Below, piece after piece: positions 1 to 64,000 of a stretch of 64,000 nt of DNA (positions within the stretch are counted from its first letter, which is position 1; every line of letters starts with the position of its first letter). Position numbers and translations under genes: made by a program. Source of the DNA: Methanothermococcus sp. Ax23. GTDB taxonomy: Archaea > AGJL01 > Methanococci > Methanococcales > Methanococcaceae. The notes under the pieces are model-generated. The model saw nothing but the letters and a program-made list of their open reading frames with translations, was not told the origin of the DNA and did not search any database. The DNA lies in NCBI RefSeq assembly GCF_049075655.1, contig NZ_CP157522.1, positions 224,001-288,000 on the forward strand, written 5' to 3'.

Positions 1-173
1 ATTCCAAAATCCATGCCCTGCTTAAAAAATGCTACCAGTAATTCATTACTTAAATATTTTATGGTAAAATCCATGGATTTAAGTGCAGCATTTATGTCAT
101 CTATTTTATATTCATATTCGTAACTACTCCTCCCAACTATGTCCTGTATTCTATGATTAAAATTAATTCCCAT
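1..173 (-). CDS. Partial hypothetical protein, 5' part only (MGINFNHRIQDIVGRSSYEY...), downstream of earA
   Basis: ATG at 173 preceded by a GGTGA RBS that overlaps the earA stop; the frame stays open to the window edge. Confidence 0.6.
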   Translation of the reverse strand, partial: MGINFNHRIQDIVGRSSYEYEYKIDDINAALKSMDFTIKYLSNELLVAFFKQGMDFG

Positions 174-177
174 AATA

Positions 178-510
178 TCACCACTTATCAATTGAATCAT
201 AATCTTTTAGGTATTCAACAACATTTTTTCCATAATTAGTTATTACATAGATTTTCATGCCTGCTTCATCGATACACTCAACAAGACCCATCTCAATTAA
301 TGAATAACTCCCATTGTATCGATTCCCCATTCCTTTTAGACATCCCAATACATTGCTAGGGTCTGAACCCACCCATCTCGAGAGCTCTGAAAGATATACT
401 CCCTGCGGGTGTATTTTATATAGGAAAAATAATATTTTTTTTCTTAATTTGCTTTTGTTTAATGACCTCAATATTGTGGGGTTGATAAATATCATATCTT
501 TTGCCATCAT
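178..510 (-). CDS. earA: Archaellum operon transcriptional activator, EarA family (winged helix)
   Basis: LRSLNKSKLRKKIL...YLSELSR...SDPSNVLGCLKG..NRY...SLIEMGLVE pattern matches EarA (MMP1718-type); GGTG RBS. Confidence 0.85.
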   Translation of the reverse strand: MMAKDMIFINPTILRSLNKSKLRKKILFFLYKIHPQGVYLSELSRWVGSDPSNVLGCLKGMGNRYNGSYSLIEMGLVECIDEAGMKIYVITNYGKNVVEYLKDYDSIDKW

Positions 511-670
511 GCCGTCACACCTGAAGAGTATTATTTCTTAATAACATTATAATTCATATGCATACGATATTATTATGATTATAACATAGGTTAATGTCAT
601 AGGTTATAAACCGATAATTATGATATAATTTATGATAATATAATAAATATGAATAAAATTGGAGATAATA

Positions 671-3205
671 TCAGGCTGCCGAAAATACTGTGGATATTAA
701 ATTCCTTATAATTGAATAAATGCTTTCAAATACACTTTTTTTAGCAGTATTGTTAATATTTTCAGGTATTGTATGATTATTTAACTCAGATGTTGAATGA
801 TTATCTACGCTATTGTTGTTAATTACAGAAGGTGGTGTAATGCTGATATTGTTGTTTTTAACAACACCTCCTTTTTTAACAATATTTTTACTTTTTTCTA
901 AAACCATTGGGTAATATGCCCCATTATCTTTGATAAAATTGGGTATTTCTACATAAAGCTTTAAAGTATAATTTCCTTCATCCAAATCCCTCAATTTTAC
1001 ATTAATATGTTTAATTTCTAGAGGATGTATCATTTCAGAGTGTGCTTCACTTTTAAATACTGATACATTGTCTTTAATTAACTCAATCCAATAATTATAA
1101 TGTATATTGACTGGAAATGCATCGACGGAATCAGAAACTATCTCTGCATGAATCTGGGAATTGTTGTAGGTCAGATTTGTTATGGATAAGGGTGCCACTA
1201 CCTTAATGGGCTTGGTAATAATAGGAGTGGCATTGGAAAGATTATCCCATATTGCGGTTGGAATTGCATAAAACAAAATATGTCCTTCAAACCCCTCATT
1301 AAACTTAATTTTGAAATCAATGGTTTTAAGTCCATTTGGTGGAATATATACTACCCTTTTTGGAGTAGTCGTTTTCACATATCCATCACCCCTCACAACC
1401 TCAATCCAAGTTAAACATTCAATTTTTTCATTTAGTGGATTATTCAATGTAGCTACAAATGTATTATAACATCCCGCCACAGGATAGTGTCTAAACACGG
1501 GATTTTCATTGATAACAGCAATTTTAGGTCTTAGTGTATCATTATAATCTAGTTCAGCTTTTATATTATGTGCATTAAAATGAATAGTTTTAGAAAATTC
1601 TGCCAATGCATCATCTGTTTTTACAAAGAATTGCACATCTCCATTAGCTCCAGTATTAAATGATATTGGAATTGAAATGGTCTTTTCCGCATGAGCTCCT
1701 AATGTAAATGGAACATCTGAAATGTAATTTACAACCCCTTCTTTAAAATCATCTTTAAGAATGAGATTTCCAGAGAGGGTTTTATTATATTTATTTACCA
1801 ATGTTATTTTCATTATGTATGTTCTTCCAACCAATATATCTGCATAGTTGTTAGTTAGCACATAACTCCTATTATCATAAGAATATGTAATATTTTTTAT
1901 CCTTACAACTGGAATTTTCTCAGGATTTATATTAAGATTTTTAGTTTCAATATATGTATAGGTTCCAGCTGAACAGATTACAATTTTAATCTGTTTATTT
2001 CCAGTATAGTTAATATAGCAAGGAATATAAACATCTTTAGTTTCAAAACTGCTCATATTTACATTCTCAGTAGCGGTCCCCATATCATTTTCAATCGATA
2101 TGGTTCCAAATGTTATACCATCGAATCTATTTTTTAATGTTAATTTAACAATCGCCAAATAAGGATCAGTTTTTAAATACGCCCTTGGTATAACATTATC
2201 TTTGTTATAATAACTGTAATGGTCTATCATCTTTTTTAATTCATCGTCTTCAATGTTTGAATCTTTATAAAACTTTCTTAAAATATCCGCAGTAGTTTTA
2301 TTAATATTGGTGACTACCTCAAAATTCGTCAAAGATATTGGATAAAAAAATTTCTTATCAGATTTATTGCGAGAATATATTATATTTAAATTATCGCTCC
2401 CCGTTATTTCAGTATTTGCAGGACCATCCGCGTAATCATGAACCCCCATCACATCGGTATGGACCTGAATTTTTATTGCATCGGCATCCTGGACCACTGG
2501 AGGAATCTTGAAAGATACTTCGGATTCACCATATTTTGGAACATATATTAATTTACTATCATTTTCACCATAATATAGAACTCCCGCATCATTTTTATTC
2601 TTACTTGCATCTTTATTATAATCCTGAGATACTACTGCAATCCATGTTTTAACCATGTAATCTGACTGAGAATACTTATTATTTTTTAAACTAATTTTAA
2701 ACCATGGAGAATTACATACTTCAATATTTGGATTGGATTCATTAACGTATGAATCACTGCATGTTATATTTTCAATATCAATTGGATTGGCAACATATAT
2801 CGTCGTTGATTTAGATGTCAATATATTCCCATTTTCATCTAATACTGATACATATATTTTATGAGGGCCAAATTCCTCAAATTTTAATTTTGCATTTATC
2901 ACCTCCCCCTTGTTTGGGCTCGGCGGCATAGATATTATTGGAGATTGCCATGATATTCCTTCATCTGATTTAATATCTAGAATAATATTATGCTGGTATG
3001 TGTCATGATTAACAACTGCAACACAAATATTAGGGAAGATGCCTACGTCGATATAATATCCACCATATTCCCCATTCAGACCTATAAGAGTATTTGATGT
3101 CCAAATATTAGATACTTCAATATTATTTCCATATAATCCATGAATACCGCCAATTAGAATCCCTATAATTATTATATAATGTATTTTTTTCATGGTGTCC
3201 CTCAA
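671..3205 (-). CDS. Large secreted/surface protein with beta-rich (Ig/CARDB-like) modules, function unknown
   Basis: N-terminal hydrophobic signal, 844 aa with beta-strand pattern, N/S/T-rich linker and amphipathic C-terminus. Confidence 0.7.
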   Translation of the reverse strand: MRDTMKKIHYIIIIGILIGGIHGLYGNNIEVSNIWTSNTLIGLNGEYGGYYIDVGIFPNICVAVVNHDTYQHNIILDIKSDEGISWQSPIISMPPSPNKGEVINAKLKFEEFGPHKIYVSVLDENGNILTSKSTTIYVANPIDIENITCSDSYVNESNPNIEVCNSPWFKISLKNNKYSQSDYMVKTWIAVVSQDYNKDASKNKNDAGVLYYGENDSKLIYVPKYGESEVSFKIPPVVQDADAIKIQVHTDVMGVHDYADGPANTEITGSDNLNIIYSRNKSDKKFFYPISLTNFEVVTNINKTTADILRKFYKDSNIEDDELKKMIDHYSYYNKDNVIPRAYLKTDPYLAIVKLTLKNRFDGITFGTISIENDMGTATENVNMSSFETKDVYIPCYINYTGNKQIKIVICSAGTYTYIETKNLNINPEKIPVVRIKNITYSYDNRSYVLTNNYADILVGRTYIMKITLVNKYNKTLSGNLILKDDFKEGVVNYISDVPFTLGAHAEKTISIPISFNTGANGDVQFFVKTDDALAEFSKTIHFNAHNIKAELDYNDTLRPKIAVINENPVFRHYPVAGCYNTFVATLNNPLNEKIECLTWIEVVRGDGYVKTTTPKRVVYIPPNGLKTIDFKIKFNEGFEGHILFYAIPTAIWDNLSNATPIITKPIKVVAPLSITNLTYNNSQIHAEIVSDSVDAFPVNIHYNYWIELIKDNVSVFKSEAHSEMIHPLEIKHINVKLRDLDEGNYTLKLYVEIPNFIKDNGAYYPMVLEKSKNIVKKGGVVKNNNISITPPSVINNNSVDNHSTSELNNHTIPENINNTAKKSVFESIYSIIRNLISTVFSAA

Positions 3206-3361
3206 TGGATAAATAACTTAATATAAAATAAATTAAAAATAAAGACCCATATATAATATAACTTGTTCAATTTATATTATTTAAATATAATAGTGTATGT
3301 GTATATGTAGGTTATATTATAATCGGAGAATATGGGTAATTAAACCAAAAAAGGTGATTTA

Positions 3362-5539
3362 ATGAAGTTAAAATATCCTAGCTTGATTCTTTGCATGATT
3401 TTTTTACTAATGAATGCAGGATATGCCCTAAATTACAAATGGACATCAACAATACCTGTTGAATTTGTCCCACTTTCAAGTATTGATAATCAAACACAGT
3501 TGGAATATTATTTAAATAAGCATAATATTGTTGTTTTTTATATGGATGAAAAATATAGTATAAAAAGTAACGATTGGATACTATATAAATTTAATATTAC
3601 AAGAGTTAGCCCAGACAAAATTCCAGACTATGGAAATTACACACTCGTAAGTAGTAATGGGGTTGTTGTATTATATCCCGAAAATAGTGTATATCGTGAT
3701 AAAGATGGGGCATTGATATACAATACACCAATGCCAGTAAATGATGTAGAATATAAAATTCAACATGTTCCCCCAGTGAAACAGGAGAAGAATAGTATAA
3801 TCCCAGATTATTATGATTATGTATTAATAAATAACGGAACATTTATCATATATCCTCAAAAATACATAACAAGGGACGACGATGGTGCATTAATTTATAA
3901 TCCTCCATTAAAACAAAATAATAGTAAAGAATACAAGATATCATATGGGAAGCATATTAATGAAAAAGTAATCCCAAATTATTATGATTATGTATTTGTA
4001 AATCAAAATAATGTTTTTGTTATATATCCTCAAAAATACATAACAAAGAACAAAGACGGTGCAATAATATACAATCCGCCATTAGATATTAAAAACGATA
4101 ATATTCCAATATATAATGTTAGCACTAAATTAATAGATGCAGAAAAAGGAGTTTATGAAATCAAACCTAAAAAAATATTGATAACGCACCCAATAAATCC
4201 AGATGACAAAAATATTTTGGATTTCATTGGATATTATGTTTCAGAAAATAACGGGACATTTGCATATATAAACAAAGTTCCACCACACTACAAACATGTT
4301 CTCATTAACGGAATAGTGGTTCAAAATGCCATCCCTGATAAAAACGGAGACTATGCAGTAGATGTTGCAGGGAGAAAGATAAAAGTCGATTTAAGAGATG
4401 ATGATTTAATAAATAAAAAGATAAAAACAGTAAAAGGACTCTCGGAGATTTTAAATATAAATGCAACCTATATATCAACAGGTTCAGAAAATTTAAAGGT
4501 TATTAAAAAAGAAAACCCTGATAAGAATGAATTGGATGCATTGTTAAATGAATATTGGTTTAAAAAATGGTATAATGATGAATATTACCATACATACTAC
4601 AACCCATCAAATATTAAAAACAATTACAATGCCAAAGATTTTGACGTATTGGCCATGAGCTATTATCCGATAATATACACCGATAAAGCACCTGAAACTT
4701 TCCAAAATGACCCAAAAGGTGGATATTACCCAGAGGTTATAAGTTATAAAGGAACTGATGATATTGGATACTGGGAAAAAGGGGTAAAATCCGATAATAA
4801 ATATTATTATTACGATAAAAATGAACCCCATTGGAATGATAACGATAAATATGTAAGTAATTGGTATTATGAAGGAAAATCCGTTTCGCCTGCAAATGAT
4901 TCTGAAATGAACGATAAATACAAATATTTCAACCAATGGTTTGTTAAAAATTATGGCTATGCAGTAAGTGAAGGTGTTGATGGATTGCTTTTAACATCTA
5001 ATGATAAAAACCTGGTTGATGCAGTGTTTGGAAAAGAAAATAATAATATATCGTGGAAACTTGCCATGGATGGCAAACTAAGTTATGTTGTAATCCCTGA
5101 TTACAAAGGAGTTTCAAAGGAAAATAACATAACAATAGTAAAAATCCCTGGATTAACCAATGACCTATATGGCATGCATTATATCAAAGAATACTATATC
5201 CCCCCAAAGGACGAAGAATTTGGAGTTTATGTGGCAGATATTGTGGAATATAACGTCAGCAAAATATATATGTTAAAGAATAACTATACGTGGATTTGTT
5301 CATTTAAAAATTATGCAGATTGGATAAATAATTATATGTATAGCAACATTAAAATAGTAAATAGCACCATAATAATTGCAAAATCTAACAATCCCATAAA
5401 AATAACTATTTACAAAAAAGGAACAAATATTACCTCCCCCGACCTGTTAAAAATACCAATGGAAGAATACGATAAGAATTCAAATAAAATAATATTATAT
5501 TGTTTTTCCAACGGGAGCTCTACAATAAAATTAAGTTAA
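3362..5539 (+). CDS. Secreted hypothetical protein with three internal ~40-aa repeats
   Basis: Signal peptide; three copies of IPxYxxY...YPxxx...DGAxIYNxP; GGTGA RBS. Confidence 0.7.
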   Translation: MKLKYPSLILCMIFLLMNAGYALNYKWTSTIPVEFVPLSSIDNQTQLEYYLNKHNIVVFYMDEKYSIKSNDWILYKFNITRVSPDKIPDYGNYTLVSSNGVVVLYPENSVYRDKDGALIYNTPMPVNDVEYKIQHVPPVKQEKNSIIPDYYDYVLINNGTFIIYPQKYITRDDDGALIYNPPLKQNNSKEYKISYGKHINEKVIPNYYDYVFVNQNNVFVIYPQKYITKNKDGAIIYNPPLDIKNDNIPIYNVSTKLIDAEKGVYEIKPKKILITHPINPDDKNILDFIGYYVSENNGTFAYINKVPPHYKHVLINGIVVQNAIPDKNGDYAVDVAGRKIKVDLRDDDLINKKIKTVKGLSEILNINATYISTGSENLKVIKKENPDKNELDALLNEYWFKKWYNDEYYHTYYNPSNIKNNYNAKDFDVLAMSYYPIIYTDKAPETFQNDPKGGYYPEVISYKGTDDIGYWEKGVKSDNKYYYYDKNEPHWNDNDKYVSNWYYEGKSVSPANDSEMNDKYKYFNQWFVKNYGYAVSEGVDGLLLTSNDKNLVDAVFGKENNNISWKLAMDGKLSYVVIPDYKGVSKENNITIVKIPGLTNDLYGMHYIKEYYIPPKDEEFGVYVADIVEYNVSKIYMLKNNYTWICSFKNYADWINNYMYSNIKIVNSTIIIAKSNNPIKITIYKKGTNITSPDLLKIPMEEYDKNSNKIILYCFSNGSSTIKLS

Positions 5540-5569
5540 ATTCCAATAATTATAACATATGGTGATTTT

Positions 5570-6349
5570 ATGAAAATAGGATTTTATAATATACAGGGAG
5601 GCACGGGAAAAACCACCATTGCTACAAATATGGCTTATTACCTTAGTGATAGGATAAAAACCATATATATAGACTGCGATATATTTGGGGGCAATGGGGC
5701 ATTATTATTTGGGCTCGAAAATAACCCCAATACCTTAAATGCATATTTGGATAGAGAATGCAGTTTGGATGATATTATTCATGAACATGATAATTTATCA
5801 ATTATCGTTTGTGATACAACCCCAAATGCATTTAATACAGACATAGACCAGAAAAAATTTTTAGATGTCATAAGATTCGCAGATGAACATTATGATGTTG
5901 TTATACTTGATTTGCCACCAAATATCACCGAAGGTAATATATTATTCTCCAATGAGAATGTATTAAATAAAATGATAGTGGTGGCAGAGGATAGTATTCC
6001 AGGAATTGCAAATACTCTTAAAACTATTGAATTATTGCATGCCCTTAGTATTGAAATTGTGGGGACTATTGTAAATAAAGATAGAAGTATTGTAGATTTT
6101 GAGGATATATTGGATAATGTTATGGCCATACTCCCATATGATAAAAAAGTTGAATATCAATGGCTGGATGGAGTCCCAATTATAAAAAAACGGTCAGCAT
6201 TTGGAAAGGAACTAAGTTTTTTAGCTGATGAACTAACTGAAGCATATATAGAAAAAGATTTGGCTACTTTGAGAGCTCTAAAAATAGCAAAAGAATTTAG
6301 GAGCTCTATTATTGGAAATGATGATAACCGTAAATTTGATGAATTTTAA
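5570..6349 (+). CDS. MinD/ParA-family P-loop ATPase
   Basis: Deviant Walker A QGGTGKTT, IDCD, YDVVILDLPP, IVNK. Confidence 0.85.
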   Translation: MKIGFYNIQGGTGKTTIATNMAYYLSDRIKTIYIDCDIFGGNGALLFGLENNPNTLNAYLDRECSLDDIIHEHDNLSIIVCDTTPNAFNTDIDQKKFLDVIRFADEHYDVVILDLPPNITEGNILFSNENVLNKMIVVAEDSIPGIANTLKTIELLHALSIEIVGTIVNKDRSIVDFEDILDNVMAILPYDKKVEYQWLDGVPIIKKRSAFGKELSFLADELTEAYIEKDLATLRALKIAKEFRSSIIGNDDNRKFDEF

Positions 6350-6422
6350 TGTTAAGATTAACGCTGCATTTAATACTATTAACCTAATATTAATAAAAAT
6401 AAATTACATGATGGTGGAATAG

Positions 6423-7250
6423 GTGCTAACAAAAAGAATTATTCCATGCTTGGATATAAAAGAAGGAAGAGTTGTAAAAGGAACAAATTTTGTTGAGTTA
6501 AGGGACGCGGGTGACCCCGTAGAGCTCTCAAAAATATACAATGAACAGGGTGCAGATGAGCTCGTGTTTTTAGACATTACTGCATCATATGAAAAAAGAG
6601 ATATATTAATAGATTTAGTAGAAAGGACAGCAGAGCAGGTATTTATCCCCTTAACAGTTGGTGGAGGTATAAAAACTGTCGATGATTTTAGAAGAATACT
6701 CAGGGCAGGGGCTGATAAAATATCTATAAATACTGCTGCGGTTAAAAATCCTGCATTGATTAGAGAAGCTAGTGAAATATTCGGTTCTCAGTGTGTAGTT
6801 GTAGCTATTGACGTAAAAAGAAACTACGTTGATGAAGATAAACTTGAATCCAAAGATTTGGAAGATAAAAATATCGTAAAAATTGACAAAAATAAATACT
6901 GCTGGTTTGAAGTCTATATCTATGGAGGTAGGAAAGGAACAGGCATTGATGCTATTGAATGGGGTAAGGAAGTGGAGGAGCTCGGTGCAGGGGAGATACT
7001 TTTAACCAGTATGGATGCAGATGGAACAAAAGAAGGTTATGATATTGAACTAACAAAATCAATGTCAATGAATGTAAAACTTCCAGTAATAGCAAGTGGT
7101 GGTTGCGGAGCTCTTGAACATATCTATGATGCATTCGAGTATGGGAAAGCGGATGCAGCACTGATGGCTAGCATACTGCATTATAGGGAATATACTGTTC
7201 AGGAGATAAAGGAATATTTATTAAAAAAGAGTATTCCTGTTAGATTATAA
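6423..7250 (+). CDS. hisF: Imidazole glycerol phosphate synthase cyclase subunit
   Basis: [40 protein letters not shown]. Confidence 0.97.
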
Positions 7251-7454
7251 TTTGTTTCCAACTGACACGAGCAATAGCGAGGGAAGTATTTTTTATATTA
7301 TTTTATTTTGAATTATTTTACTTAACTATAAAATTATCATCACTCTTTTTTTATAGTGAAATGAGATATGTATATATATTAAATTTTTTAAAAAAATTAT
7401 AAAATTATAAAAGAAAATATTATATTAATACCATCATAAAAAAGGAGGAAAACT

Positions 7455-8165
7455 ATGGCAAAAAGTAGTTCAAAATCATCATCTGATGTGGAAAATGCAA
7501 AATTTATGGTAGCAAAAGAAGCGGCAAATCTTATAAAAGATGGAATGATTGTAGGCCTTGGTTCAGGCTCTACTGCAAATTTGTTCATAAGAGAGCTCGG
7601 AAGAAGAGTGGTAGAAGAGGAATTAAGTATATTTGGAATACCAACTTCATTTGAATCTAGAATGCTTGCTATTCAATATGGAATTCCTTTGGTTTCACTT
7701 GATGAATATGGTGAAATAGATATTGCTGTTGATGGTGCTGATGAAGTTGATAAGGAATCACTCTGTCTTATAAAAGGGGGCGGAGGATGCCATACAAGAG
7801 AAAAAATAATAGATTACTGTGCAAAGGAATTTGTGGTTATGGTGGATGAAAATAAGATTGTAGATTTATTGGGCGACAAAACACCAGTTCCATTAGAGGT
7901 TTTACCTTTTGCATATTCCACCGTTTTAAATGAATTATTAAAAAGAAATGCCGCACCATCAATAAGAATGGCTGATAGAAAAATGGGCCCAGTAATTACA
8001 GATAATGGAAATATGATTATAGATGTATTTATTGACCTAAAAAATCCCGAAGAAGTTGAAAGAGAATTAAACAATATTCCAGGAGTTATAGAAAATGGAA
8101 TATTTACAAAAGTAGATAAGGTTCTTGTTGGAAGCCCAAAAAAAGTTAAAATATTGAGTAAATAA
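7455..8165 (+). CDS. rpiA: Ribose-5-phosphate isomerase A
   Basis: GLGSGST, DGADE, IKGGGG, PVITDNGN, GVIENGIF. Confidence 0.97.
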   Translation: MAKSSSKSSSDVENAKFMVAKEAANLIKDGMIVGLGSGSTANLFIRELGRRVVEEELSIFGIPTSFESRMLAIQYGIPLVSLDEYGEIDIAVDGADEVDKESLCLIKGGGGCHTREKIIDYCAKEFVVMVDENKIVDLLGDKTPVPLEVLPFAYSTVLNELLKRNAAPSIRMADRKMGPVITDNGNMIIDVFIDLKNPEEVERELNNIPGVIENGIFTKVDKVLVGSPKKVKILSK

Positions 8166-8194
8166 TTTTAATTATATTTTATATGTTTTTATAT

Positions 8195-8506
8195 TCTTAG
8201 GTCATGCAATTGGTTTCATTTGTTTCAAAGTATATCATTTGATAGTTCAAATTAACCAATTGATTTATAAGTCTCATTGCTGGTTTCGTTGCCGTCCCCA
8301 ACTCGACTTATGGGGTGAGACCCGCACCCTCCTACCCGCTACTGGATTCGCGGTTCGCTTGCGTTAGCAACGACATAAAACCTTTCGGTTTTAAGTTTTC
8401 CTTCGCTACTCGACGAAAATCTAAAAGATTTTCGGGAGTCATCGAATTCTTCGAATTCGATTCGACGCTTGGAAATGCAATGAAATGCGAAGCATTTCAT
8501 CTAATT
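8195..8506. repeat. GC-rich intergenic cluster of nested palindromes (repeat element or structured RNA remnant)
   Basis: Hairpins at 8207-8262, 8271-8321, 8376-8393, 8414-8434, 8441-8461 and 8480-8500; the last resembles modules at 23553 and 57404. Confidence 0.7.
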
Positions 8507-8688
8507 GCTTACTTTGTATAATTTTTCATTTAAAGTCGGAAGAAATAGTATTAAAGTGATACTTACTATAAAACATAGTTCGTAATAAGTATTTAAAACT
8601 TATGGTATTATTATTTAACAATATTTGAAACATTTGGTTAAAAGTGTGTATGATATTTTTTAGGATAGAATATATTATTGGTGGTTAA

Positions 8689-8895
8689 ATGGAAAGTCTT
8701 TTGAGTAAAAGCCCGGGCACATATACCGTTGTAAAAATAGCAAGCCCATGCAAAAAATTCCATGAGCTCGGCATAATTCCTGGTTCTAAAATAACAGTGA
8801 TTTCTTCAAATAAAAGGGGACCTATACTTGTAAGAATAGGAAATTGCAAAATAGCCATAGGAAGGGGCATGGCAAATTCTATACTTGTGGAATAA
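8689..8895 (+). CDS. feoA: Ferrous iron transport protein A
   Basis: ELGIIPGSKITV...GPILVRIG..KIAIGRG; upstream of feoB. Confidence 0.92.
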   Translation: MESLLSKSPGTYTVVKIASPCKKFHELGIIPGSKITVISSNKRGPILVRIGNCKIAIGRGMANSILVE

Positions 8896-8955
8896 TCTTA
8901 TATATTATAATAATTTATTTAATCATAATTAAACATTTTAAACTCACTAAAATAT

Positions 8956-9222
8956 ATGGGGAAATATATGAATAAATATATGAATAAATCGAAAACTGTA
9001 AAATCAAATATTTTTAAACTTGACAAAACCCCTTCGAGGTTTTATAAGTTCGACAAAAACCAAAGGAATTTGTCTCAATCAGCGAATCCTTTGGATTCGC
9101 TTCGAAAACATTTAAACCATATTTTAAAATATATTATTAAACACTCATGCTCCTGCTGTTCAAATAAAGATAGGTGTGAAACATACATAAAATATTATAA
9201 AGAAAAAGATAATAATAGATGA
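8956..9222 (+). CDS. Small Cys-rich Feo-associated protein carrying a repeat-derived in-frame insert
   Basis: C-terminal CSCCSNKDRC; lies between feoA and feoB; 9021-9113 matches a dispersed repeat. Confidence 0.5.
   Translation: MGKYMNKYMNKSKTVKSNIFKLDKTPSRFYKFDKNQRNLSQSANPLDSLRKHLNHILKYIIKHSCSCCSNKDRCETYIKYYKEKDNNR
9021..9113 (+). repeat. Dispersed palindromic repeat, copy 1
   Basis: Shares TAAGTTCGACAAAAACCAAAGG (22/22) and similar flanks with 42461-42543 on the minus strand. Confidence 0.8.
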
Positions 9223-9236
9223 ATAGATGAAATGGT

Positions 9237-11207
9237 GTGAAAATGGGCAATAATAACAACGATAATAAAAAAATAGTGGCACTTACTGGTCAGCCCAATG
9301 TTGGAAAAACCACATTATTTAACTCACTCACTGGAATGAGGCAGGAAATAGGAAACTGGCCAGGTGTGACTGTTGAAAAAAAGGAAGGTCTGTTAAAATA
9401 TAAAAACGCAGAATTTAAAGTAGTTGATTTACCTGGAATATATTCTTTGATGTCTAATTCCATAGACCAGAAGATAGCCAGAGATTTCATACTTGAAAAT
9501 AAGGATATAATAATTGTAAATGTAATCGACACCCCAAATATTAACAGAAATTTATATTTAACACTACAACTTATAGAGCTCGGCAAGTCTCCGATTTTAT
9601 GTTTAAATCTTATTGATGAAGCTGAAAAATACGGAATAGTTGTTGATGAGAAAAAGCTCAGTGAAAAGTTAGGAGGATTACCAGTTATAAAAATGTCTGG
9701 AAGATACAATGTTGGAATACCAGATTTAAAGGAAAAAATTTATAAATATAAACCTAAAAAACCCTGCGAAATTACTTATTCTGAAATATTGGAAGATGCC
9801 ATTGAAAAAATTGTTAAAAAAATAGAAGAATGCAAAAATTTGGAATTAGGTGAAAAATTCAAATCTGTTCCAAAAAGATGGCTTGCAATATCCCTGCTTG
9901 AAGGAGACCCCGAGGTTTTAGAAGAATTTAAAGATAAAAAAGAATTGTTAGCCTTTGTAAAAAATATAAAAAATAATATTGAAAATGAAATAAAACACGA
10001 TATTGAAAGTTATATTGTTGAACAGAGATATAAAAAATCTGACGAAATTTTAAAGGACATAATGACTGAGAGCCAACTGCATGAAGATATCGACACAATA
10101 ATACTTCATCCCGTTTATGGGTTTGTAATCTTTGGAATTGTTATGTATTTAATGTATAGTTTTGTATTTGGGTTTGGAGATTTCTTCTCTGGATATATCG
10201 GCATGTTTTTTGACTATCTTGGAGATTATTTGACAAAAATACTTCCAGCCACATATGCCGGATTTGTGGTAGATGGTGCATTGTCAGGAGTCGGCGGAGT
10301 ATTGGAGTTCTTCCCACAAATTGTGTTAATAATGTTTTCTTTGGCAATATTGGAAGATTGCGGGTATTTATCAAGAGTGGCAGCTCTGATGCATGAGGTA
10401 ATGTCGAAAATAGGACTTGGTGGAAAGGCATTTATCCCATTTATAATAAGTTTTGGATGTAATGTTCCTGGATTAATGGCTACAAGGTTTATGTCTAGCC
10501 ATAGAGAAAGGCTTATTACATTACTTGTGGCACCTTTGATTCCATGTTCGGCAAGATTTGTAGTAATAGGATTTATGGCGTCCGTATTTTTCCCACAATA
10601 TGCAACATTATTTACTCTTGGAATATTGGGAATCGTGTTTATCTTACTAGGGGCTGTTTCATATCTATTGGGTAAATTAATAAAAGGAGAACCTGAGGAG
10701 TTTATATTTGAATTACCGCCATATAGAACACCCGACTGGAAAAATATTTTAAAAATAACATGGGAAAGAAGCAAGGCATTTCTAAAAAAAGCAGGAACCG
10801 TTATTGTGGCAGGCTCTCTTGCATTTTATGGGCTGTTGAATTACCCAAGCATTGACAACAGCTATGCAATTGCAATAGGTAAAATATTAGAGCATATTAC
10901 TTTATGGATGGGCATTGATTGGAGAGGGGTTATTTCCTTGATGTTTGGAGTTGTCGCAAAGGAGCTCGTAGTATCTACAATGAACATAGTTTATGGTGGT
11001 GAGGTGAGCTCCGCTTTAACACCATTGAAGGCCTTTGTTTTCACTCTTGTATCTGTTCTGTATATTCCATGTTTAGCAACAGTTGCGGCACAATATATGG
11101 AAACAAAAAGTTTAAAATGGACTTTATTTGGCGTAGCATACAATATATCCTTGGCAACGGTAGTTGGTATCGTCATATATAATATTGGAAAACTTCTTGG
11201 ATTCTAA
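9237..11207 (+). CDS. feoB: Ferrous iron transport protein B
   Basis: GQPNVGKTT, GNWPGVTVE, DLPGIYSL, SFGCNVP, PCSAR, FIFELPPY. Confidence 0.97.
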   Translation: MKMGNNNNDNKKIVALTGQPNVGKTTLFNSLTGMRQEIGNWPGVTVEKKEGLLKYKNAEFKVVDLPGIYSLMSNSIDQKIARDFILENKDIIIVNVIDTPNINRNLYLTLQLIELGKSPILCLNLIDEAEKYGIVVDEKKLSEKLGGLPVIKMSGRYNVGIPDLKEKIYKYKPKKPCEITYSEILEDAIEKIVKKIEECKNLELGEKFKSVPKRWLAISLLEGDPEVLEEFKDKKELLAFVKNIKNNIENEIKHDIESYIVEQRYKKSDEILKDIMTESQLHEDIDTIILHPVYGFVIFGIVMYLMYSFVFGFGDFFSGYIGMFFDYLGDYLTKILPATYAGFVVDGALSGVGGVLEFFPQIVLIMFSLAILEDCGYLSRVAALMHEVMSKIGLGGKAFIPFIISFGCNVPGLMATRFMSSHRERLITLLVAPLIPCSARFVVIGFMASVFFPQYATLFTLGILGIVFILLGAVSYLLGKLIKGEPEEFIFELPPYRTPDWKNILKITWERSKAFLKKAGTVIVAGSLAFYGLLNYPSIDNSYAIAIGKILEHITLWMGIDWRGVISLMFGVVAKELVVSTMNIVYGGEVSSALTPLKAFVFTLVSVLYIPCLATVAAQYMETKSLKWTLFGVAYNISLATVVGIVIYNIGKLLGF

Positions 11208-11366
11208 GGAAATAAAAAAATTAAAAAAATTAAAATAGAATGAGATATAAATAAAATAATAACTAGGTAATTAAAATAATTAAAATAATTAAATAATAAA
11301 CAAATTTAATAAAATAAATATTAATTTTTATTTTGTTTCATTTTAGTTCATTATAATGGGGATAGT

Positions 11367-12059
11367 ATGGATAAAAATGATATATACGTGGTGGTTCCGG
11401 CATACAATGAAGAAGAAATGATAGGAAACACTTTAAAAAAATTAAAAGATGAAGGCTATAAAAACATAATTGTTGTAGATGATGGAAGTAGGGACAATAC
11501 CTACAACATAGCAAAAGAAGAGGGAGTTATTGTTTGCAAACATATTATAAACAGGGGATTAGGCGGAGCTCTGGGGACAGGCATAAAATGTGCATTGGAG
11601 TATAATCCAAAGATAATAATTACATTTGATGCCGATGGACAGCACGACCCAAGGGACATTGAAAAGGTTGCAAAACCTATTTTGAATGAAAATTACGATG
11701 TTATAATAGGAAGCAGGTTGATGGATGAAAAAGAAGTAAAAAATATGCCAAAGATAAAAAGAATAGGAAATTGGGGTTTGAATTTCTTAACATACTTAAT
11801 GGGCGGACATTTTATTACAGACAGCCAAAGCGGTTTAAGGGCATTTTCCAATAAAGCCGCGAAGATACTAATAAACCAATTAAAAAGTAATAAATATGAA
11901 GTTTCTTCTGAATTTGTTGTTTTAATCAAAAGAAATAATTTGAAATTTAAGGAAATCCCTATAAAAACGATATATACAGATTACTCTATGGCTAGGGGAA
12001 CAAATGTGATTACTGGGTTTAAAATACTTGTAAAGCTTATAATTCATAAACTGATTTAA
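11367..12059 (+). CDS. Family 2 glycosyltransferase (DPM1-like)
   Basis: VVPAYNEE, VDDGSRD, DADGQH, GSR, DSQSGLRA. Confidence 0.9.
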   Translation: MDKNDIYVVVPAYNEEEMIGNTLKKLKDEGYKNIIVVDDGSRDNTYNIAKEEGVIVCKHIINRGLGGALGTGIKCALEYNPKIIITFDADGQHDPRDIEKVAKPILNENYDVIIGSRLMDEKEVKNMPKIKRIGNWGLNFLTYLMGGHFITDSQSGLRAFSNKAAKILINQLKSNKYEVSSEFVVLIKRNNLKFKEIPIKTIYTDYSMARGTNVITGFKILVKLIIHKLI

Positions 12060-12107
12060 AATAACATTGTTAATACCACATAACACTACAACATAATATG
12101 TGATAAT

Positions 12108-12908
12108 ATGAAATACTTATTAATTTACTCTACAAAGGATTTAGCTGGGATGAACATTAAAAACAATCTGAATAATTTAAATTTAGATGATTTAAAAGAA
12201 AATATCTATTTTTTTGAAACCGACAAAAAACTTACGGAGCTCTCACAGAAAGACCTACCAAACGATTATGACTATTATATTTTTCTATCAAAACACAGAA
12301 GTGAAAGCAAAAAACCAACATTAACAGTCCATACTTCTGGAAATTTAACAACTGACAATTCACACGGCGGAAATATTGAAGAAATATGTCCATGTGATGG
12401 AGTTTTAAATTCTCTTTTGCTTAAAAATATTTCTAAATACAACAATTTAGAAGAATATAGTCAATTTAATTTTGAAGTGTCATTTGAGGCAGTTCATCAT
12501 GGACCTACTGATTTAAATGTTCCATCGGTATTCGTTGAAATTGGAAGCTCCGAGAAAGAATGGGAAATTAAAGAAGCTGGGGAAATAATTGCAAAATCAA
12601 TTATAGACACAATTAAATCCATTGAAAATAAAAATTATAATGTCTTGGACAAAGTTGTTGGATTCGGTGGAGGGCATTATGCTCCGAGATTTACAAAATT
12701 GGTATTGTCAAATAAATGCTATGTGGGATATATTATTCCAAAATATGCCAAACTTTCTGAGAAGGTTCTTAACCAAATACTAATTAAACAGGATTTTGAT
12801 TATATATTGTTTGATTGGAAGGGACTTAATAGCGAGGATAAAAAAAGATACATAGAATTTTTTGAAAAAAACGATATTTTATGGAAAAAAGTTAAAGATT
12901 TATGTTAA
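12108..12908 (+). CDS. dtdA: D-aminoacyl-tRNA deacylase (archaeal DTD2)
   Basis: [36 protein letters not shown]. Confidence 0.92.
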
Positions 12909-12928
12909 TATAAATATAATGTGATATC

Positions 12929-13720
12929 ATGAGAGAGATTCTTACAAAATTTAAAAAAGGAGAATTAACCTTAGAGGAAGTAGAAAAAAAATTAAAATTA
13001 TTTCATCTTGATGAAATAGAAAAGCTATATAATCTGGATTTTAATAGAAGAAATAGGACAGGAGTTCCAGAGGTGGTTTATGGAGGAGGGAAAAAAACAG
13101 AGGATATTGCAGAGATTCTCCTTAAACTTGCAGAAGACAACGGCACGGCACTTGCAACTAGGGTAAATGACATTGAAAAAGTGGTTGAATTATTAAATAA
13201 TATGAAAGACATTGATGAATTTACTATCGATGTTAATGAAATGGCAAAAACAATATCCCTCACAAAAAAGAATTATAAAATTGACAGCATTGGAAAAATC
13301 GGAATAATTACAGCAGGAACTTCTGATATTCCCGTGGCTGAGGAGGCAAAAGAAGCCGCAAAATTAATGGGATGTGAGGTATTAACTGCTTATGATGTTG
13401 GAATTGCGGGGATGCACAGAATTACAAAACCATTAAAAAAAATGATAGATGAAGATGTTTGCTGCATAATTGTAATTGCAGGTATGGAAGGAGCTCTACC
13501 ATCAGTAGTGGCGTCTCTTGTGGATGTCCCAGTTATTGGAGTTCCAACCTCAACAGGATACGGCGTAAAAGAAACTCCACTTCTTACAATGCTTCATTCC
13601 TGTGCCCCAGGACTTGCGGTAGTAAATATGGATAATGGTTTTGGTGCAGGAATATTTGCAGGATTGATGGCTTATAACATATATAAACGGTTGAATATTT
13701 CAAATTCTAATGGAGATTAA
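12929..13720 (+). CDS. larB: LarB / AIR-carboxylase-like nickel pincer cofactor biosynthesis family protein
   Basis: RTGVPEVV, AGTSDIPVAEEA, DVGIAG, AGMEGALPS, VPTSTGYG, DNGFGA. Confidence 0.88.
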   Translation: MREILTKFKKGELTLEEVEKKLKLFHLDEIEKLYNLDFNRRNRTGVPEVVYGGGKKTEDIAEILLKLAEDNGTALATRVNDIEKVVELLNNMKDIDEFTIDVNEMAKTISLTKKNYKIDSIGKIGIITAGTSDIPVAEEAKEAAKLMGCEVLTAYDVGIAGMHRITKPLKKMIDEDVCCIIVIAGMEGALPSVVASLVDVPVIGVPTSTGYGVKETPLLTMLHSCAPGLAVVNMDNGFGAGIFAGLMAYNIYKRLNISNSNGD

Positions 13721-13722
13721 TA

Positions 13723-13940
13723 GGGGTCTGTCCAATGTGAGAGCGTTGGTTAGTAAATGCTCACATTGGACTTGGGCGTCATCAACCTTATATCCCTCTG
13801 GGTTCATTGGGAGCATGTCATCAGTCTCCTCCCCTGTCATGGGGACCCCAACTCCACCCATCAATTCGACAATTTGTTGGATGTTTTAACATGTTTAAAA
13901 GAGGTTTAGGAAAGTCTTGGGGTTGATTAGATTGACACTA
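13723..13940 (-). ncRNA. GC-rich structured non-coding RNA candidate (127-nt core 13723-13849; possibly HgcC-like)
   Basis: Terminal stem GGGGTC/GACCCC, long hairpin GTCCAATGTGAG/CTCACATTGGAC, UGAUGA-containing loops, tRNA-type promoter at 13961-13975. Confidence 0.65.
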
Positions 13941-13960
13941 TAAACTATGCATGAAAACAC

Positions 13961-13975
13961 TATATAAACATTTCG
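13961..13975 (-). promoter_or_regulatory. BRE-TATA promoter (CGAAATG-TTTATATA)
   Basis: Identical 15-mer precedes tRNA-Gly(GCC) at 32841-32855. Confidence 0.75.
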
Positions 13976-14084
13976 AAAACTAAATGCTCCCATACACTCA
14001 CAAATACTCACAAAAAACTAAACAGTTTTAAACGGCAAGAATTTGGGATATACTTATTATAAAAAATATTTTAAGGGAACGAAA

Positions 14085-15305
14085 ATGAGCACCAAAGTTA
14101 TTGAAGGAACTTTTTTGAAAATAGGCGAGGATTGCGAAGAGTTAAATAAAAGCTTGCAGAATTTTAATGGATACATGAGGTTATCGATAAAGAAAGATAA
14201 CGATTTTGAAGAGGGATATATTTTTTTAGAAAATAATGTGCCTGTGGGGTATTATTACAACTACAACAATACCGAAGCCTTTGGAAGTAAGGCAATTGAA
14301 TATATCGAGGAAATGAAAAAAAATAGATGTATTGTGGAGTTATACCGATATGATGCAGGCAAATTAAACCTAATGAAAGACTTATTTAAAGAGATGTTTT
14401 TAGATAAATCCGAATTAAAAGTAAAAAAAGCAAATCACGAAAATGAAAGCATGGACGAAAAAATACATGAAAGCCAATCCTCATGCAAATATCAAAAAAT
14501 AATATTGGACATTCCCAGCGGAAAACCCTTAAAAATGGGGATAAATGGAGATTATAAAGAATATTTGGAAGGTTATAGATTATTAGATATATTTAAAAAA
14601 GACGATGGTGGATTTAAAAGAGCCTACATTGTATATTATAACAAAGAGCCCATTTTGGCTGCTTATGAAGATAACAATGGAGTGTTATTTGGAAATGACG
14701 CAGATATATTTATTAAGGAGCTCTTAAATAATTTAGATGCAATAATAGATATATATGAATATAATGTTGAAAAAGTAAATATCTTAACAGAATATTATCC
14801 ACATATTAAATTAAAAAAGGAAAATCTAGAACATGATGAAAACAAAAGTGGGTCAGATGAAGAGAATTTAGGGGAATTTATATCTGACCTATCTAAGAAA
14901 AAAGAAATGCCCCCTACTACGGATGAAAACGATGAACCATTATGTAAAGAAGAACTTCTAAAAAAACTGGGGATACATGCACCAAATGATGATATGATAG
15001 ATAACATTATTCAAAATGTTCTAGTTCCTGATGCGTATGAATTAAAAAACATGGAAGATGATTTAAAGGAAAAAATTTCAGAATTTTTAAAAAATCAAAA
15101 GGATATCCAAAATTTTTTAATAAATATCTCACTAGAATATAATCAAAGATACATCTGCGAATGCAAAATCAAATTAGAACCTAAAAAAAGATTTGGGATT
15201 ATAAAAAGGGAATTGGATATACCATATATAAAAGATGGGATATATAATATATTAAACAACTACATTATAGACCTGGATTCAAAGGTATCTATCGAGTTAG
15301 TATAG
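14085..15305 (+). CDS. DUF2226-type protein (two tandem domains)
   Basis: Two repeats of F.GY..l..K.......yI......v.aY.......FG..A; ATG at 14085 preferred over the TTG at 14043. Confidence 0.65.
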   Translation: MSTKVIEGTFLKIGEDCEELNKSLQNFNGYMRLSIKKDNDFEEGYIFLENNVPVGYYYNYNNTEAFGSKAIEYIEEMKKNRCIVELYRYDAGKLNLMKDLFKEMFLDKSELKVKKANHENESMDEKIHESQSSCKYQKIILDIPSGKPLKMGINGDYKEYLEGYRLLDIFKKDDGGFKRAYIVYYNKEPILAAYEDNNGVLFGNDADIFIKELLNNLDAIIDIYEYNVEKVNILTEYYPHIKLKKENLEHDENKSGSDEENLGEFISDLSKKKEMPPTTDENDEPLCKEELLKKLGIHAPNDDMIDNIIQNVLVPDAYELKNMEDDLKEKISEFLKNQKDIQNFLINISLEYNQRYICECKIKLEPKKRFGIIKRELDIPYIKDGIYNILNNYIIDLDSKVSIELV

Positions 15306-15308
15306 GGT

Positions 15309-15848
15309 GTGTGTTTTATGGAGCTCATATATATATTTGTTATAATGTCAATTTTAGGATTTTTTATTACATTCTCAGTCTGGAAGATATACAAGTTGGA
15401 AAAATCTAGGCGGGAACAGGAACAAAAAGAAGAACTTGAAAACGAAATTATAGAAGGATTACTTGAACTAAAAAAACATACGGTAAAATCAAATAATAAA
15501 AAATTATCTGATAAATATGATTTACTAGAAATAGCTTTTGAAAATGATGTATTGGACATAACCATAGCTAATGAGGAGGGTTTACCTATTGTATCTACAC
15601 TTAAAGACCCTGATGAGGACTCTGCACAATACAGTGCATTATTTCAAAATGTCAATAAATCACTAAATAGCAATCTGTTAAAAGTAAGTATTAAATGTGA
15701 AGAGGGATATAGATACATATTACCTATTGTTAAAAATAATACTTCATTATATGTTATCGTTAGCTCAAATATCGAAATTGATTCAATCAACGAAAAGAAA
15801 TTAACAAAAGATATATTAAATATTCTTGACAGATACATTCCGAATTAA
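15309..15848 (+). CDS. Membrane-anchored protein with roadblock/LC7-like C-terminal domain
   Basis: N-terminal TM helix; DITIANEEGLPIVST motif. Confidence 0.55.
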   Translation: MCFMELIYIFVIMSILGFFITFSVWKIYKLEKSRREQEQKEELENEIIEGLLELKKHTVKSNNKKLSDKYDLLEIAFENDVLDITIANEEGLPIVSTLKDPDEDSAQYSALFQNVNKSLNSNLLKVSIKCEEGYRYILPIVKNNTSLYVIVSSNIEIDSINEKKLTKDILNILDRYIPN

Positions 15849-15854
15849 AAAGAA

Positions 15855-15918
15855 AAGGCAGATGATGATGTTATCCCCGGCTGATTATGATGAGAAAATC
15901 TTAAAAAACTGATGCCTT
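15855..15918 (+). ncRNA. Box C/D methylation guide sRNA
   Basis: Terminal stem AAGGCA/TGCCTT; C ATGATGA 15862, D' CTGA 15881, C' ATGATGA 15887, D CTGA 15909; D' guide TGTTATCCCCGG. Confidence 0.9.
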
Positions 15919-16055
15919 ATTTTTATATAAATACTAAGTTTTAGATTTTGTTGGTCATTTAGTAGATTACCTTCTTTTTTAGCAAACATTATAAAGTCAT
16001 TAATTTAAATAAATCGATTAAAAATGATAAAAAATAAAAAAATAAAAGAAAACAA

Positions 16056-16280
16056 TTATAATCTTTCAGCAAAAGCAAATTTTTGTTTTACTGATGTGAT
16101 TTTAATTGTGAGTGTTTCTCCTTTTGTAGTGCTAGGGACGAAAATAACAAATCCTTCGATTCTTGCTATTCCGTCACCCCCTCTTCCTACATCTTCAATT
16201 GTTACATCATATTCTTTTCCTTCAACGACAGGAACATTTCTTTCATTTTGTCTGTATTCGCCAAAAACCATTTTATTCAC
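16056..16280 (-). CDS. Single-domain TRAM RNA-binding protein (archaeal cold-shock type)
   Basis: PVVEGKEYDVTIEDVGRGGDGIARIEGFVIFVP...FAFAE. Confidence 0.92.
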   Translation of the reverse strand: MNKMVFGEYRQNERNVPVVEGKEYDVTIEDVGRGGDGIARIEGFVIFVPSTTKGETLTIKITSVKQKFAFAERL

Positions 16281-16535
16281 CTAAGTAGAAATATATTTAT
16301 TTATTCACCATATTTATGGTTAATTATAACTTGGTTTTATAGTATATAAACCTATCTATTGTTTATTATTTGAAACAATAAAATATATACCGCCAATACG
16401 GGCATTTATCGGCATTTGTCCGCATATATCGCATCTAAAAAACCAAAGTGTCTCTATTTGTCGAATATACTTTCAATTTATGGATATATGGATTATGAAA
16501 AAAAAGCCTTAAATATTTAATAATAATTACCTATA

Positions 16536-17300
16536 ATGATATTAAAAAAGATTAATGGTGATTTTTTGATTAGTGAGATATTTTCGTCCATTATGGGGGA
16601 AGGAAATTTCATTGGAAGGAGATACATTTTTGTTAGATTTAAAGGATGTCCTCTGAACTGCATATACTGCGATGAATATGTAAAAGATAATATTCCATGC
16701 AGAGTTGAAGAGATTCCTGGAAGTGGAGAGTTTAAAGAATGTCCCGATATAGAAGATAAGTTAATTGATGTGATAGGTAAATTAAAAACTCCTGATTTAT
16801 TTGCAGTATCATTTACAGGAGGAGAGCCTTTATTATATTCCAATGAAATAAAAAAATATTCTGAAATTCTTCATGATTTAGGTTATAAAACTCATCTGGA
16901 AAGCAATGGCATGTATCCCGATAGAATAAGTTTTTTTGACTATGCTTCAATAGATATAAAGCTTCCAGAACATTTTAATGATATAAAAATCGAAGATTAC
17001 GAAAAACTCTATAAAAACGAATTAAAATCCATAAAAAAACTATATGACTTAGGTTCTAATGTATATGCAAAGATAGTAATTATGGAAAATACAGATCCAG
17101 TGGTTATAGGAGATATTGCAAAGGATTTATCCGATATTGGAAATATTATGTTATGCATACAACCTGTGAGCTCATGTTTAAATGTCAAATCCCTGCCCAC
17201 TCAAAAGAAATTATTGGATATTATGGAATTATGCGGAGCTCACCTAAATGACAATGTAATTTGCACTTCACAGATGCATAAATATCTGGGCATGTTATAA
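16536..17300 (+). CDS. queE: 7-carboxy-7-deazaguanine synthase (radical SAM)
   Basis: EIFSSIMGEG, FVRFKGCPLNCIYCDE, TGGEP, QMHKYL. Confidence 0.85.
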   Translation: MILKKINGDFLISEIFSSIMGEGNFIGRRYIFVRFKGCPLNCIYCDEYVKDNIPCRVEEIPGSGEFKECPDIEDKLIDVIGKLKTPDLFAVSFTGGEPLLYSNEIKKYSEILHDLGYKTHLESNGMYPDRISFFDYASIDIKLPEHFNDIKIEDYEKLYKNELKSIKKLYDLGSNVYAKIVIMENTDPVVIGDIAKDLSDIGNIMLCIQPVSSCLNVKSLPTQKKLLDIMELCGAHLNDNVICTSQMHKYLGML

Positions 17301-17331
17301 AAAAATAAATAAAAATTAAATTGGGAAATGA

Positions 17332-18297
<966 letters not shown>

Positions 18298-18514
18298 TTA
18301 ATAATATATAATATATTATATAGGGGGTGGCAATTATGAAAAGATGGAATTTATCTTTTAAAAATCTGATGATTCCAGTATGGTAGTTTTTAAAATCCCC
18401 TTAAAACAGGCTGTATATTATCTTTATTTTAATAAAATTCAGCAAACCGAATTTAAAAACTCTTTTATAGTTTAAAAATAATAATTTATCATAAATATCT
18501 TTTTTGGTGATATT

Positions 18515-20431
18515 ATGAAAGGGGGAGCTCTTGTTTTAATTAGTATATTTATATATTTAGTAGCATTTTGTGGATGTATAGACAATAGTAAGGATAACGG
18601 AAATACGATAAATAAGATAAATGAATTTAAGGTAGTTCCAGCAGACGAGGCGACATTTAAAGAATTTGTTAGTAAATCAACAGCTCATAGTTATGAATAC
18701 TACAATATACTTGGTGGATTCAATACTGCATCAGGAAGAGTAAAAGCTTTACCCACAGCAGAATTAGGTATTTCCGCAGATTCAAATGGCGTAGAGCGAC
18801 ATTCTGAAACCAATGTGCAGGTAAAAAGCGTAGATGAAGCAGATATTGTAAAAACTGATGGTAATTATATTTATTTCACTCCACCGGGAAGTTATCACAT
18901 TATAAAAAATTATCCGGAATATCCGCACTCTTTTGGAGTTGAAAAAACATATATAATAGATGCCCTTCCACCAGAATCAGCAGAGATTATTAAAGATATT
19001 TCAAATGGTGGTGTGCTTTACTTGTGCAATGACAATTTAATAATAATTGACTACAACAACGATGAGATATTAAACTACAATGTTTCAAATCCAAAAAATC
19101 CAAAATTAAAGTGGAAAATGGATTTAAATGGTTCCTATGTGGATTCAAGGGTTCATAATGGAAAGTTGTATTTGATTGTATCAAAATTTGATTATATAGT
19201 TTGTCCAATAATTTGGAATGGAGTAAAAATAAATTACAATAAATACTACATTCCAATAGTTCCAGATGTTATATCAAGAGATTTCGATAGAACATATATA
19301 ATCTCTTCAATAGATGTAAATAGCGGAAATATTGAAAATACAATTGCTACATCGGGAACCTACTATACCACAACATACATGTCAAAAAACAACATTTATT
19401 TCACCTATCATTTAATACCCAATGAAAACATACTGTTTATCAACTTCTTAAAGGAAAACTCCAATAAATACTTCCCAAATAGCACTGCCGTTTTAATTAA
19501 TAAAGTTCTGAGCTCTGAGCTCTTTGGTGATGAAGCAAAGTATGTTGAAATTAGAACAATATTGGATGCATATTTCAAAACCCTTCCAAGTGAAGAGAGA
19601 ATGAATTTAATAAATAAAATAAACAAGGACTATGAAATATACCTTGAAGAACACTGGGAAGAGCTGGAAAAAACTGGGATAATGAAAATAGATATAAATA
19701 CCTTTGAAGTTAAAAGTGGGAGCGTTCCTGGAAGATTGATAAACCAATTTGCAATGGATGAATACAACAACAATTTAAGAGTTGCCACAACAATAGGGAA
19801 CTATTGGAAATTTAGAGATAAAATGACAAATAATTTGTATATTCTTGATGATGAGCTAAATATAAAAGGAAAACTTACCAATCTTGAAAAAGGAGAGCGG
19901 ATATACGCTGTTAGATTTATGGGGGATACTGCATATATTATCACATATAAAGAAACTGACCCATTGCTTGTAATAGGTTTAAAAGACCCTAAAAATCCAA
20001 AACTACTTGGGGAATTAAAAATTCCTGGATATTCAACATACTTGCATCCAATAGGAAACAATAGACTTATAGGCATAGGAAAGGGCGATGATAGAAAACT
20101 AAAAATATCGTTATTTGATGTGAGCGACCATACTAATCCAAAAGAAGTTGATAAATACAAACTTCCTGAATATTGGTCCCCTGCTCTTTACAACCATCAC
20201 GCATTTTTATGGGATAAAGATAAGAATATAATGGTAATACCTGTGGGAGCTCATGTTTATATGTTCAAAATAGAAAATGATAAAATAACAATGAAAAAAG
20301 ACGATAAACACAAATCAAATGTTTTAAGGTCATTGTATATTAACAATTACATATACACATTCTCAAACGACGAAATCCATATAATCGATGAAAACAGCTG
20401 GAATACAGTTAAAAAGATTGGATTAAATTGA
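18515..20431 (+). CDS. Secreted beta-propeller domain lipoprotein
   Basis: Lipobox-like FCGC, SETNVQVKSVDEADIVKTDG, NQFAMDE, GERIYAVRF, ELKIPGYSTYLHP. Confidence 0.85.
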   Translation: MKGGALVLISIFIYLVAFCGCIDNSKDNGNTINKINEFKVVPADEATFKEFVSKSTAHSYEYYNILGGFNTASGRVKALPTAELGISADSNGVERHSETNVQVKSVDEADIVKTDGNYIYFTPPGSYHIIKNYPEYPHSFGVEKTYIIDALPPESAEIIKDISNGGVLYLCNDNLIIIDYNNDEILNYNVSNPKNPKLKWKMDLNGSYVDSRVHNGKLYLIVSKFDYIVCPIIWNGVKINYNKYYIPIVPDVISRDFDRTYIISSIDVNSGNIENTIATSGTYYTTTYMSKNNIYFTYHLIPNENILFINFLKENSNKYFPNSTAVLINKVLSSELFGDEAKYVEIRTILDAYFKTLPSEERMNLINKINKDYEIYLEEHWEELEKTGIMKIDINTFEVKSGSVPGRLINQFAMDEYNNNLRVATTIGNYWKFRDKMTNNLYILDDELNIKGKLTNLEKGERIYAVRFMGDTAYIITYKETDPLLVIGLKDPKNPKLLGELKIPGYSTYLHPIGNNRLIGIGKGDDRKLKISLFDVSDHTNPKEVDKYKLPEYWSPALYNHHAFLWDKDKNIMVIPVGAHVYMFKIENDKITMKKDDKHKSNVLRSLYINNYIYTFSNDEIHIIDENSWNTVKKIGLN

Positions 20432-20493
20432 TAATTTTTTAATCGAACCGTAGATTCGAGCTATAAAAAATCCCTTTGGATTTTTATTCAATT

Positions 20494-21249
20494 TTATTTT
20501 AAATATTTATTTAAATACCCTCTTGGAGTAATCATTTTATTATCTACTATTTTTGTGTTTGAGTTTCCAATTATTAAGGTGGTGTTCATATCGATATAAT
20601 TCATATAATCATCTAAATTGCTTGTTAAATCATTCAAAGTGGTTATTTTATATTCTTCTGAATCTCTTCCAGCATTTTTAACGATTCCAATAACATAATT
20701 TATTTTTCGTTTTTCTGCATAATTTTTTATAACATCCAGAGTCTTTAAAAATGGCTCTTTTCTTGATTTACTTAATGGGTTATATATTGCAACAACAAAA
20801 TCCCCTTCCAATGCACATTTAACTCTGTTTAATATAACTTCCAATGGTGTGAGCAAATCACTTAAACTAATTACGCAAAAATCATGATTTAGCGGAGCTC
20901 CTAATATTGCCGAGCATATGCTTGCAGATGTTAAACCACTTATTACTTTTATGGGGACATCAATATTGTTTTTTTCTCGGAGCTCATAGGCAAGGGACGC
21001 CATGCCATAGATTGTAGCATCCCCACTTGATACAAGTGCGACATCTTTATCTTTCGCTTCATTTAGAGCATAACTTGTTCTATCAATTTCTTTTTTCATT
21101 CCAGATGTGTAAATTGGCTTGTTAAATCGTTTTATAAATTTTTCATAACCTTTATAGCAGACAATTAAATCGACATTGTTTAAAATAGCCTCTGCCTCTT
21201 CTGTAAAAAAATCTTTATTGCCCGGTCCTATTCCAACGATATAAAGCAT
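20494..21249 (-). CDS. cbiH: Precorrin-3B C17-methyltransferase
   Basis: YIVGIGPG, VSSGDATIYGMA, LGAPLNHDF..ISLSDLLTP, MITPRGY. Confidence 0.93.
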   Translation of the reverse strand: MLYIVGIGPGNKDFFTEEAEAILNNVDLIVCYKGYEKFIKRFNKPIYTSGMKKEIDRTSYALNEAKDKDVALVSSGDATIYGMASLAYELREKNNIDVPIKVISGLTSASICSAILGAPLNHDFCVISLSDLLTPLEVILNRVKCALEGDFVVAIYNPLSKSRKEPFLKTLDVIKNYAEKRKINYVIGIVKNAGRDSEEYKITTLNDLTSNLDDYMNYIDMNTTLIIGNSNTKIVDNKMITPRGYLNKYLK

Positions 21250-21317
21250 AATATCACATAATTTAGATTCCATAAGAAGAAAATATATTCAATAAAATAA
21301 TCTTAATAAATGGTAGC

Positions 21318-21400
21318 TGTGTCAGACAGTGCTGATGTCGTCATCCTGAATAAATGATTTTTATTTATTCAGTCAGTGGGGGTAACTCTCATCATCCACA
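21318..21400 (-). ncRNA. Box C/D methylation guide sRNA with an extra hairpin between D' and C'
   Basis: Minus strand reads TGTG-G-ATGATGA-GAGTTACCCCCA-CTGA-[CTGAATAAAT..ATTTATTCAG]-G-ATGACGA-CATCAGCACTGT-CTGA-CACA. Confidence 0.85.
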
Positions 21401-21563
21401 AATTAATATTATAAAAATAGATATTTAAAGGTATCGAAAAATCCGAATAATGAAATCAGGGCGAAGCAGAGAGCAATAAATTCCGAAGATTTTTGTTTTA
21501 ATCGGAGCTCCGAAGAAGTATCATATAAATAATTTTACAATGTTCTTCACTTGGTTCTAAATG

Positions 21564-21791
21564 TTAATTATGTTCAGTATTTTCCGAACTTTCATTCTCG
21601 GGCTTTTTGGGAATTATAAAACAGGCGATAATATATAATAGAAGTCCAGCCCCCCAATATAAGGCAATAATCGCCCATAACAATCTAACAATCACTGGGT
21701 CTATATTTAAATACTCTGCAATACCACCACATACTCCACACAACACTTTATCGGTATCTGATTTATAAAGTCTTTTTTTAACATTAGTCAT
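21564..21791 (-). CDS. PspC domain membrane protein
   Basis: KRLYKS..DKVLCGVCGGIAEYL.ID...VRL...LLYI.....P. Confidence 0.9.
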   Translation of the reverse strand: MTNVKKRLYKSDTDKVLCGVCGGIAEYLNIDPVIVRLLWAIIALYWGAGLLLYIIACFIIPKKPENESSENTEHN

Positions 21792-21991
21792 GCGTATGCC
21801 CTCCAATGAAACATATGAATATAACTTCGAAGTAGTTTATTCTATTAATATAGTATTGATAAATTATTTAAAATAAGAGACAATATATATCTACAACCTA
21901 TTTGATTATTAGATGTTTTATGTAATTAGTGTATCATTTTATTTTTATTTATTATTTATATTTTCTGATTTATTAATATAGAGGTGAAATA

Positions 21992-22852
21992 TTGATACTT
22001 TTAGATGAAAACACAAAAGCAATAGTTCAAGGAATTACCGGAAAGCAGGGAAGTTTCCATACAAAAAACATGCTTGAATGTGGAACAAACATAGTTGCAG
22101 GAGTAACTCCTGGAAAAGGCGGAACAGAAATTTATGGAATTCCAGTATATGATACAGTTGCGGAAACTGTTGAGAAACACGGTGCAAATGCCTCAGTAAT
22201 ATTCGTCCCTGCACCATTCGCAAAGGATGCAGCCTATGAAGCAATTGATGCAGGTATTGAACTTGTTGTAATTATTACAGAACATATTCCAGTCCATGAT
22301 ACAATAGACATACTTAACTATGCAAAACATAAAGGCGTTAAAGTAATTGGACCAAACACTCCGGGAATTGCATCCCCAAAGGTTGGAAAATTAGGTATCA
22401 TTCCTATGAAAGTTTTAAAAGAAGGAAGGATAGGAATGGTTTCAAGAAGTGGGACCTTAACCTATGAAATTGCAAATGAATTAATAAGCAATGGATTTGG
22501 GCAGTCATCATGTATAGGAATAGGAGGAGACCCTACAATTGGTCTTGGATATATTGAAATACTTGAAATGTTTGAAAATGATGAAGATACAGATGCTATT
22601 GTAATGATTGGAGAAATAGGAGGAAGTAATGAAGAAATAGCCGCAGAATATATTAAAAAAATGAAAAAACCAGTGATAGCATATATTGCAGGTCAGTCAG
22701 CACCAGAGGGAAAAAGAATGGGACATGCCGGAGCAATTATTGAGAGGGGTGTGGGAACAGCAGAAAGTAAAATGAATACATTAAAAGATGCCGGAGCTCA
22801 TGTTGTAAAGAGGATTTCAGAAATACCATCGGTATTAAAAGAAGTGTTATAA
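21992..22852 (+). CDS. sucD: Succinyl-CoA synthetase alpha subunit
   Basis: [39 protein letters not shown]. Confidence 0.97.
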
Positions 22853-23156
22853 TATTATAATTTGATTTTTTAAATTATATCTCTTAATTGGCAAGTTCTT
22901 AGAGAAATAAAATGGATTTACTAAAAAAGTTTTTAAGAAAATTTGTAAATTCGCTGATTAATCTGCCTACATAAATTTATTAATTTTTTATAATAAGGAT
23001 GATTATTCAACATATATTAAGAATGAAGTAAAATTAATTTTAAAAAATTATTTTATGTCTTCTTATTTTATGGTTTAATTCTCTCTTCCCAATAATATCT
23101 CCAAAATAGCACATATACTTTTATTTTTTCCAAATGATTATTTCAAAAAAATAAAA

Positions 23157-23230
23157 TGGACTGGGCGGGATTTGAACCCGCGGCCTCCGCATAGCCAATG
23201 CGGCGATCTCCCAGTCTGATCTACCAGCCC
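23157..23230 (-). tRNA. tRNA-Ala(GGC)
   Basis: Cloverleaf GGGCTGG/CCAGTCC with G3:U70; anticodon loop TT-GGC-TA; TATA at 23261-23268. Confidence 0.95.
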
Positions 23231-23351
23231 TATAACACGTGACTTCTAAGTGATTAATAATATATAAAATTTTTGGTTTGCATATGATAATAAGATAATA
23301 AATGATGAATAATGTTGGTTATATATAATTATATAAAAAGGGAGGGGGATT

Positions 23352-24755
23352 ATGAAAATACATAGTGAGGATTTTGATGTCATAATTATTGGAGCAGGTC
23401 CAGCAGGACTTTTTGCCGCGTATGAGCTCGCAGAAAATAGCATGTTTAAGATTTTGATAGTTGAGAAAGGTTTTGATATAGACAAAAGAATATCTGACCT
23501 ACTCCAACGAGTGAACTCGTTGGGTTCTCGCTTACGGTAGTAAGCGAGCAACGAAATCACGAAGTGATTTCGTCTAATTTTAGTAGGGTTTAACCCTACA
23601 CGGGTGGCCAAGCCCACTACCCCTACCCATTAATGGGTTCAGGGCTACCTTTTGAACTTCCAACCACTACCAGCGGTAGAGTTTTCACTAACCCTACCCA
23701 TAGATACTTGGACTGGTAGCGTTACTTACTATTAATCTTCTCATATTTATATTTTACTACTTACTAGCCGATATAATGTCCGCCTCTCATCCAATCTCAT
23801 AAGAGATTTTACAAAACTATGTTTTGTATAACGATTAAAATCGTTGGCTTTCTCGGCGGTTTATCGTAAGTAGGGAGGACGAGATTTTTAAAATAAACAC
23901 AATATATATCATCGTAGCCACGGGGAGGGCTGGGGCAAACTGGTTTCATGATGTGGCTAAAAAAATAGGTTTAAATGCAGAGTATGGTCCAATTGATGTT
24001 GGCGTTAGGGTTGAAGTGCCTGCAATTATATGGAGCTCATAACAAACATATATCACGACCCGAAATTTCATATATATACTGATACATATGATGACTTTAT
24101 CCGAACCTTTTGCACAAATCCCCATGGTTTTGTTGTGTGGGAGATATATAAAGATTTTATTGGGGTCAATGGACACTCTATGAGGGATGAAAAAAGCAAC
24201 AATACAAATTTTGCTCTTTTAACTAGAATAGAACTTACAGAGCCTGTGGGGGATACCACAGCTTATGGGATGAGTATAGCATATTTAGCAACTACTATTG
24301 GTGGAGGGAAGCCTATTATTCAAAGATTGGGGGACTTAAAAAGAGGTAGGAGAAGCACATGGTCAAGAATCGGCAGGAGTAGTATTGAATCTACATTAAA
24401 AAATGTCTGCCCTGGAGACATAGCCATGGCTTTACCCCATAGGATAGTTACAGATATCATTGAAGGACTTGAAAAGCTTGATAAAGTCATTCCCGGGGTT
24501 GCAAGTGATTGCACACTTCTCTATGCTCCGGAAATCAAATACTATGCAATGAAGGTAATAGTGGATGAAAATCTTGAAACTAATATAAAAAATATATTTG
24601 TTGTAGGGGATGGGGCAGGAATTTCGAGGGATATTACAAATGCAGCAGCCACTGGAATTTTAGCTGCAAGAGGAATTTTAAAAAAAGAGGGTATTTGTAA
24701 TGATGCGGATTTTAAAAAAGAAGGCAATTGGAGAGAAAAAATAAATGGGTTGTAA
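23352..24755 (+). pseudogene. Disrupted NAD(P)/FAD-dependent oxidoreductase (uncharacterised FAD dehydrogenase family)
   Basis: N-terminal GAGPAG fragment ends at 23493; mobile insert 23494-23865; frame resumes (VATGRAGA..DVGVRVE) then shifts at ~24030 into the C-terminal part (YAPEIKYY, GDGAG). Confidence 0.85.
23494..23865 (-). mobile_element. Non-autonomous IS200/IS605-family derivative (372 bp) retaining both ends and a tnpB-like 3' tail / omegaRNA region
   Basis: Left end follows TTAC (23866-23869) with guide AAAG before hairpin CCAACGATTTTAATCGTT; right end has GAAC + hairpin CCAACGAGTTCACTCGTTGG + AGTAGG-TCAG; no TSD; tail translates KVALNPLMGRGSGLGHPCRVKPY*. Confidence 0.82.
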
Positions 24756-24763
24756 TTTTTAAA

Positions 24764-25816
24764 TTATTCCATTATCATTTTTTTGTTTTTATATTCCACA
24801 ACTACCTTATTACTTATTTTTTCTCCATTTATTTCAATTTCATCCTCTATTTTTCCAATAATATAAGCAGGGATATTGTGGTGATTTGCGATTTCAATGA
24901 CCTTTTCAGCGTCTTCCTTATCAACCACTACGCAGAATCCTATGCCCATGTTGAATGTTTTAAACATTTCCTCGTCTGAAACATTTCCAATTCTCTGTAT
25001 TTCTTTAAATATTGGAAGGGGCTCTGGAAGATTGTTAATTAAATAGACTACATTTTTATTTAACCTTATTAGCTTCCTAAATCCCCCTCCTGTGATATGT
25101 GCTAATCCTTTAACATCTACCTTTTTAATCATCTCCAAAACTGGTTTAACATATATTCTCGTTGGTGTGAGGAGCTCCTCTGCAATAGTTTTTCCATGAG
25201 GTAGTTCGTCGTTAATATCCATCTTTCCAATATCGAAAAATACCTTTCTTGCAAGGGATAAACCGTTGCTATGTATTCCGCTACTTCTAAGTCCTATAAT
25301 CACATCTCCTTTTTTTACATCATTTCCAGATATTACTTTATCCTTTTTTACAACGGCAAGCACAGTTCCAGCTATGTCTATTCCTTTTACCATATCTGGA
25401 AGTGTTGCAGTTTCTCCACCAATTAAGTTTATATTGGATTCCTTTAATCCTTCGTTTAATCCTTTACCAATTTGTCTCGCTATGTCTTCATTTATATCCT
25501 CAACTGCCATATAATCCACAAGTGCCACAGGTTCTGCCCCTATACATATGGCATCATTTACATTCATGGCTATCATGTCTATGGGAACGGTATCAAATTT
25601 ATTTGCCATTTCTGCAACAATCATCTTACTACCCACACCGTCGGTGCATAAAACTAAATAATAATCGCCGAATTCTATTGCCCCTGCATAGTGCCCTTTT
25701 AGTTCCTCTGCTGGTTTTATACTGTCAGTTCTTTTAAATGTTATTTGAGATACCAATGCCTTTATTATTTTGTCTTCTTTGTAAATATCTACTCCTGCGT
25801 CTTTGTATGATACCAT
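24764..25816 (-). CDS. purM: Phosphoribosylformylglycinamidine cyclo-ligase
   Basis: YKDAGVD, TDGVGSK, GGETA, SSGIHSNG, AHITGGG, TFNMGIG. Confidence 0.97.
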   Translation of the reverse strand: MVSYKDAGVDIYKEDKIIKALVSQITFKRTDSIKPAEELKGHYAGAIEFGDYYLVLCTDGVGSKMIVAEMANKFDTVPIDMIAMNVNDAICIGAEPVALVDYMAVEDINEDIARQIGKGLNEGLKESNINLIGGETATLPDMVKGIDIAGTVLAVVKKDKVISGNDVKKGDVIIGLRSSGIHSNGLSLARKVFFDIGKMDINDELPHGKTIAEELLTPTRIYVKPVLEMIKKVDVKGLAHITGGGFRKLIRLNKNVVYLINNLPEPLPIFKEIQRIGNVSDEEMFKTFNMGIGFCVVVDKEDAEKVIEIANHHNIPAYIIGKIEDEIEINGEKISNKVVVEYKNKKMIME

Positions 25817-25877
25817 TTTTTCACCATTTTAAAAGCAATTTTTCACAATATTGGGTGTAGTTATATATAGTTATATA

Positions 25878-26765
25878 TTATTTATGGAGGTTGTTATTTT
25901 TCAAAAGTATGTTGTCTCCTACTTCAACTCCTACCATTTCAGCAATAGGGAGACATTTCGCCTTAAATATATAATATATTGGCTGTTCAATGTTGTATTC
26001 GGTTAAGCTTTCAAAATTACCCATACCTTTTGCTATTATCAAATCTGCTTCCTTAAATTCTTTTAAAAATTCTTCTGATGATTCCTCTAATCTAACACCT
26101 ATAACATCACTTCCATTTGTAATTACTTTTGCAATCTTATCAATTCCTGCAATCTTTGCATCTTCAAGTGTAGCATCGTTTAGTATAGGAGCTCCTTTAA
26201 CAGAAACTACGACATCGCAGTAATTTTTTAATTCCTCAATTAGTATTTTATCAAATACTACTTCACCTGCATTGTCGCAGATGTATAATATTTTATTTGC
26301 ATCTTTTAAATCATTCAGCAGCTCTTTACTGCGGTCTATTTTTAGTTTCCCACTAAGTGTTTCTTCTATTTTTTTATTAATATCCATATCTGTGCTATAT
26401 GGTCCAAAATCAATAACATTACCTGCTATGGATAGTTTAACTTTACATATTAGTCTATCTAATGGATTATCGTCATCGCATAGCTTTAACTCATCTTTCA
26501 ATTTTTCCAAATAATTTAATGCTATTTTGTTTGCAGTATTTTTTAATCTTTTGTAGGGGTCAGGATTTCCACTTATTTTTTTTAGATATCTATGGACAGT
26601 AGTTCCCATCCATGCTGGAACAGCATCAGGCGTATAAGCCTCTTTTATACTATCCAAACATGATTTTATTATCTCAAACTGCCTTTTTTCATCATCTGAT
26701 ATTTCTTTTGCGGCATCCACAACTTGCCTTACAATACAGGTTGCACATTCTGGTTTAATCTTCAA
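25878..26765 (-). CDS. DUF89/ARMT1-like damage-control phosphatase
   Basis: ECATC, AGNVIDFG, DNAGE, PILNDAT, AKGMGNFESL, KAKC. Confidence 0.9.
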   Translation of the reverse strand: MKIKPECATCIVRQVVDAAKEISDDEKRQFEIIKSCLDSIKEAYTPDAVPAWMGTTVHRYLKKISGNPDPYKRLKNTANKIALNYLEKLKDELKLCDDDNPLDRLICKVKLSIAGNVIDFGPYSTDMDINKKIEETLSGKLKIDRSKELLNDLKDANKILYICDNAGEVVFDKILIEELKNYCDVVVSVKGAPILNDATLEDAKIAGIDKIAKVITNGSDVIGVRLEESSEEFLKEFKEADLIIAKGMGNFESLTEYNIEQPIYYIFKAKCLPIAEMVGVEVGDNILLKNNNLHK

Positions 26766-26851
26766 GAAATCACCCTCTCTATGGTGGCTTTAAATAAAAA
26801 ATCTTTAAATAAAAAATAATTGATAATTACTTAAACATTAATATCATTATC

Positions 26852-27223
26852 TTATTTAAATAAAATTAATGAAATCATCCTCCCAAGATAAACCATGCCA
26901 ATACATCCAAAAACATTCAAAAGTATATTTATTATAAATTTTAAAGTATATCCTTCTTCAAGTAGTGAAAAGGTTTCATAACTAAATGTGGAAAATGTAG
27001 TTAATGCCCCACAAAATCCAGTAATAATTAAAAGTCTATATTCTGGTGGAATATCCAATGTTAATGAAGAATACATGATAAAACCAATTATAAAACTTCC
27101 AATTAGATTAACGGTAAATGTTCCCATGGGCAATCCAAATTTAACTGGAACAACGCCACTTATTATGTATCGCAATATTGCTCCAACGAATCCTCCAACA
27201 CCTATTATTAAGAGCTCTCTCAA
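26852..27223 (-). CDS. crcB: Fluoride efflux channel FluC/CrcB
   Basis: GGFVGAILRY, GTFTVNLIGSF, TGFCGALTTFSTFSYE. Confidence 0.96.
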   Translation of the reverse strand: MRELLIIGVGGFVGAILRYIISGVVPVKFGLPMGTFTVNLIGSFIIGFIMYSSLTLDIPPEYRLLIITGFCGALTTFSTFSYETFSLLEEGYTLKFIINILLNVFGCIGMVYLGRMISLILFK

Positions 27224-27304
27224 GTTTTCACCAATAAATATTTATATACCATGATGATAATATAACAGGGATGTAAAATGAATATATATTTACTCGTATG
27301 GTAA

Positions 27305-27379
27305 GGGCCCGTAGTTTAGCCTGGACAGAATGCGGGGCTTCGGACCCCGTGGTCGAGGGTTCAAATCCCTCCGGGCTCG
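27305..27379 (+). tRNA. tRNA-Arg(TCG)
   Basis: GGGCCCG/CGGGCTC acceptor stem; anticodon arm CGGGG-CTTCGGA-CCCCG; GGTTCAAATCC T-arm. Confidence 0.95.
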
Positions 27380-27399
27380 TATTTTTTATAACACTCGTT

Positions 27400-27496
27400 T
27401 CTTAGGTTCCAAACCTTACGAAGTAAGGTTTGGACTTTGGATGGCAACCTTTTTTAAAGGTTGCGTTTGAATCCCTCCGGGCTCGTATTTTTATAA
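27400..27496 (+). mobile_element. ~70-bp double-hairpin element plus duplicated tRNA-Arg 3' end
   Basis: Element 27400-27469; 27470-27496 repeats 27364-27391; homolog at 32640-32709 (minus). Confidence 0.8.
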
Positions 27497-27525
27497 TATT
27501 TTTATATCATATTTTATAAAATAAT

Positions 27526-28080
27526 TTAATCATCATTTTTTATGGCTATTTTTAATACTTTTTCTAAATTATTTAAATAGGTAGTATAATCTCCCTCATT
27601 AATAACAACATAATCAGCCAAAGATATTACCTTTCCAATGGAAAACTCCAATTCTCTTAAATCCCTTTCAACAAATTTATCCCATTCTGATGTATCATCT
27701 TCTCTTTTTCTTGATTTTAATCTGTTAAATCGGGTTTTCGGTGAAGAATGTATTGCTATAATTGTTAATGGATGGGATTTTCTAAAATAATTAACCTCAT
27801 ACATACTTCGTATGCCCTCTATGATAACTATTTCTTCGTTATTATAATTTTCCTCTATATATTGAAGGCATGGAACTGCTACTGCCTCGTTTCCATACTT
27901 CTTCCTTAGTTCCACTGCTGTATTTCCTACATTTTCGGGATTTAATTCCAATCCCTTTTTCATAGTTTCACGACGAACTACGTCCCCCATAGAAATTACT
28001 GGTATATTGTATTTTCTTGCTATTTCTATTATTGCACTTTTTCCAGAGCCTGGCATTCCTGTGATACCTATCAGTTTCAT
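27526..28080 (-). CDS. UPF0200 / dephospho-CoA-kinase-like P-loop kinase
   Basis: [36 protein letters not shown]. Confidence 0.8.
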
Positions 28081-28089
28081 GTTATCTCC

Positions 28090-28284
28090 TTAATTCACCG
28101 TCTTTAATACGTTCATTGTGGCATCCGATGTTTTATTTATTGCATCAATATTTGTATTTTTAATGTTTATTGCGGATTTGAGCATATAATACCCAAGCAC
28201 CGCCGCTGCGGTTATACCTGCAAACATGAGAATAGAAAATTCTAAGCTAATCTGCCCTCTACAAGAGCATATTTTTTTTATCAT
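28090..28284 (-). CDS. Class III signal peptide pilin-like protein (EppA-type substrate)
   Basis: RG/QISLEF cleavage motif (Q+1, E+5) followed by a hydrophobic helix. Confidence 0.85.
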   Translation of the reverse strand: MIKKICSCRGQISLEFSILMFAGITAAAVLGYYMLKSAINIKNTNIDAINKTSDATMNVLKTVN

Positions 28285-28372
28285 AAAACCACCAAAGTTA
28301 TGATAAAGTATATTTAATTAAATATGGTATATGTTATTCTTTTTATATAAATAATTTAATTCTGGTGATATT

Positions 28373-30874
28373 TTGATTATAATAAGAAAACTAAAAAAGA
28401 AAAAACAAAAACAAGAACTCGAAATAATTGACTTGGTAAATAATATAAAATATTACGGCACTTTAAGAGGGACGGACACTAAATTAAGCCTATATAAATG
28501 TAAAGAGGAAAAAGATGGGAACATAAAACCAATTCAGCCTTCAAGGGTAATGAATATCCTAAAAACCAGTAAAAAGGTTTATTTAAATAATGACGAAGAA
28601 TCATTAAAATTAGAGGATTTTTTAAAACAGAATAATATTAAATATAATTACATAGAGCTCTGCCCATTCTGCCTAATAAAGGGGAGATACAACGAAATAG
28701 ATAAAGGCAACAGATACAGATTTTACAATCAATATATATGTTTTGACTGTGCAGTGGAGGAAGTTAAACATGAAGTGAATATTAACGAGGAATTTATAGA
28801 AAAACTTTTACGAAGATTTAAGGATGTGAATAAAGTAATAGATTTATTTATTATGAAAAACCCACTAGATAACCCTGATTTAACAAAATATGATGTTTTA
28901 ACCGGTAGTGAAGAGGATAAAATAAGAAACTATAAAATAGACGAGTTGAATATCCCCTCTGAATTAAAGGAAATTATAAAAAATAGAGGTATAAAGGAGC
29001 TCCTACCAGTTCAAACACTCACCGTTAAAGGGGGCTTATTGGATGGAAAGGATTTGATAATTACCTCTGCAACATCCTCTGGAAAAACACTTATTGGGGA
29101 GTTAGCAGGCATAAATAATTTAAAGGAAGGCAAGGGAAAGTTATTATTTTTAGTCCCCCTTGTGGCATTAGCAAACCAGAAGTATATTGAATTTAAAGAG
29201 CGTTATGAAAAAATAGGGCTCACCGTGAGTTTGAGGGTTGGCATGGGGAGATTATCAGAAGATAAATCAGAATTCATAAATACAGATATAAACGCAGATA
29301 TTGTTGTTGGAACCTATGAAGGTATTGATTTTTTGGTTAGGTCTGGAAAATTAAGGGATGTAGGAACTGTTGTAATTGATGAAGTTCATTCATTGAATAT
29401 GGAGGAGAGAGGAGCTCGGCTTGATGGACTTATCGGCAGGTTGAGGTATCTAAAAAACATCTTAAAAAGTAATATTCAAATGATATATTTGTCCGCCACA
29501 GTGGGAAATCCAGAGGAGCTCGCAAAGAATCTTAATGCAAATGTGGTTATATACAATGGAAGACCTGTTCCACTTGAAAGACATATTATTTTTGCCAAAA
29601 ACGATTATAATAAATTGAATTTAATAAAAGAAATTGTTAAAAAAGAGTTCAACACAAAATCAAAATATGGATTTAGAGGTCAGAGTTTAATATTTACCTA
29701 TTCAAGAAAAAGGGCAGAATATATTTCGAATTTCTTAAATACAAAAGGAATAAAATCGGATTACTACCATGGAGGTATGGAGTATAAAAGAAGGAGAATG
29801 GTGGAGGATAATTTTTTAAATCAAAAAATCATGTGTGTAGTTACAACAGCAGCACTTGCAGCAGGTGTGGATTTCCCAGCATCTACTGCGGTTCTTGAAA
29901 GTTTAGCGATGGGTGGAGATTGGCTTAATCCATCAGAATTCCAGCAAATGTGCGGTAGGGCAGGTAGAAAGGGCATGCATGATAGAGGAAAGGTCTATAT
30001 GCTTGTGGAGATTGGTAAAAAATACCATGCTAAAATGGGAAACACTGAGGACGAGGTGGCATTTAAATTACTGAGCTCAGAAGCTGAGGATGTTGTGGTG
30101 CAATATACCGAGGATGAAGAGTTGGAACAGATACTTGCCAGTGTGAGCTCCGCTGAAAGATATTTGAAATCAATTAATAAATCAGTTAATAAAAGTGAAT
30201 TAAACAAGGTTCCATTAATGGGGAAAAATCACGATTTAGATTATATTATTGATAAATTAAACGACTATCATATGATAAAATCCTATAACAACAAAATAAA
30301 CATTACAAAATATGGCTATGCTACGGCAATATCATTTTTGTATCCGAAGGATGCCGAGCTTATTCGAACTAATTTAAATAAACCAATTATGGAATTAACT
30401 GCCCTAATAAATCCCTTTGAGAATTTATATGTTCCAAATAATATAAAAAATAAGATCTCAAAAATAATCCATACAAATATTCCAACAAGGTTTATAGATG
30501 CCTTTGAGATTGTAAAGGAAAATATTTCAAAAATAACCGATAGGGACTTAAGAGATAGGATTCTGCCGTGGATGGTAGAATTTGAAGGAATGATTGAGGA
30601 GGATATAATAAGATACTTCTCAAAATATGTATTAAATCTAAGGATAAATAAAAAAACACCCTCGCAGATTTCAAAGATTATCTATGAAAACTTCAATCTG
30701 CAAACCTATTCAGGGGACATATACTCATATCTTGAAAATACCATAAAAATTCTGGATGCAGTTGAAAGAATAGGAGGCATTTACAATAAAAATATATCCA
30801 ATGAAGCAAAGGATTTTAAGGAAAAAATTTCAAACCCATATAAATATAGAAAAAAGAAAAAAATTAAAAAATAA
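28373..30874 (+). CDS. Archaea-specific Ski2-like SF2 helicase (ASH-Ski2 type)
   Basis: N-terminal CPFC/CFDC, LLPVQ, SATSSGKT, DEVH, LSAT, QMCGRAGR. Confidence 0.85.
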   Translation: MIIIRKLKKKKQKQELEIIDLVNNIKYYGTLRGTDTKLSLYKCKEEKDGNIKPIQPSRVMNILKTSKKVYLNNDEESLKLEDFLKQNNIKYNYIELCPFCLIKGRYNEIDKGNRYRFYNQYICFDCAVEEVKHEVNINEEFIEKLLRRFKDVNKVIDLFIMKNPLDNPDLTKYDVLTGSEEDKIRNYKIDELNIPSELKEIIKNRGIKELLPVQTLTVKGGLLDGKDLIITSATSSGKTLIGELAGINNLKEGKGKLLFLVPLVALANQKYIEFKERYEKIGLTVSLRVGMGRLSEDKSEFINTDINADIVVGTYEGIDFLVRSGKLRDVGTVVIDEVHSLNMEERGARLDGLIGRLRYLKNILKSNIQMIYLSATVGNPEELAKNLNANVVIYNGRPVPLERHIIFAKNDYNKLNLIKEIVKKEFNTKSKYGFRGQSLIFTYSRKRAEYISNFLNTKGIKSDYYHGGMEYKRRRMVEDNFLNQKIMCVVTTAALAAGVDFPASTAVLESLAMGGDWLNPSEFQQMCGRAGRKGMHDRGKVYMLVEIGKKYHAKMGNTEDEVAFKLLSSEAEDVVVQYTEDEELEQILASVSSAERYLKSINKSVNKSELNKVPLMGKNHDLDYIIDKLNDYHMIKSYNNKINITKYGYATAISFLYPKDAELIRTNLNKPIMELTALINPFENLYVPNNIKNKISKIIHTNIPTRFIDAFEIVKENISKITDRDLRDRILPWMVEFEGMIEEDIIRYFSKYVLNLRINKKTPSQISKIIYENFNLQTYSGDIYSYLENTIKILDAVERIGGIYNKNISNEAKDFKEKISNPYKYRKKKKIKK

Positions 30875-30882
30875 TATATATT

Positions 30883-31638
30883 TTATCTTGTTTTATTTAG
30901 GAAGTAATCTAGGAATACTGTACCACCACCATAGCATGCTGGTTTTGGATGCAGTGATAAATAGAATTGGTATTGTGAATTATCATAATCAAATAATGCT
31001 TTGATTTCTTGGAATTTAATTTCATTTTTTGGAATATACCATGTATATTCGTTATTTGTGATTTTTTCAATAGTGCCGTTTGGGTAAATTAATTTATCAG
31101 TTAATATTATGGTATAATTATGTTTAAGAAGTACCTTCATAGAGTCATTACTTAATGCCCATGCAGGTGGAAGAAACAATGTCATATTATCAAACCCACA
31201 TTTTGACATTATAATTTCGGCATTGTAGAGTTTTTTTGAACATACACTTTTTGAACAGTTGAATTCGTGATAAGTATGTTTATAACCATGAAGTTCAACT
31301 TTATACCCTCTATTTTCTAATTGATGCAGATAATTAACAAATTCTTTATTTTTTCTTAAATCCCATTTTCCACCACTAGATGGGTTTTCAAGATCTGGAA
31401 TTACAAATAAAATGGTATTATTGCTGTAATTGTATTTATCAATAATTGGTATAATTTCTTTCAATTCATCAAAATATGCTGGACTTATATCATGTATCAG
31501 AATTATTGGCTTATTTTTTTGTTGGGAATTGGATATATTCCATAAATGCGAATTATTTAAATGACATGTGTTAAAAGATGCCGCTATTGTCAATAAAATT
31601 AACACTAATACGATTATTGGATATAATATTTTTTTCAT
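30883..31638 (-). CDS. DUF2334 / polysaccharide-deacetylase-like secreted protein
   Basis: IHDISP, ELHGYKH..HEF, FLPPAW, LSLHP; N-terminal TM. Confidence 0.75.
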   Translation of the reverse strand: MKKILYPIIVLVLILLTIAASFNTCHLNNSHLWNISNSQQKNKPIILIHDISPAYFDELKEIIPIIDKYNYSNNTILFVIPDLENPSSGGKWDLRKNKEFVNYLHQLENRGYKVELHGYKHTYHEFNCSKSVCSKKLYNAEIIMSKCGFDNMTLFLPPAWALSNDSMKVLLKHNYTIILTDKLIYPNGTIEKITNNEYTWYIPKNEIKFQEIKALFDYDNSQYQFYLSLHPKPACYGGGTVFLDYFLNKTR

Positions 31639-31647
31639 ATTGCCCCC

Positions 31648-32406
31648 CTATCGAGTTTCATTTAAAAAATAATCTAAAAATTTCAACCCTCCTCCATAAT
31701 TTACAGCTTTTGGATGGATTGATAAACAAAACTGGTGTTGTGAAGTTTTATAATCTGAAACTGCCAATAGTTCAACAGTTTTTGTAAGATTCTTAGGTAA
31801 ATACCAAGTATATTCTTTATTCGTAATTATAATCCTTTTAATAGAATTATTTTCCTTTTTTAATATATTGGGGCCTACGATAATTGAGATATTTTTATCT
31901 AGAAATACCTCTTCTGCGTCCTTTGATAATCCATACCTCGGTGGAATAAAGTATTTTATATTTTTAGTATCAAACCCGCAATCTTCCAATATTTTAAATG
32001 ATTTGTCGAGTTTTTCCCCTGCAACAGTCCTATTGCAGTCGTATTCTCTATTTATATGATTATATGCATGGTATTCAATGTGATAACCTTCATTTTCTAA
32101 ATGGTGTAGGTATTTTACAAACTCAGGATAATCTTTTAAGTTGTATTCATTTGCATGATTTACTATAACGAACAAGTAGGTTCTGTTTTGATAGTGGTGT
32201 TTGTTTATTATTTTTTCAATATCCTTTAACTCATTGAAGTATTTTGGACTAACATCATGGACAAGAATAATCGGTTTTTGAGTGGTATTATCCGATATAT
32301 CGCTTAACGGGTCAAATTCATAATTGTTATTTATCTCAAAAGTGGATATTAGCAATGGTATTATAATTATTAAAAAAATAAATGAATATGATATTTTTTT
32401 ATTCAT
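31648..32406 (-). CDS. DUF2334 / polysaccharide-deacetylase-like secreted protein (tandem paralog)
   Basis: VHDVSP, EYHAYNH, FIPPRY, LSIHP; clearly similar to the adjacent gene. Confidence 0.75.
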   Translation of the reverse strand: MNKKISYSFIFLIIIIPLLISTFEINNNYEFDPLSDISDNTTQKPIILVHDVSPKYFNELKDIEKIINKHHYQNRTYLFVIVNHANEYNLKDYPEFVKYLHHLENEGYHIEYHAYNHINREYDCNRTVAGEKLDKSFKILEDCGFDTKNIKYFIPPRYGLSKDAEEVFLDKNISIIVGPNILKKENNSIKRIIITNKEYTWYLPKNLTKTVELLAVSDYKTSQHQFCLSIHPKAVNYGGGLKFLDYFLNETR

Positions 32407-32530
32407 TGCCTCCCCCTTTATATTTTGTGTATATTTTTAAAAAGTTAAGGTATATATGAATTATTATAATTTTACTTATATAATAAGTTATATATTTAAA
32501 TTTATAAATACATTTGCCTAAAATAAAAAA

Positions 32531-32603
32531 TGCGCCAGTCGGGATTTGAACCCGAGTTACTGGCTTGGAAGGCCAGAGTGATACCAGGCTACACCACTGG
32601 CGC
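32531..32603 (-). tRNA. tRNA-Gly(TCC)
   Basis: GCGCCAG/CTGGCGC stem; anticodon loop CT-TCC-AA. Confidence 0.96.
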
Positions 32604-32614
32604 ACATATAGTAT

Positions 32615-32709
32615 TTGTAAAGATGCGGCCTCCGGGATTCAAACGCAACCTTTAAAAAAGGTTGCTATCCAAAGTCCAAAACTCGCTTCGCTCGTTTTGG
32701 AGCCTAAGA
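32615..32709 (-). mobile_element. ~70-bp double-hairpin element plus duplicated tRNA-Gly(GCC) 3' end
   Basis: Element 32640-32709; 32615-32639 repeats 32717-32741 (24/25). Confidence 0.8.
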
Positions 32710-32725
32710 CCATAAGTTGTAAGGA

Positions 32726-32798
32726 TGCGGCCTCCGGGATTTGAACCCGGGTATCGGCCGTGGCAGGGCCGTATGATACCAGGCTACATCAAGGCCGC
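32726..32798 (-). tRNA. tRNA-Gly(GCC)
   Basis: GCGGCCT/AGGCCGC stem; anticodon loop CT-GCC-AC; promoter at 32841-32855. Confidence 0.96.
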
Positions 32799-32905
32799 TT
32801 TTTCGTATTACACGAGCAAACTATACAAAGGGGCTCATCATATATAAACATTTCGGTAATGTGTTATTTTACTGCACATCCATATGTGGCGTATAACTCA
32901 CAATT

Positions 32906-33709
32906 TTAACCATCATTCGGCTGAACATTGTTGAGCTCATATATCCAATCGATGTTTCCCTTTAAAACACACCTTGCCACAGAAACAAAATCGGCATATT
33001 TTAACATTTCTTCCGCATCTTCAATTGAATTTATGGAGTTATTCCCGATGATAAGTTTATCTTTAAAATTATATTTTATTTCTTTTAAATAATCTAAATC
33101 AGGATAATTTTTGCCAGGATTGAAGCAATCAACATGTAATCCATTAAAATAATGCCTTACATTATTTAAATTACCAATTAATTCCTCAGCAGGTATAAAA
33201 TTTGCCCTTATTTTTAAAAAAACAGGAATATTTAAGTTTAAATCGCTTATTTTCTCTAAAAAGTTTTTTAGAATAATATTATTTTCTTTTTTTAGGAGCT
33301 CCTGCCCAAGACCTAATTCCGTAATTTCCGGCTGTCGGCAATGGCAGTTTAATTCGATTATATCGGCGTATTTTCCAATAGTTTTTATATTATTCATGGA
33401 TTTTTCAATGTCTTTAAACCTAACATTGACAGAAACCAATGCGTTGCTTTTTTTTGCCTCATTTATTTCCTTTTTTATCAAATCATCGAATTTATCTAAA
33501 TTGTATATAAATTCTTTTCTTCCCCTTTTTACAATTTTTTCACTGGCAATTTGAGTGGCATCATCTAGGTCATAAGCACCAATGGTGACGATGCCAAATA
33601 AATCCTTATATTTTTTGCAGAAGCTCCCATCTGTAATACCAGCCATTGGAGCAAGGACTACTTTTTTACTTCCACATAATTTTAATATGTCGTGGTTATT
33701 AATTGACAT
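32906..33709 (-). CDS. Dus/NifR3-related archaeal TIM-barrel flavoprotein (MJ0144-like)
   Basis: LAPMAGITD, ELNCHCRQPE, IIGNNSI, VSVAR. Confidence 0.85.
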   Translation of the reverse strand: MSINNHDILKLCGSKKVVLAPMAGITDGSFCKKYKDLFGIVTIGAYDLDDATQIASEKIVKRGRKEFIYNLDKFDDLIKKEINEAKKSNALVSVNVRFKDIEKSMNNIKTIGKYADIIELNCHCRQPEITELGLGQELLKKENNIILKNFLEKISDLNLNIPVFLKIRANFIPAEELIGNLNNVRHYFNGLHVDCFNPGKNYPDLDYLKEIKYNFKDKLIIGNNSINSIEDAEEMLKYADFVSVARCVLKGNIDWIYELNNVQPNDG

Positions 33710-33745
33710 GTTATCAATGTTTTTTGTTATTCCTATTATTTTTCA

Positions 33746-34552
33746 TTAAATTGGACATAAAAAATTTCTGGCAGATTTTTTCTTTATATTGTGGTTTTCA
33801 TAGTTCAATGTGCATACCTGACATTCTGTTTTTCCATCCCTTATAAGTTCTAATCCGATATCTGCCATGTTTGAAGCATCTTCCGCTGTTTTCCCAATTC
33901 CAATACCTGCTTTTAATTCAACACCGGTGGATTCTTTTATGTCATTAAACATGCTTATAAAATCACTTTCAGTCATTCCATTGCATGGGCACATAAAGTT
34001 ATCCCCGCCAATGAAGAATCCCATGGCACCATATTTTTTAAGTTCTTTTATAAGTTTTAATTGAACTTCATTGACATTTATATATGTGTCATAGGCATTT
34101 TCCAAATCTGTTAATGTTCCAGTGATATTATTTATATCAACATGTGCCAACTGAACATATCCACTATCAAAGACAAAATCATTTGCAACATCTAATATTT
34201 CCTTTCTATATTCATCCTGGGCACTGCCATGCTCTTGAATCTTTTTCGTTGCAAGTTTTTGAGCTTCATAAGGAGTTTCAGCTGATGCCACAGCCATACT
34301 TATTGTGAAAGGATATCTGTTTTTAATGCTATCTTGAATCCTTTCATGAGTGGTTAAATCTATACCATTTGTAATGGCAATCAGGTTATCAAATCTAGTA
34401 TAGAATACAAGCCCCTTGTGAGCTCCGAATTGTAGGTTCAAATCGCAGTAGAGTCTTGACTGCAAAGCTTGTAAATCACTTTCTCTCCGTGGATTTGGAG
34501 TAACTGTCCATGGTCCGTAATTATCAATCTGTATAACTGTAATTTGAATCAT
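33746..34552 (-). CDS. gch3: GTP cyclohydrolase III
   Basis: [35 protein letters not shown]. Confidence 0.95.
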
Positions 34553-34756
34553 AGCTATCATCTTATTAATTATGTGCATTATTCTTTTTTTATCTTTTAA
34601 ATACATTTAGTTAAACATTTCACATTAATAAATTTATTTTTTAATAGTTTTTTTAATGATAGGTTTTAGAGATTATAATATATATTTAGTATTTATTATA
34701 AAATATATTTTATGATTTTGATTAAATAAATTATATCTATAAATTATTTTTGGGAA

Positions 34757-35719
34757 TTATTTCTCATTCAACGACTTATAACCTACAATTATATCTTTTG
34801 CCAATTTTATTTTGTCGGTTAAACTATTCATTATGGTATTTGTAGCCACAACATCACACTTTATATTATCTATTTTATCTTTATCTGCATTGTCTATTAC
34901 AAGGGTGTTGATTATGTCCTTATAGAATTCACAAATTCCTATGACATCCACAGAATACCCTTTTGCCTTCATCAATACTCCCGCTGGACCGCTTACCGCA
35001 CTATCTCCAACTATTGGAGATACTGCAAAGACTACCTTATCCTTAACTGCCTTTTTAATGTCTTTAATGCTTAATATTGGAGCTATTGAAGTTATGGGAT
35101 TTGAAGGACCTATTATAACAAAATCACAATTTTCAATAGCATTCAATGCACCATCCACTGCACTTGCGTAGTTGGAATTTTCATAAAATACATCCAAAAC
35201 ATCAGCTTTTCCTTTTCTATTAATCCAAAAGTCGTGGAATTTTAAAAGAACTTTATTTTCATTTCCTTCTTCATCTTTTTCTTTTATCAATATTTTTGTT
35301 TCAACATTGTCATCGGTCATGGGGTATATATTTGCCTTTATATTGAGCATTTCTCTTTCCATATCTACAATTTTTGACAGCGGATAACCTTTGTTAATAT
35401 AATGAGTTTTGTGCATTTTCAGAGCTCTGTCTTTATCACCTATTCGTAGGAGCTCCTTGAAATCATTAGATTCAAATTTTTTCAATGTTTCATGAGTTGT
35501 AAATGTGTCTCCTTTTACACCATACCATGTTTCTTCATTTATAAGGTCTGAAAAGGTATAAAGAACGGTATCTATATCCGGAGAAAGATATAAACCCCCT
35601 ACCCATGTATCTTCCGCAGTATTAACAATTACAGAAATGTCGTTTTCTGGTATGACTCTTTTTAGTCCTTGCATAAGTTTTGGAGTGCCGGTCCCTCCTG
35701 ATAAAACACATACTTTCAT
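34757..35719 (-). CDS. cofD: 2-phospho-L-lactate transferase (F420 biosynthesis)
   Basis: LSGGTGTPKL, VNTAED, SPDIDTVLY, IGDKDRA, GPSNPITSI, SGPA. Confidence 0.95.
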   Translation of the reverse strand: MKVCVLSGGTGTPKLMQGLKRVIPENDISVIVNTAEDTWVGGLYLSPDIDTVLYTFSDLINEETWYGVKGDTFTTHETLKKFESNDFKELLRIGDKDRALKMHKTHYINKGYPLSKIVDMEREMLNIKANIYPMTDDNVETKILIKEKDEEGNENKVLLKFHDFWINRKGKADVLDVFYENSNYASAVDGALNAIENCDFVIIGPSNPITSIAPILSIKDIKKAVKDKVVFAVSPIVGDSAVSGPAGVLMKAKGYSVDVIGICEFYKDIINTLVIDNADKDKIDNIKCDVVATNTIMNSLTDKIKLAKDIIVGYKSLNEK

Positions 35720-35925
35720 TATACCACTCCCGTTCATAAATTTTTTGAAATTGGTGAGGATTGCATGATGCAATATATAGTACATGATACATACTTGGGA
35801 TTAATATTTAGTTATACAATACAATACTGTGATTATATGTTTCACATCTTATATTTATATTTATTTTATTTATTTTTATTTTTTATATGGAGTATAGGGT
35901 AGTTATATAAAAATGTTAATTTTGA

Positions 35926-37065
35926 TTAAACTTTAAAAACTTTAAAATTAGAGGTAGGTTTATTAAATACACTCCTAACTGGTTTGTGATTGTCAATTAT
36001 TCTTTTTACATTATCTCTTCCGTTATAATTTTTACACATATTGCTTAATTTTTCAGCATTTTTAAAATAAATATCATTATCATTTATCTCGTCAATGGCA
36101 TTACTTAAATCATACTCCAATGTTTTATGAGATAATGCTATTCCACATTTTAGGTCATTTATTTTTCTTGAATTATTTTCCTGCTCTGGATGGTCTAAGT
36201 CAGGAATTGTAATCACTGGCTTTCCAAAGCTCATAGCTTCCATAAGTGTAGAATGCCCTCCATGACAAACCATAAATGAACAATTTTTTATCAGATTTTC
36301 CATGTTGGTAGTTAATGGTATAACCTCAACATTTGATGATTTTATTTTGTTAAGTTTTTTTGCAACCTCATAACTGCCACAAACCATTTTCACTTTTATA
36401 TTTTTTTCTTCTGCCACATCATTTAATAATTTTAAAATCCTAAATCTATATTCAAATCCCCCAATTACACTTAATATATAATCTCCCCTCTTATTTTCAT
36501 AATCGTCCAATTTGTATCTAATTGTTGGTCCAACAAATGACAAATTGTCCAATTTTGTTAAGTTATATTCGCATATGGTATAAGGCATAGGCAAATCTGG
36601 AATAATAACTTTTTCAGCAGATTTATTTATTACATTCAACAGTTTCATAACAGGATAAACAATGAATTTCTCCTTATTATGTGTTCTTGTATAATTTTGA
36701 TTTGTAATAATATAGTAAGGTTTTCTTAGAAATCTTGACGCCACTACTGTGCTGTATTTGCAATCTGATATAATTAAATCAGGGTCATATTTTCTTATTA
36801 TTTCCATCTCTCTTTTTATGGCCTTTGCGGGATTGTATTTATTATTAAATATGCTTTTTTTAATGTCAAATTTACCATCATTTCCAGATAGTTTTATTTC
36901 AGGGTATGTTTCAAAAACATCGTAATTGTATCTTTTTATAAAATCCATACTTTTACCGTATGCTATAAACTTTACATCATGCTCTTTTGAGAGCTCCTCC
37001 CCAATCGCCACGCATCTTGTAGTATGTCCAAATCCTTCACCACATACGGAAATCAATATCTTCAT
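35926..37065 (-). CDS. GT28-like glycosyltransferase (MJ1255 family)
   Basis: [34 protein letters not shown]. Confidence 0.88.
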
Positions 37066-37106
37066 AATATCATCTCCCCCAAGATTTATGCATTTTTACT
37101 ACTTGA

Positions 37107-38156
37107 TTAATTATGGTTTTTAATATAATTTTTTAAGTAATTATATGGCATATTGTATTTTTCCACGGGGATATTTTTAGACCAGAGTTGTGTTTTTGCC
37201 TCATTTAATGATTGTTCAAGGTCTCCATTTTGTTTATAACTGTCCATGGTTTTTTTGAGCACCAATATATTCACTGCAACAGTAATACTGTTATTTACTG
37301 CATCCTCATTAAACTGCAATACATGGTTTCCATCAGATTGGGTAGTAATGGGGACATTTAGATATTTTGACAATAATAAGGCAGAAACGCTATTTTTATC
37401 CAATAATATCGGGTAATTGTTGGAATAGTATTTATAATAATCATGACTAATATTTATTATAGGATATCCAAAGGCATGTATATCTTCATTATAACAATAT
37501 TCTACATTAATATTTGGCTTATTTAAAACTATTACTTTATTTGGGATTTCTAAAACTTTATTCCTCTCATACTCTCCAATAAATCTCTTGTTGTGTGCAT
37601 CATAGATTTTTACAGTATTGTTTTTATAAACTCTAATAACACTATTTGGATTATAAACATCTATGGAGCAATAAACAGGAATATATTCATTGGAAACCAT
37701 AATTACTTCACTGAAATTATAGCCATTAACAAGAACTTTTGTATTGTTGCTATTCAATAGTTTTAATATATTTTCATCGGTTTCTACCCTTGTGGGTCCC
37801 CAAATTCTAATTACATTGCCATATTTTTTTAGTTTATTTTCAACATCCTTGGAAACTGCCAATGGACCTCCAACAATCACTATTTTTTTTGGATTTATGG
37901 ATTTTACCATATTTTCCACATGTGGATTTAGATTATCTCCTTCGGTTTGAAGTATAACTCCATTCAATTCATAGGCATATTCCGCAGCAACAATACAATC
38001 TGCCCAGTTATCGTTTGTAATAATCACAGTATCAACAAGAGAAGGTTTTTCTCCACCTATTTTTACCGCATTAACACATCCAAAAGAAATAAACAAAATT
38101 AAAAAAGAAATAAAAAATAATATATTATGATATTTTTTCATCATCATTTTAACCAC
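37107..38156 (-). CDS. Secreted protein with cell-wall-binding-repeat-2-like segment
   Basis: Signal peptide; KIVIVGGPLAVS...IRIWGPTRVET. Confidence 0.7.
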   Translation of the reverse strand: MVKMMMKKYHNILFFISFLILFISFGCVNAVKIGGEKPSLVDTVIITNDNWADCIVAAEYAYELNGVILQTEGDNLNPHVENMVKSINPKKIVIVGGPLAVSKDVENKLKKYGNVIRIWGPTRVETDENILKLLNSNNTKVLVNGYNFSEVIMVSNEYIPVYCSIDVYNPNSVIRVYKNNTVKIYDAHNKRFIGEYERNKVLEIPNKVIVLNKPNINVEYCYNEDIHAFGYPIINISHDYYKYYSNNYPILLDKNSVSALLLSKYLNVPITTQSDGNHVLQFNEDAVNNSITVAVNILVLKKTMDSYKQNGDLEQSLNEAKTQLWSKNIPVEKYNMPYNYLKNYIKNHN

Positions 38157-39595
38157 CCATTTAGTTCATCTGACAGGGTTAGTTTATTTATCCTGCCAAG
38201 TTTAATCTTTTTAATTATACCTCGTCCCTCTAAATCAGACACTATTCTTGAAACCTTAGGTTTTGTTAATCCAGTGAGCTCTACAATTTCCTTTTGAGTA
38301 ATCTCTTTATATTCCTTTATTAGTTTTATTATCATTTTTTCTTCTTCTGTTAATATATTCATTAACATTTCGCCTTTGGTTTTTTCATATTCATTTATAG
38401 TGTTTCTTAAATTAGATATGATTTGTTCATATTCATTTATCATACTTTTTAGTTTAGCTATGGTTTCTTCTTTTTCAGTTATTATATTTTTTGTGTATTT
38501 ATTTAGTTCGTCGATTTTTTCCATTTCTTTATTGTATAATTCATTTAATTCATTTATTTTTGAATTTAGGGAAGTTATTTCACTTTCATAATATTTTATC
38601 TTATTCAATAATTCGTCATTCATACTTTTGAGTTTTTTGATGGTGTCATTTTTATCGTTTATTTCTATTTCCAATTTATTTATTTTAGATATTAATTCAT
38701 TTATTTCCTCATTTAATTCTTTATTTTTTTCTCTTAGTTTTTGAATATTTTCATCTTTAATATTTATTTTAGATTCTAAGATGCTAACTTTGCTTATTAA
38801 ATCATTTAATTTATCATTTAATTCTTCTTTTTTAAGGCTTAATTCTTTAATGTATTTAGTTTTTGATATATTTTTTTTCTTTTCATATATAATTCCATAC
38901 ATGGAACCTATTGCAAATAATATAAGAATTACAATCAATATGTTGTAATAAATATTTTTGGATATGGCGGGTGTTTGATTTTGAGGTGAGCTCATCAATA
39001 TGGTGTATGATACAGTTGCTGTAAAGTATCTTTCATTTTCACTTAATTTTCTTTTCCATTTTATAAATATCCGTTTTCCATCGGTATCGATAATATAATC
39101 CTGTGGGGTAATACTCAAAAGCCCCTCCGCAGGAGACACCACAGCAGCCCCCGTTGGTAAAATTACAGTCATGCTAAAATTTGAATCTACTGCTGGAACG
39201 CTTACTGAGAGTAATTTTTTATCTCCCTTATCCCAAACTATGTCGCTATCAAATGTTGTTTTTAAATAACCTTTTTCCCCTTTTTTTATCGGATTTTTTA
39301 ACTTAATGACAATTTCCGTAGAACCCTCTTTTGGATTTTTTGAGAATGATTCTATGCCCCTATCAGAATCTACTTTTAAATTGTAGGCATTTTGTGGAAT
39401 TATGTATGTGATGTCCTTAATATCTTCGGAGTTATCGTTATAAATATTCAAAAATATAGTTTCATGAACTTTATTATTTTGGTCAATATCGCAAGTAACA
39501 TTGTAGCTTTCAAATTTGATGGCGTTAGCTGTGTTAAAAACCCCAAATAAAAGTAAAAATAATATTACGACCCTTTTAAGTCTATTATGAATCAT
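38144..39595 (-). CDS. Membrane-anchored HTH protein: extracellular domain, TM, long coiled coil, C-terminal winged helix
   Basis: Signal peptide, TM ~aa 216-236, heptad region, ITQKEIVELTGLTKPKVSRIVSDLEGRGII. Confidence 0.75.
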   Translation of the reverse strand: MIHNRLKRVVILFLLLFGVFNTANAIKFESYNVTCDIDQNNKVHETIFLNIYNDNSEDIKDITYIIPQNAYNLKVDSDRGIESFSKNPKEGSTEIVIKLKNPIKKGEKGYLKTTFDSDIVWDKGDKKLLSVSVPAVDSNFSMTVILPTGAAVVSPAEGLLSITPQDYIIDTDGKRIFIKWKRKLSENERYFTATVSYTILMSSPQNQTPAISKNIYYNILIVILILFAIGSMYGIIYEKKKNISKTKYIKELSLKKEELNDKLNDLISKVSILESKINIKDENIQKLREKNKELNEEINELISKINKLEIEINDKNDTIKKLKSMNDELLNKIKYYESEITSLNSKINELNELYNKEMEKIDELNKYTKNIITEKEETIAKLKSMINEYEQIISNLRNTINEYEKTKGEMLMNILTEEEKMIIKLIKEYKEITQKEIVELTGLTKPKVSRIVSDLEGRGIIKKIKLGRINKLTLSDELNGWLK

Positions 39596-39696
39596 TTTTT
39601 CACATTTCCAACATAATAATAAACATATTAAATAATATTTTCTTTATTTATATGATATATATTATATGTATTTTATAATATATTCTTTCTTTATTT

Positions 39697-40701
39697 TTAC
39701 TTTATTTTTACTTCATTTTCAAACTCCTCGGATGCAATTACCATATTTTTTAATTTATTGTATGCAATATCCAGTGGAAGCAACCTCATACCGCAGTCAG
39801 GATCTATTATCACATGACTATTTAATTTGTTTATTATGTCTCCATTTAGCCCCATAAATGAATTATTATTTTTCAATATTTCCAAACCCTCACTAAGCAA
39901 ATCCTTTATCTCATCAACTGATTCAACAGATTTTAATTTTGTATTTATACATCCAAAACCAACCTTTTTATCAATGGATTCAAGAATATCTAAATTCTTT
40001 CTATTTGAAGCGAATTCATGGTCTAAAATATCTACATTAAAGGTATTCAACTCCTCAAATATATTCACTATATTTCCACATACGTGCATGGAAACAGGAA
40101 CCTTTAAATTTTCTGTGATTCTTTTAATTGCCCTTCTTGCAGTATCCAATTCATACATTCCCGTGGATAATATTGGTTCATCTATTTGTATTATAGATAC
40201 ATAGTCTTGAATTGCTTCTGCCTCCTTTTTTAGGGCATTTGCCAAATCATATATTAATGATTCATCTTTATTGTCTGAATAATAGCTTTCCACTCTTATG
40301 GATGATGCAATTGTGCATGGTCCTGTCAATATTCCTTTAATACTCTTATTAGAATTGTTTTTATTTTTACCATTATTTTTACTGTTATTATTCTTATTTT
40401 TATTTAAAATGGCATTTGCAAATTTTATGTCCTTTAATGTAATTGGTTTGGTGTGTTCGATTCTATTCACCACTCTTTTTCCCTCAAATCCATATAGGTT
40501 GCTCACAAATATCTCAACCATGTCTCCTCGCACCTGTCCATCACTTAATACATCTATTCCAGCATTTAATTGGTCTATCACTGCCTTTTCTATGGCATAT
40601 TTGTATCTATCAAACATTCCAAGTTTGTCTTTAATTTTTTCTAAAAAGTTTTCTGGCTCTTTAATTACCACAGGGTAGCTCCCAACAACTGTTTTTATCA
40701 T
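39697..40701 (-). CDS. metE: Archaeal core methionine synthase (MetE catalytic-domain type)
   Basis: VVGSYP, SDGQVR, LTGPCT, QIDEP, HVCG, DPDCGMR. Confidence 0.88.
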   Translation of the reverse strand: MIKTVVGSYPVVIKEPENFLEKIKDKLGMFDRYKYAIEKAVIDQLNAGIDVLSDGQVRGDMVEIFVSNLYGFEGKRVVNRIEHTKPITLKDIKFANAILNKNKNNNSKNNGKNKNNSNKSIKGILTGPCTIASSIRVESYYSDNKDESLIYDLANALKKEAEAIQDYVSIIQIDEPILSTGMYELDTARRAIKRITENLKVPVSMHVCGNIVNIFEELNTFNVDILDHEFASNRKNLDILESIDKKVGFGCINTKLKSVESVDEIKDLLSEGLEILKNNNSFMGLNGDIINKLNSHVIIDPDCGMRLLPLDIAYNKLKNMVIASEEFENEVKIK

Positions 40702-40716
40702 ATTATCACCAAAATA

Positions 40717-42426
40717 TTAAAACACTAAATCAACAACCTTGTTGTTTTTTACAAGTCCAAAATCTGTTATTTTTAATTCTGGAATTACAGAAAGGGTTAA
40801 AAATGACAGGGTTAAAAATAAATTGGTATCATACAGCACATGATTTTCTGTTTTTCTCTCAATAGATTCAATTTTTTTATAAATATGTTCTCCATCACAC
40901 CCCATAAGTCCAGCAATATTTAATTGAACAGATTCTAAGATTTTTCCATTTTCAACAACAACAAACCCTCCATTAATATCCTTTAAATGATTGACTGCAA
41001 TGGCAATATCCTTTAAGTTATTTCCAACAACCACCACATTATGGCTGTCATGGGCATAAGATGATGCAATTACTCCCTTTTTTAAGAAATGGATTAATCC
41101 TTTTCCTATTCTATTGGTTCCTTTATGTCTTTCTATAACATATATCCTATTTAATTCATTTTTATTTAACTTATCTATTGTTTCGGAAACATTTAATATG
41201 ATTTCTTTGGTAATAAGAGAGTCCTTTATTGGTTCTATTATCCTTGCCGATTTTTTTGGTTCTATATTTATATCAATCCCTTCAATTAAAAAATCCTCTT
41301 CTGATTTGTATGAGTAATTCATTGAATTATATTTAATATAATTATTATATTTATTATGATTGGTATGATGGGTATGTTGTAGAGCTCCTACAAATAAACC
41401 ATATTCCTCTAAAAATTTCCCTTTTATCATTACCTTATTTATTTTAAAATCGGTTAAATCTTCAAAAATAATCAAATCTGCGTTATTTGATGGTTTTATC
41501 CCAATATCGAATCCAAAATAATTTGCCGGGTTAATGGTTATCATCTGAATTGCTTCAACCGGTGAAACATATTTTGTGGCTTTTTTTAAGGTATTTATTA
41601 AATAACCATTTTTTAAATCCTTAATTGATATGTCATCACTTACAAGCATTATGTTTCTAATATCGTTTATTTTGTCCCGTATTTTTAGTATATTTATATT
41701 TTTTGATGCAGTTCCTTCCCTTATCATTAATTTAAGTCCCAATCGTATTTTTTCAAGGGCTTCCTCTTCGGTGGTGCATTCGTGGTCTGACATTATGCCT
41801 GTTCCAATATATTTATTTAAGTTCAATCCGGTTAGCTGTGGGGCATGTCCATCTATTAATTTTCCATATTTTTTGGCAATGTTTATTTTTTCCAATATCT
41901 CTTCATCCCCGTTTATGACTCCAATATAATTCATTACCTCCCCAAGTCCAAGAATCTTATTTTTATATTTTTCATTTTTAAATAAATTTTCAATATCTTT
42001 TGATGTAATTTTTGCTCCGCTGGTTTCGAGCTCCGTTGCAGGAACACAAGAAGGTATCATGCAATAAACATCAAGAATATGGGCATCATTTAACATGAAT
42101 TCAATGCCTTTAATACCAAGAACATTGACTATTTCGTGGGGGTCAATGACTACCTTTGACACACCGTTTAAAAGGGCATATTTCTCAAATTCCGAAGGAA
42201 TTACATGGGATGATTCTATGTGAATATGGGCATCAATAAATGTTGGAGATACAAATTTTCCATTTAAATCTAATGTTTTAGCATTTTTAAATTCATTTAA
42301 ATCAATAGTATCGTAATAATCGACAAAAACTATTTTATCATCCTTTATGCCGATATTTCCCTCTAAAATTTCCCCAGTATATACATTTATTATATTGGCG
42401 TTCTTTAATATTAAAAACATAACCAC
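40717..42426 (-). CDS. ade: Adenine deaminase
   Basis: [43 protein letters not shown]. Confidence 0.95.
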
Positions 42427-42460
42427 ACCTTATGAAATATAATATATAAGTTTTCAACGC

Positions 42461-42543
42461 AAAATGTTTTTGAAAATATATTCGCTACTTACGAAAACCT
42501 TTGGTTTTTGTCGAACTTAAAAAACTCCGAAAGGATTTTGTCA
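42461..42543 (-). repeat. Dispersed palindromic repeat, copy 2
   Basis: Homologous to 9021-9113. Confidence 0.8.
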
Positions 42544-42598
42544 GGTATTAAATAAATATTAATTAGTATTGAATTTATTTAATTATTAATTAATAATT

Positions 42599-43366
42599 TT
42601 AATATCCTTCCTCAGGCTCCTCCCTATTATTTCCAAAAATCTCATTTAAATCATTTTTTAATTTCTCCTTTCCCTCTTTTGTCCTCATTTCATATATCTT
42701 TAAAGGAGTGAATATGGAATATATTTCATTTTCGTCAATACCCATGTCCCTCGCCCTTGCTTGACATATTCTAATAGCAATATCGTTTAAAGAAGCATCT
42801 ATATTATCTGCATAATGCAACAACCATCCTTCTATTGAATCGGGTCTCATTGCCCCATGTTCTCCATGATGAGATGCAACTATTTTGATGAGCTCCATAG
42901 AAAATCCCTGTTTGTATAGCTCCGCAACTGCCAGGGTGAGATGCTCCAAATGGAAGTTTGGTATATGGTCGTATTTTTTTGTTTCCTCATCTTCAATATA
43001 GTTCTGCGGTTTCATAATATCGTGAAGTAATCCACCTGCAATTATTAAATCTTTGTCAATATTCAAATTATAAACCTCTTCAAGTGCCTCAGCCATTTTC
43101 AATGCCATCTTTGTGGTAGCCAATATATGTTCAATCAGCCCCCCTCTGTATTTATGATGCCATTTTATACTTGCTGGTGAATCTTCAAGGTTTATTTTTG
43201 TATCACTAATGTCCTCATGGGTTGGAAGGGGATTATTTATAAAATTAATTACCTTGTCCCTTAAATCTTTATTTTCTATTTTTTCCGCCAAGTTAAATAA
43301 ATCATCGATGGTATATAATTTTCTTTCTTCTATCTTTCTTTCGGTTTTTAGATTATTATTTTCCAT
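42599..43366 (-). CDS. mptB: HD-domain 7,8-dihydroneopterin 2',3'-cyclic phosphate phosphodiesterase (MJ0837-like)
   Basis: SPAS..WHH.Y.GGLIEH, LLHDIMKP, ASHHG, HYAD. Confidence 0.78.
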   Translation of the reverse strand: MENNNLKTERKIEERKLYTIDDLFNLAEKIENKDLRDKVINFINNPLPTHEDISDTKINLEDSPASIKWHHKYRGGLIEHILATTKMALKMAEALEEVYNLNIDKDLIIAGGLLHDIMKPQNYIEDEETKKYDHIPNFHLEHLTLAVAELYKQGFSMELIKIVASHHGEHGAMRPDSIEGWLLHYADNIDASLNDIAIRICQARARDMGIDENEIYSIFTPLKIYEMRTKEGKEKLKNDLNEIFGNNREEPEEGY

Positions 43367-43469
43367 TTATTCACCTTTTATTTATTATAAACTTGTAAAA
43401 TAAATTATAAATTATACAATATATTAATATAACTTCTATAAAATATAAAATATATAAATATAAAACGCA

Positions 43470-43853
43470 TTGGTGATGTTAATGATAGAGCTCGCAAAAA
43501 AACATCTGAAAAAAGTCCTCCGAATATGTGGGGCAAATAGAAACTGCCAATATTATCCATGTCATTTTGATGGGCAGGTATGTTTATGGTGCTATTGTCC
43601 ATTTTATCCATGTGAAGATGAAGAGCTCGGAGAGATGATTAAGAGAAAGGACGGAACAGAAATTTGGAGCTGTATGAATTGCGTATGGGTTCATAAGCCA
43701 GATGTTGCATGTGAAATATTAAGGGAAATTTTAGAACTCACCAAGAATAAAGAAATTGATGAAGCTGTTGAGATGCTGGATAACGAAGAAATAATAATGA
43801 AAATTAAAGAAAATGTTGAAAAGAAAGTTGGAAAGAACAATAATTTAGAATAA
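43470..43853 (+). CDS. Cysteine-rich small domain protein
   Basis: CQYYPCH..GQVCLWCYCPFYPC...WSCMNC. Confidence 0.8.
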   Translation: MVMLMIELAKKHLKKVLRICGANRNCQYYPCHFDGQVCLWCYCPFYPCEDEELGEMIKRKDGTEIWSCMNCVWVHKPDVACEILREILELTKNKEIDEAVEMLDNEEIIMKIKENVEKKVGKNNNLE

Positions 43854-43900
43854 ACTAAAATATATGGTATTTATGATTTAATAACTATTGTAGTGATAAT

Positions 43901-44935
43901 ATGATTAGTTTCGATTATTTGGCTATTGCATACATTCTTAATTTTATTCTTTTATGTATTGCAACATATACCGATATTAAAAAAAGGGAAATTCCCCATA
44001 CTATCATTATTTTGATGATTTTGATAAATTTACCTGTTGGATATTATTTATTTGGTATTGAATCCATTTGGGCATTTTTTGCAACATTGGTTTTATGTTT
44101 AATACTTGGAATAGGTATGGGTGGTGGAGATATAAAACTTTTCACCGCATTAGCTCCGCTGTTTGCCTATGGTGAAAATATATTCTACATCCCAAAACCT
44201 ATATTGCTATTAATTGGTATAAGTGCAGTATTTGCTGCGCTGTATCCAATGACCAATATATTAAGAACCTATTGGAAGGATATTATTCCATCATCAACAG
44301 GTTTAGCCGTAGTATTTGGATTTTTGATATATCTATTGAATCATTATAGTATTCCCTATGCTTCGCTGTTTCTTTGGGGGTATATAATACTTTCAATATT
44401 TATATCTCGAAAAATACCACAATATAAAGATATTATAAAAAAAGCTGGTTATTTAGCACCGATTTATTTAATTGGAATTTATTTAATTGACAGCAGTTAT
44501 TTTATCAATCACAATATTCTTCTGTCGTTTATCATATATGTGGGGGAGCTCACACTTATATCAATAGTAATTTATGCCTTAACTGGTGCTGAAATCTCTT
44601 CAAAAAAATCTGTTTCTGAATTAAAAGAAGGGGATATTTTAAGGGATATTATTTATATAAAAGATAAGGATGTTAAGGTAGAAAGTGCAAATATACTAAA
44701 AAGATTTAAAATGATGGTAAATGCGGAACTGGGAAAAAATGATGGATATGATAAAATAATTATGACTGATGGAGAAGGACTATATAAGGAAGATGTAGAG
44801 CTCTTGCAAAAACTGCACAAAGAAGGAAAAATACCGGGTGAATTAAATTTAATTACAACATATCCATTTGTTCCATTTGTGCTGGTTGGGTATGTGGTGG
44901 TTTTAGTGCTCCATTATTATTTTAATATATTATGA
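43901..44935 (+). CDS. eppA: A24-family prepilin peptidase (EppA type, extra TM segments)
   Basis: TYTDIKKREI, MGGGDIK, ELKEGDIL, YPFVPF. Confidence 0.78.
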   Translation: MISFDYLAIAYILNFILLCIATYTDIKKREIPHTIIILMILINLPVGYYLFGIESIWAFFATLVLCLILGIGMGGGDIKLFTALAPLFAYGENIFYIPKPILLLIGISAVFAALYPMTNILRTYWKDIIPSSTGLAVVFGFLIYLLNHYSIPYASLFLWGYIILSIFISRKIPQYKDIIKKAGYLAPIYLIGIYLIDSSYFINHNILLSFIIYVGELTLISIVIYALTGAEISSKKSVSELKEGDILRDIIYIKDKDVKVESANILKRFKMMVNAELGKNDGYDKIIMTDGEGLYKEDVELLQKLHKEGKIPGELNLITTYPFVPFVLVGYVVVLVLHYYFNIL

Positions 44936-44969
44936 GTTTCTTTTTTTACGAAGTAGGATAATAAACAAT

Positions 44970-46235
44970 CTATTTTATTGTGTCATCATTTTTTAAAAGT
45001 AAATTTGCCAATGGCTTTGCCCAAGACGCCTCTAATACTACACTAATTATTATTGTTGCAAATGTTGCTATTAAAAGTGTTCCTGCCAATTCCGTTGGTG
45101 GCATGTATTTTGTTATTGCAGCTGGAATTATATCAGGATGTGCCATAATTTCGGAATAAACCATTGCAGACAATGTTGCAGGAACCACACCTCGAGGACC
45201 TTCTAATGCTATGTAGATACGCTCTAAAAATGGTCGTGCAGGAGGTATTGAAGTTGCTATCAATACACCAAAAGGTCTTGCCAACAATATGGAGCCCATC
45301 GCACATATCATAGCAGGGAGGGCATATTCTTCCAATAGACCTATACTAACGCTTGCACCCAATAATACAAATATTAATATCCTGATAAAAGTAGATAATT
45401 CTCCAAAAAACATTGAAACTCGTTCCATCTCTTCAGCATATCTTTTATTTGTCATGGTATTTCCAATATACAACCCCATAATTGCCGCTGCCATAAATCC
45501 ACTAATTTCATAGCCGGTAATTTTTGGAAAAATCCCTTCTGCAAAATACCAAAAAGTTATACACAATCCAAGCGTGAATGGAGCTATATACTCTCCAAAT
45601 TTAACTTTTGAAACTATGGTTTTATAGGATACACCTCCAATAAGCCCAAGCACAATCCCTCCAACAGCAAGGGATATAAATTCAATAATCGGATTTTCAT
45701 GAGCAGCTAACCCCATGGCTGATAAACATATTAAAGCCATAACTATTCCCAGCGGGTCGTTGAATACACTTTCCGCCTCTAAAGTTATTGCAACTTCTGG
45801 ATTTATATCCATTTTTGAAAATATAGGTATTAGTGTCGCAGGGTCTGTGGCACATACTATTGCACCAAACAGGAAGCCTATTATTGATAAAATCGGTAAA
45901 TGGAATACCCAATTAAATATTATACCTGATATTGCAAACAATATTAGTAATGCTATTATATCTAGCTTAACAATCACACCCAATACTTTTTTCATAATGC
46001 TCCATTCCATTTCATAGGACCCTATGAATAAAAGGATTATCAACCCAAAATTACCTATGAGATTGAAAGAGTTTTCTACAATATCCTTTGGCATAATATT
46101 GGAAAAAGAAATTGCTAAACCAAGCAACAATAGTAGAGGAATATCAGGAATTCCAAATTTCTCTGCTAATTTTGCTATCAAAGACCCTCCAACAAAAAGT
46201 ATGGAGAGATAGCCAATTAACAATATAACATCCAT
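44970..46235 (-). CDS. nhaP: CPA1 Na+/H+ antiporter (MjNhaP1-like)
   Basis: ATDPATLIP, LEAESVFNDPLG, LEGPRGVVPA. Confidence 0.9.
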   Translation of the reverse strand: MDVILLIGYLSILFVGGSLIAKLAEKFGIPDIPLLLLLGLAISFSNIMPKDIVENSFNLIGNFGLIILLFIGSYEMEWSIMKKVLGVIVKLDIIALLILFAISGIIFNWVFHLPILSIIGFLFGAIVCATDPATLIPIFSKMDINPEVAITLEAESVFNDPLGIVMALICLSAMGLAAHENPIIEFISLAVGGIVLGLIGGVSYKTIVSKVKFGEYIAPFTLGLCITFWYFAEGIFPKITGYEISGFMAAAIMGLYIGNTMTNKRYAEEMERVSMFFGELSTFIRILIFVLLGASVSIGLLEEYALPAMICAMGSILLARPFGVLIATSIPPARPFLERIYIALEGPRGVVPATLSAMVYSEIMAHPDIIPAAITKYMPPTELAGTLLIATFATIIISVVLEASWAKPLANLLLKNDDTIK

Positions 46236-46366
46236 ACAACCACCCTAATTTAATAGTTTGCAAGTTTTATAATATAGTTTGTAGTCCTCTATTTATAATT
46301 TTTGGTTATTTACATATTTAAATAAATAATATTTTGTATTTAATATACTCTCTTTTTTATTATATT

Positions 46367-47107
46367 TTATTTAAAGAACTTTACAAATGCATATAAATTT
46401 GTAAATGGATGTGGGGGACATCCTGGAATATATAAATCCACAGATAAGATTTTATCAACCCCGCCAACCACTTCCTCGTTTTCTCTAAATATTCCACCAG
46501 ATATTGCACATGTGCCAACTGCGATAACAAATTTTGGAGAAGGAGTTGCGTCATATGTTTTCATGAGTGCGAGCTCCATATTTTTTGTGACAGGTCCTGT
46601 AATTACAAGACCATCCGCATGTCTTGGTGATGCTACAAATTTAATACCAAACCTCGATAGGTCATAAACTGGCGTATTTAAAACATTTATATCGGCATCG
46701 CAGGCATTGCATCCTCCGGCACAAACTTCCCTCATATATACAGATTTTCCAAATAATTTTTTTATAGTACTTAAACTGCTTGTATCTGGTTCTTTTAGAG
46801 TATCTTTTATAACTAAATCTTCCCTTTTTAAAGCAAACATTCTGTAATCTCTTGTGAAACTTATGAAATTCTGTTTTATGGACTGACATTTGCCACAGAA
46901 TAGGCACTTTCCCAAGTCTAAAGTCCGGTCATTAGGATTTACTGCACTTGTGGGGCATATGGATGCCACTTTTTGCACATCTTCGTCTGTTGCATTCTGG
47001 TTTAAGACTGGTCTTCCTCGGTATGCTTCAGGAAGCTGTATTTTATCGCTGGGAAATTCAACTGTCTTATATCCTTGCGTTATCCTGTTAGTAAGTATGT
47101 TGTTCAT
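46367..47107 (-). CDS. Ehr/hydrogenase-4-like small subunit with N-terminal ferredoxin domain (HyfH/HyfI-like)
   Basis: CPT..CLFCGKC; GGCNAC, SPRHAD, GTCAISGG, PGCPP. Confidence 0.88.
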   Translation of the reverse strand: MNNILTNRITQGYKTVEFPSDKIQLPEAYRGRPVLNQNATDEDVQKVASICPTSAVNPNDRTLDLGKCLFCGKCQSIKQNFISFTRDYRMFALKREDLVIKDTLKEPDTSSLSTIKKLFGKSVYMREVCAGGCNACDADINVLNTPVYDLSRFGIKFVASPRHADGLVITGPVTKNMELALMKTYDATPSPKFVIAVGTCAISGGIFRENEEVVGGVDKILSVDLYIPGCPPHPFTNLYAFVKFFK

Positions 47108-47119
47108 ATATACACCTCA

Positions 47120-48694
47120 TTAAAGGTCAAAACCACAGTACGATAGGTTAAAACTTTTGTTGCACAGTGGAAAGTCATATATTCCCTCATTTCTAACTGC
47201 TAATTCAAGTGCTGTCCAATTGTGGAAAGAAGGGTCTTTTATTTTATATCTAATTATGTTTCCATCCTCATCCGTGATTATACAGTGGGAGAGTTCACCT
47301 CTCCAAGCCTCCTCCATAGTTATTATAAAGCTGTTAGGTTTCAATGTAGTTTCTTCTAATTTGCTACTGCTGTCATTAATTTGGAAATCTGCGACTTTAA
47401 GGAGGTCTATGCAGAATTCTATGGAGTTAATGGTTTCGTAAAAGTATATTTTTGCCCTGGAACTGACAGCTCCGTCTTTTCTAGCTACGAGCTCCATACC
47501 ATGGTCGTAAATAATTTTAGCCCTTGAAAAGCTCTTTCTTACATCATATTCTATTCCCGACGCCCTGCCTGCTGGACCTACAAGACCTATTAACTTGGCT
47601 GTTTTTGTATCCACCATACCTGTGTAGTCAAATCTTCCAAGAACTTCTGGATTATCAAGCATTAGGTTTCCAACATCAATAACTTCTTTTTTAAGCTGTT
47701 CAAACCTCTTGATGAGCTCTTTTATGTGGTCGTTGCTGAGTTTAAACTGAGCTCCGAAAGGTCGCACTGAGCTCCTACCAAATCTATTTCCACATATTAA
47801 TACAAACATGTTGAGGAAGTCTCCTCTGATTCTACCATAGTATGACGCAGTCGGCAGATATCCAACATCCCCTGCAATGCCCCCCAGCGTTCCGATATGG
47901 TTGGCTATTCTTTCTATTTCAAGCAGAAGTCTCCTGTAAGTTAATAAAGGTTCATCCGCCACATAATCACTTAATCCTTCAACGGCTTCCGAAAAACAAA
48001 TACTGTTTCCAATTACAGTATCGCCCGCTACTGATTCAATGAGTGGAACTAGTATGTTCTTTTTGCAGTTTAACAGCTGTTTTTCAATACCTCTGTACTG
48101 GTAGCCGTGCTGTATTTCAAGATGTAGGATAGTTTCCCCCATACAATTAAACCTAAAATGCCCTGGCTCAATAATTCCAGCATGGACAGGACCAACTGCA
48201 ACTTGGTGTATTTCTTCCCCTTCAACTTCATAGAACGGATAATTTCCAGGAATTGGTGCAGTGTAGTCGTTGCCAAATGCATCTGGATTTCCACTGTAAT
48301 TTTTATGATATCTCACCGATTTAAACCAAGGATGATTTTTTGGGATAATTCCATACTGCTCCGCGATTTCCCTTTCAAACATGTGAAACTTAATATTATA
48401 TTGTGAAAGAGACTCATAGGAATCCTCCACCATGGTACTTGCGACATATAATCCGCCGTCATTTCTTAAAACTGTATATATTTTATAGCCAGTTTTATTT
48501 TCGTTGTCGTTATTTTTATTGTTAGTTTCATTATCTTTAATTTCACAGCAAGGGACTGCAAAATGCTGAACAACATGTCCTGTTTCTGCAAATTTTAAAA
48601 TTTCGTCTTTAAATTCATCAAATGGCAATATAGGTATGTCATCAACATTCACAGCCACTCCGTTCTCAATTCTTAATAGTCCCATCCTATTCAC
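47120..48694 (-). CDS. Ehr large subunit (HyfG/HycE-like, lacking NiFe-binding Cys motifs)
   Basis: VGPVHAGIIEPGHFRF; ESVAGD replaces RxCxxC; ends DFPLCNKSFNLSYCGFDL instead of DPCxxC. Confidence 0.88.
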   Translation of the reverse strand: MNRMGLLRIENGVAVNVDDIPILPFDEFKDEILKFAETGHVVQHFAVPCCEIKDNETNNKNNDNENKTGYKIYTVLRNDGGLYVASTMVEDSYESLSQYNIKFHMFEREIAEQYGIIPKNHPWFKSVRYHKNYSGNPDAFGNDYTAPIPGNYPFYEVEGEEIHQVAVGPVHAGIIEPGHFRFNCMGETILHLEIQHGYQYRGIEKQLLNCKKNILVPLIESVAGDTVIGNSICFSEAVEGLSDYVADEPLLTYRRLLLEIERIANHIGTLGGIAGDVGYLPTASYYGRIRGDFLNMFVLICGNRFGRSSVRPFGAQFKLSNDHIKELIKRFEQLKKEVIDVGNLMLDNPEVLGRFDYTGMVDTKTAKLIGLVGPAGRASGIEYDVRKSFSRAKIIYDHGMELVARKDGAVSSRAKIYFYETINSIEFCIDLLKVADFQINDSSSKLEETTLKPNSFIITMEEAWRGELSHCIITDEDGNIIRYKIKDPSFHNWTALELAVRNEGIYDFPLCNKSFNLSYCGFDL

Positions 48695-48695
48695 C

Positions 48696-50108
48696 TCAGC
48701 GTAGTAAGAAATTTATCAAGCATTCTTGATATGGGCTGAACATAAGCACCGTAATTACAAATGAAAGAATCAGCAAGGTTAAACTTGGGGCATATAATCC
48801 AAAGCTTTCATTGATTGGTTCAATATATTCATCTGATTCGCTATATCCCATTTGAATAATTTTCTTAGAGAATCCTGCGATTACTAGAATTAATCCAAGT
48901 ATAAATAGGAATCCTACTGCGTAGTAATGCCCTGTAAATGCTCCAAATATTATTAACAACTCACTTAGGAATAGCCCAAACGGTGGAAATCCTGTAATAC
49001 CTATGGCACCCAGCGTAAATGCAAATGCAGTTTTTGGCAATACTTTAAAGAAGTTTTTTATTTTGGATATTTCTTTTGTGCCATATTGAAGGAGTATATT
49101 TCCAGTAGATAAGAACAAGGCACACTTGATAAGTGAGTGGTTTATCATGTGGAAAACCGACCCAAGTAATGCAATTCCCCCAATTCCAGTTCCCAGTGCA
49201 ATAATACCCATGTTTTCAATACTTGAATACGCAAGTAATCTTTTGTAATCCTTTTGAGCAGGCATATATGCGGCTGCGACAAATACTGAGAATAAACCAA
49301 GAGCTATCATCATATTGCTTGTGATTTCCCCTAACTCAAAATGCCCTGCAAGAGTATTGAATTTATATATTGGCAAGAAAGCGCAGTTTAACAACGCCCC
49401 AGACAGCAGAGCAGATGCTGGGCTTGGAGCTTCTCCGTGAGCATCTGAAAGCCATATATGCATTGGAGCCAGACCGACCTTTGTTCCATATCCTAGGAGT
49501 ATAAATATAAATCCAACCAAAAACCACAATGGATTTATTGTTCCAGTATAGGTCATTAGATTAGAGAATAAAAGACCAGAAATTTGTTCGGGCTGTGTAA
49601 TTGATTGTAATATAATGAAAGAACCTAGCAATGCAAGAGAAATTCCAACAGAACATGTAATAAGGTACTTCCATGTGGCTACAACTGAATCCCTCGTTTT
49701 ATGCAAGAATATCAGTGGGGCACTTGAAATTGTCGTGGCTTCAATGGCTATCCATGTAAGTATTATGTGGTCGGAAATTGCCGCAAGACTCATTGCTGAT
49801 ACAAAGAACAGCAACATGGAGCTGTAAATATGTTCTGATTCATAGTTAGAGTTTTTAAGGTAATCTATGGAGTAATAAGATACCATCAAGAACAGCAATG
49901 AAATTAAACCAAGCACTATCTTTCCAAGGGGCGTAATAAAGATATAATTTTTTAACATAATTGCTTGGCTGGGTTCAATGCAGATGTATGCTGTAATGAC
50001 AGCATGAACTATTGCTACCAAAAAGGGAATGTATCTTGTAAGTTTTCCCCTTATAAAGTAAGCAATAACGCCGGCTAATGCTGGAATTATAACTACCAAT
50101 TCATCCAT
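48696..50108 (-). CDS. HyfF-like proton-translocating antiporter subunit
   Basis: WIAIEATT, WKY, GYGTKVGLAPMHIWL.DAH.EAPSP, KRLLAYSSIE. Confidence 0.88.
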   Translation of the reverse strand: MDELVVIIPALAGVIAYFIRGKLTRYIPFLVAIVHAVITAYICIEPSQAIMLKNYIFITPLGKIVLGLISLLFLMVSYYSIDYLKNSNYESEHIYSSMLLFFVSAMSLAAISDHIILTWIAIEATTISSAPLIFLHKTRDSVVATWKYLITCSVGISLALLGSFIILQSITQPEQISGLLFSNLMTYTGTINPLWFLVGFIFILLGYGTKVGLAPMHIWLSDAHGEAPSPASALLSGALLNCAFLPIYKFNTLAGHFELGEITSNMMIALGLFSVFVAAAYMPAQKDYKRLLAYSSIENMGIIALGTGIGGIALLGSVFHMINHSLIKCALFLSTGNILLQYGTKEISKIKNFFKVLPKTAFAFTLGAIGITGFPPFGLFLSELLIIFGAFTGHYYAVGFLFILGLILVIAGFSKKIIQMGYSESDEYIEPINESFGLYAPSLTLLILSFVITVLMFSPYQECLINFLLR

Positions 50109-50140
50109 CTTATACGCCTCTATATTATTTTAAGTTTAAT

Positions 50141-50773
50141 TTATTCCCTTTTGTAGTCATTAGGGCTGTAAAGTTTGTTAATCTGGTTAATAATTATAGT
50201 CATAAGCATTACGCAAATTAGAATATCCAGAAGTATTCCAAATTCAACAACATACTGCATATTTTTTCCAATCATCAAACCTACAATAGATATACCGTTT
50301 TCAAGCATTAAGTAGGATGATACCTGAGTAATTGCCTTTTTCCTAGCCATTAGAAGGAATAATGCTGGAATTATTGTAGTTATACCTCCAATGAACAGCA
50401 GTTTTTTTGATATATCAAAATCGAGATATCCTGACCATATATAGGCTATGGCTATAACCGCTAATCCGAAGAATAACGATGCCCGGTATCCGATTAATGG
50501 ATTGAGCTCTCTTTTGATATCGCCTTTTCTTGCGGCATAGATAAGAAAACTGGGTATAAAGAAAGACCGTATTACCAAAGTGCTCAGGGCAATAATAAAT
50601 CCATATATAGTTATTTCCCCGCCTCCAAGAACTATCGTCAGAAGTGATACTAAAAAACTCTGAATTGCTATTGTTTTAACAAGTGGAAACAATCTGTGAG
50701 TATTTAATGCGAATAATACCGTTCCAATTATAAGTGCAATAATCAGTTTTTCATAATACAACATTTCAATCAT
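50141..50773 (-). CDS. HyfE-like membrane subunit
   Basis: RKKAITQV..YLMLENG, VEFGILLD. Confidence 0.85.
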   Translation of the reverse strand: MIEMLYYEKLIIALIIGTVLFALNTHRLFPLVKTIAIQSFLVSLLTIVLGGGEITIYGFIIALSTLVIRSFFIPSFLIYAARKGDIKRELNPLIGYRASLFFGLAVIAIAYIWSGYLDFDISKKLLFIGGITTIIPALFLLMARKKAITQVSSYLMLENGISIVGLMIGKNMQYVVEFGILLDILICVMLMTIIINQINKLYSPNDYKRE

Positions 50774-50774
50774 A

Positions 50775-51689
50775 TTATTCCACCCCTATGGAGAATATTA
50801 ATGCAAGTGTGGCAATGGCAAATGACGACATTAGGAAAGTCGTATTTCTGGGGAGTTTATACCTAACACCAATGGATTCAAGGATTCCTACGGCAAATGC
50901 TATTGCAAACAACCCGACTACAAATACCAAATAATTCAGAGCTCCGATACCAAAATCCACAGGGAATATTAATCTTGAAAGTATCCCTCCAAAGAACAGG
51001 AATTTTAAAAATGTTCCAAATTCCATTAACCCCAAATCAGGACCGCTGTTATCGAGAATCATTACTTCGTGAATCATGGTCAATTCTAAGTGTGTATCTG
51101 GGTCATCTATTGGTTTTCTTGCATTTTCCACAATTAATATCATAAACAGGACAATTATAGACATTATCGCAAATATTCCCGCTTGATGCCATAGTATTTG
51201 AGCCCCCACACTACCTAAAATTCCCAACAGGCTCGGAGCTCCTGTAAGTTTTACCGCTAATATGAATGTCATGAATAATGAGCCCTCTGCCAAGAATGAT
51301 ATGAATGCCTCCCTACTGGCACCCATTCCTTCAAATGATGAAGCCGTGTTTAGTGAGCTCAGTAGTAGAAAGAACCTACTTAATGCAAATAGATACACCA
51401 CTACGATGAAGTCGTATGTAAATGAAATTACTGGTTTTTCTCCCGCAATTGGGAAGAATAGAAGTGCTAATAAGTAAGTAACCATTATAATCAGTGGTGC
51501 AAACCCGAATATCCAGCTAGTGCTTTTGCTATACACCAACCCCTTTTTTAAGAACCTCATCAGGTCGTAGTATTTGATAAATAATGAAGGTCCTTTTTTA
51601 CCTACCGATAATGCCTTTACTTTATCAATCACAGCAGGAAACAGCGGAGCAAGTGAAACCGTGAGTATATAATATATTATGGATTCCAT
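50775..51689 (-). CDS. HyfC/HycD-like (NuoH-type) membrane subunit
   Basis: SSFEGMGASRE, ENARKPIDDPDTHLELTMIHEVM. Confidence 0.88.
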   Translation of the reverse strand: MESIIYYILTVSLAPLFPAVIDKVKALSVGKKGPSLFIKYYDLMRFLKKGLVYSKSTSWIFGFAPLIIMVTYLLALLFFPIAGEKPVISFTYDFIVVVYLFALSRFFLLLSSLNTASSFEGMGASREAFISFLAEGSLFMTFILAVKLTGAPSLLGILGSVGAQILWHQAGIFAIMSIIVLFMILIVENARKPIDDPDTHLELTMIHEVMILDNSGPDLGLMEFGTFLKFLFFGGILSRLIFPVDFGIGALNYLVFVVGLFAIAFAVGILESIGVRYKLPRNTTFLMSSFAIATLALIFSIGVE

Positions 51690-51690
51690 T

Positions 51691-53608
51691 CTACCACCTT
51701 ACTAAATAAACATATGAGAGGAGGAGTGACATGAGTATAATCACATACCCCATGTAGTAGTTAAAGTTCCCGTCCTTAATGTATCTTAATAATGATAATC
51801 CAGTTGAAACGGGTTTTACGAGTAGTAATTCAAATACTGCCTCAGCCAAGTCTTTACTCTCTGAGTGGTATTTGGCTTCACTTGGGAATATTCCCTTGAC
51901 AGGTTTTTCATGGGTTTTTATAATTACGAATGGTTTGAAGAATTCCACTATCGGGCTGGCGTATGATGATGCAGTATATTGCATTTTTGCAGTCGGAGTA
52001 CTATAACCACAGTCCCATGTGCATCCATCAACAGTCTTATTTCTATAAATTAGAGTCCTCAATATAGCCAATATTGAAACCAGTGCAATCAAAATTAGGT
52101 AAATTTCCGTGAGCTTTGGAAATATTGAGAGTTGTTGGTATGCTACAATTTCTGCAAGATTTGAACCCTGTGCTATTTTTATAATTGGATTTACAAATAA
52201 TGCTGGAAGAATACCTATGATTATACAGATTAAAGCCAATAATATTTGAGGGATTCTCAAATCCATTAAATGGAGGTATTCCAGATATTGCAAGAGAACC
52301 CATGAGAAAAGCCAGGCTTGTTGTAGGCATTCTCTTCATTAAACCTCCCATTTCTTCCAAAGAATGTGTTCCTGTGGATTTTATCACCGCACCTGCGCCC
52401 ATGAATAATAATGATTTAAATATTGCGTGATTCAGGACATGGAGAAGAGCTCCTGCAAATCCCAATAGTGCTATGGTTTCATTGTGATAATATTTTCCAA
52501 TTAATCCAATACCCAGACCTATGAGGATGATACCAATGTTTTCAACACTATGATATGCAAGGAGTCTTTTGAGGTCATGCTGAGCAAGAGCATAAACTAC
52601 ACCCAATATTCCAGATAATATTCCAAGAATTAATATCAGATAACCTATATAGATGCTGTTTGTTCCGAGAAGTATTATAAGATTGATAATTCCGTAAATA
52701 CCCATTTTAATCATAACCCCAGACATTACCGCTGAAACATGACTTGGTGCTACTGGGTGAGCATATGGTAGCCATGAGTGAAATGGAAATACTCCAGCTT
52801 TTGACGCAAATCCCACAAACCCAAGGAGGAATACTGCTATTTTTAAGAAGTCCGGCATGCTGGAAAACTGGTCAAAACTAATAGAACCAGTAGCCATAAA
52901 TGCAAGGGCAAATGCTGAGAAAATAAACATTCCTCCAATATGTGTGTATATTAAGTAGATATAGCCTGATTTTCTAACATCTTCTTTGAATCCGTCAAAC
53001 ATGACCAATAAGAATGATGAAATAGACATTAATTCCCAAAATAATAAGAAAATAATACTGTTGTTTGATATTATAACTCCAACCATTGAAGCTACAAGAA
53101 CTGCAAAGTTTAAATAATGAAACCCTGTTGCTATTTTTCTTTTTTTGTCGTCCATATATCCATAGCTGTAAATTGCAGCCATGATAGAAACCAATAGCAC
53201 GACAGCTGAAAAGAACATTGATATTAGGTCTATTTTAAAGCTCACTGGAATTATACTTCCGAGCATGTATGTGAGCTCATAGGAGTTGTTATGCAGTATA
53301 ACCATTAGTGCATTATATAATCCTAATAAAGAACCTGCTGAGATGGTCAATATCGCTATTATTTTCGATAATTTGAACCATTTTGAAAATAAAACACCCA
53401 ATAAACCGCCCAACATAACGAGGGCCATACTCACAATCATGCCATCATCAAGTAGCAATGGGTTATCGTTGAATCCATTAAATGCATTCATGCTTGATTT
53501 TGCCATTACAGGGGATATAAAAATCAATGTCATGGCTGTTATAATTAATAAATGCATTAATTTGTCCCTTAAATTTAATTTTGATGTTATAGTACCCATT
53601 TTAATCAC
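51691..53608 (-). pseudogene. HyfB-like antiporter subunit split by an internal deletion/frameshift at ~52260
   Basis: N-terminal frame runs to SGIPPFNGF then loses homology; a second frame carries the C-terminal TWDCGY...MQYTASSY. Confidence 0.8.
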
Positions 53609-53865
53609 TTCTTTTAATTTGTATGGTAGTTCAGGTTATAATACATAGTATATAACTGTTTCGAAAGTTAAAAACTGTTTAAAATAATTAAACACAAGTT
53701 AAATTGAAGATAATTGAATATACTGCATTAAAATAAAAAAATAGGCATAAAAAGCAATAAAATGCAAATAATAGACCTATAAAAGTAAAATAAAAGTAAG
53801 ACCACAACGATAATAATAAAACAAAAAAGTAAAAAATAAAATATAAAAATTTATTAAAAAATAAT

Positions 53866-56589
53866 TTATTGAATTATAGCAATTCCATCAACTAATCCAT
53901 CGATATCCACAGTTTCTACAATTTCCCCTTTGCTAAATAATGCCCTTTTAACACTCTTAATATGTTCCTTTGTCAATAAACCAAACTCTGTTTCAAGTCC
54001 CTCATTTAGTATTTTTTCTATGGTTTCTTCATCTGCATCTTTTATGTAATCCATAACTTTTTTGGAGTCTTTTTTAAACTCTGGACCTATTTTTGATTTG
54101 TTTGGAACAACTTCAACAATTTTCTGCTCCAATTCTGGTTTTCCATTTATTACATTCAATTCTTTTATATTCAGAGCTCCCTTTATATCATTAGCTACCT
54201 TCAATATTCCTTCGTATTCATTTTTATCTAAAACATAGATTTCAACATTTTTGAGTTCGGTGTTTAAAGGCATACCTTTGTTGGATTTGTATCTTCTTAT
54301 GGAAGCTACGGTGTTTTTGGCAAGTTCTCCGATGTATTCATTCTCCTCACTTATCATGTTTTCATCAATTTTACACCATGATGTGTGAAGATTATCTACT
54401 TTATATATGTCTCCAACAATATCTGCGAAATGCGGTGCAAATGGAGCCATAAGTTTTAGTGTATTTGTAATTACAGTGTATAATGTATATTGTGCGTTGA
54501 ATTTGCTTATTTTTGCCTTTTCAGTATCTTCTTTATTATACAATCTGTATTTTACCATTTCAATGTAGTTGTCGCAGAACTCATGCCATACGAATTTTTG
54601 AATATCTACTATGGTGTTGAATTTGTAGTTGTTTAGGTCTTCACTTACTTTTTTGATTAATTTGTTTAACTTACTTAATATCCACAAATCCACAGGGTTA
54701 TTTAGATTTACACAGTTGCATGGGTTAGGAACTTCAACTTCTTCGCCACCTACACTTAATTTCACTTTTGAATCATTTATAATATTTTTAATAGTATCAA
54801 TTGTTTCATCATCTAAATTCATCTTTGCAAATCTTGAAGCATTCCAGAACTTTCTTAAAAACCTATATCCATAATCTACTTCCTTCCATGCGAATGGAAC
54901 ATCATTTCCAAGGGTGCTGTTAGCCGCCCACAACCTTAAAGCATCTGAACCGTAGTTTTTTGTTATCTCAAATGGCTCTACAATGTTTCCTCTACTCTTA
55001 CTCATTTTATGTCCGTCTTCACCAAATACCATACCATTTATAACTATTTCATCCCATGGCTTTTTATCCGTTAATGCTATGGATTTTATAATTGTGTAGA
55101 ATGCCCATGTTCTTATAATATCATGCCCCTGTGGTCTGAGCTGAACTGGATAGTGGGATTTGAAAAACTCCTCATCATCCATCCATCCTGCTATCACCAT
55201 AGGGGTAATGGAAGAGTCCATCCAGGTATCCAATACATCTGTTTCAGGAATTAAATTTTTATTTCCGCATTTGCAGGCGTATGGGCATTCTTTTGTTGGG
55301 TCAATTGGAAGGTCTTCCTCCTTAGCTACGATTATTTCCCCACAATCTGGACAATACCATACTGGAATAGGTGTGGCAAATAATCTCTGCCTACTTATGC
55401 ACCAATCCCAATCCATGTCTTCAATCCACTGCAATAATCTTGTTTTCATGTGTTCAGGCATCCATTTAATTTCATTTGTAGCCTGTTCTACTTTTGGCAA
55501 TAGTTTTTTAACATTTACAAACCACTGGTCACCAACAATAATTTCAATAGGTGTTTTACATCTCCAACATACTCCTACATTCTGCTCCAATGGTTCCTGT
55601 TTTATTAAATATCCTTCGTTTTTAAGGTCTTCAATTATTTGCTTTCTTGCATCCTCTGTTTTCATCCCTGCATACTTTCCACAGATTTCAGAGAGCTCAC
55701 CCTTTTCATTAATTGCCTTCTTAATTTCAAGACCATGTCTATTTACCCAGACAACATCCGTCTTATCTCCGAAGGTACATACCATTACGACCCCGGTTCC
55801 AAATTCCTTCTCAACATCGCTATCAGGATATACCTTAACTTCCTGATTAAATAAAGGAACTTTTACAGTTTTTCCAACAACATTCTTATATCTCTCATCT
55901 TCTGGATGCACCACAATACCAACACATGCCGCAAGGAGCTCAGGTCTTGATGTTGCTATTTCCAAGTATTTGTTTTCATCTTCACTGTATGGGAATTTTA
56001 TATAATTCAGTTTGGAAGTTCTTTCTTTATAATCCACTTCTGCAAAGGCAATTGCTGTTTGACATCTTGGACACCAATTTACAGGGTGCTTTCCCCTATA
56101 TATTAAGCCGTTTTCATACATTCTTACAAATGCAGTTTGGGATTTTTTAACATAGTCTGGGTTCATGGTGATGTATTCTTTATCCCAGTCAATAGAAATA
56201 CCAAGAGATTTCACTTGTTCTCTCATTTTTTCTATATTTTCCTCGGTGAGCTCTATACATAGTTTTCTAAATTCATGTCTATCAATATCTGATTTTGTAA
56301 TGCCGTGGATTTCTTCAACCTTAACTTCTGTTGGGAGCCCGTGGCAGTCCCATCCCTGTGGAAACAGCACATCATAGTTGTTCATTCTTTTGAATCTTGC
56401 TATAATATCCATGTATGTCCAATTTAAAGCATGCCCCAAATGCATCCTTCCTGTTGGATATGGTGGTGGCGTATCTATAATATATGGCGGTCTTTTTTCA
56501 TCGTTTTTGAATTTATAAATTTTGCTTTCTTCCCATTTCTTTTGGATTTCTTTTTCCAGTTCAATGGAGTATTCCTTAGGCATTTCCAT
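53866..56589 (-). CDS. valS: Valine--tRNA ligase
   Basis: DTPPPY, HLGH, WCISRQ, DTWMDS, KMSKS. Confidence 0.97.
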
Positions 56590-56810
56590 GTTTTCCCTCT
56601 TATGATTATGATAGGTTTAGATAATATCTAATAAAAATTTGAATAGAATTCAATTTTTATACCACACAGTTTTTACTTTATACACTCTACATTAAAAATA
56701 TAATAAAAATATAAATTATGTTTTAAAAAGATTATGTTTTATTATATCTCACATTATAAAAATTATGTTATAAATTTTCAACATCGGGTAGTCTCAGATA
56801 GAGCTCAACC

Positions 56811-57915
56811 GAGGTTGTCGAAAAATATTAAAGCATCAATAATATATAATACATATTATGAAAGGGAATTCAAAAAAGAAAAAAGAAAAGAAAAAGACCA
56901 ATACTAAGAGGAAAGAAAAATATTGGAAAGCTTACGATATTAGATATAAAAACTACGACCTAAGAACTACATATACATTAATTTTATCCATTACAAACAT
57001 GCTGAATCGTCCTTCTACTGAAGGACGAAAGGTTGGTAGGACACCAGTCCTACCACATAATGAATATGTGGTAGTTCTAATATTAAAATATATCTACAAA
57101 CTAAGTTTAAGAGATTTGGAAACGCTCTCAAATATTTTACACAACAGACATATCGACCATTCTACATACGGTAAAGCATTCAAGCGAATAGATAACTGGT
57201 GGTTATCTACCTTACTTACTTTTACATATGTAATTATAGACAATCTACTAAACCAGCCCTCCAACAAACTATATATGGCAGATTCCACAGGAGTTTCTAT
57301 AAATAGATTATATGATGAATGTATTCACCGTGGGAAACGGACTAAACGGTTAGTGCATGATAAATTGCATATATTGGCATGTCGCTTACGAAGTAAGCGA
57401 GTAATGAAATTGAAATCTATGATTTCAATTTCATCTGATTACTATCCAGAACAAGGCTATATCCCAATAGTTTCTGCTCGTTGGGGTGGTGCTTATAGTT
57501 CCGATAGTGCCAACCTATTAGAAATGGTTAAACAGATAGATTTTTTAGATAATGAATATCTATTGGCTGATGGAGGATATGATTGTTGTGAATTGTTTGA
57601 GTACTTATTACAACACAATATCACTCCAATAGTTAAAACAAAAGAATTCAAATGGAAGTATCACATTAGAAAAGTTAGAAAAACCATTAAAAGCATGTTT
57701 AATAAGGATTGGTATCGCCTTCGAGGGATAGTAGAATCCATATTTGGAGGGCTGGAGACTAAAAACAGATTAAAATTAGATGATAAGTTAGTAGATAGTA
57801 GATGTAAAAGCACTATCGCAGTAGCGATAGTGCATAACATATTAACACTAATGAGGATATTAGTATTAACATATGATACCAAATAAATTTACTAATTCAA
57901 TTATTCGACAACCTC
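56811..57915 (+). mobile_element. IS5-family-like insertion sequence, 1105 bp
   Basis: TIRs GAGGTTGTCGAA / TTCGACAACCTC; 9-bp TSD AGCTCAACC at 56802-56810 and 57916-57924. Confidence 0.92.
56858..57886 (+). CDS. DDE transposase (IS5/IS4 superfamily)
   Basis: ADSTG, KLH, LADGGYD, YRLRGIVESIFG. Confidence 0.9.
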   Translation: MKGNSKKKKEKKKTNTKRKEKYWKAYDIRYKNYDLRTTYTLILSITNMLNRPSTEGRKVGRTPVLPHNEYVVVLILKYIYKLSLRDLETLSNILHNRHIDHSTYGKAFKRIDNWWLSTLLTFTYVIIDNLLNQPSNKLYMADSTGVSINRLYDECIHRGKRTKRLVHDKLHILACRLRSKRVMKLKSMISISSDYYPEQGYIPIVSARWGGAYSSDSANLLEMVKQIDFLDNEYLLADGGYDCCELFEYLLQHNITPIVKTKEFKWKYHIRKVRKTIKSMFNKDWYRLRGIVESIFGGLETKNRLKLDDKLVDSRCKSTIAVAIVHNILTLMRILVLTYDTK

Positions 57916-57921
57916 AGCTCA

Positions 57922-57939
57922 ACCGAAAAGTATATATAT
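57922..57939 (+). promoter_or_regulatory. BRE-TATA promoter of tRNA-Leu
   Basis: ACCGAAAAG-TATATATA ~35 bp upstream of the tRNA. Confidence 0.75.
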
Positions 57940-57972
57940 GAGTTCTGAGTATGTAATGATGCAAGTAGTTGA

Positions 57973-58060
57973 GCAGGGGTTGCCAAGCCTGGCCAACGGC
58001 GCTGGACTTAAGATCCAGTCCCATAGGGGTTCGGGGGTTCAAATCCCCTCCCCTGCACCA
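57973..58060 (+). tRNA. tRNA-Leu(TAA), CCA encoded; probable integration site
   Basis: GCAGGGG/CCCCTGC stem, anticodon loop CT-TAA-GA, long variable arm. Confidence 0.96.
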
Positions 58061-58391
58061 TTTTCAAAATTCAACAATATAGCCGATTTACAAGGTTATT
58101 GAGTAATAAAAAATTACTGGATTTAATCCAGTAAGTAAAACGATACAATAACAGAATAAAATTGAGTAAGTATCGTAAATGAATAGGTCATTTATCAAAT
58201 ATCCTCAAAAAAATTAATTGGATAGTGTGAGCTTTGCTTTTTTGGTGTTAATGATTATATTTATTTATTTTGATGGTTTAATGTATTCGGTTATTGTCGT
58301 ATTGTTTTTAGTCAATTGTAGTATTTTTTATATATCTACATTGTTTTATTTAATTGTATTAATGTATGTTAAAAAAAGAATGTTTATTTTT

Positions 58392-61300
58392 TTACTCGCT
58401 TATGAGGAACCCTCTCCGAGGTTCCAGCAGTTCTCCAATATTTTTCAGTTTTTCAATAGTTTTTTCATATACTTCCTCTGGATACTTCAACACTTCTATA
58501 ATGTATTCCCAGAGTTCTGTTTCATTAATTCCATTTCTTGCTTTTTCAATAATCTCTTCCTCTATTGTCTTATTTTCTTCCTTGAATATTTTTATGAATC
58601 TTTCCAATAATTCATCCCTATCTATTATCTTTATTGTAGCATTCTCTCGTTTTTTCTTTAATTCTTTTGAAATGTAATTGTATATTGCAGAGAGTATATT
58701 CTTTATTTCTTCAAATTTTAATTTTATTCCACATTCTTTTTGGATTTCCATTATAATTTCTTTAATGGTTATTGTTTTATTTTTTAATCCATTTCCAAGT
58801 CCATATATTTTTTCCAACACTTTTGTCTCAAACATTTTTAAATATCCTTTTTCCATCTTACTGAGGTTCTCTTTTGCACATTTAACTATATTGTATGCTA
58901 TTTTTATTCTTTTAGTGATTGCACCCCACTTTGCTGGACTGAGCTCTGCTATCTTCATGGCAATATCTTTTTGAGTTCTGGCATCATCTCCAAGGATAAC
59001 TTCAGTAATCTTTGGGAACTCTTCATGCAGTTTGATATATTCAACGACTCTTCTTGCCATTTTTATATGCTTCACAATTAGGTATTTTTCATACTCACTG
59101 AACCTATCGTAGTTATTGTATTTTAACGCATTATTTACATCCTTAAACCTTTCATCAATAATATCTACTAACTTATTTACTTCTATCTTGTTTATCTCAG
59201 ATAGTTCCTTTCTTATTTCCAATACTTCTCCAATTTCTTCATCCATTATTTTTTCTATGGTTTTTATCTCCCACCCATGCCCTGTTGTCTCATCCAAATA
59301 TTTTTTCAATAATTCAGAGTTTGAAACAATTATTCTTTCTAATTTTCGATTTGTAAGATATGCTATTTTAGCCTCATCAACTTTATACCCTCCATCTTCT
59401 CTTTTCAAAATCTGCAACTGTTCTATTAGTTTTGTAGGTTTGAGTTCTTTTTCAATATCCAATATTTCTTTATTGTATTCTGAAACTAAATACTCTTTAA
59501 ATAATGAAAAGTCATCATTTGCCATACTTAGCATCTTTTCATATCTCAACATCTGTGATGCCTTCCCCTGTTCTGTATATATTATACAAGTGTCTCCCCC
59601 ATTTCTAACTCTTGCAAGGAACTGCCTGATAATTGTGGCTGATGAAGTTTTAAGGACTGCAACAACATCTACTTTATCCTTTATATTTAGTTGAATTGTT
59701 TCGTTTTCCCCTTCCCCATTTTTAATATTTATCCCTTCTGCAATTATTCTTGTTGCTAAAATTAAACCGTCTGGAACTCTTTCACTGTTTATTATCATCT
59801 GTGCCGCTTTATCTGTTCCAACAGTCTCCTTTGTAATTTTATAAATTTCTGAATTGAAGTTGTATAATTTAAGAATTTCTTCAATAGTATCTATATCCTT
59901 TTTTGAATCTACCAATACTATACCTTTTTTACTACCTTTGTTAAATTTCATTGTGATATATTTACAAAAATCTATAATGTTGTGGAGTCTTCCTTCTGAT
60001 TCAATTATGAAAGTATTTTTAAAGTATTCTTTTTTATCTTTAAATACTGCTTTGACAACCCTTTTGTTTTGTAGGTTTATGAGCTCAGGTGTTGCAGTTA
60101 ATAATATTGAAGCATATACTTTATTCAAATACTGTTCAATATTATTTATTTCCTTTTTCCTGAACTCTTTTTGTAAGATTAAATTGTGAGCCTCATCTAC
60201 TATCAATATAATGTCTTTATCTTCTTTTAGTTGTATTTCTTCTTTTCTCTCACCTATATCGATTACATCATACTTTATATCATACATTATCCTATCCAAT
60301 TGGTTATATGTTCCTATTACTAACCTTATTTCTTTTGCATTGTGAATTCTTGTAGTGCTACCTTCATAATATGCCGCCACTTTTGTTCCTTGGGATGCTA
60401 ATGTATTGTATGTCTGCATCACTTGTGATTTATAAGGGAATAGTAAGACAGTAATTTTCCCATTATTTTCTTCGTAGATTTTTCCTATGTTATTTGTTAT
60501 TGTGTATGTTTTCCCCCTTCCAGTTTCTGCCTGTAATATCACTGGTTTATTTTCTTTTGCAGAGTTGTCTATTGCTGTTTGTAGAACCTCGTATTTCAAA
60601 TACTTTTCACATTCAACTATTACTGCATTTTTATTCTTATCCAGTAATTCTTTTAAATATTCCTCCGCCTCAACATAATCATCCACTTTTGATGAAATTC
60701 CCTTCTTTTCAATAAATTCTAATATTTTATCTTTATATGCTCCCCATAGATATGCAATAACATTTGTTCTCAAATTATTGTTATGCCAATCTACTGCTAT
60801 GGCATTATATCCTTTATTTGGATATATGGTGCAATCTGGGTTATTTCCATCATTATAGTATATTGAATAGATGCTGATGTATTTACCATTTGATTTATAT
60901 CCCACTCTTAAATAGTCAAATAATTCTATAATCCACTTACTATCTTTGTATATTTCAGTTAATTTTGCCTGTATGAATTTCGTAAATTTGTATTCTTTTT
61001 TTGTTAATTCTTTAAAATCTTTAATTTTTATGTTTGATTTTTTGAGTTTATTGATTAGTTCAAATGATTCCGTTGTTTCACTTGCTTCTTTTACCATTTC
61101 TTTATATTCTTCATTATTTATTCCGAATTTGTAGAAAAATACTTCTGGAGCTATTGGTGCTAGATTTTTTCTTACATATAATATTTTACAGTCTCTCCCT
61201 CCCTCATATTTTTCTTTTCTGTTTTTTGTTCCAGGAAGTCTATCTACTCTTGCAATATCGTACATTGCAGTGTCTGCATCATGTCCAATTTGTTCTGCAA

Positions 61301-61952
61301 TTTTGGAAAGTATTGGGAGTTCTAACCTTGATATTGGTCTATCAATGTAATAGATGAACCTCAAACCCCCTCCGGTGAATGCAATAATGTGTGGTGTTGT
61401 GTAATCATCAGGGAGCTCTGAAAGTATTTTGTTTATTTTGTCATTTATCTCATCCATGGTAGGTTCTTTTTCTTTCCACTCCTCAACATCAAAATCAATA
61501 GGTATATAAATCCATGCTGTGGCTGATTTTGAACTCCCATTTTCCGTCTGTCTTGGTGCTATCCCTATTGATACAGTTGTTAATCTTGCTCTTTTACCTA
61601 TCTTTTTTAAAATTTCATTTTCTTTTTCGTAAATTCTGTTTGAAATTGATTCAGCAATGTTTTTTATGTCATCTGGATTAATCTCTGGGATTTCTATATA
61701 TTCAGAATATGCCCAGGAGTTTCTGTTATTTGGTTTTTGGTATTTCTTTTCCAATTCAACCAAATACCTAACTTCAAAATAGTTCATGTGTTTTATTGAT
61801 TTTTTTATATCCTTTTTGAGTTCTGGAATCGTTCCATCAACTACACTCCATACTATTTTATTTCTAAAATTGTAAATTGATGCCAGTAAAATACTTATAT
61901 GTTTAGTTATTTGTTTATTATTTGGCAAATTATATGAAGTGTATTTTTCCAT
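58392..61952 (-). CDS. Replication protein: AEP primase-polymerase domain fused to an SF2 helicase and a C-terminal winged helix
   Basis: IDFD, FTGGGLRF, YDIARVDRLPGTKN; AETGRGKT, VDEAH, TATP, AEGINI, QFLARVR. Confidence 0.8.
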   Translation of the reverse strand: MEKYTSYNLPNNKQITKHISILLASIYNFRNKIVWSVVDGTIPELKKDIKKSIKHMNYFEVRYLVELEKKYQKPNNRNSWAYSEYIEIPEINPDDIKNIAESISNRIYEKENEILKKIGKRARLTTVSIGIAPRQTENGSSKSATAWIYIPIDFDVEEWKEKEPTMDEINDKINKILSELPDDYTTPHIIAFTGGGLRFIYYIDRPISRLELPILSKIAEQIGHDADTAMYDIARVDRLPGTKNRKEKYEGGRDCKILYVRKNLAPIAPEVFFYKFGINNEEYKEMVKEASETTESFELINKLKKSNIKIKDFKELTKKEYKFTKFIQAKLTEIYKDSKWIIELFDYLRVGYKSNGKYISIYSIYYNDGNNPDCTIYPNKGYNAIAVDWHNNNLRTNVIAYLWGAYKDKILEFIEKKGISSKVDDYVEAEEYLKELLDKNKNAVIVECEKYLKYEVLQTAIDNSAKENKPVILQAETGRGKTYTITNNIGKIYEENNGKITVLLFPYKSQVMQTYNTLASQGTKVAAYYEGSTTRIHNAKEIRLVIGTYNQLDRIMYDIKYDVIDIGERKEEIQLKEDKDIILIVDEAHNLILQKEFRKKEINNIEQYLNKVYASILLTATPELINLQNKRVVKAVFKDKKEYFKNTFIIESEGRLHNIIDFCKYITMKFNKGSKKGIVLVDSKKDIDTIEEILKLYNFNSEIYKITKETVGTDKAAQMIINSERVPDGLILATRIIAEGINIKNGEGENETIQLNIKDKVDVVAVLKTSSATIIRQFLARVRNGGDTCIIYTEQGKASQMLRYEKMLSMANDDFSLFKEYLVSEYNKEILDIEKELKPTKLIEQLQILKREDGGYKVDEAKIAYLTNRKLERIIVSNSELLKKYLDETTGHGWEIKTIEKIMDEEIGEVLEIRKELSEINKIEVNKLVDIIDERFKDVNNALKYNNYDRFSEYEKYLIVKHIKMARRVVEYIKLHEEFPKITEVILGDDARTQKDIAMKIAELSPAKWGAITKRIKIAYNIVKCAKENLSKMEKGYLKMFETKVLEKIYGLGNGLKNKTITIKEIIMEIQKECGIKLKFEEIKNILSAIYNYISKELKKKRENATIKIIDRDELLERFIKIFKEENKTIEEEIIEKARNGINETELWEYIIEVLKYPEEVYEKTIEKLKNIGELLEPRRGFLISE

Positions 61953-61964
61953 AATCTCCCCATT

Positions 61965-62927
61965 TTATAAATTTCTTCTAATTGTGTTTAGTAAAATATC
62001 TGTTCGCTCTTTACTATGTGCGTAGAATAATGTTGTTTCTAATGAACTATGTCCCAAGTATTCTTTTACAATTTCAATTGGAACACCATTGTTCAGTAGT
62101 TCAACTGCCCTACCATGTCGTAGGGAATGAACAACTATTCTTTTATTTTTTGGAATCTCTCCCTCTTTCTTTAATTCATTCACGGCTCTTCTGAACATCT
62201 CACTAACCCAACCTCTTCTTACTTTCCCTCCTTTATCGTTCTGGAATATTGGGTCTTTGTCCTCTGTTTTTATGTTATATTTCACATATTCTCTTAATGC
62301 CATTAGTGTGTCCTTAGAACACACTACAAATCTTTCTTCACTAGATTTTGTATTTTTAATTCTGAACCTCCCCTCTTCAAAGTCGCAGTCTTCATAAGTT
62401 AAATTTATAATTTCTGAAATTCTGCATCCTGTGTCCCACAACATTCTGATAATTAAGGCATCTCTCATATTTGTTCTTCCCCTTCTTTGTAGAATCTTTT
62501 TTAATATTTTGTTCAATGTTTTCGAATTTACTGCATCATAGTGCTTTACTTCAAACTTTGTATATCTTCTTCTTTCTCTGCATTCCATTTCAAATTCCTT
62601 GAAATTTTCCAATCTCATAAGTCTATAAAACACTTTTAATAGTTTGAAATACTGACCTACTGAATTTCCCAATTTTCTTTCGTTTTCCAAATATTTGAAG
62701 AATTTACTGAATTCCTGTTTATTTAATTGGTCTGGTTCTTTGTTTATCCTCTCATAGCAGTATGAGAGAAAAACTCTGAGCCTTGATATATCACTTTTTA
62801 TTGTTGTCTCTTTTATTCTGTCAAATTCCCTTTCTTCTCTGAACTTCTCTATCCATTTGTCTTGGTTTGATAGTTCTACCTTTTTTTTATCAGGATTGAT
62901 AAGAATTAGATTTTCAATATCCTTCAT
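61965..62927 (-). CDS. Tyrosine recombinase/integrase
   Basis: TGCRISE, NTKS, HSLRHG, LGH and catalytic Tyr in TTLFY. Confidence 0.93.
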   Translation of the reverse strand: MKDIENLILINPDKKKVELSNQDKWIEKFREEREFDRIKETTIKSDISRLRVFLSYCYERINKEPDQLNKQEFSKFFKYLENERKLGNSVGQYFKLLKVFYRLMRLENFKEFEMECRERRRYTKFEVKHYDAVNSKTLNKILKKILQRRGRTNMRDALIIRMLWDTGCRISEIINLTYEDCDFEEGRFRIKNTKSSEERFVVCSKDTLMALREYVKYNIKTEDKDPIFQNDKGGKVRRGWVSEMFRRAVNELKKEGEIPKNKRIVVHSLRHGRAVELLNNGVPIEIVKEYLGHSSLETTLFYAHSKERTDILLNTIRRNL

Positions 62928-63204
62928 GGATTCCCTCTTCTTCTTGGTAGATAATACAATTGATTACAAAGTTTGCTCCTTCCCCAAATTTGTTTAATAT
63001 TTCAATTTCTTTATCTGATAGTGTTAGTAATTTTTTGTTAGTTAATTTTCTCTTTTTTATTTCTGCTATCACTCTTGGGTCTATGCCTTTGTAATTTTCT
63101 GCTTTATGTAGATAGTATCTGAGCTCTCTTGCACCTATGTTTTTGTAGATGTTAAAATATTTTTTTGAATACTTTTTCCCTTTATCCTTGCTCATGCACT
63201 TCAT
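62914..63204 (-). CDS. DUF2540 / MJ0366-like knotted ribbon-helix-helix protein
   Basis: F.IYKNI..RELRYYLHK.EN...LTLS..E.EI...G..ANF..NC matches my recollection of MJ0366; overlaps the integrase start. Confidence 0.75.
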   Translation of the reverse strand: MKCMSKDKGKKYSKKYFNIYKNIGARELRYYLHKAENYKGIDPRVIAEIKKRKLTNKKLLTLSDKEIEILNKFGEGANFVINCIIYQEEEGIHEGY

Positions 63205-63287
63205 AGTTTCCCTTCATACTATTTTTGTAGAGCTCTACAAGTGGTAGTAATACTCACATTGTAGAGCTCCTATTGTTGCAGTATTAC

Positions 63288-63644
63288 TTACAGTATTCGA
63301 TATGTTCCAGTGTTCGGTTCGTATATTTCCCCATCTTCTATTAGTAATTTTATCGTTTTACCTACCTCTTTTAGAACCCTTTCCTTTAATCGCTCATAGG
63401 TTATCTCATCATTTTCCATGATTATGTTTAATATTAATTCCTTGAATGTCTCTGGAACCCTATCAACTTCAAACATATTACTTATATTCTCTTCATCAAT
63501 AATGTATCCATCATCATCTTCATCGACATTCTCAAAATATCCGCAGTTTAAACAATACCAACCATGCTCGTCTTCATCCCATACCATAGGACCATTTGGA
63601 CAATTAGGACAATGGGGGGCATTGTCATCAAACACTTTTGCCAT
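63288..63644 (-). CDS. Zn-ribbon plus acidic linker plus winged-helix small protein
   Basis: CPNC...CLNCGY; C-terminal LIEDGEIYEPNTGTYRIL; GGTGA RBS. Confidence 0.7.
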   Translation of the reverse strand: MAKVFDDNAPHCPNCPNGPMVWDEDEHGWYCLNCGYFENVDEDDDGYIIDEENISNMFEVDRVPETFKELILNIIMENDEITYERLKERVLKEVGKTIKLLIEDGEIYEPNTGTYRIL

Positions 63645-63648
63645 GATT

Positions 63649-63828
63649 TCACCTTTTCCATAAATTGATATAAATTCTGCCCCCGTTGTTCCTTCTATTT
63701 TTATACTCTTTGCTTACTGAACAGCTCCATCTTTTCAGTTTTTTGAATTCTTTTGTTATCTTTTCAACCGTGTATTCTGCATCTTTTTTCTCTGCCTCTG
63801 AATTCCACATGACTCTGATATTTACCAT
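63649..63828 (-). CDS. 59-aa hypothetical protein, missed by the ORF track (MVNIRVMWNS...SKEYKNRRNNGGRIYINLWKR)
   Basis: GGTG RBS upstream; its stop overlaps the RBS of the next gene. Confidence 0.6.
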   Translation of the reverse strand: MVNIRVMWNSEAEKKDAEYTVEKITKEFKKLKRWSCSVSKEYKNRRNNGGRIYINLWKR

Positions 63829-64000
63829 GTTTGCACCTATTTATGCTCTTTATAACCACTTTGAATTGTTTTTTAGTAAGTCCATACTTAGCATCTATCT
63901 TCTTTTTCCACTTCTCAAACTCTCCCTTATTTACTAACTTTACCTTTACTCCTCCTAGACATTCTAAAACTTCTTTCTCTTTTTGAAATGCCTTTTTTCC

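Follow-up and report, generated by a model that had tools for sequence, protein, structure and literature searches.

An iterated GAGCTC palindrome in the genome of Methanothermococcus sp. Ax23 and four other Methanococcales

GAGCTC sites in the window

The stretch of Methanothermococcus sp. Ax23 DNA analysed here (64 kb, hereafter the window) carries a dispersed, strand-neutral array of the hexamer GAGCTC between positions 382 and 63269. The initial annotation had put the number of sites at about 80. A window search found exactly 80, and all coordinates given there (382, 1693, 5515 ... 19510/19517 ... 63121, 63230, 63264) were matched. In 100 dinucleotide-preserving shuffles the mean count was 3.78 (sd 1.78) and the largest was 9, hence 0/100 shuffles reached 80. 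Coverage was even, at 8–14 sites per 8-kb bin, with 39 sites in genes on the - strand and 30 in genes on the + strand.

Sites were assigned to reading frames using ATG-start ORFs of at least 90 aa. Thirty-nine read GAG-CTC (frame 0), at 382, 7593, 9576, 10962, 12237, 14718, 15321, 17587, 17875, 19517, 20980, 24033, 25172, 28655, 28997, 29516, 32933, 33296, 35450, 36991, 38276, 42028, 42890, 43488, 43623, 44546, 44798, 46571, 47489, 47714, 50504, 53273, 55693, 55936, 56248, 58941, 60081, 61413 and 63121. A further 20 read xGA-GCT-Cxx (frame 1), at 1693, 6273, 11566, 13491, 17236, 17832, 18525, 20247, 20895, 22794, 26189, 29412, 34420, 35422, 41382, 47749, 50939, 51236, 52447 and 54174, and 10 read xxG-AGC-TCx (frame 2), at 5515, 6301, 11006, 17168, 19510, 30073, 30145, 38988, 47769 and 51355. 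The remaining 11 lay outside these ORFs (6522, 6558, 6978, 7108, 8764, 21505, 23424, 27212, 56801, 63230 and 63264), although the first four (6522–7108) fall within a GTG-start ORF (6423–7250).

Several sites illustrate this distribution. Two sites 7 bp apart (19510–19522) occupy frames 2 and 0 of a beta-propeller ORF (18515–20431, + strand), whilst three sites within 61 bp (47714–47774) occupy frames 0, 1 and 2 of a hydrogenase large-subunit-like ORF (47120–48694, - strand). The last of these, 47769, was among the few common to all four enriched congeners in a first syntenic alignment. Inter-ORF sites occur at 8764–8769 (flanked by ORFs 7455–8165 and 9237–11207) and 21505–21510 (flanked by ORFs 20494–21273 and 21992–22852), and the site at 56801–56806 separates a DDE transposase ORF from the valyl-tRNA synthetase (ValRS) gene (53866–56589, - strand), which itself carries four sites (54174, 55693, 55936 and 56248).

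Excess across the genome and among Methanococcales

The genome containing the window (G000, 1.67 Mb) harbours 2,089 GAGCTC, or one per ~0.8 kb, and the word ranks first in over-representation among all 4,096 hexamers. Many other palindromes are strongly avoided in this genome. The observed/expected ratio (O/E) was 16.7 from base composition and 19.7, 13.1, 4.9 and 1.6 under Markov models of order 1, 2, 3 and 4, respectively. The maximal-order (order 4) model, which the initial annotation had named as a check, conditions on the pentamers GAGCT and AGCTC, 81% of which lie within GAGCTC sites, and the excess persisted under it (z = 44).

This low maximal-order O/E, together with the dicodon GAG-CTC accounting for half of the sites, would favour a by-product of usage bias in codons, dicodons or oligonucleotides, or of longer-repeat copies. 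We consider such an origin to have virtually no chance of being correct. The 1,895 sites in ORFs compare with 187.5 ± 10.8 in synonymous shuffles (30 replicates, maximum 207), so a ~10-fold excess survives codon-preserving controls. Unless adjacent, GAG and CTC are little-used codons (1,070/2,742 CTC uses follow GAG). Strict non-coding DNA held 64 sites against 1.5 expected (30 against 0.5 under a stricter mask), and the excess in DNA without an open frame was 41–65-fold. Density was alike in all four types of intergenic space (0.57–0.80 per kb), plasmid C2 carries four sites in 7.7 kb, flanks were almost information-free, and flank analysis found no longer repeat around GAGCTC. The initial proposal that codon usage is insufficient was thus upheld in all frames, on both strands and in non-coding DNA, as was the likeness drawn to cyanobacterial HIP1 as a DNA-level signal.

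Among 40 Methanococcales genomes, GAGCTC was enriched in just five (G000, G012, G003, G010 and G037), and the excess was missing in 35 relatives of similar composition; the alternative raised at the outset, equal enrichment in all related genomes, was not what we found. G037 replicates the pattern, with GAGCTC as its top hexamer (10.8-fold) and 87 strict non-coding sites against 2.9 expected. The tree was built on ValRS, whose gene also served to compare orthologous positions. G037 was placed apart from the G000/G012/G003/G010 group in this tree, which represents one protein without support values and is compatible with one origin or two. Copies of the ValRS gene carry three sites in G012, three in G003, none in G010, one in G037 and none in 21/25 others. 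Other congeners purge the word, retaining only 14 (G005), 9 (G008), 16 (G002) and 4 (G007) copies. We are highly confident that GAGCTC is a real, DNA-level, lineage-specific and actively maintained iterated palindrome.

Reading frames, placement and turnover of sites

The process acts on the hexamer irrespective of frame. In G000, Glu-Leu was encoded GAG-CTC in 1,070/3,843 cases (codon usage predicts 0.9%), xGA-Ala-Cxx used the GCT codon in 606/611 and Gly-Ala-Pro was written GGA-GCT-Cnn in 124/125. The odds factors for frames 0, 1 and 2 were 41, 48 and 16 in G000 and 23, 20.5 and 14.6 in G037, and a single factor of roughly 20–40 over codon usage or composition fits the three frames. This rises to as much as several hundred with G...C flanks, i.e. 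GGAGCTCC. Flank preferences were otherwise weak and symmetric, and intergenic sites matched coding ones (38% G at -1, just 15–16% T at -2 and 45–48% T at -5), a pattern suggestive of protein-type recognition. Protein sequences were also affected. Tripeptides of the form [GR]-A-[LPHQR] had an O/E of 1.84, whereas the reversed control gave 1.09 and G005 1.10, and lineage-specific replacements at site codons reached 0.111 (frame 1) and 0.146 (frame 2) against a background of 0.057. The GAGCTC process overrides codon preference and changes amino acids.

Site placement was site-autonomous, since counts per 10-kb window were Poisson-like (mean 12.54, variance 12.98 in G000; 8.89 and 9.28 in G037), gap lengths in G000 followed an exponential, with 16 exceeding 4 kb where 13.8 were expected, and densities were alike across intergenic types. 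Neither saturation nor even spacing was found in the 10-kb counts or gap lengths. Enrichment was time-dependent. Conversion of Glu-Leu to GAG-CTC reached 884/2,882 in core classes and 82/506 in genes without a G037 counterpart, so that saturation in core genes is roughly double that in accessory ones, and the largest stretches of G000 without GAGCTC were low-GC accessory islands. This difference, together with the even coverage of the window, supports in part the earlier suggestion of amelioration or long residence in the host lineage.

Orthologous alignments, which had been proposed as a check for site gain, revealed sites gained and lost on every branch. Across 34 four-way orthologous genes there were 83 site columns, only six common to all four congeners, with 14 terminal gains and 11 single-lineage losses, a small data set. 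Nine of the 14 gains were two or three hexamer letters away from every relative, and divergence flanking gained sites was not raised (0.175 vs 0.155 ± 0.021). Eight of the 11 losses were GC-to-AT transitions. Retention of G000 sites was 35/49 (0.71) in G012 and 17/49 (0.35) in G010, against rough neutral yardsticks of 0.15 and 0.08, respectively, from GAG and CTC outside sites. The process is ongoing, and sites outlast neutral GC-rich codon pairs while still turning over. G000 and G037 had 384/1,571 sites in common, a persistence no greater than that of ordinary dicodons (lambda 0.19, against 0.07–0.22). Transition neighbours were drained in both genomes (GAACTC, 0.64/0.44; GAGCTT, 0.46/0.55 of expectation), whereas transversion neighbours were drained in neither. 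This is unlike the prediction of a reversible mutation-selection equilibrium, and could instead reflect a system away from equilibrium. The special depletion of one-off neighbours looked for following the initial annotation was not borne out for GAGTTC/GAACTC overall (O/E 0.88).

These patterns bear on selection, whereby each GAGCTC (best GGAGCTCC) would be a binding or recognition site of an abundant lineage-specific protein, with a small additive benefit per extra site. Variants include nucleoid organisation or high-temperature protection, a recombination signal, or the marking of self DNA for recognition by a nuclease or defence system, as with Chi in E. coli. Chi is an over-represented self-marking word maintained across the genome by weak selection; it is asymmetric and replication-oriented, whereas GAGCTC is palindromic, and to our knowledge RecBCD is absent from archaea. 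We regard selection as the main rival to the drive proposed below, possible though less likely than not. The graded flank dependence resembles a binding-energy landscape, the lineage odds factors differ (35 vs 21), as would follow from differences in population size or in benefit, and the plasmid also carries sites. Better-than-neutral retention points the same way and has been argued as selection on HIP1 in the account given by Xu et al. (2018), where HIP1 placement is, however, reported as periodic; the Poisson counts and exponential gaps here indicate no diminishing returns or spacing control. Further against selection, individual sites are poorly conserved among the congeners and with G037, draining of transition neighbours is not predicted from equilibrium selection for the complete hexamer only, close relatives lack or purge GAGCTC, and no candidate protein was found.

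Transfer-linked molecular drive, in which GAGCTC would be an uptake, packaging or recombination-entry signal and site-bearing DNA, passed on preferentially, would displace site-poor alleles, appears improbable. The DUS of Neisseria and USS of Pasteurellaceae (Haemophilus) occur at ~1 per kb, in coding DNA in all frames, alter protein sequence and are thought to accumulate by molecular drive. By analogy, the density, frame independence and protein-sequence effects of GAGCTC recall such uptake sequences, and the greater saturation of core genes would be compatible with drive. However, DUS and USS are 9–12 nt, non-palindromic and need ComEC-type competence machinery, whilst GAGCTC is a 6-bp palindrome with almost no flank information. 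ComEC was found in 0/40 genomes and DprA in one, non-enriched, genome of 40, so bacterial-type uptake genes are absent from the enriched genomes; an archaeal uptake route may nevertheless exist. Poisson placement reveals no fragment-level saturation, and new sites did not lie within diverged (imported) tracts, a comparison of low power. Work on HIP1 would favour a link to transfer: a 2024 preprint reports that natural transformation is improved, and a 2026 paper that HIP1 correlates with type IV secretion.

Methylation, repair and the proposed drive

The initial annotation had proposed a methyltransferase-coupled repair or mutation bias of the Dcm/Vsr or Mig type; its alternative, a DNA-binding or uptake signal, may still apply. 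At Dcm/Vsr sites (E. coli CCWGG), repair bias raises the count of a short palindrome and lowers its T-containing neighbour. The drained transition neighbours of GAGCTC are likewise T-containing, both being C-to-T products of the site, and GC-to-AT transitions predominate among single-lineage losses. Such a ratchet, with a GAGCTC or AGCT methyltransferase and methyl-directed or T:G-specific repair converting near-sites to sites, is nonetheless very improbable. The effect is far larger than that of Dcm/Vsr and all six positions are driven; the A/T positions 2 and 5 show the strongest bias (606/611), one that T:G-to-C:G repair is unable to create. No C5 methyltransferase was detected in G000, G003 or G005, with only sub-threshold matches in G010 and G012. 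Vsr was found in none of the five genomes tested (controls detected), MutS in none of 23 family members and NucS in none of the five enriched genomes. The search for a linked methyltransferase (PF01555, PF00145, PF02384, PF07669) likewise returned none common to the five enriched genomes, G012 lacking a PF01555 DNA methyltransferase and G010 lacking PF02384 and PF07669. The process thus runs without a recognisable GAGCTC methyltransferase, Vsr, MutS or NucS.

Alternate cyanobacterial HIPs, including 6-mers with O/E ~15, each have a cognate methyltransferase in the account of Elhai (2015), and archaea commonly carry AGCT-specific m4C methyltransferases according to a review table. The motifs given for the SMRT methylome of M. 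aeolicus are m4C CTAG, m6A at three motifs and an inferred m5C ACGT, with neither GAGCTC nor AGCT among them, which counts against the methylation claim; the same paper states that SMRT does not directly detect m5C, and m5C at GAGCTC may have escaped it. Enriched G010 is tied to M. aeolicus by an identical ValRS, sites having been counted in G010 and the methylome coming from another strain. A ratchet based on an m6A or m4C methyltransferase is close to refuted.

HIP1 (GCGATCGC) and the alternate cyanobacterial HIPs, as described in the sources above, resemble GAGCTC in being short palindromes with O/E of at least 15 at ~1 per kb, in all frames and intergenic DNA, beyond codon usage, outlasting control words, and present in some lineages but missing from close relatives. 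Their mechanism is described as unexplained after decades (Elhai 2015; Xu et al. 2018). Unlike HIP1, GAGCTC is a 6-mer in an archaeal, AT-rich genome where no cognate methyltransferase turned up and Elhai's ratchet would lack its MutS/MutL; its placement is Poisson rather than periodic at the scales tested, and its sites turn over fast. GAGCTC is also of the word class subject to restriction-site avoidance (SacI site; core, AluI site), as in the four purging congeners, with the opposite sign in enriched genomes.

We tentatively favour maintenance of GAGCTC by a conversion or fixation drive rather than selection, at somewhat less than even confidence. Methanococcales are reported to have many genome copies per cell (polyploidy) and to undergo gene conversion. 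A GAGCTC allele would meet a near-GAGCTC allele through replication error or in heteroduplex among genome copies, and the outcome would favour the full palindrome, a site-autonomous conversion or fixation bias. A putative lineage-specific protein, acting as a dimer that recognises the palindrome and covers ~16 bp, may exert this bias. A uniform odds factor, Poisson placement and retention above neutral are equally expected from conversion bias and from weak additive selection on each site.

No effector emerged from the three candidates tested, all of which failed: the AlkD-like g881, the Cdc6-like g583 and L001, the sole type II restriction-modification pair in G000. G012, G010 and G037 lack L001, and seven non-enriched Methanocaldococcus-type genomes carry it.

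GAGCTC is thus an archaeal HIP-like palindrome, present in about two thousand copies in a heat-loving methane producer that does without the methylation and repair genes usually invoked.

Abundance and context of GAGCTC

The initial annotation's estimate of about 80 copies of GAGCTC in the window proved exact, site for site, compared with 3.78 ± 1.78 (maximum 9) in 100 dinucleotide-preserving shuffles. The genome of Methanothermococcus sp. Ax23 (G000; chromosome C1, 1,662,948 bp, and a second contig, C2, 7,732 bp; 31.9% G+C) contained 2,089 copies (2,085 on C1 and 4 on C2), equating to 1.25 per kb, and GAGCTC had the highest observed/expected ratio (O/E) among all 4,096 hexamers. This ratio was 16.7 relative to base composition and 19.7, 13.1 and 4.9 under Markov models of order 1, 2 and 3, respectively. 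Under the maximal-order model (order 4), which is conditioned on the pentamers GAGCT and AGCTC (C follows GAGCT in 4,178 of 5,138 instances, 81%), O/E dropped to 1.6, with 2,089 copies still exceeding the expected 1,305.6 ± 17.8 (z = 44). AGCT itself occurred at its expected level (O/E 1.03); 41% of its copies were located inside GAGCTC, and O/E was 0.59 for AGCTT and 0.47 for AGCTA. GAGCTC in G000 thus lay within the range of HIP-type (highly iterated palindrome) sequences, i.e. O/E of ~15 or more and ~0.3–3 copies per kb; in G037, from a second genus (g4), O/E was 10.8.

Many other palindromes were avoided in G000, including every hexamer containing GATC, GTAC, CTAG, GCGC or ACGT and the complete sets of four GTNNAC and four CTNNAG palindromes (O/E 0.02–0.15), and CTCGAG had 8 copies. 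This avoidance was very strong despite just a few detectable DNA methyltransferases. The avoidance profile of G037 differed, with GATC words at 0.3–0.4 and CTGCAG enriched 3.6-fold.

The 1,525 ORFs called in G000 (greedy calling from ATG with a 90-aa minimum; 83.5% of the chromosome) held sites in all three frames: 1,069 as GAG-CTC, 606 as xGA-GCT-Cxx and 219 as xxG-AGC-TCx, with 191 outside these ORFs. Within-gene synonymous shuffling, which retained both protein sequence and codon usage, gave 187.5 ± 10.8 sites (30 replicates, maximum 207) against 1,895 observed, and shuffling codon order gave 112.0 ± 9.3. A codon or dicodon artefact was therefore rejected, in agreement with the earlier claim that codon usage alone is insufficient. 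GAG-CTC accounted for 1,070 of 3,843 Glu-Leu pairs, although GAG supplied 25% of the codons for Glu and CTC 6.6% of those for Leu; of 2,742 CTC codons, 1,070 came directly after GAG. Alanine between xGA and Cxx was GCT in 606/611 cases (elsewhere 22–30%), and GGA-GCT-Cnn encoded 124/125 Gly-Ala-Pro and 175/269 Gly-Ala-Leu tripeptides. When site odds were modelled as codon-usage odds multiplied by one factor (maximum-likelihood fit), this factor was 35.5 in G000 (41, 48 and 16 by frame) and 20.9 in G037 (23, 20.5 and 14.6).

Protein composition was also shifted by GAGCTC. Tripeptides of the form [GR]-A-[LPHQR] had O/E of 1.84 in G000, 1.51 in G037 and 1.10 in G005, a member of the Ax23 genus (g1) with few sites, and the reversed-tripeptide control had 1.09 in G000 and 1.06 in G037. 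In G000, GAP stood at 2.24 versus 0.92 for PAG, and EL at 1.21 versus 0.88 for LE; the latter pair was 0.88 and 1.06 in G005. Across 413 three-way orthologues, G000-unique residues made up 0.111 of frame-1 and 0.146 of frame-2 site codons not common with G037, against a background of 0.057.

Because the 'intergenic' class included some ORFs with alternative starts, we applied a strict mask in which every open frame of at least 60 codons in all six frames was removed, leaving 110,661 bp (22% G+C). GAGCTC was again the top hexamer, with 64 copies versus 1.5 expected (order 1); lowering the limit to 40 codons left 30 versus 0.5, and the strict non-coding DNA of G037 held 87 versus 2.9. Like HIP-type palindromes, GAGCTC in G000 therefore occupied all frames and non-coding DNA, and did so independently of codon usage. 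The second most over-represented non-coding hexamer, CGGCGG, owed its rank to a separate dispersed repeat of ~45 nt, alongside rRNA and tRNA genes. The repeat comprises a hairpin, AACGATTAAAATCGTT, followed by GGCTTTCTCGGCGGTTTATCGTAA; it lies at ~23,830–23,885 of the window (G000:C1:247,854) and in at least 20 more places in G000, always outside ORFs, and may be the end of an element of IS200/IS605 type or of a miniature one. G000 also carries a TnpB-like fragment (gene g806).

Site flanks contributed little overall, with preferences that were alike in coding and intergenic sites (G at −1, 38%; T at −2, 15–16%; T at −5, 45–48%; mirrored on the opposite side). Flanks forming GGAGCTCC raised the odds factor strongly, to 968 for Gly-Ala-Pro and 523 for Gly-Ala-His, and CGGAGCTC made up 222 of 276 instances in the excess of CGGAGC. 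Palindromic 8-mers numbered 649 versus 585 predicted from independent flanks in G000. The unit is thus the hexamer itself, framed by a symmetric but weak halo spanning ~16 bp, and this halo suggests that a dimeric protein reads the palindrome.

Placement, distribution and turnover of sites

Placement along the chromosome was close to random. Sites per 10 kb had a mean of 12.54 and a variance of 12.98 in G000 (range 5–23) and 8.89 and 9.28 in G037. Gaps in G000 were exponential (mean 797 bp; 16 longer than 4 kb versus 13.8 expected), apart from those below 50 bp, where gaps of <20 bp were scarce (24 versus 52) and gaps of 20–50 bp in excess (117 versus 75). No periodic or otherwise non-random spacing appeared in 10-kb counts and gaps at the scales examined, whereas periodicity has been reported for HIP1. 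All four intergenic kinds carried 0.57–0.80 sites per kb, and sites in G000 intergenic space had no preferred distance to start codons. The largest site-free gaps were low-GC islands mostly without G037 counterparts, including one of 11.1 kb (C1:113,848–124,946), and the type III restriction locus lies among them. Conversion of Glu-Leu to GAG-CTC was 317/1,036 and 567/1,846 in two core gene classes, 104/455 in genes weakly matching G037 and 82/506 in genes without a G037 match; accumulation of GAGCTC therefore takes time.

In the window, a DDE transposase ORF (56,858–57,886, + strand) adjoins a tRNA gene (57,973–58,057, +) and is followed by a helicase-like ORF of 1,186 aa (58,392–61,952, −). 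This stretch is probably the 'integrated element' of the initial annotation, whose statement that it carries the site at similar density was about right (58941, 60081, 61413, 63121, 63230, 63264). Two further ORFs, of 844 aa (671–3,205, −) and 725 aa (3,362–5,539, +), had no Pfam match at E ≤ 1e−5.

Enrichment was restricted to 5/40 genomes of the order, and equal enrichment in all relatives, which the initial annotation had set against its own reading, was not found. The five comprised four g1 members, G000 (2,089), G012 (2,070), G010 (1,645) and G003 (1,321), and G037 (1,515), whilst the remaining 35 held 4–229 copies each; a phylum-wide scan gave back the same 38 genomes. Exact ValRS matches were labelled Methanococcus aeolicus for G010, Methanothermococcus okinawensis for G012 and Methanothermococcus for G037. 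A FastTree phylogeny of ValRS from 30 genomes grouped the four enriched g1 members in a clade whose sister comprised the seven remaining g1 members of the tree, and G037 fell beside a non-enriched genus (g3); this tree, of a single protein and without support values, fits one origin or two. Near-identical strains were present in runs X1–X3 (0.83–0.95 of sampled words).

Several g1 members held few copies (G005 14, G008 9, G002 16, G007 4). In 680 kb of G005 (G005:C1:1–680,000), AGCT was purged in every palindromic context (O/E: GAGCTC 0.044, AAGCTT 0.047, TAGCTA 0.19, CAGCTG 0.23), and Glu-Leu was GAG-CTC in 1/1,220 cases where codon usage predicts 7.5%. A 257-aa PF01555 methyltransferase (G005:C1:47,542–48,153) is a candidate for an AGCT-specific system. 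GAGGAG/CTCCTC-type words were about tenfold enriched in G005.

Across the 1,157 reciprocal best hits between G000 and G037, whose identity had a median of 76%, 384 of 1,571 aligned G000 sites were also sites in G037, compared with 1/621 in G005. At conserved Glu-Leu, the probability of a site given a site was 0.323 versus 0.132. The resulting correlation, 0.19, was not above that of ordinary dicodons (0.07–0.22), and therefore the two sets resemble independent draws at that distance.

Closer relatives were compared through 34 genes aligned across G000, G012, G003 and G010 (10,355 ungapped codon columns), with fourfold-site differences from G000 of 0.264 (G012), 0.361 (G003) and 0.451 (G010). 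Of 83 site columns, six were common to all four genomes and 31 were singletons, 17 of them in G010. Retention of G000 sites was 35/49 (0.71) in G012 versus 0.15 predicted from GAG and CTC outside sites, 17/49 (0.35) versus 0.08 in G010, and 24/49 versus 0.35 in G003. The motif was thus better kept than controls among near relatives, as in HIP-type palindromes, and kept about as well as other dicodons at the distance of G037. With 17 losses versus one gain and the lowest count of the close relatives, the G003 lineage seems to be under a weaker force.

Among 11 single-lineage losses, nine were one-step changes, eight of those being GC-to-AT transitions. At 14 terminal gains (G000, G012, G003), the hexamer of the nearest relative was one, two or three letters off in five, five and four cases. 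Flanking divergence at gained sites was not raised (0.175 versus 0.155 ± 0.021), which argues against import of sites through recombination tracts. The depletion of one-off neighbours (GAGTTC/GAACTC) that the initial annotation had proposed checking was not general (overall O/E 0.88), although transition neighbours were drained in synonymous context. Among non-site Glu-Leu pairs, the transition neighbours were below expectation in G000 and G037 (GAACTC 0.64 and 0.44; GAGCTT 0.46 and 0.55), and transversion neighbours were not (0.83–2.23). We read these small samples as a directional, continuing flow towards the site, alongside a moderate slowing of its loss. A 'mutation shelter', in which bound sites mutate less, would fall short, since loss was cut roughly 2.5–5-fold against a 35-fold excess.

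Methylation, repair, uptake and candidate effectors

The initial annotation had suggested methyltransferase-coupled, Vsr-type repair, and this was not supported. C5 methyltransferases (PF00145) had no match in G000 and, of five other genomes, were above cut-off just in G037. No DNA methyltransferase family among PF01555, PF00145, PF02384 and PF07669 was common to all five enriched genomes: G012 had no PF01555 or PF00145 DNA methyltransferase and G010 no PF02384 or PF07669 (PF02086 was scanned in G000 alone). In G000, PF01555 matched the type II pair L001 and a type III Mod-like protein, as well as L003 and L004, which were rejected because they are tRNA methyltransferases. Vsr was found in 0/5 genomes scanned (controls matched in three), NucS in 0/5 enriched genomes and MutS in 0/23 genomes of the family. 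Dcm/Vsr needs both Vsr and the site's C5 methyltransferase and drives the methylated C alone, whereas all six positions of GAGCTC are driven, most strongly the A/T positions. HIP-type palindromes have a cognate methyltransferase for the palindrome or its core, and none was found for GAGCTC; the leading HIP1 model has methyltransferase and mismatch-repair partners, and the genomes searched had neither for GAGCTC.

For M. aeolicus PL15/Hp, a published SMRT methylome reports m4C at CTAG and m6A at the MaeIII site, GCACY and CGAG, and infers m5C at ACGT. Neither GAGCTC nor AGCT is mentioned in its text; m5C at GAGCTC may go undetected by SMRT. Methylation at ~1,600 GAGCTC sites, a count from G010 rather than from strain PL15/Hp, would hardly escape m6A/m4C motif calling.

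An uptake signal fits poorly. DNA uptake sequences have an asymmetric 9–12-nt core with conserved flanks and rely on competence machinery, whereas GAGCTC is a 6-bp palindrome with nearly independent flanks, and ComEC was found in 0/40 and DprA in 1/40 genomes; archaeal uptake routes lie outside such families. The SacI-family endonuclease (PF09566) had no match in 40 genomes, with no control genome matching either.

Three candidate effectors were examined and each was ruled out. The L001 pair (loci L001, L005 and L017; G000:C1:1,437,541–1,439,159, outside the window) comprises a 300-aa methyltransferase carrying an SPPY motif and a 245-aa ORF that converges on and overlaps it; this ORF bears a PD...E-x-K-like motif and lacks any Pfam match. 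At ≥74% identity it occurred solely in G000, in G003 (with stop codons) and in seven non-enriched g2 (Methanocaldococcus-type) genomes, whose copies are 74–77% identical. It looks to have passed laterally between families, and its absence from G012, G010 and G037 excludes it as the cause. The AlkD-like g881 was found in G000 and G037 only, plus weak matches in three g3 genomes. The Cdc6-like AAA/wHTH protein g583 was present in all five enriched genomes and not found in G005 and G004 (E ≤ 1e−10); homologues of 70–90% identity are labelled M. maripaludis, M. voltae, Methanotorris, Methanocaldococcus and a Methanothermococcus single-cell genome, identifying a conserved family gene lost from two genomes. 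Its locus (G000:C1:650,061–656,207, outside the window), with an MCM gene, two small wHTH-like ORFs and a 660-bp extremely AT-rich spacer, is plausibly the replication origin region.

A synteny screen returned eight genes of G000 and G037 missing at syntenic places in 680 kb of G005, none convincing, and 185 non-syntenic shared genes that were uninformative because gene order is scrambled. High-identity outliers between G000 and G037 were genes for methanogenesis, along with one recombinase-like pair in syntenic position. A 101-aa nucleotidyltransferase (MNT-antitoxin-like) was 99% identical between G000:C1:190,804–191,109 and G037:C1:177,055–177,357 (genome median 75%), both copies adjoining type I restriction genes; recent lateral transfer is likely.

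An archaeal counterpart of HIP1

Cyanobacteria are known to carry hyper-abundant short palindromes (HIP1), which current ideas explain by a cognate methyltransferase, by mismatch repair or by transformation; to our knowledge, HIP1 is still without explanation after about thirty years. In GAGCTC, archaea have a counterpart of HIP1 and its alternates. No earlier report of its iteration was found in the main texts of the open-access literature.

The odds factor is uniform across frames and in non-coding DNA, placement is Poisson, transition neighbours are drained, gains are local and can span several letters, and amino acids are changed; the best fit to these facts is a site-autonomous conversion or fixation bias, which would be exerted by a palindrome-reading protein. 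Additive weak selection on the bound site is nearly as likely and accounts for most of the same facts. Methanococcales are reportedly highly polyploid with frequent gene conversion, and both would amplify a conversion or fixation bias. We tentatively propose, as a possibility somewhat short of even, that in Methanothermococcus-type archaea a sequence-specific DNA repair/gene-conversion (or self-DNA recognition) system, working without methylation, MutS/MutL, NucS or Vsr, actively writes and renews GAGCTC genome-wide.

A HIP1-like pattern is now seen in archaea, in a genome without the parts usually invoked for HIP1. For methanogen annotation and engineering, the palindrome dictates codons at Glu-Leu, Gly/Arg-Ala-X and Ser-Ser, SacI sites are to be expected about once per 0.8 kb in enriched genomes, and oligonucleotide-based binning and transfer detection are affected. 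Within one genus, genomes with 1,300–2,100 copies, a chance number or a purged site form a natural experiment; the cause should therefore be findable through gene-content comparison and bench tests in cultivable species, and M. okinawensis and M. aeolicus are among the labels of the enriched genomes. If the proposal is true, a GAGCTC-writing system reshapes both codon choice and protein sequences, and close relatives in which it is on, off or purging would offer a tractable archaeal counterpart to the HIP1 problem.

Follow-up and report, generated by a model that had tools for sequence, protein, structure and literature searches.

The window analysed here is a stretch of 64,000 nucleotides from the genome of Methanothermococcus sp. 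Ax23 (contig NZ_CP157522.1). Within it, the genes for tRNA-Arg(TCG) and tRNA-Gly(GCC) are each followed by a copy of the same short cassette, set between two direct repeats of local sequence (Table 1). The two cassettes (27401-27469 on the + strand, 32640-32708 on the - strand) are 87% identical, and the repeat search paired 27359-27386 with 27465-27492 at 93% and 32615-32644 with 32717-32746 at 90%. An earlier sequence-only reading of this DNA, which had reported one cassette with direct repeats at both loci, lying in like orientation behind tRNAs that remain intact, is borne out on these points. The tRNA coordinates that it gave (27400-27469 and 32640-32709) were wrong; they are the positions of the cassettes, and ARAGORN and Rfam place the tRNAs elsewhere. 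It was right that the duplications are present, but they start 5 nt earlier than it had them, at the end of the second of two hairpins in the cassette, with two bases changed in this start (GTTCA in the tRNA, GTTTG in the copy).

Table 1. Features at the tRNA-Arg and tRNA-Gly loci, in window coordinates
Feature	Position	Strand	Basis or remark
tRNA-Arg(TCG), intact, target of insertion 1	27305..27379	+	ARAGORN; Rfam RF00005, 60.9 bits
Target duplication, upstream copy, Arg locus	27359..27391	+	repeat search; anchored alignment 33/32 nt; single copy in G003
Element copy 1	27392..27464	+	sequence; ssDNA fold -19.7 kcal/mol, z -7.1; nhmmer E 5e-22
Copy 1, left extension (10 nt)	27392..27401	+	
Copy 1, left end	27402..27406	+	TTAGG
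Copy 1, hairpin 1, followed by the conserved linker	27408..27434	+	
Copy 1, hairpin 2	27444..27464	+	right end of the element
Target duplication, downstream copy, Arg locus	27465..27496	+	repeat search; anchored alignment; CA>TG at positions 4-5
tRNA-Gly(TCC)	32530..32604	-	ARAGORN, Rfam
Target duplication, downstream copy, Gly locus (30 nt)	32615..32644	-	CA>TG at positions 4-5, as at the Arg locus
Element copy 2	32645..32716	-	sequence; ssDNA fold -15.5 kcal/mol, z -4.9; nhmmer E 1e-23
Copy 2, hairpin 2, next to the linker	32645..32665	-	
Copy 2, hairpin 1	32675..32701	-	tandem G.A/A.G
Copy 2, left end	32702..32707	-	TTAGGC
Copy 2, left extension (9 nt)	32708..32716	-	
Target duplication, upstream copy, Gly locus (30 nt)	32717..32746	-	repeat search; single copy in G012, G004, G005, G010
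tRNA-Gly(GCC), intact, target of insertion 2	32726..32798	-	ARAGORN; Rfam 60.4 bits

At the Arg locus, the upstream duplicate runs from the T-loop through the 3' strand of the acceptor stem into a T-rich trailer, and the downstream duplicate begins 0 nt past hairpin 2. The second insertion now parts tRNA-Gly(GCC) from tRNA-Gly(TCC), which according to ARAGORN is the only gene with that anticodon in the whole genome. The proposal that this copy lies inside a dicistronic pre-tRNA is supported, the tRNA-Gly spacer being only ~10 to 25 nt in genomes with an empty site. Rfam returned nothing but tRNAs in the window region, and no match at four other loci. A composite transposon formed by the two window copies was considered and rejected, as the genes in the intervening 5.1 kb are ordinary ones (one kinase-like, one for a large helicase and a paralogous pair).

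The two cassettes are members of a family of small, non-coding, non-autonomous insertion elements. The core measures ~62 nt, and a left extension particular to the subfamily can bring the total up to ~75 nt. From left to right, the element consists of TAGG(Y)TCC, hairpin 1 with a variable stem and a GAA-type loop, a conserved linker (about YTTTGGATRG), and hairpin 2, GCAACCTTT-TTT-AAAGGTTGC, whose loop carries a run of six T and whose final base is the right end of the element. The two ends, TAGGYTCC... and ...AAAGGTTGC, are not inverted copies of each other, so there are no terminal inverted repeats, and there is no ORF or other coding capacity. Both hairpins show compensatory changes: when the alignment was held against the structure, 91.6% of cells were paired and 9 of the 21 pairs had changed on both sides. 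Among 500 shuffles scored by five measures, none reached the observed value on four, and one did so on the fifth (further pair types). The z-scores of the single-stranded DNA folds lie between -4.7 and -8.2 across copies. Individual copies can deviate; for example, hairpin 1 is inverted at C1:470601, and the copy at C1:1472166 is truncated at its 5' end.

In this 1.66-Mb, Methanothermococcus-like genome, nhmmer (E<1e-3) gave 25 matches, namely 18 single copies and one 7-unit tandem array, which we assigned to 18 loci. A tabulation of these loci by their neighbours, which the sequence-only reading had called for, showed that 7 follow tRNA genes, 2 are accompanied by orphan tRNA 3' fragments and 9 lie at the ends of protein genes. 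Of the nine, seven start -16 to +7 nt from the stop codon of a co-directional ORF, and the remaining two start 7-16 nt upstream of the start codon of an ORF on the opposite strand. Insertion occurs in one orientation only, and the element and its duplicate have often been amplified together in tandem. Downstream of tRNA-Val, two different subfamily members stand in series, which must reflect serial insertion, because unequal crossing-over cannot yield two different subfamily members.

The cassette was found in 7 of 41 related genomes, spanning three genera, and was not found in two complete genomes from the same genus. Palindromic repeats have reportedly been described in Methanocaldococcus; the Methanocaldococcus genomes among those searched gave no cassette match. 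A blastn search with the cassette found no match among plasmids or phages, and the pattern of hairpin 2 had no exact match among viral contigs. A metagenome scan returned 41 loci, about half of them from the same or near-identical organisms, and added one new polymorphic site; the other metagenome loci were unrelated palindromes resembling hairpin 2 without duplications, and we do not take them as evidence for the family. Two observations count against the element model, namely a metagenome contig that joins flanks from two different sites, and the match at C1:371689, where a downstream tRNA-like fragment has no upstream partner.

On either side of the copies, local sequence is repeated directly over 21 to ~100 nt. 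In flank-versus-flank alignments, 21 of the 25 family matches exceeded the 95th percentile (11.5) of a control made of 300 random positions, and the duplications in the window are not due to chance. The same pattern holds for most of ~30 additional copies taken from a MAG and five other genomes. The lengths, collected in 34 rows of which three are inflated by arrays, were 21-32 nt in 8, 38-49 nt in 5, 52-68 nt in 17 and more than 75 nt in 4. The right junction is exact and the left one varies by 0-19 nt; the downstream duplicate starts 0 nt past hairpin 2 at 16 of 26 sites, and 2-8 nt past it at 5 more. At its start the duplicated segment always has a T-loop-like motif, GTTCAAAT in tRNAs and about RTKSAAAW elsewhere, situated within the tRNA or in the last or first codons of a protein gene. 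Since the duplication extends beyond the gene end, the upstream copy leaves the gene intact.

This T-loop-like motif is what the sites have in common, and the family is not specific to tRNAs. In non-tRNA targets, AAA occupies positions +5 to +7 in 9 of 21 cases, compared with 5.3% at random positions. A generic recognition of the T-arm, as suggested by the sequence-only reading, is not supported in that form, because half of the loci (9 of 18) are at protein-gene ends with equally good duplications. That reading had also named, as a finding that would speak against it, a majority of copies lying away from tRNAs and lacking duplications; the non-tRNA copies do carry duplications.

Four pairs of empty and filled sites, which the same reading had proposed to look for, show that the duplications arose on insertion. 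The Arg-TCG site is filled in this genome (G000) and empty in G003; at Gly-GCC, both G000 and G003 have the insertion, whereas G012, G004, G005 and G010 have the empty site; and the Gly-TCC site is filled in G012 only. The fourth, a protein-gene site at C1:840611-840670, is empty in G000 and filled, with a 60-nt duplication, in a metagenome strain that is 97-99% identical. The element has been active since the divergence of closely related genomes and strains. Each locus has its own duplicate, and the relatives have single-copy empty sites, which supports the earlier view that the duplications were copied from the target and do not represent a fixed attP.

The downstream duplicates carry a scar next to hairpin 2. 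Their mismatch rate is 37% in nt 1-5, 14% in nt 6-10 and 2-8% beyond. The first 3 nt follow the target, but positions 4-5 do not, a combination that a simple cut-and-fill model does not predict. At non-tRNA junctions the changes are A>G in 18/92 and C>T in 7/21, against G>A in 3/45 and T>C in 2/42, and A>G occurs in only 3/317 in the body of the duplicates. Five loci show the scar with 0 mismatches in the duplicate body.

Taken together, the cassette is very probably a mobile element that creates target duplications, and we consider it reasonably likely that its insertion proceeds by a staggered, polar reaction. Insertion would be a two-site strand transfer by an enzyme supplied in trans. In the first, sequence-specific joint, the 3' end of the sense strand of the element would be linked to the base that immediately precedes the motif on its 5' side; the second joint would form on the other strand at a loosely measured distance, and gap repair would then yield the duplication. 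Insertions may be kept by selection only where the duplicated stretch reaches across the end of a gene. The A>G and C>T changes, over-represented on the sense strand in the ~10 nt next to hairpin 2, would mark a single-stranded or wobble-paired intermediate at that joint, because this bias is present while the rest of the duplicate still matches the target. The broad spread of duplication lengths counts against a staggered reaction, since it would be unusual for an enzyme with a fixed active-site spacing.

A partner that could supply such an enzyme was sought in several ways. A scan with the end motifs yielded only one solo hairpin-1 copy (C1:1206595), besides matches attributable to chance, and no autonomous version bounded by the cassette ends; a scan of all palindromes resembling hairpin 2 for distant upstream duplicates recovered only the known copies. 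Longer versions with an integrase, HUH nuclease or reverse transcriptase, which the sequence-only reading had proposed to look for, were not found, and its view of the element as tiny is supported. There were 0 matches to the Y1 HUH transposase (PF01797, Y1_Tnp) in the genome, with 6 of 14 control genomes positive. Three tyrosine recombinase matches were found, two in an integrated element at tRNA-Leu and one near tRNA-Ser. On a second contig of 7.7 kb there is a gene for a large helicase-like protein but none for an integrase or transposase. The genome abounds in TnpB-type elements and short derivatives of these, and none of its IS families has the cassette ends.

One tentative possibility is that the host Cas1-Cas2 inserts the element at pseudo-repeat sites as a selfish, over-long 'spacer'. 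The duplicated target would then play the role of the CRISPR repeat, and the tandem arrays of element plus duplicate would be accidental CRISPR-like arrays. A CRISPR array of 51 repeats is situated 1.5 kb from the sole Cas1 of the genome. The host repeat, 30 nt long, begins GTTAAAAT, a single base different from the start of the duplicated segment in tRNAs, and tRNA T-loops are its best mimics. The duplicated segment begins exactly at the motif, with the insert between both copies, as in spacer integration, and the window duplications (30 and 32-33 nt) are near the repeat length; nevertheless, most duplications in the family are 52-68 nt, and the element (62-75 bp) is well above the ~37 bp of the spacers. 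No element lies within any genuine array, and 0 of 88 spacers match it. The non-tRNA targets agree with repeat nt 1-8 at a mean of 3.86 positions, compared with 2.54 for random 8-mers (0 of 20000 resamples reach the observed value), although this similarity is weak and driven by the A-run. In Pyrococcus, Cas1-Cas2 is reported to be directed by G1-T2-T3 of a 30-bp repeat and to integrate off-target as well (PMC6698737).

Cas1 is present in 7/7 cassette-bearing genomes and in 21/34 others (within the genus, 5/5 and 1/8), but this link is confounded by clade. The presence of Cas1 in all carriers would make it necessary and not sufficient, because those 21 Cas1-positive genomes are free of the element; one of them, G008, even has the same repeat. 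Among the six other cassette-bearing genomes, the same repeat start was seen beside Cas1 in three (G012, G013 and G017); the array read beside Cas1 in G010, which has one cassette locus only, starts differently, and no array was found beside Cas1 in G015. The Cas1-adjacent repeats of G012, G013, G017 and G008 all share the start seen in this genome, so that they offer no variation for a co-variation of motif and repeat. The likeness of the target motif to the CRISPR repeat, together with Cas1 in every carrier, is a lead, not a proof. That the element is a parasite of CRISPR adaptation, inserted by the host Cas1-Cas2 at mimics of the repeat start and leaving duplicated 'pseudo-repeats', is in our judgement unlikely; if true, the cassette would be without precedent among known mobile elements in relying on a CRISPR integrase provided in trans, and would represent a living link between casposons and CRISPR arrays.

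It is also conceivable, if doubtful, that no dedicated enzyme is involved and that copies spread by copy-choice or homeologous strand invasion in replication or repair. A nascent or broken end would leave the target and copy a donor element as far as the foot of hairpin 2, together with a few flanking donor bases, and would then re-anneal at a short T-loop-like homology in the target, so that a segment is copied twice. A bias towards tRNAs would be expected on this view, the T-arm being the one sequence common to many loci, and the sloppy left junctions would fit as well. GTTTG after hairpin 2 is common to at least 10 independent tRNA sites, for which donor carry-over is an easier explanation than repeated mutation, a C>G change at a non-tRNA junction (array C1:869118) matches the junction of another copy, and the junction changes keep G.T or T.G wobble pairs with the bottom strand of the target. 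However, the first 3 nt past hairpin 2 follow each target, even at unique protein-gene sites, so each such site would need a matched donor. Two template switches on microhomologies of a few bases would be required, and neither the strict orientation and the conserved linker nor the compensatory retention of both hairpins would be explained.

A DDE transposase that makes long, variable staggered cuts could act in trans, and the candidate would be the IS5-like element of this genome, which has 8 copies, encodes DUF772 and DDE_Tnp_1 domains and is flanked by target duplications of 12-31 bp. We regard this as improbable. IS1634 and IS1549 reportedly leave long and variable direct repeats, and relatives of the IS5-like element occur in 5 of the 41 genomes, all five among the seven cassette carriers. 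Its inverted repeats, beginning GTGTGGGTCA, share nothing with the ends of the cassette, which has no inverted termini, and the ranges of duplication lengths differ. In addition, a search at E<=1e-10 gave no such IS in two of the seven cassette carriers, of which one holds more than 20 cassette copies.

Spread as a SINE-like retroposon by target-primed reverse transcription is highly improbable: variable duplications, an exact 3' and a sloppy 5' junction, the 5'-truncated copy and A-rich targets would all be expected of it, but the 98.9%-complete genome has 0 matches to a reverse transcriptase (PF00078, RVT_1; 3 of 14 control genomes positive), the element has no 3' tail, and the inverted hairpin 1 points to an event at the DNA level. 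The tRNA 3' ends are classic attB sites, and the window does contain a genuine ~21 kb element integrated at tRNA-Leu(TAA), with one cassette copy behind its attR. Yet the view that the loci are collapsed attL/attR remnants of tyrosine-integrase elements targeting tRNA genes is close to refuted, given 18 different repeats at 18 loci, nine of them in protein genes, merely 62-75 bp of non-coding DNA and no integrase gene between the repeats, and two different elements in series behind one tRNA. Integrated plasmids of Methanococcales use the 3' ends of tRNA-Ser and tRNA-Leu, but their reported att sites usually include the anticodon (PMC6972569), unlike the cassette duplications, which start in the T-loop.

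If the description as a mobile element with polar insertion holds, it would define a class of small insertion elements in archaea marked by an unusual set of features: two hairpins, no inverted ends, polar insertion, very long and variable duplications, a preference for a T-loop-like motif and a strand-specific mutational scar at one junction. It would explain why short pseudo-fragments of tRNA 3' ends, and small tandem arrays, are met at the ends of genes in these genomes, and would supply insertion markers that differ between very close strains. Lying between genes of one transcript, as where it splits tRNA-Gly(TCC) from its upstream partner, and with six T in the loop of hairpin 2, the element must, judging from its position and sequence, affect transcription, whether as a putative terminator, promoter or processing signal. 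The similarity of motif and CRISPR repeat also raises the question of whether a CRISPR integrase can mobilise selfish DNA, which bears on the origin of CRISPR arrays from transposon-like ancestors.

We found no known enzyme or element family that accounts for the element, and no description of such an element in the literature, the supplementary lists of one MITE survey (PMC11602168) lying outside the search. It resembles MITEs and other small non-autonomous elements in being short, non-coding, multi-copy, structured, patchy in close relatives and located mostly at gene ends, with target duplications and presence/absence polymorphism. It differs in having no recognisable parent IS and no terminal inverted repeats, so that the usual link from MITE to parent IS is missing. 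MITE target duplications are fixed at 2-10 bp, whereas those described here are variable and range from 21 to ~100 bp; the strict orientation to the neighbouring gene and the pairing of one exact with one sloppy junction are further differences. The PATEs of the IS200/IS605 group are likewise small, with a hairpin near each end and without inverted terminal repeats, and TnpB-type elements are abundant here; however, PATEs require a Y1 transposase, which had no match in this genome, and make no target duplication, whereas nearly all cassette copies have one. Long target duplications of variable length are shared with IS1634 and IS1549, but these DDE elements move autonomously, measure ~1.5-2 kb and have inverted ends, and the cassette is neither autonomous nor bounded by such ends. 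Like the cassette, casposons go into the 3' ends of tRNA genes and protein genes without disrupting them, but their target duplication is 14-15 bp, unlike that of the cassette, which also lacks a Cas1 gene, a polymerase and inverted ends. With CRISPR or 'neo-CRISPR' integration, finally, the element shares the duplication of a segment with a G-T-T...A-rich start around the insert and the resulting repeat-insert-repeat arrays; it differs in that members of a single conserved family of ~65 bp are inserted in place of diverse 37-bp spacers, and in that the duplication is not fixed at 30 bp.

The two cassettes in the window are 87% identical to each other. As a sequence-only reading had described, they lie 3' of their tRNAs in a shared orientation, and each is followed by a copy of its own tRNA's 3' part and trailer. 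The spans which that reading assigned to the tRNAs are actually those of the cassettes. The duplicates it reported are real, but they start directly after hairpin 2, the right end of the element, 5 nt before the start it had given. In both downstream copies GTTCA is altered at two bases to GTTTG. The observation is confirmed, and it extends far beyond these two loci.

Features at the two tRNA-associated cassette loci (window coordinates)
Feature	Position	Strand
tRNA-Arg(TCG)	27305-27379	+
Cassette 1 (Arg locus)	27401-27469	+
Arg-locus repeat pair	27359-27391 = 27465-27496
tRNA-Gly(TCC)	32530-32604	-
Cassette 2 (Gly locus)	32640-32708	-
Gly-locus repeat pair	32717-32746 = 32615-32644
tRNA-Gly(GCC)	32726-32798	-

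Four comparisons of filled and empty sites show that the duplications arise through insertion. At the Arg-TCG site of the related genome G003, where the flanks are 88-96% identical, the repeated segment is single and the cassette is absent; the insertion in the source genome therefore consists of a 73-nt element plus a 32-33-nt duplication. The Gly-GCC site is filled in the source genome and G003, and single-copy in G012, G004, G005 and G010, with a tRNA-Gly spacer of only ~10 to 25 nt. At the tRNA-Gly(TCC) site, G012 has a cassette followed by that tRNA's 3' end, and other genomes are empty. Finally, a metagenome contig 97-99% identical to the source genome carries a cassette with a 60-nt duplication at the 3' end of a protein gene, and its empty counterpart is C1:840611-840670 (C1 being the large contig, numbered differently from the window). 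The proposal that the duplications were copied from the target is thus borne out: the element is mobile, or was very recently so, makes target duplications and inserts in a fixed orientation. In the metagenome contig of locus L132, one cassette joins the left and right flanks of two different sites (compare locus L130 and C1:303524); either copies have recombined or the assembly is chimeric at the repeat.

Searching the source genome (1.66 Mb plus a 7.7-kb contig, 31.9% G+C) with a nine-copy profile gave 25 matches at E<1e-3, comprising 18 single copies and a tandem array of seven units with a period of 112 nt (C1:869118-869864). When 160 nt upstream was aligned with 110 nt downstream, 21 of the 25 scored above 11.5, the 95th percentile for 300 random positions. 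Below this threshold were C1:46588, where a later IS607-like insertion moved the downstream duplicate 2 kb away; C1:426641, a composite copy whose duplicate is degenerate yet recognisable by eye; C1:1640530, an old and degenerate second copy behind tRNA-Val; and C1:371689, which has a tRNA-like fragment downstream and no upstream partner. The IS607-like element (serine recombinase plus TnpB, 2 kb, C1:46588-48700) lies between cassette and downstream duplicate, 7 nt past hairpin 2. The family is present in seven of the 41 related genomes compared, four of one genus (the source genome, G003, G010 and G012) and three of two others (G013, G015 and G017); two complete genomes from the source genome's genus gave no match. 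The same flanking duplications surround ~30 further copies from the other cassette-bearing genomes and a Methanothermococcus MAG, the only named genome to match the exact hairpin-2 pattern. The element was not found in the viral contigs, plasmids and phages searched.

Seven of the 18 loci follow tRNAs (Arg-TCG, Gly-GCC, Arg-TCT, Pro-GGG, Ile-GAT, Thr-GGT and Val-GAC, the last with two different family members in series). One lies behind an orphan 3' part of tRNA-Leu(TAA), the attR of an integrated element, and another has an orphan tRNA-like fragment downstream of the cassette. Since tRNA genes make up only ~0.2% of the genome, the tRNA bias is strong; it is not exclusive, and the specificity for tRNAs originally proposed is too narrow, as nine loci have no relation to them. 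Seven of these nine copies start -16 to +7 nt from the stop codon of a co-directional ORF, four of them with the ORF stop at or just within the start of the cassette match; at C1:535966 the stop is the element's own TAG, with two codons lost. For the other two, the start lies upstream of an opposite-strand ORF, 7 and 16 nt from its start codon. In every case the upstream duplicate holds the intact gene end.

The core begins at its left end with TAGG(Y)TCC, followed by hairpin 1 (stem ~11-12 bp, with a GAA-type loop, or GATAG in one subfamily), a conserved linker of about YTTTGGATRG and hairpin 2, GCAACCTTT-TTT-AAAGGTTGC. Inverted termini and ORFs are both absent, and no longer version was found in the source genome, in keeping with the suggested non-autonomy. 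Pairing was assessed in 16 distinct copies from four genomes by five measures, with 500 shuffles as control. Standard pairs formed in 91.6% of cells and both-sided changes occurred at 9 of 21 pairs; no shuffle reached the observed values on four measures and one did so on the fifth (further pair types), and the signal was lost when partners were slid by 1-3 columns. Hairpin 1 contains tandem G.A/A.G in 11 of the 16 copies and is inverted, with a TTC loop, at C1:470601. Folded as single-stranded DNA, the window copies reach -19.7 and -15.5 kcal/mol (z-scores -7.1 and -4.9), and their complementary strands fold about equally well. A second, unrelated small hairpin module can be nested in the hairpin-2 loop or placed between both hairpins, and composite elements reach ~200 nt (C1:1316696-1316829, C1:426641-426700 and L052, the Arg-TCG locus of G012).

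One junction is exact and motif-linked, while the other is loose. On the right, 16 of 26 sites have a downstream duplicate that begins 0 nt past hairpin 2, at five more it begins 2-8 nt past, and most sites among the ~30 copies from other genomes and the MAG are the same. On the left, the upstream duplicate ends 0 to 19 nt from TAGG, a variation partly due to a subfamily-specific left extension; in the one common to both window copies, TC is the last dinucleotide before TTAGG. Across 34 rows, three of them inflated by arrays, duplications measured 21-32 nt (8), 38-49 (5), 52-68 (17) and >75 (4). The duplicated segment at tRNA sites starts GTTC(A/G)AAT, at G53 of the T-arm. Non-tRNA segments have a looser start, R-T-K-S-A-A-A-W. 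Of 26 rows, 22 have A at motif position +7, and AAA occurs at +5 to +7 at 9 of 21 independent sites versus 5.3% of random positions.

The downstream duplicate also carries a scar, mismatching the target at 37% in positions 1-5, 14% in 6-10 and 2-8% beyond. Within the first 10 nt at 20 non-tRNA loci, A>G (18/92) and C>T (7/21) prevail over G>A (3/45) and T>C (2/42), whereas duplicate bodies show the opposite pattern (G>A 24/134, A>G 3/317), which is ordinary for an A+T-rich genome. The scar is seen at five loci whose duplicate bodies have zero mismatches and was therefore made at or near insertion; its GTTTG variant recurs at at least 10 independent tRNA sites in several genomes. The sense-strand A>G and C>T changes fit both the keeping of wobble pairs (G.T or T.G) with the target bottom strand and deamination of an exposed top strand.

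From these features we infer that an enzyme supplied in trans carries out a polar strand transfer at two sites and that gap repair follows, with selection presumably keeping only those insertions whose duplication covers a gene end. In the intermediate, the downstream duplicate would have original DNA as its top strand, single-stranded until fill-in. Fill-in would reach the element-adjacent part last, and a scar specific to one strand would then fall at the observed place. Tandem arrays of element plus duplicate, present at at least six loci, can come from unequal exchange or from re-insertion at the motif; only the latter can have placed two different elements in series behind tRNA-Val.

As for the enzyme, the source genome has no RVT_1 match (reverse transcriptase) and no Y1_Tnp match (HUH transposase). 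One lead is that the host CRISPR integrase (Cas1-Cas2) may insert the element. The host CRISPR repeat starts GTTAAAAT, one base off the T-loop motif, and its 30 nt compare with window duplications of 30 nt (Gly) and 32-33 nt (Arg), although most duplications are ~52-68 nt and the insert is about twice the spacer length. Non-tRNA targets average 3.86 matches to the repeat start versus 2.54 for random 8-mers, a mean reached in 0 of 20000 resamples. Cas1-adjacent repeats of G012, G013 and G017 share the host start, but that of G010 starts differently and no array was found beside the Cas1 of G015. Cas1 occurs in 7/7 cassette-bearing genomes versus 21/34 others (5/5 versus 1/8 within the genus); however, the element is absent from many Cas1-positive genomes, and the phyletic distribution tracks clades. 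According to passages of PMC6698737, G1-T2-T3 of a 30-bp repeat is the main determinant for one archaeal Cas1-Cas2, that of Pyrococcus, which also integrates off-target.

A second lead would draw the enzyme from an IS5-like element of the source genome (DUF772 plus DDE_Tnp_1; C1:447416-448341 and seven other copies, all outside the window). It makes 12-31-bp duplications, and its relatives are confined to cassette-bearing genomes (5 of 41). Its inverted repeats begin GTGTGGGTCA; its ends are unrelated to those of the cassette, and it is missing from two cassette-bearing genomes. Target duplications known for the IS5 family are far shorter and less variable than 12 to 31 bp. Enzyme-free copy-choice from a donor copy is a possibility that explains why sites share GTTTG and why the changes are of the wobble type, but not why the first three bases match each target. 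Ordinary integrase att remnants are ruled out by the 18 different repeats and the protein-gene sites.

The genome holds other mobile DNA as well, including a great many TnpB elements and short derivatives of these. The anticodon arm to 3' end of tRNA-Leu(TAA) (window 57973-58060) is repeated at C1:~303400-303478, and the two copies bracket a ~21.4-kb integrated element (window 57973-64000, on to ~C1:303478). This contains tyrosine-recombinase matches (window 62007-62516, minus strand, and C1:291399-291785), and one host CRISPR spacer matches it at C1:296238-296273 (94%, 36 nt, 2 mismatches). A 1.1-kb DDE insertion sequence with six genome copies occupies window 56807-57938. Window 23483-23869 is one of ~20 copies of a ~380-bp repeat with a left end similar to a TnpB-type element's right end; another repeat, of ~315 bp and in ~10 copies, is similar to the IS607-like element at its right end. 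The 7.7-kb contig has overlapping ends and is therefore probably a circular plasmid; one helicase-like ORF of ~1200 aa spans the junction, and it carries no integrase and no transposase.

We rate the cassette as a small non-autonomous insertion element with an unusual insertion signature and a possible, testable link to CRISPR adaptation; the literature searched holds no description of such an element. It is small, structured and non-autonomous like a MITE, but lacks the inverted ends matching a parent IS and the short fixed duplication that define MITEs. Hairpin elements derived from IS200/IS605 are similar in form; however, they insert without a duplication and depend on a Y1 enzyme, so the outcome differs. 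Spacer and casposon integration likewise leaves a motif-anchored duplication around the insert and gene 3' ends intact, but the cassette differs in insert size and in a duplication length that is not constant.
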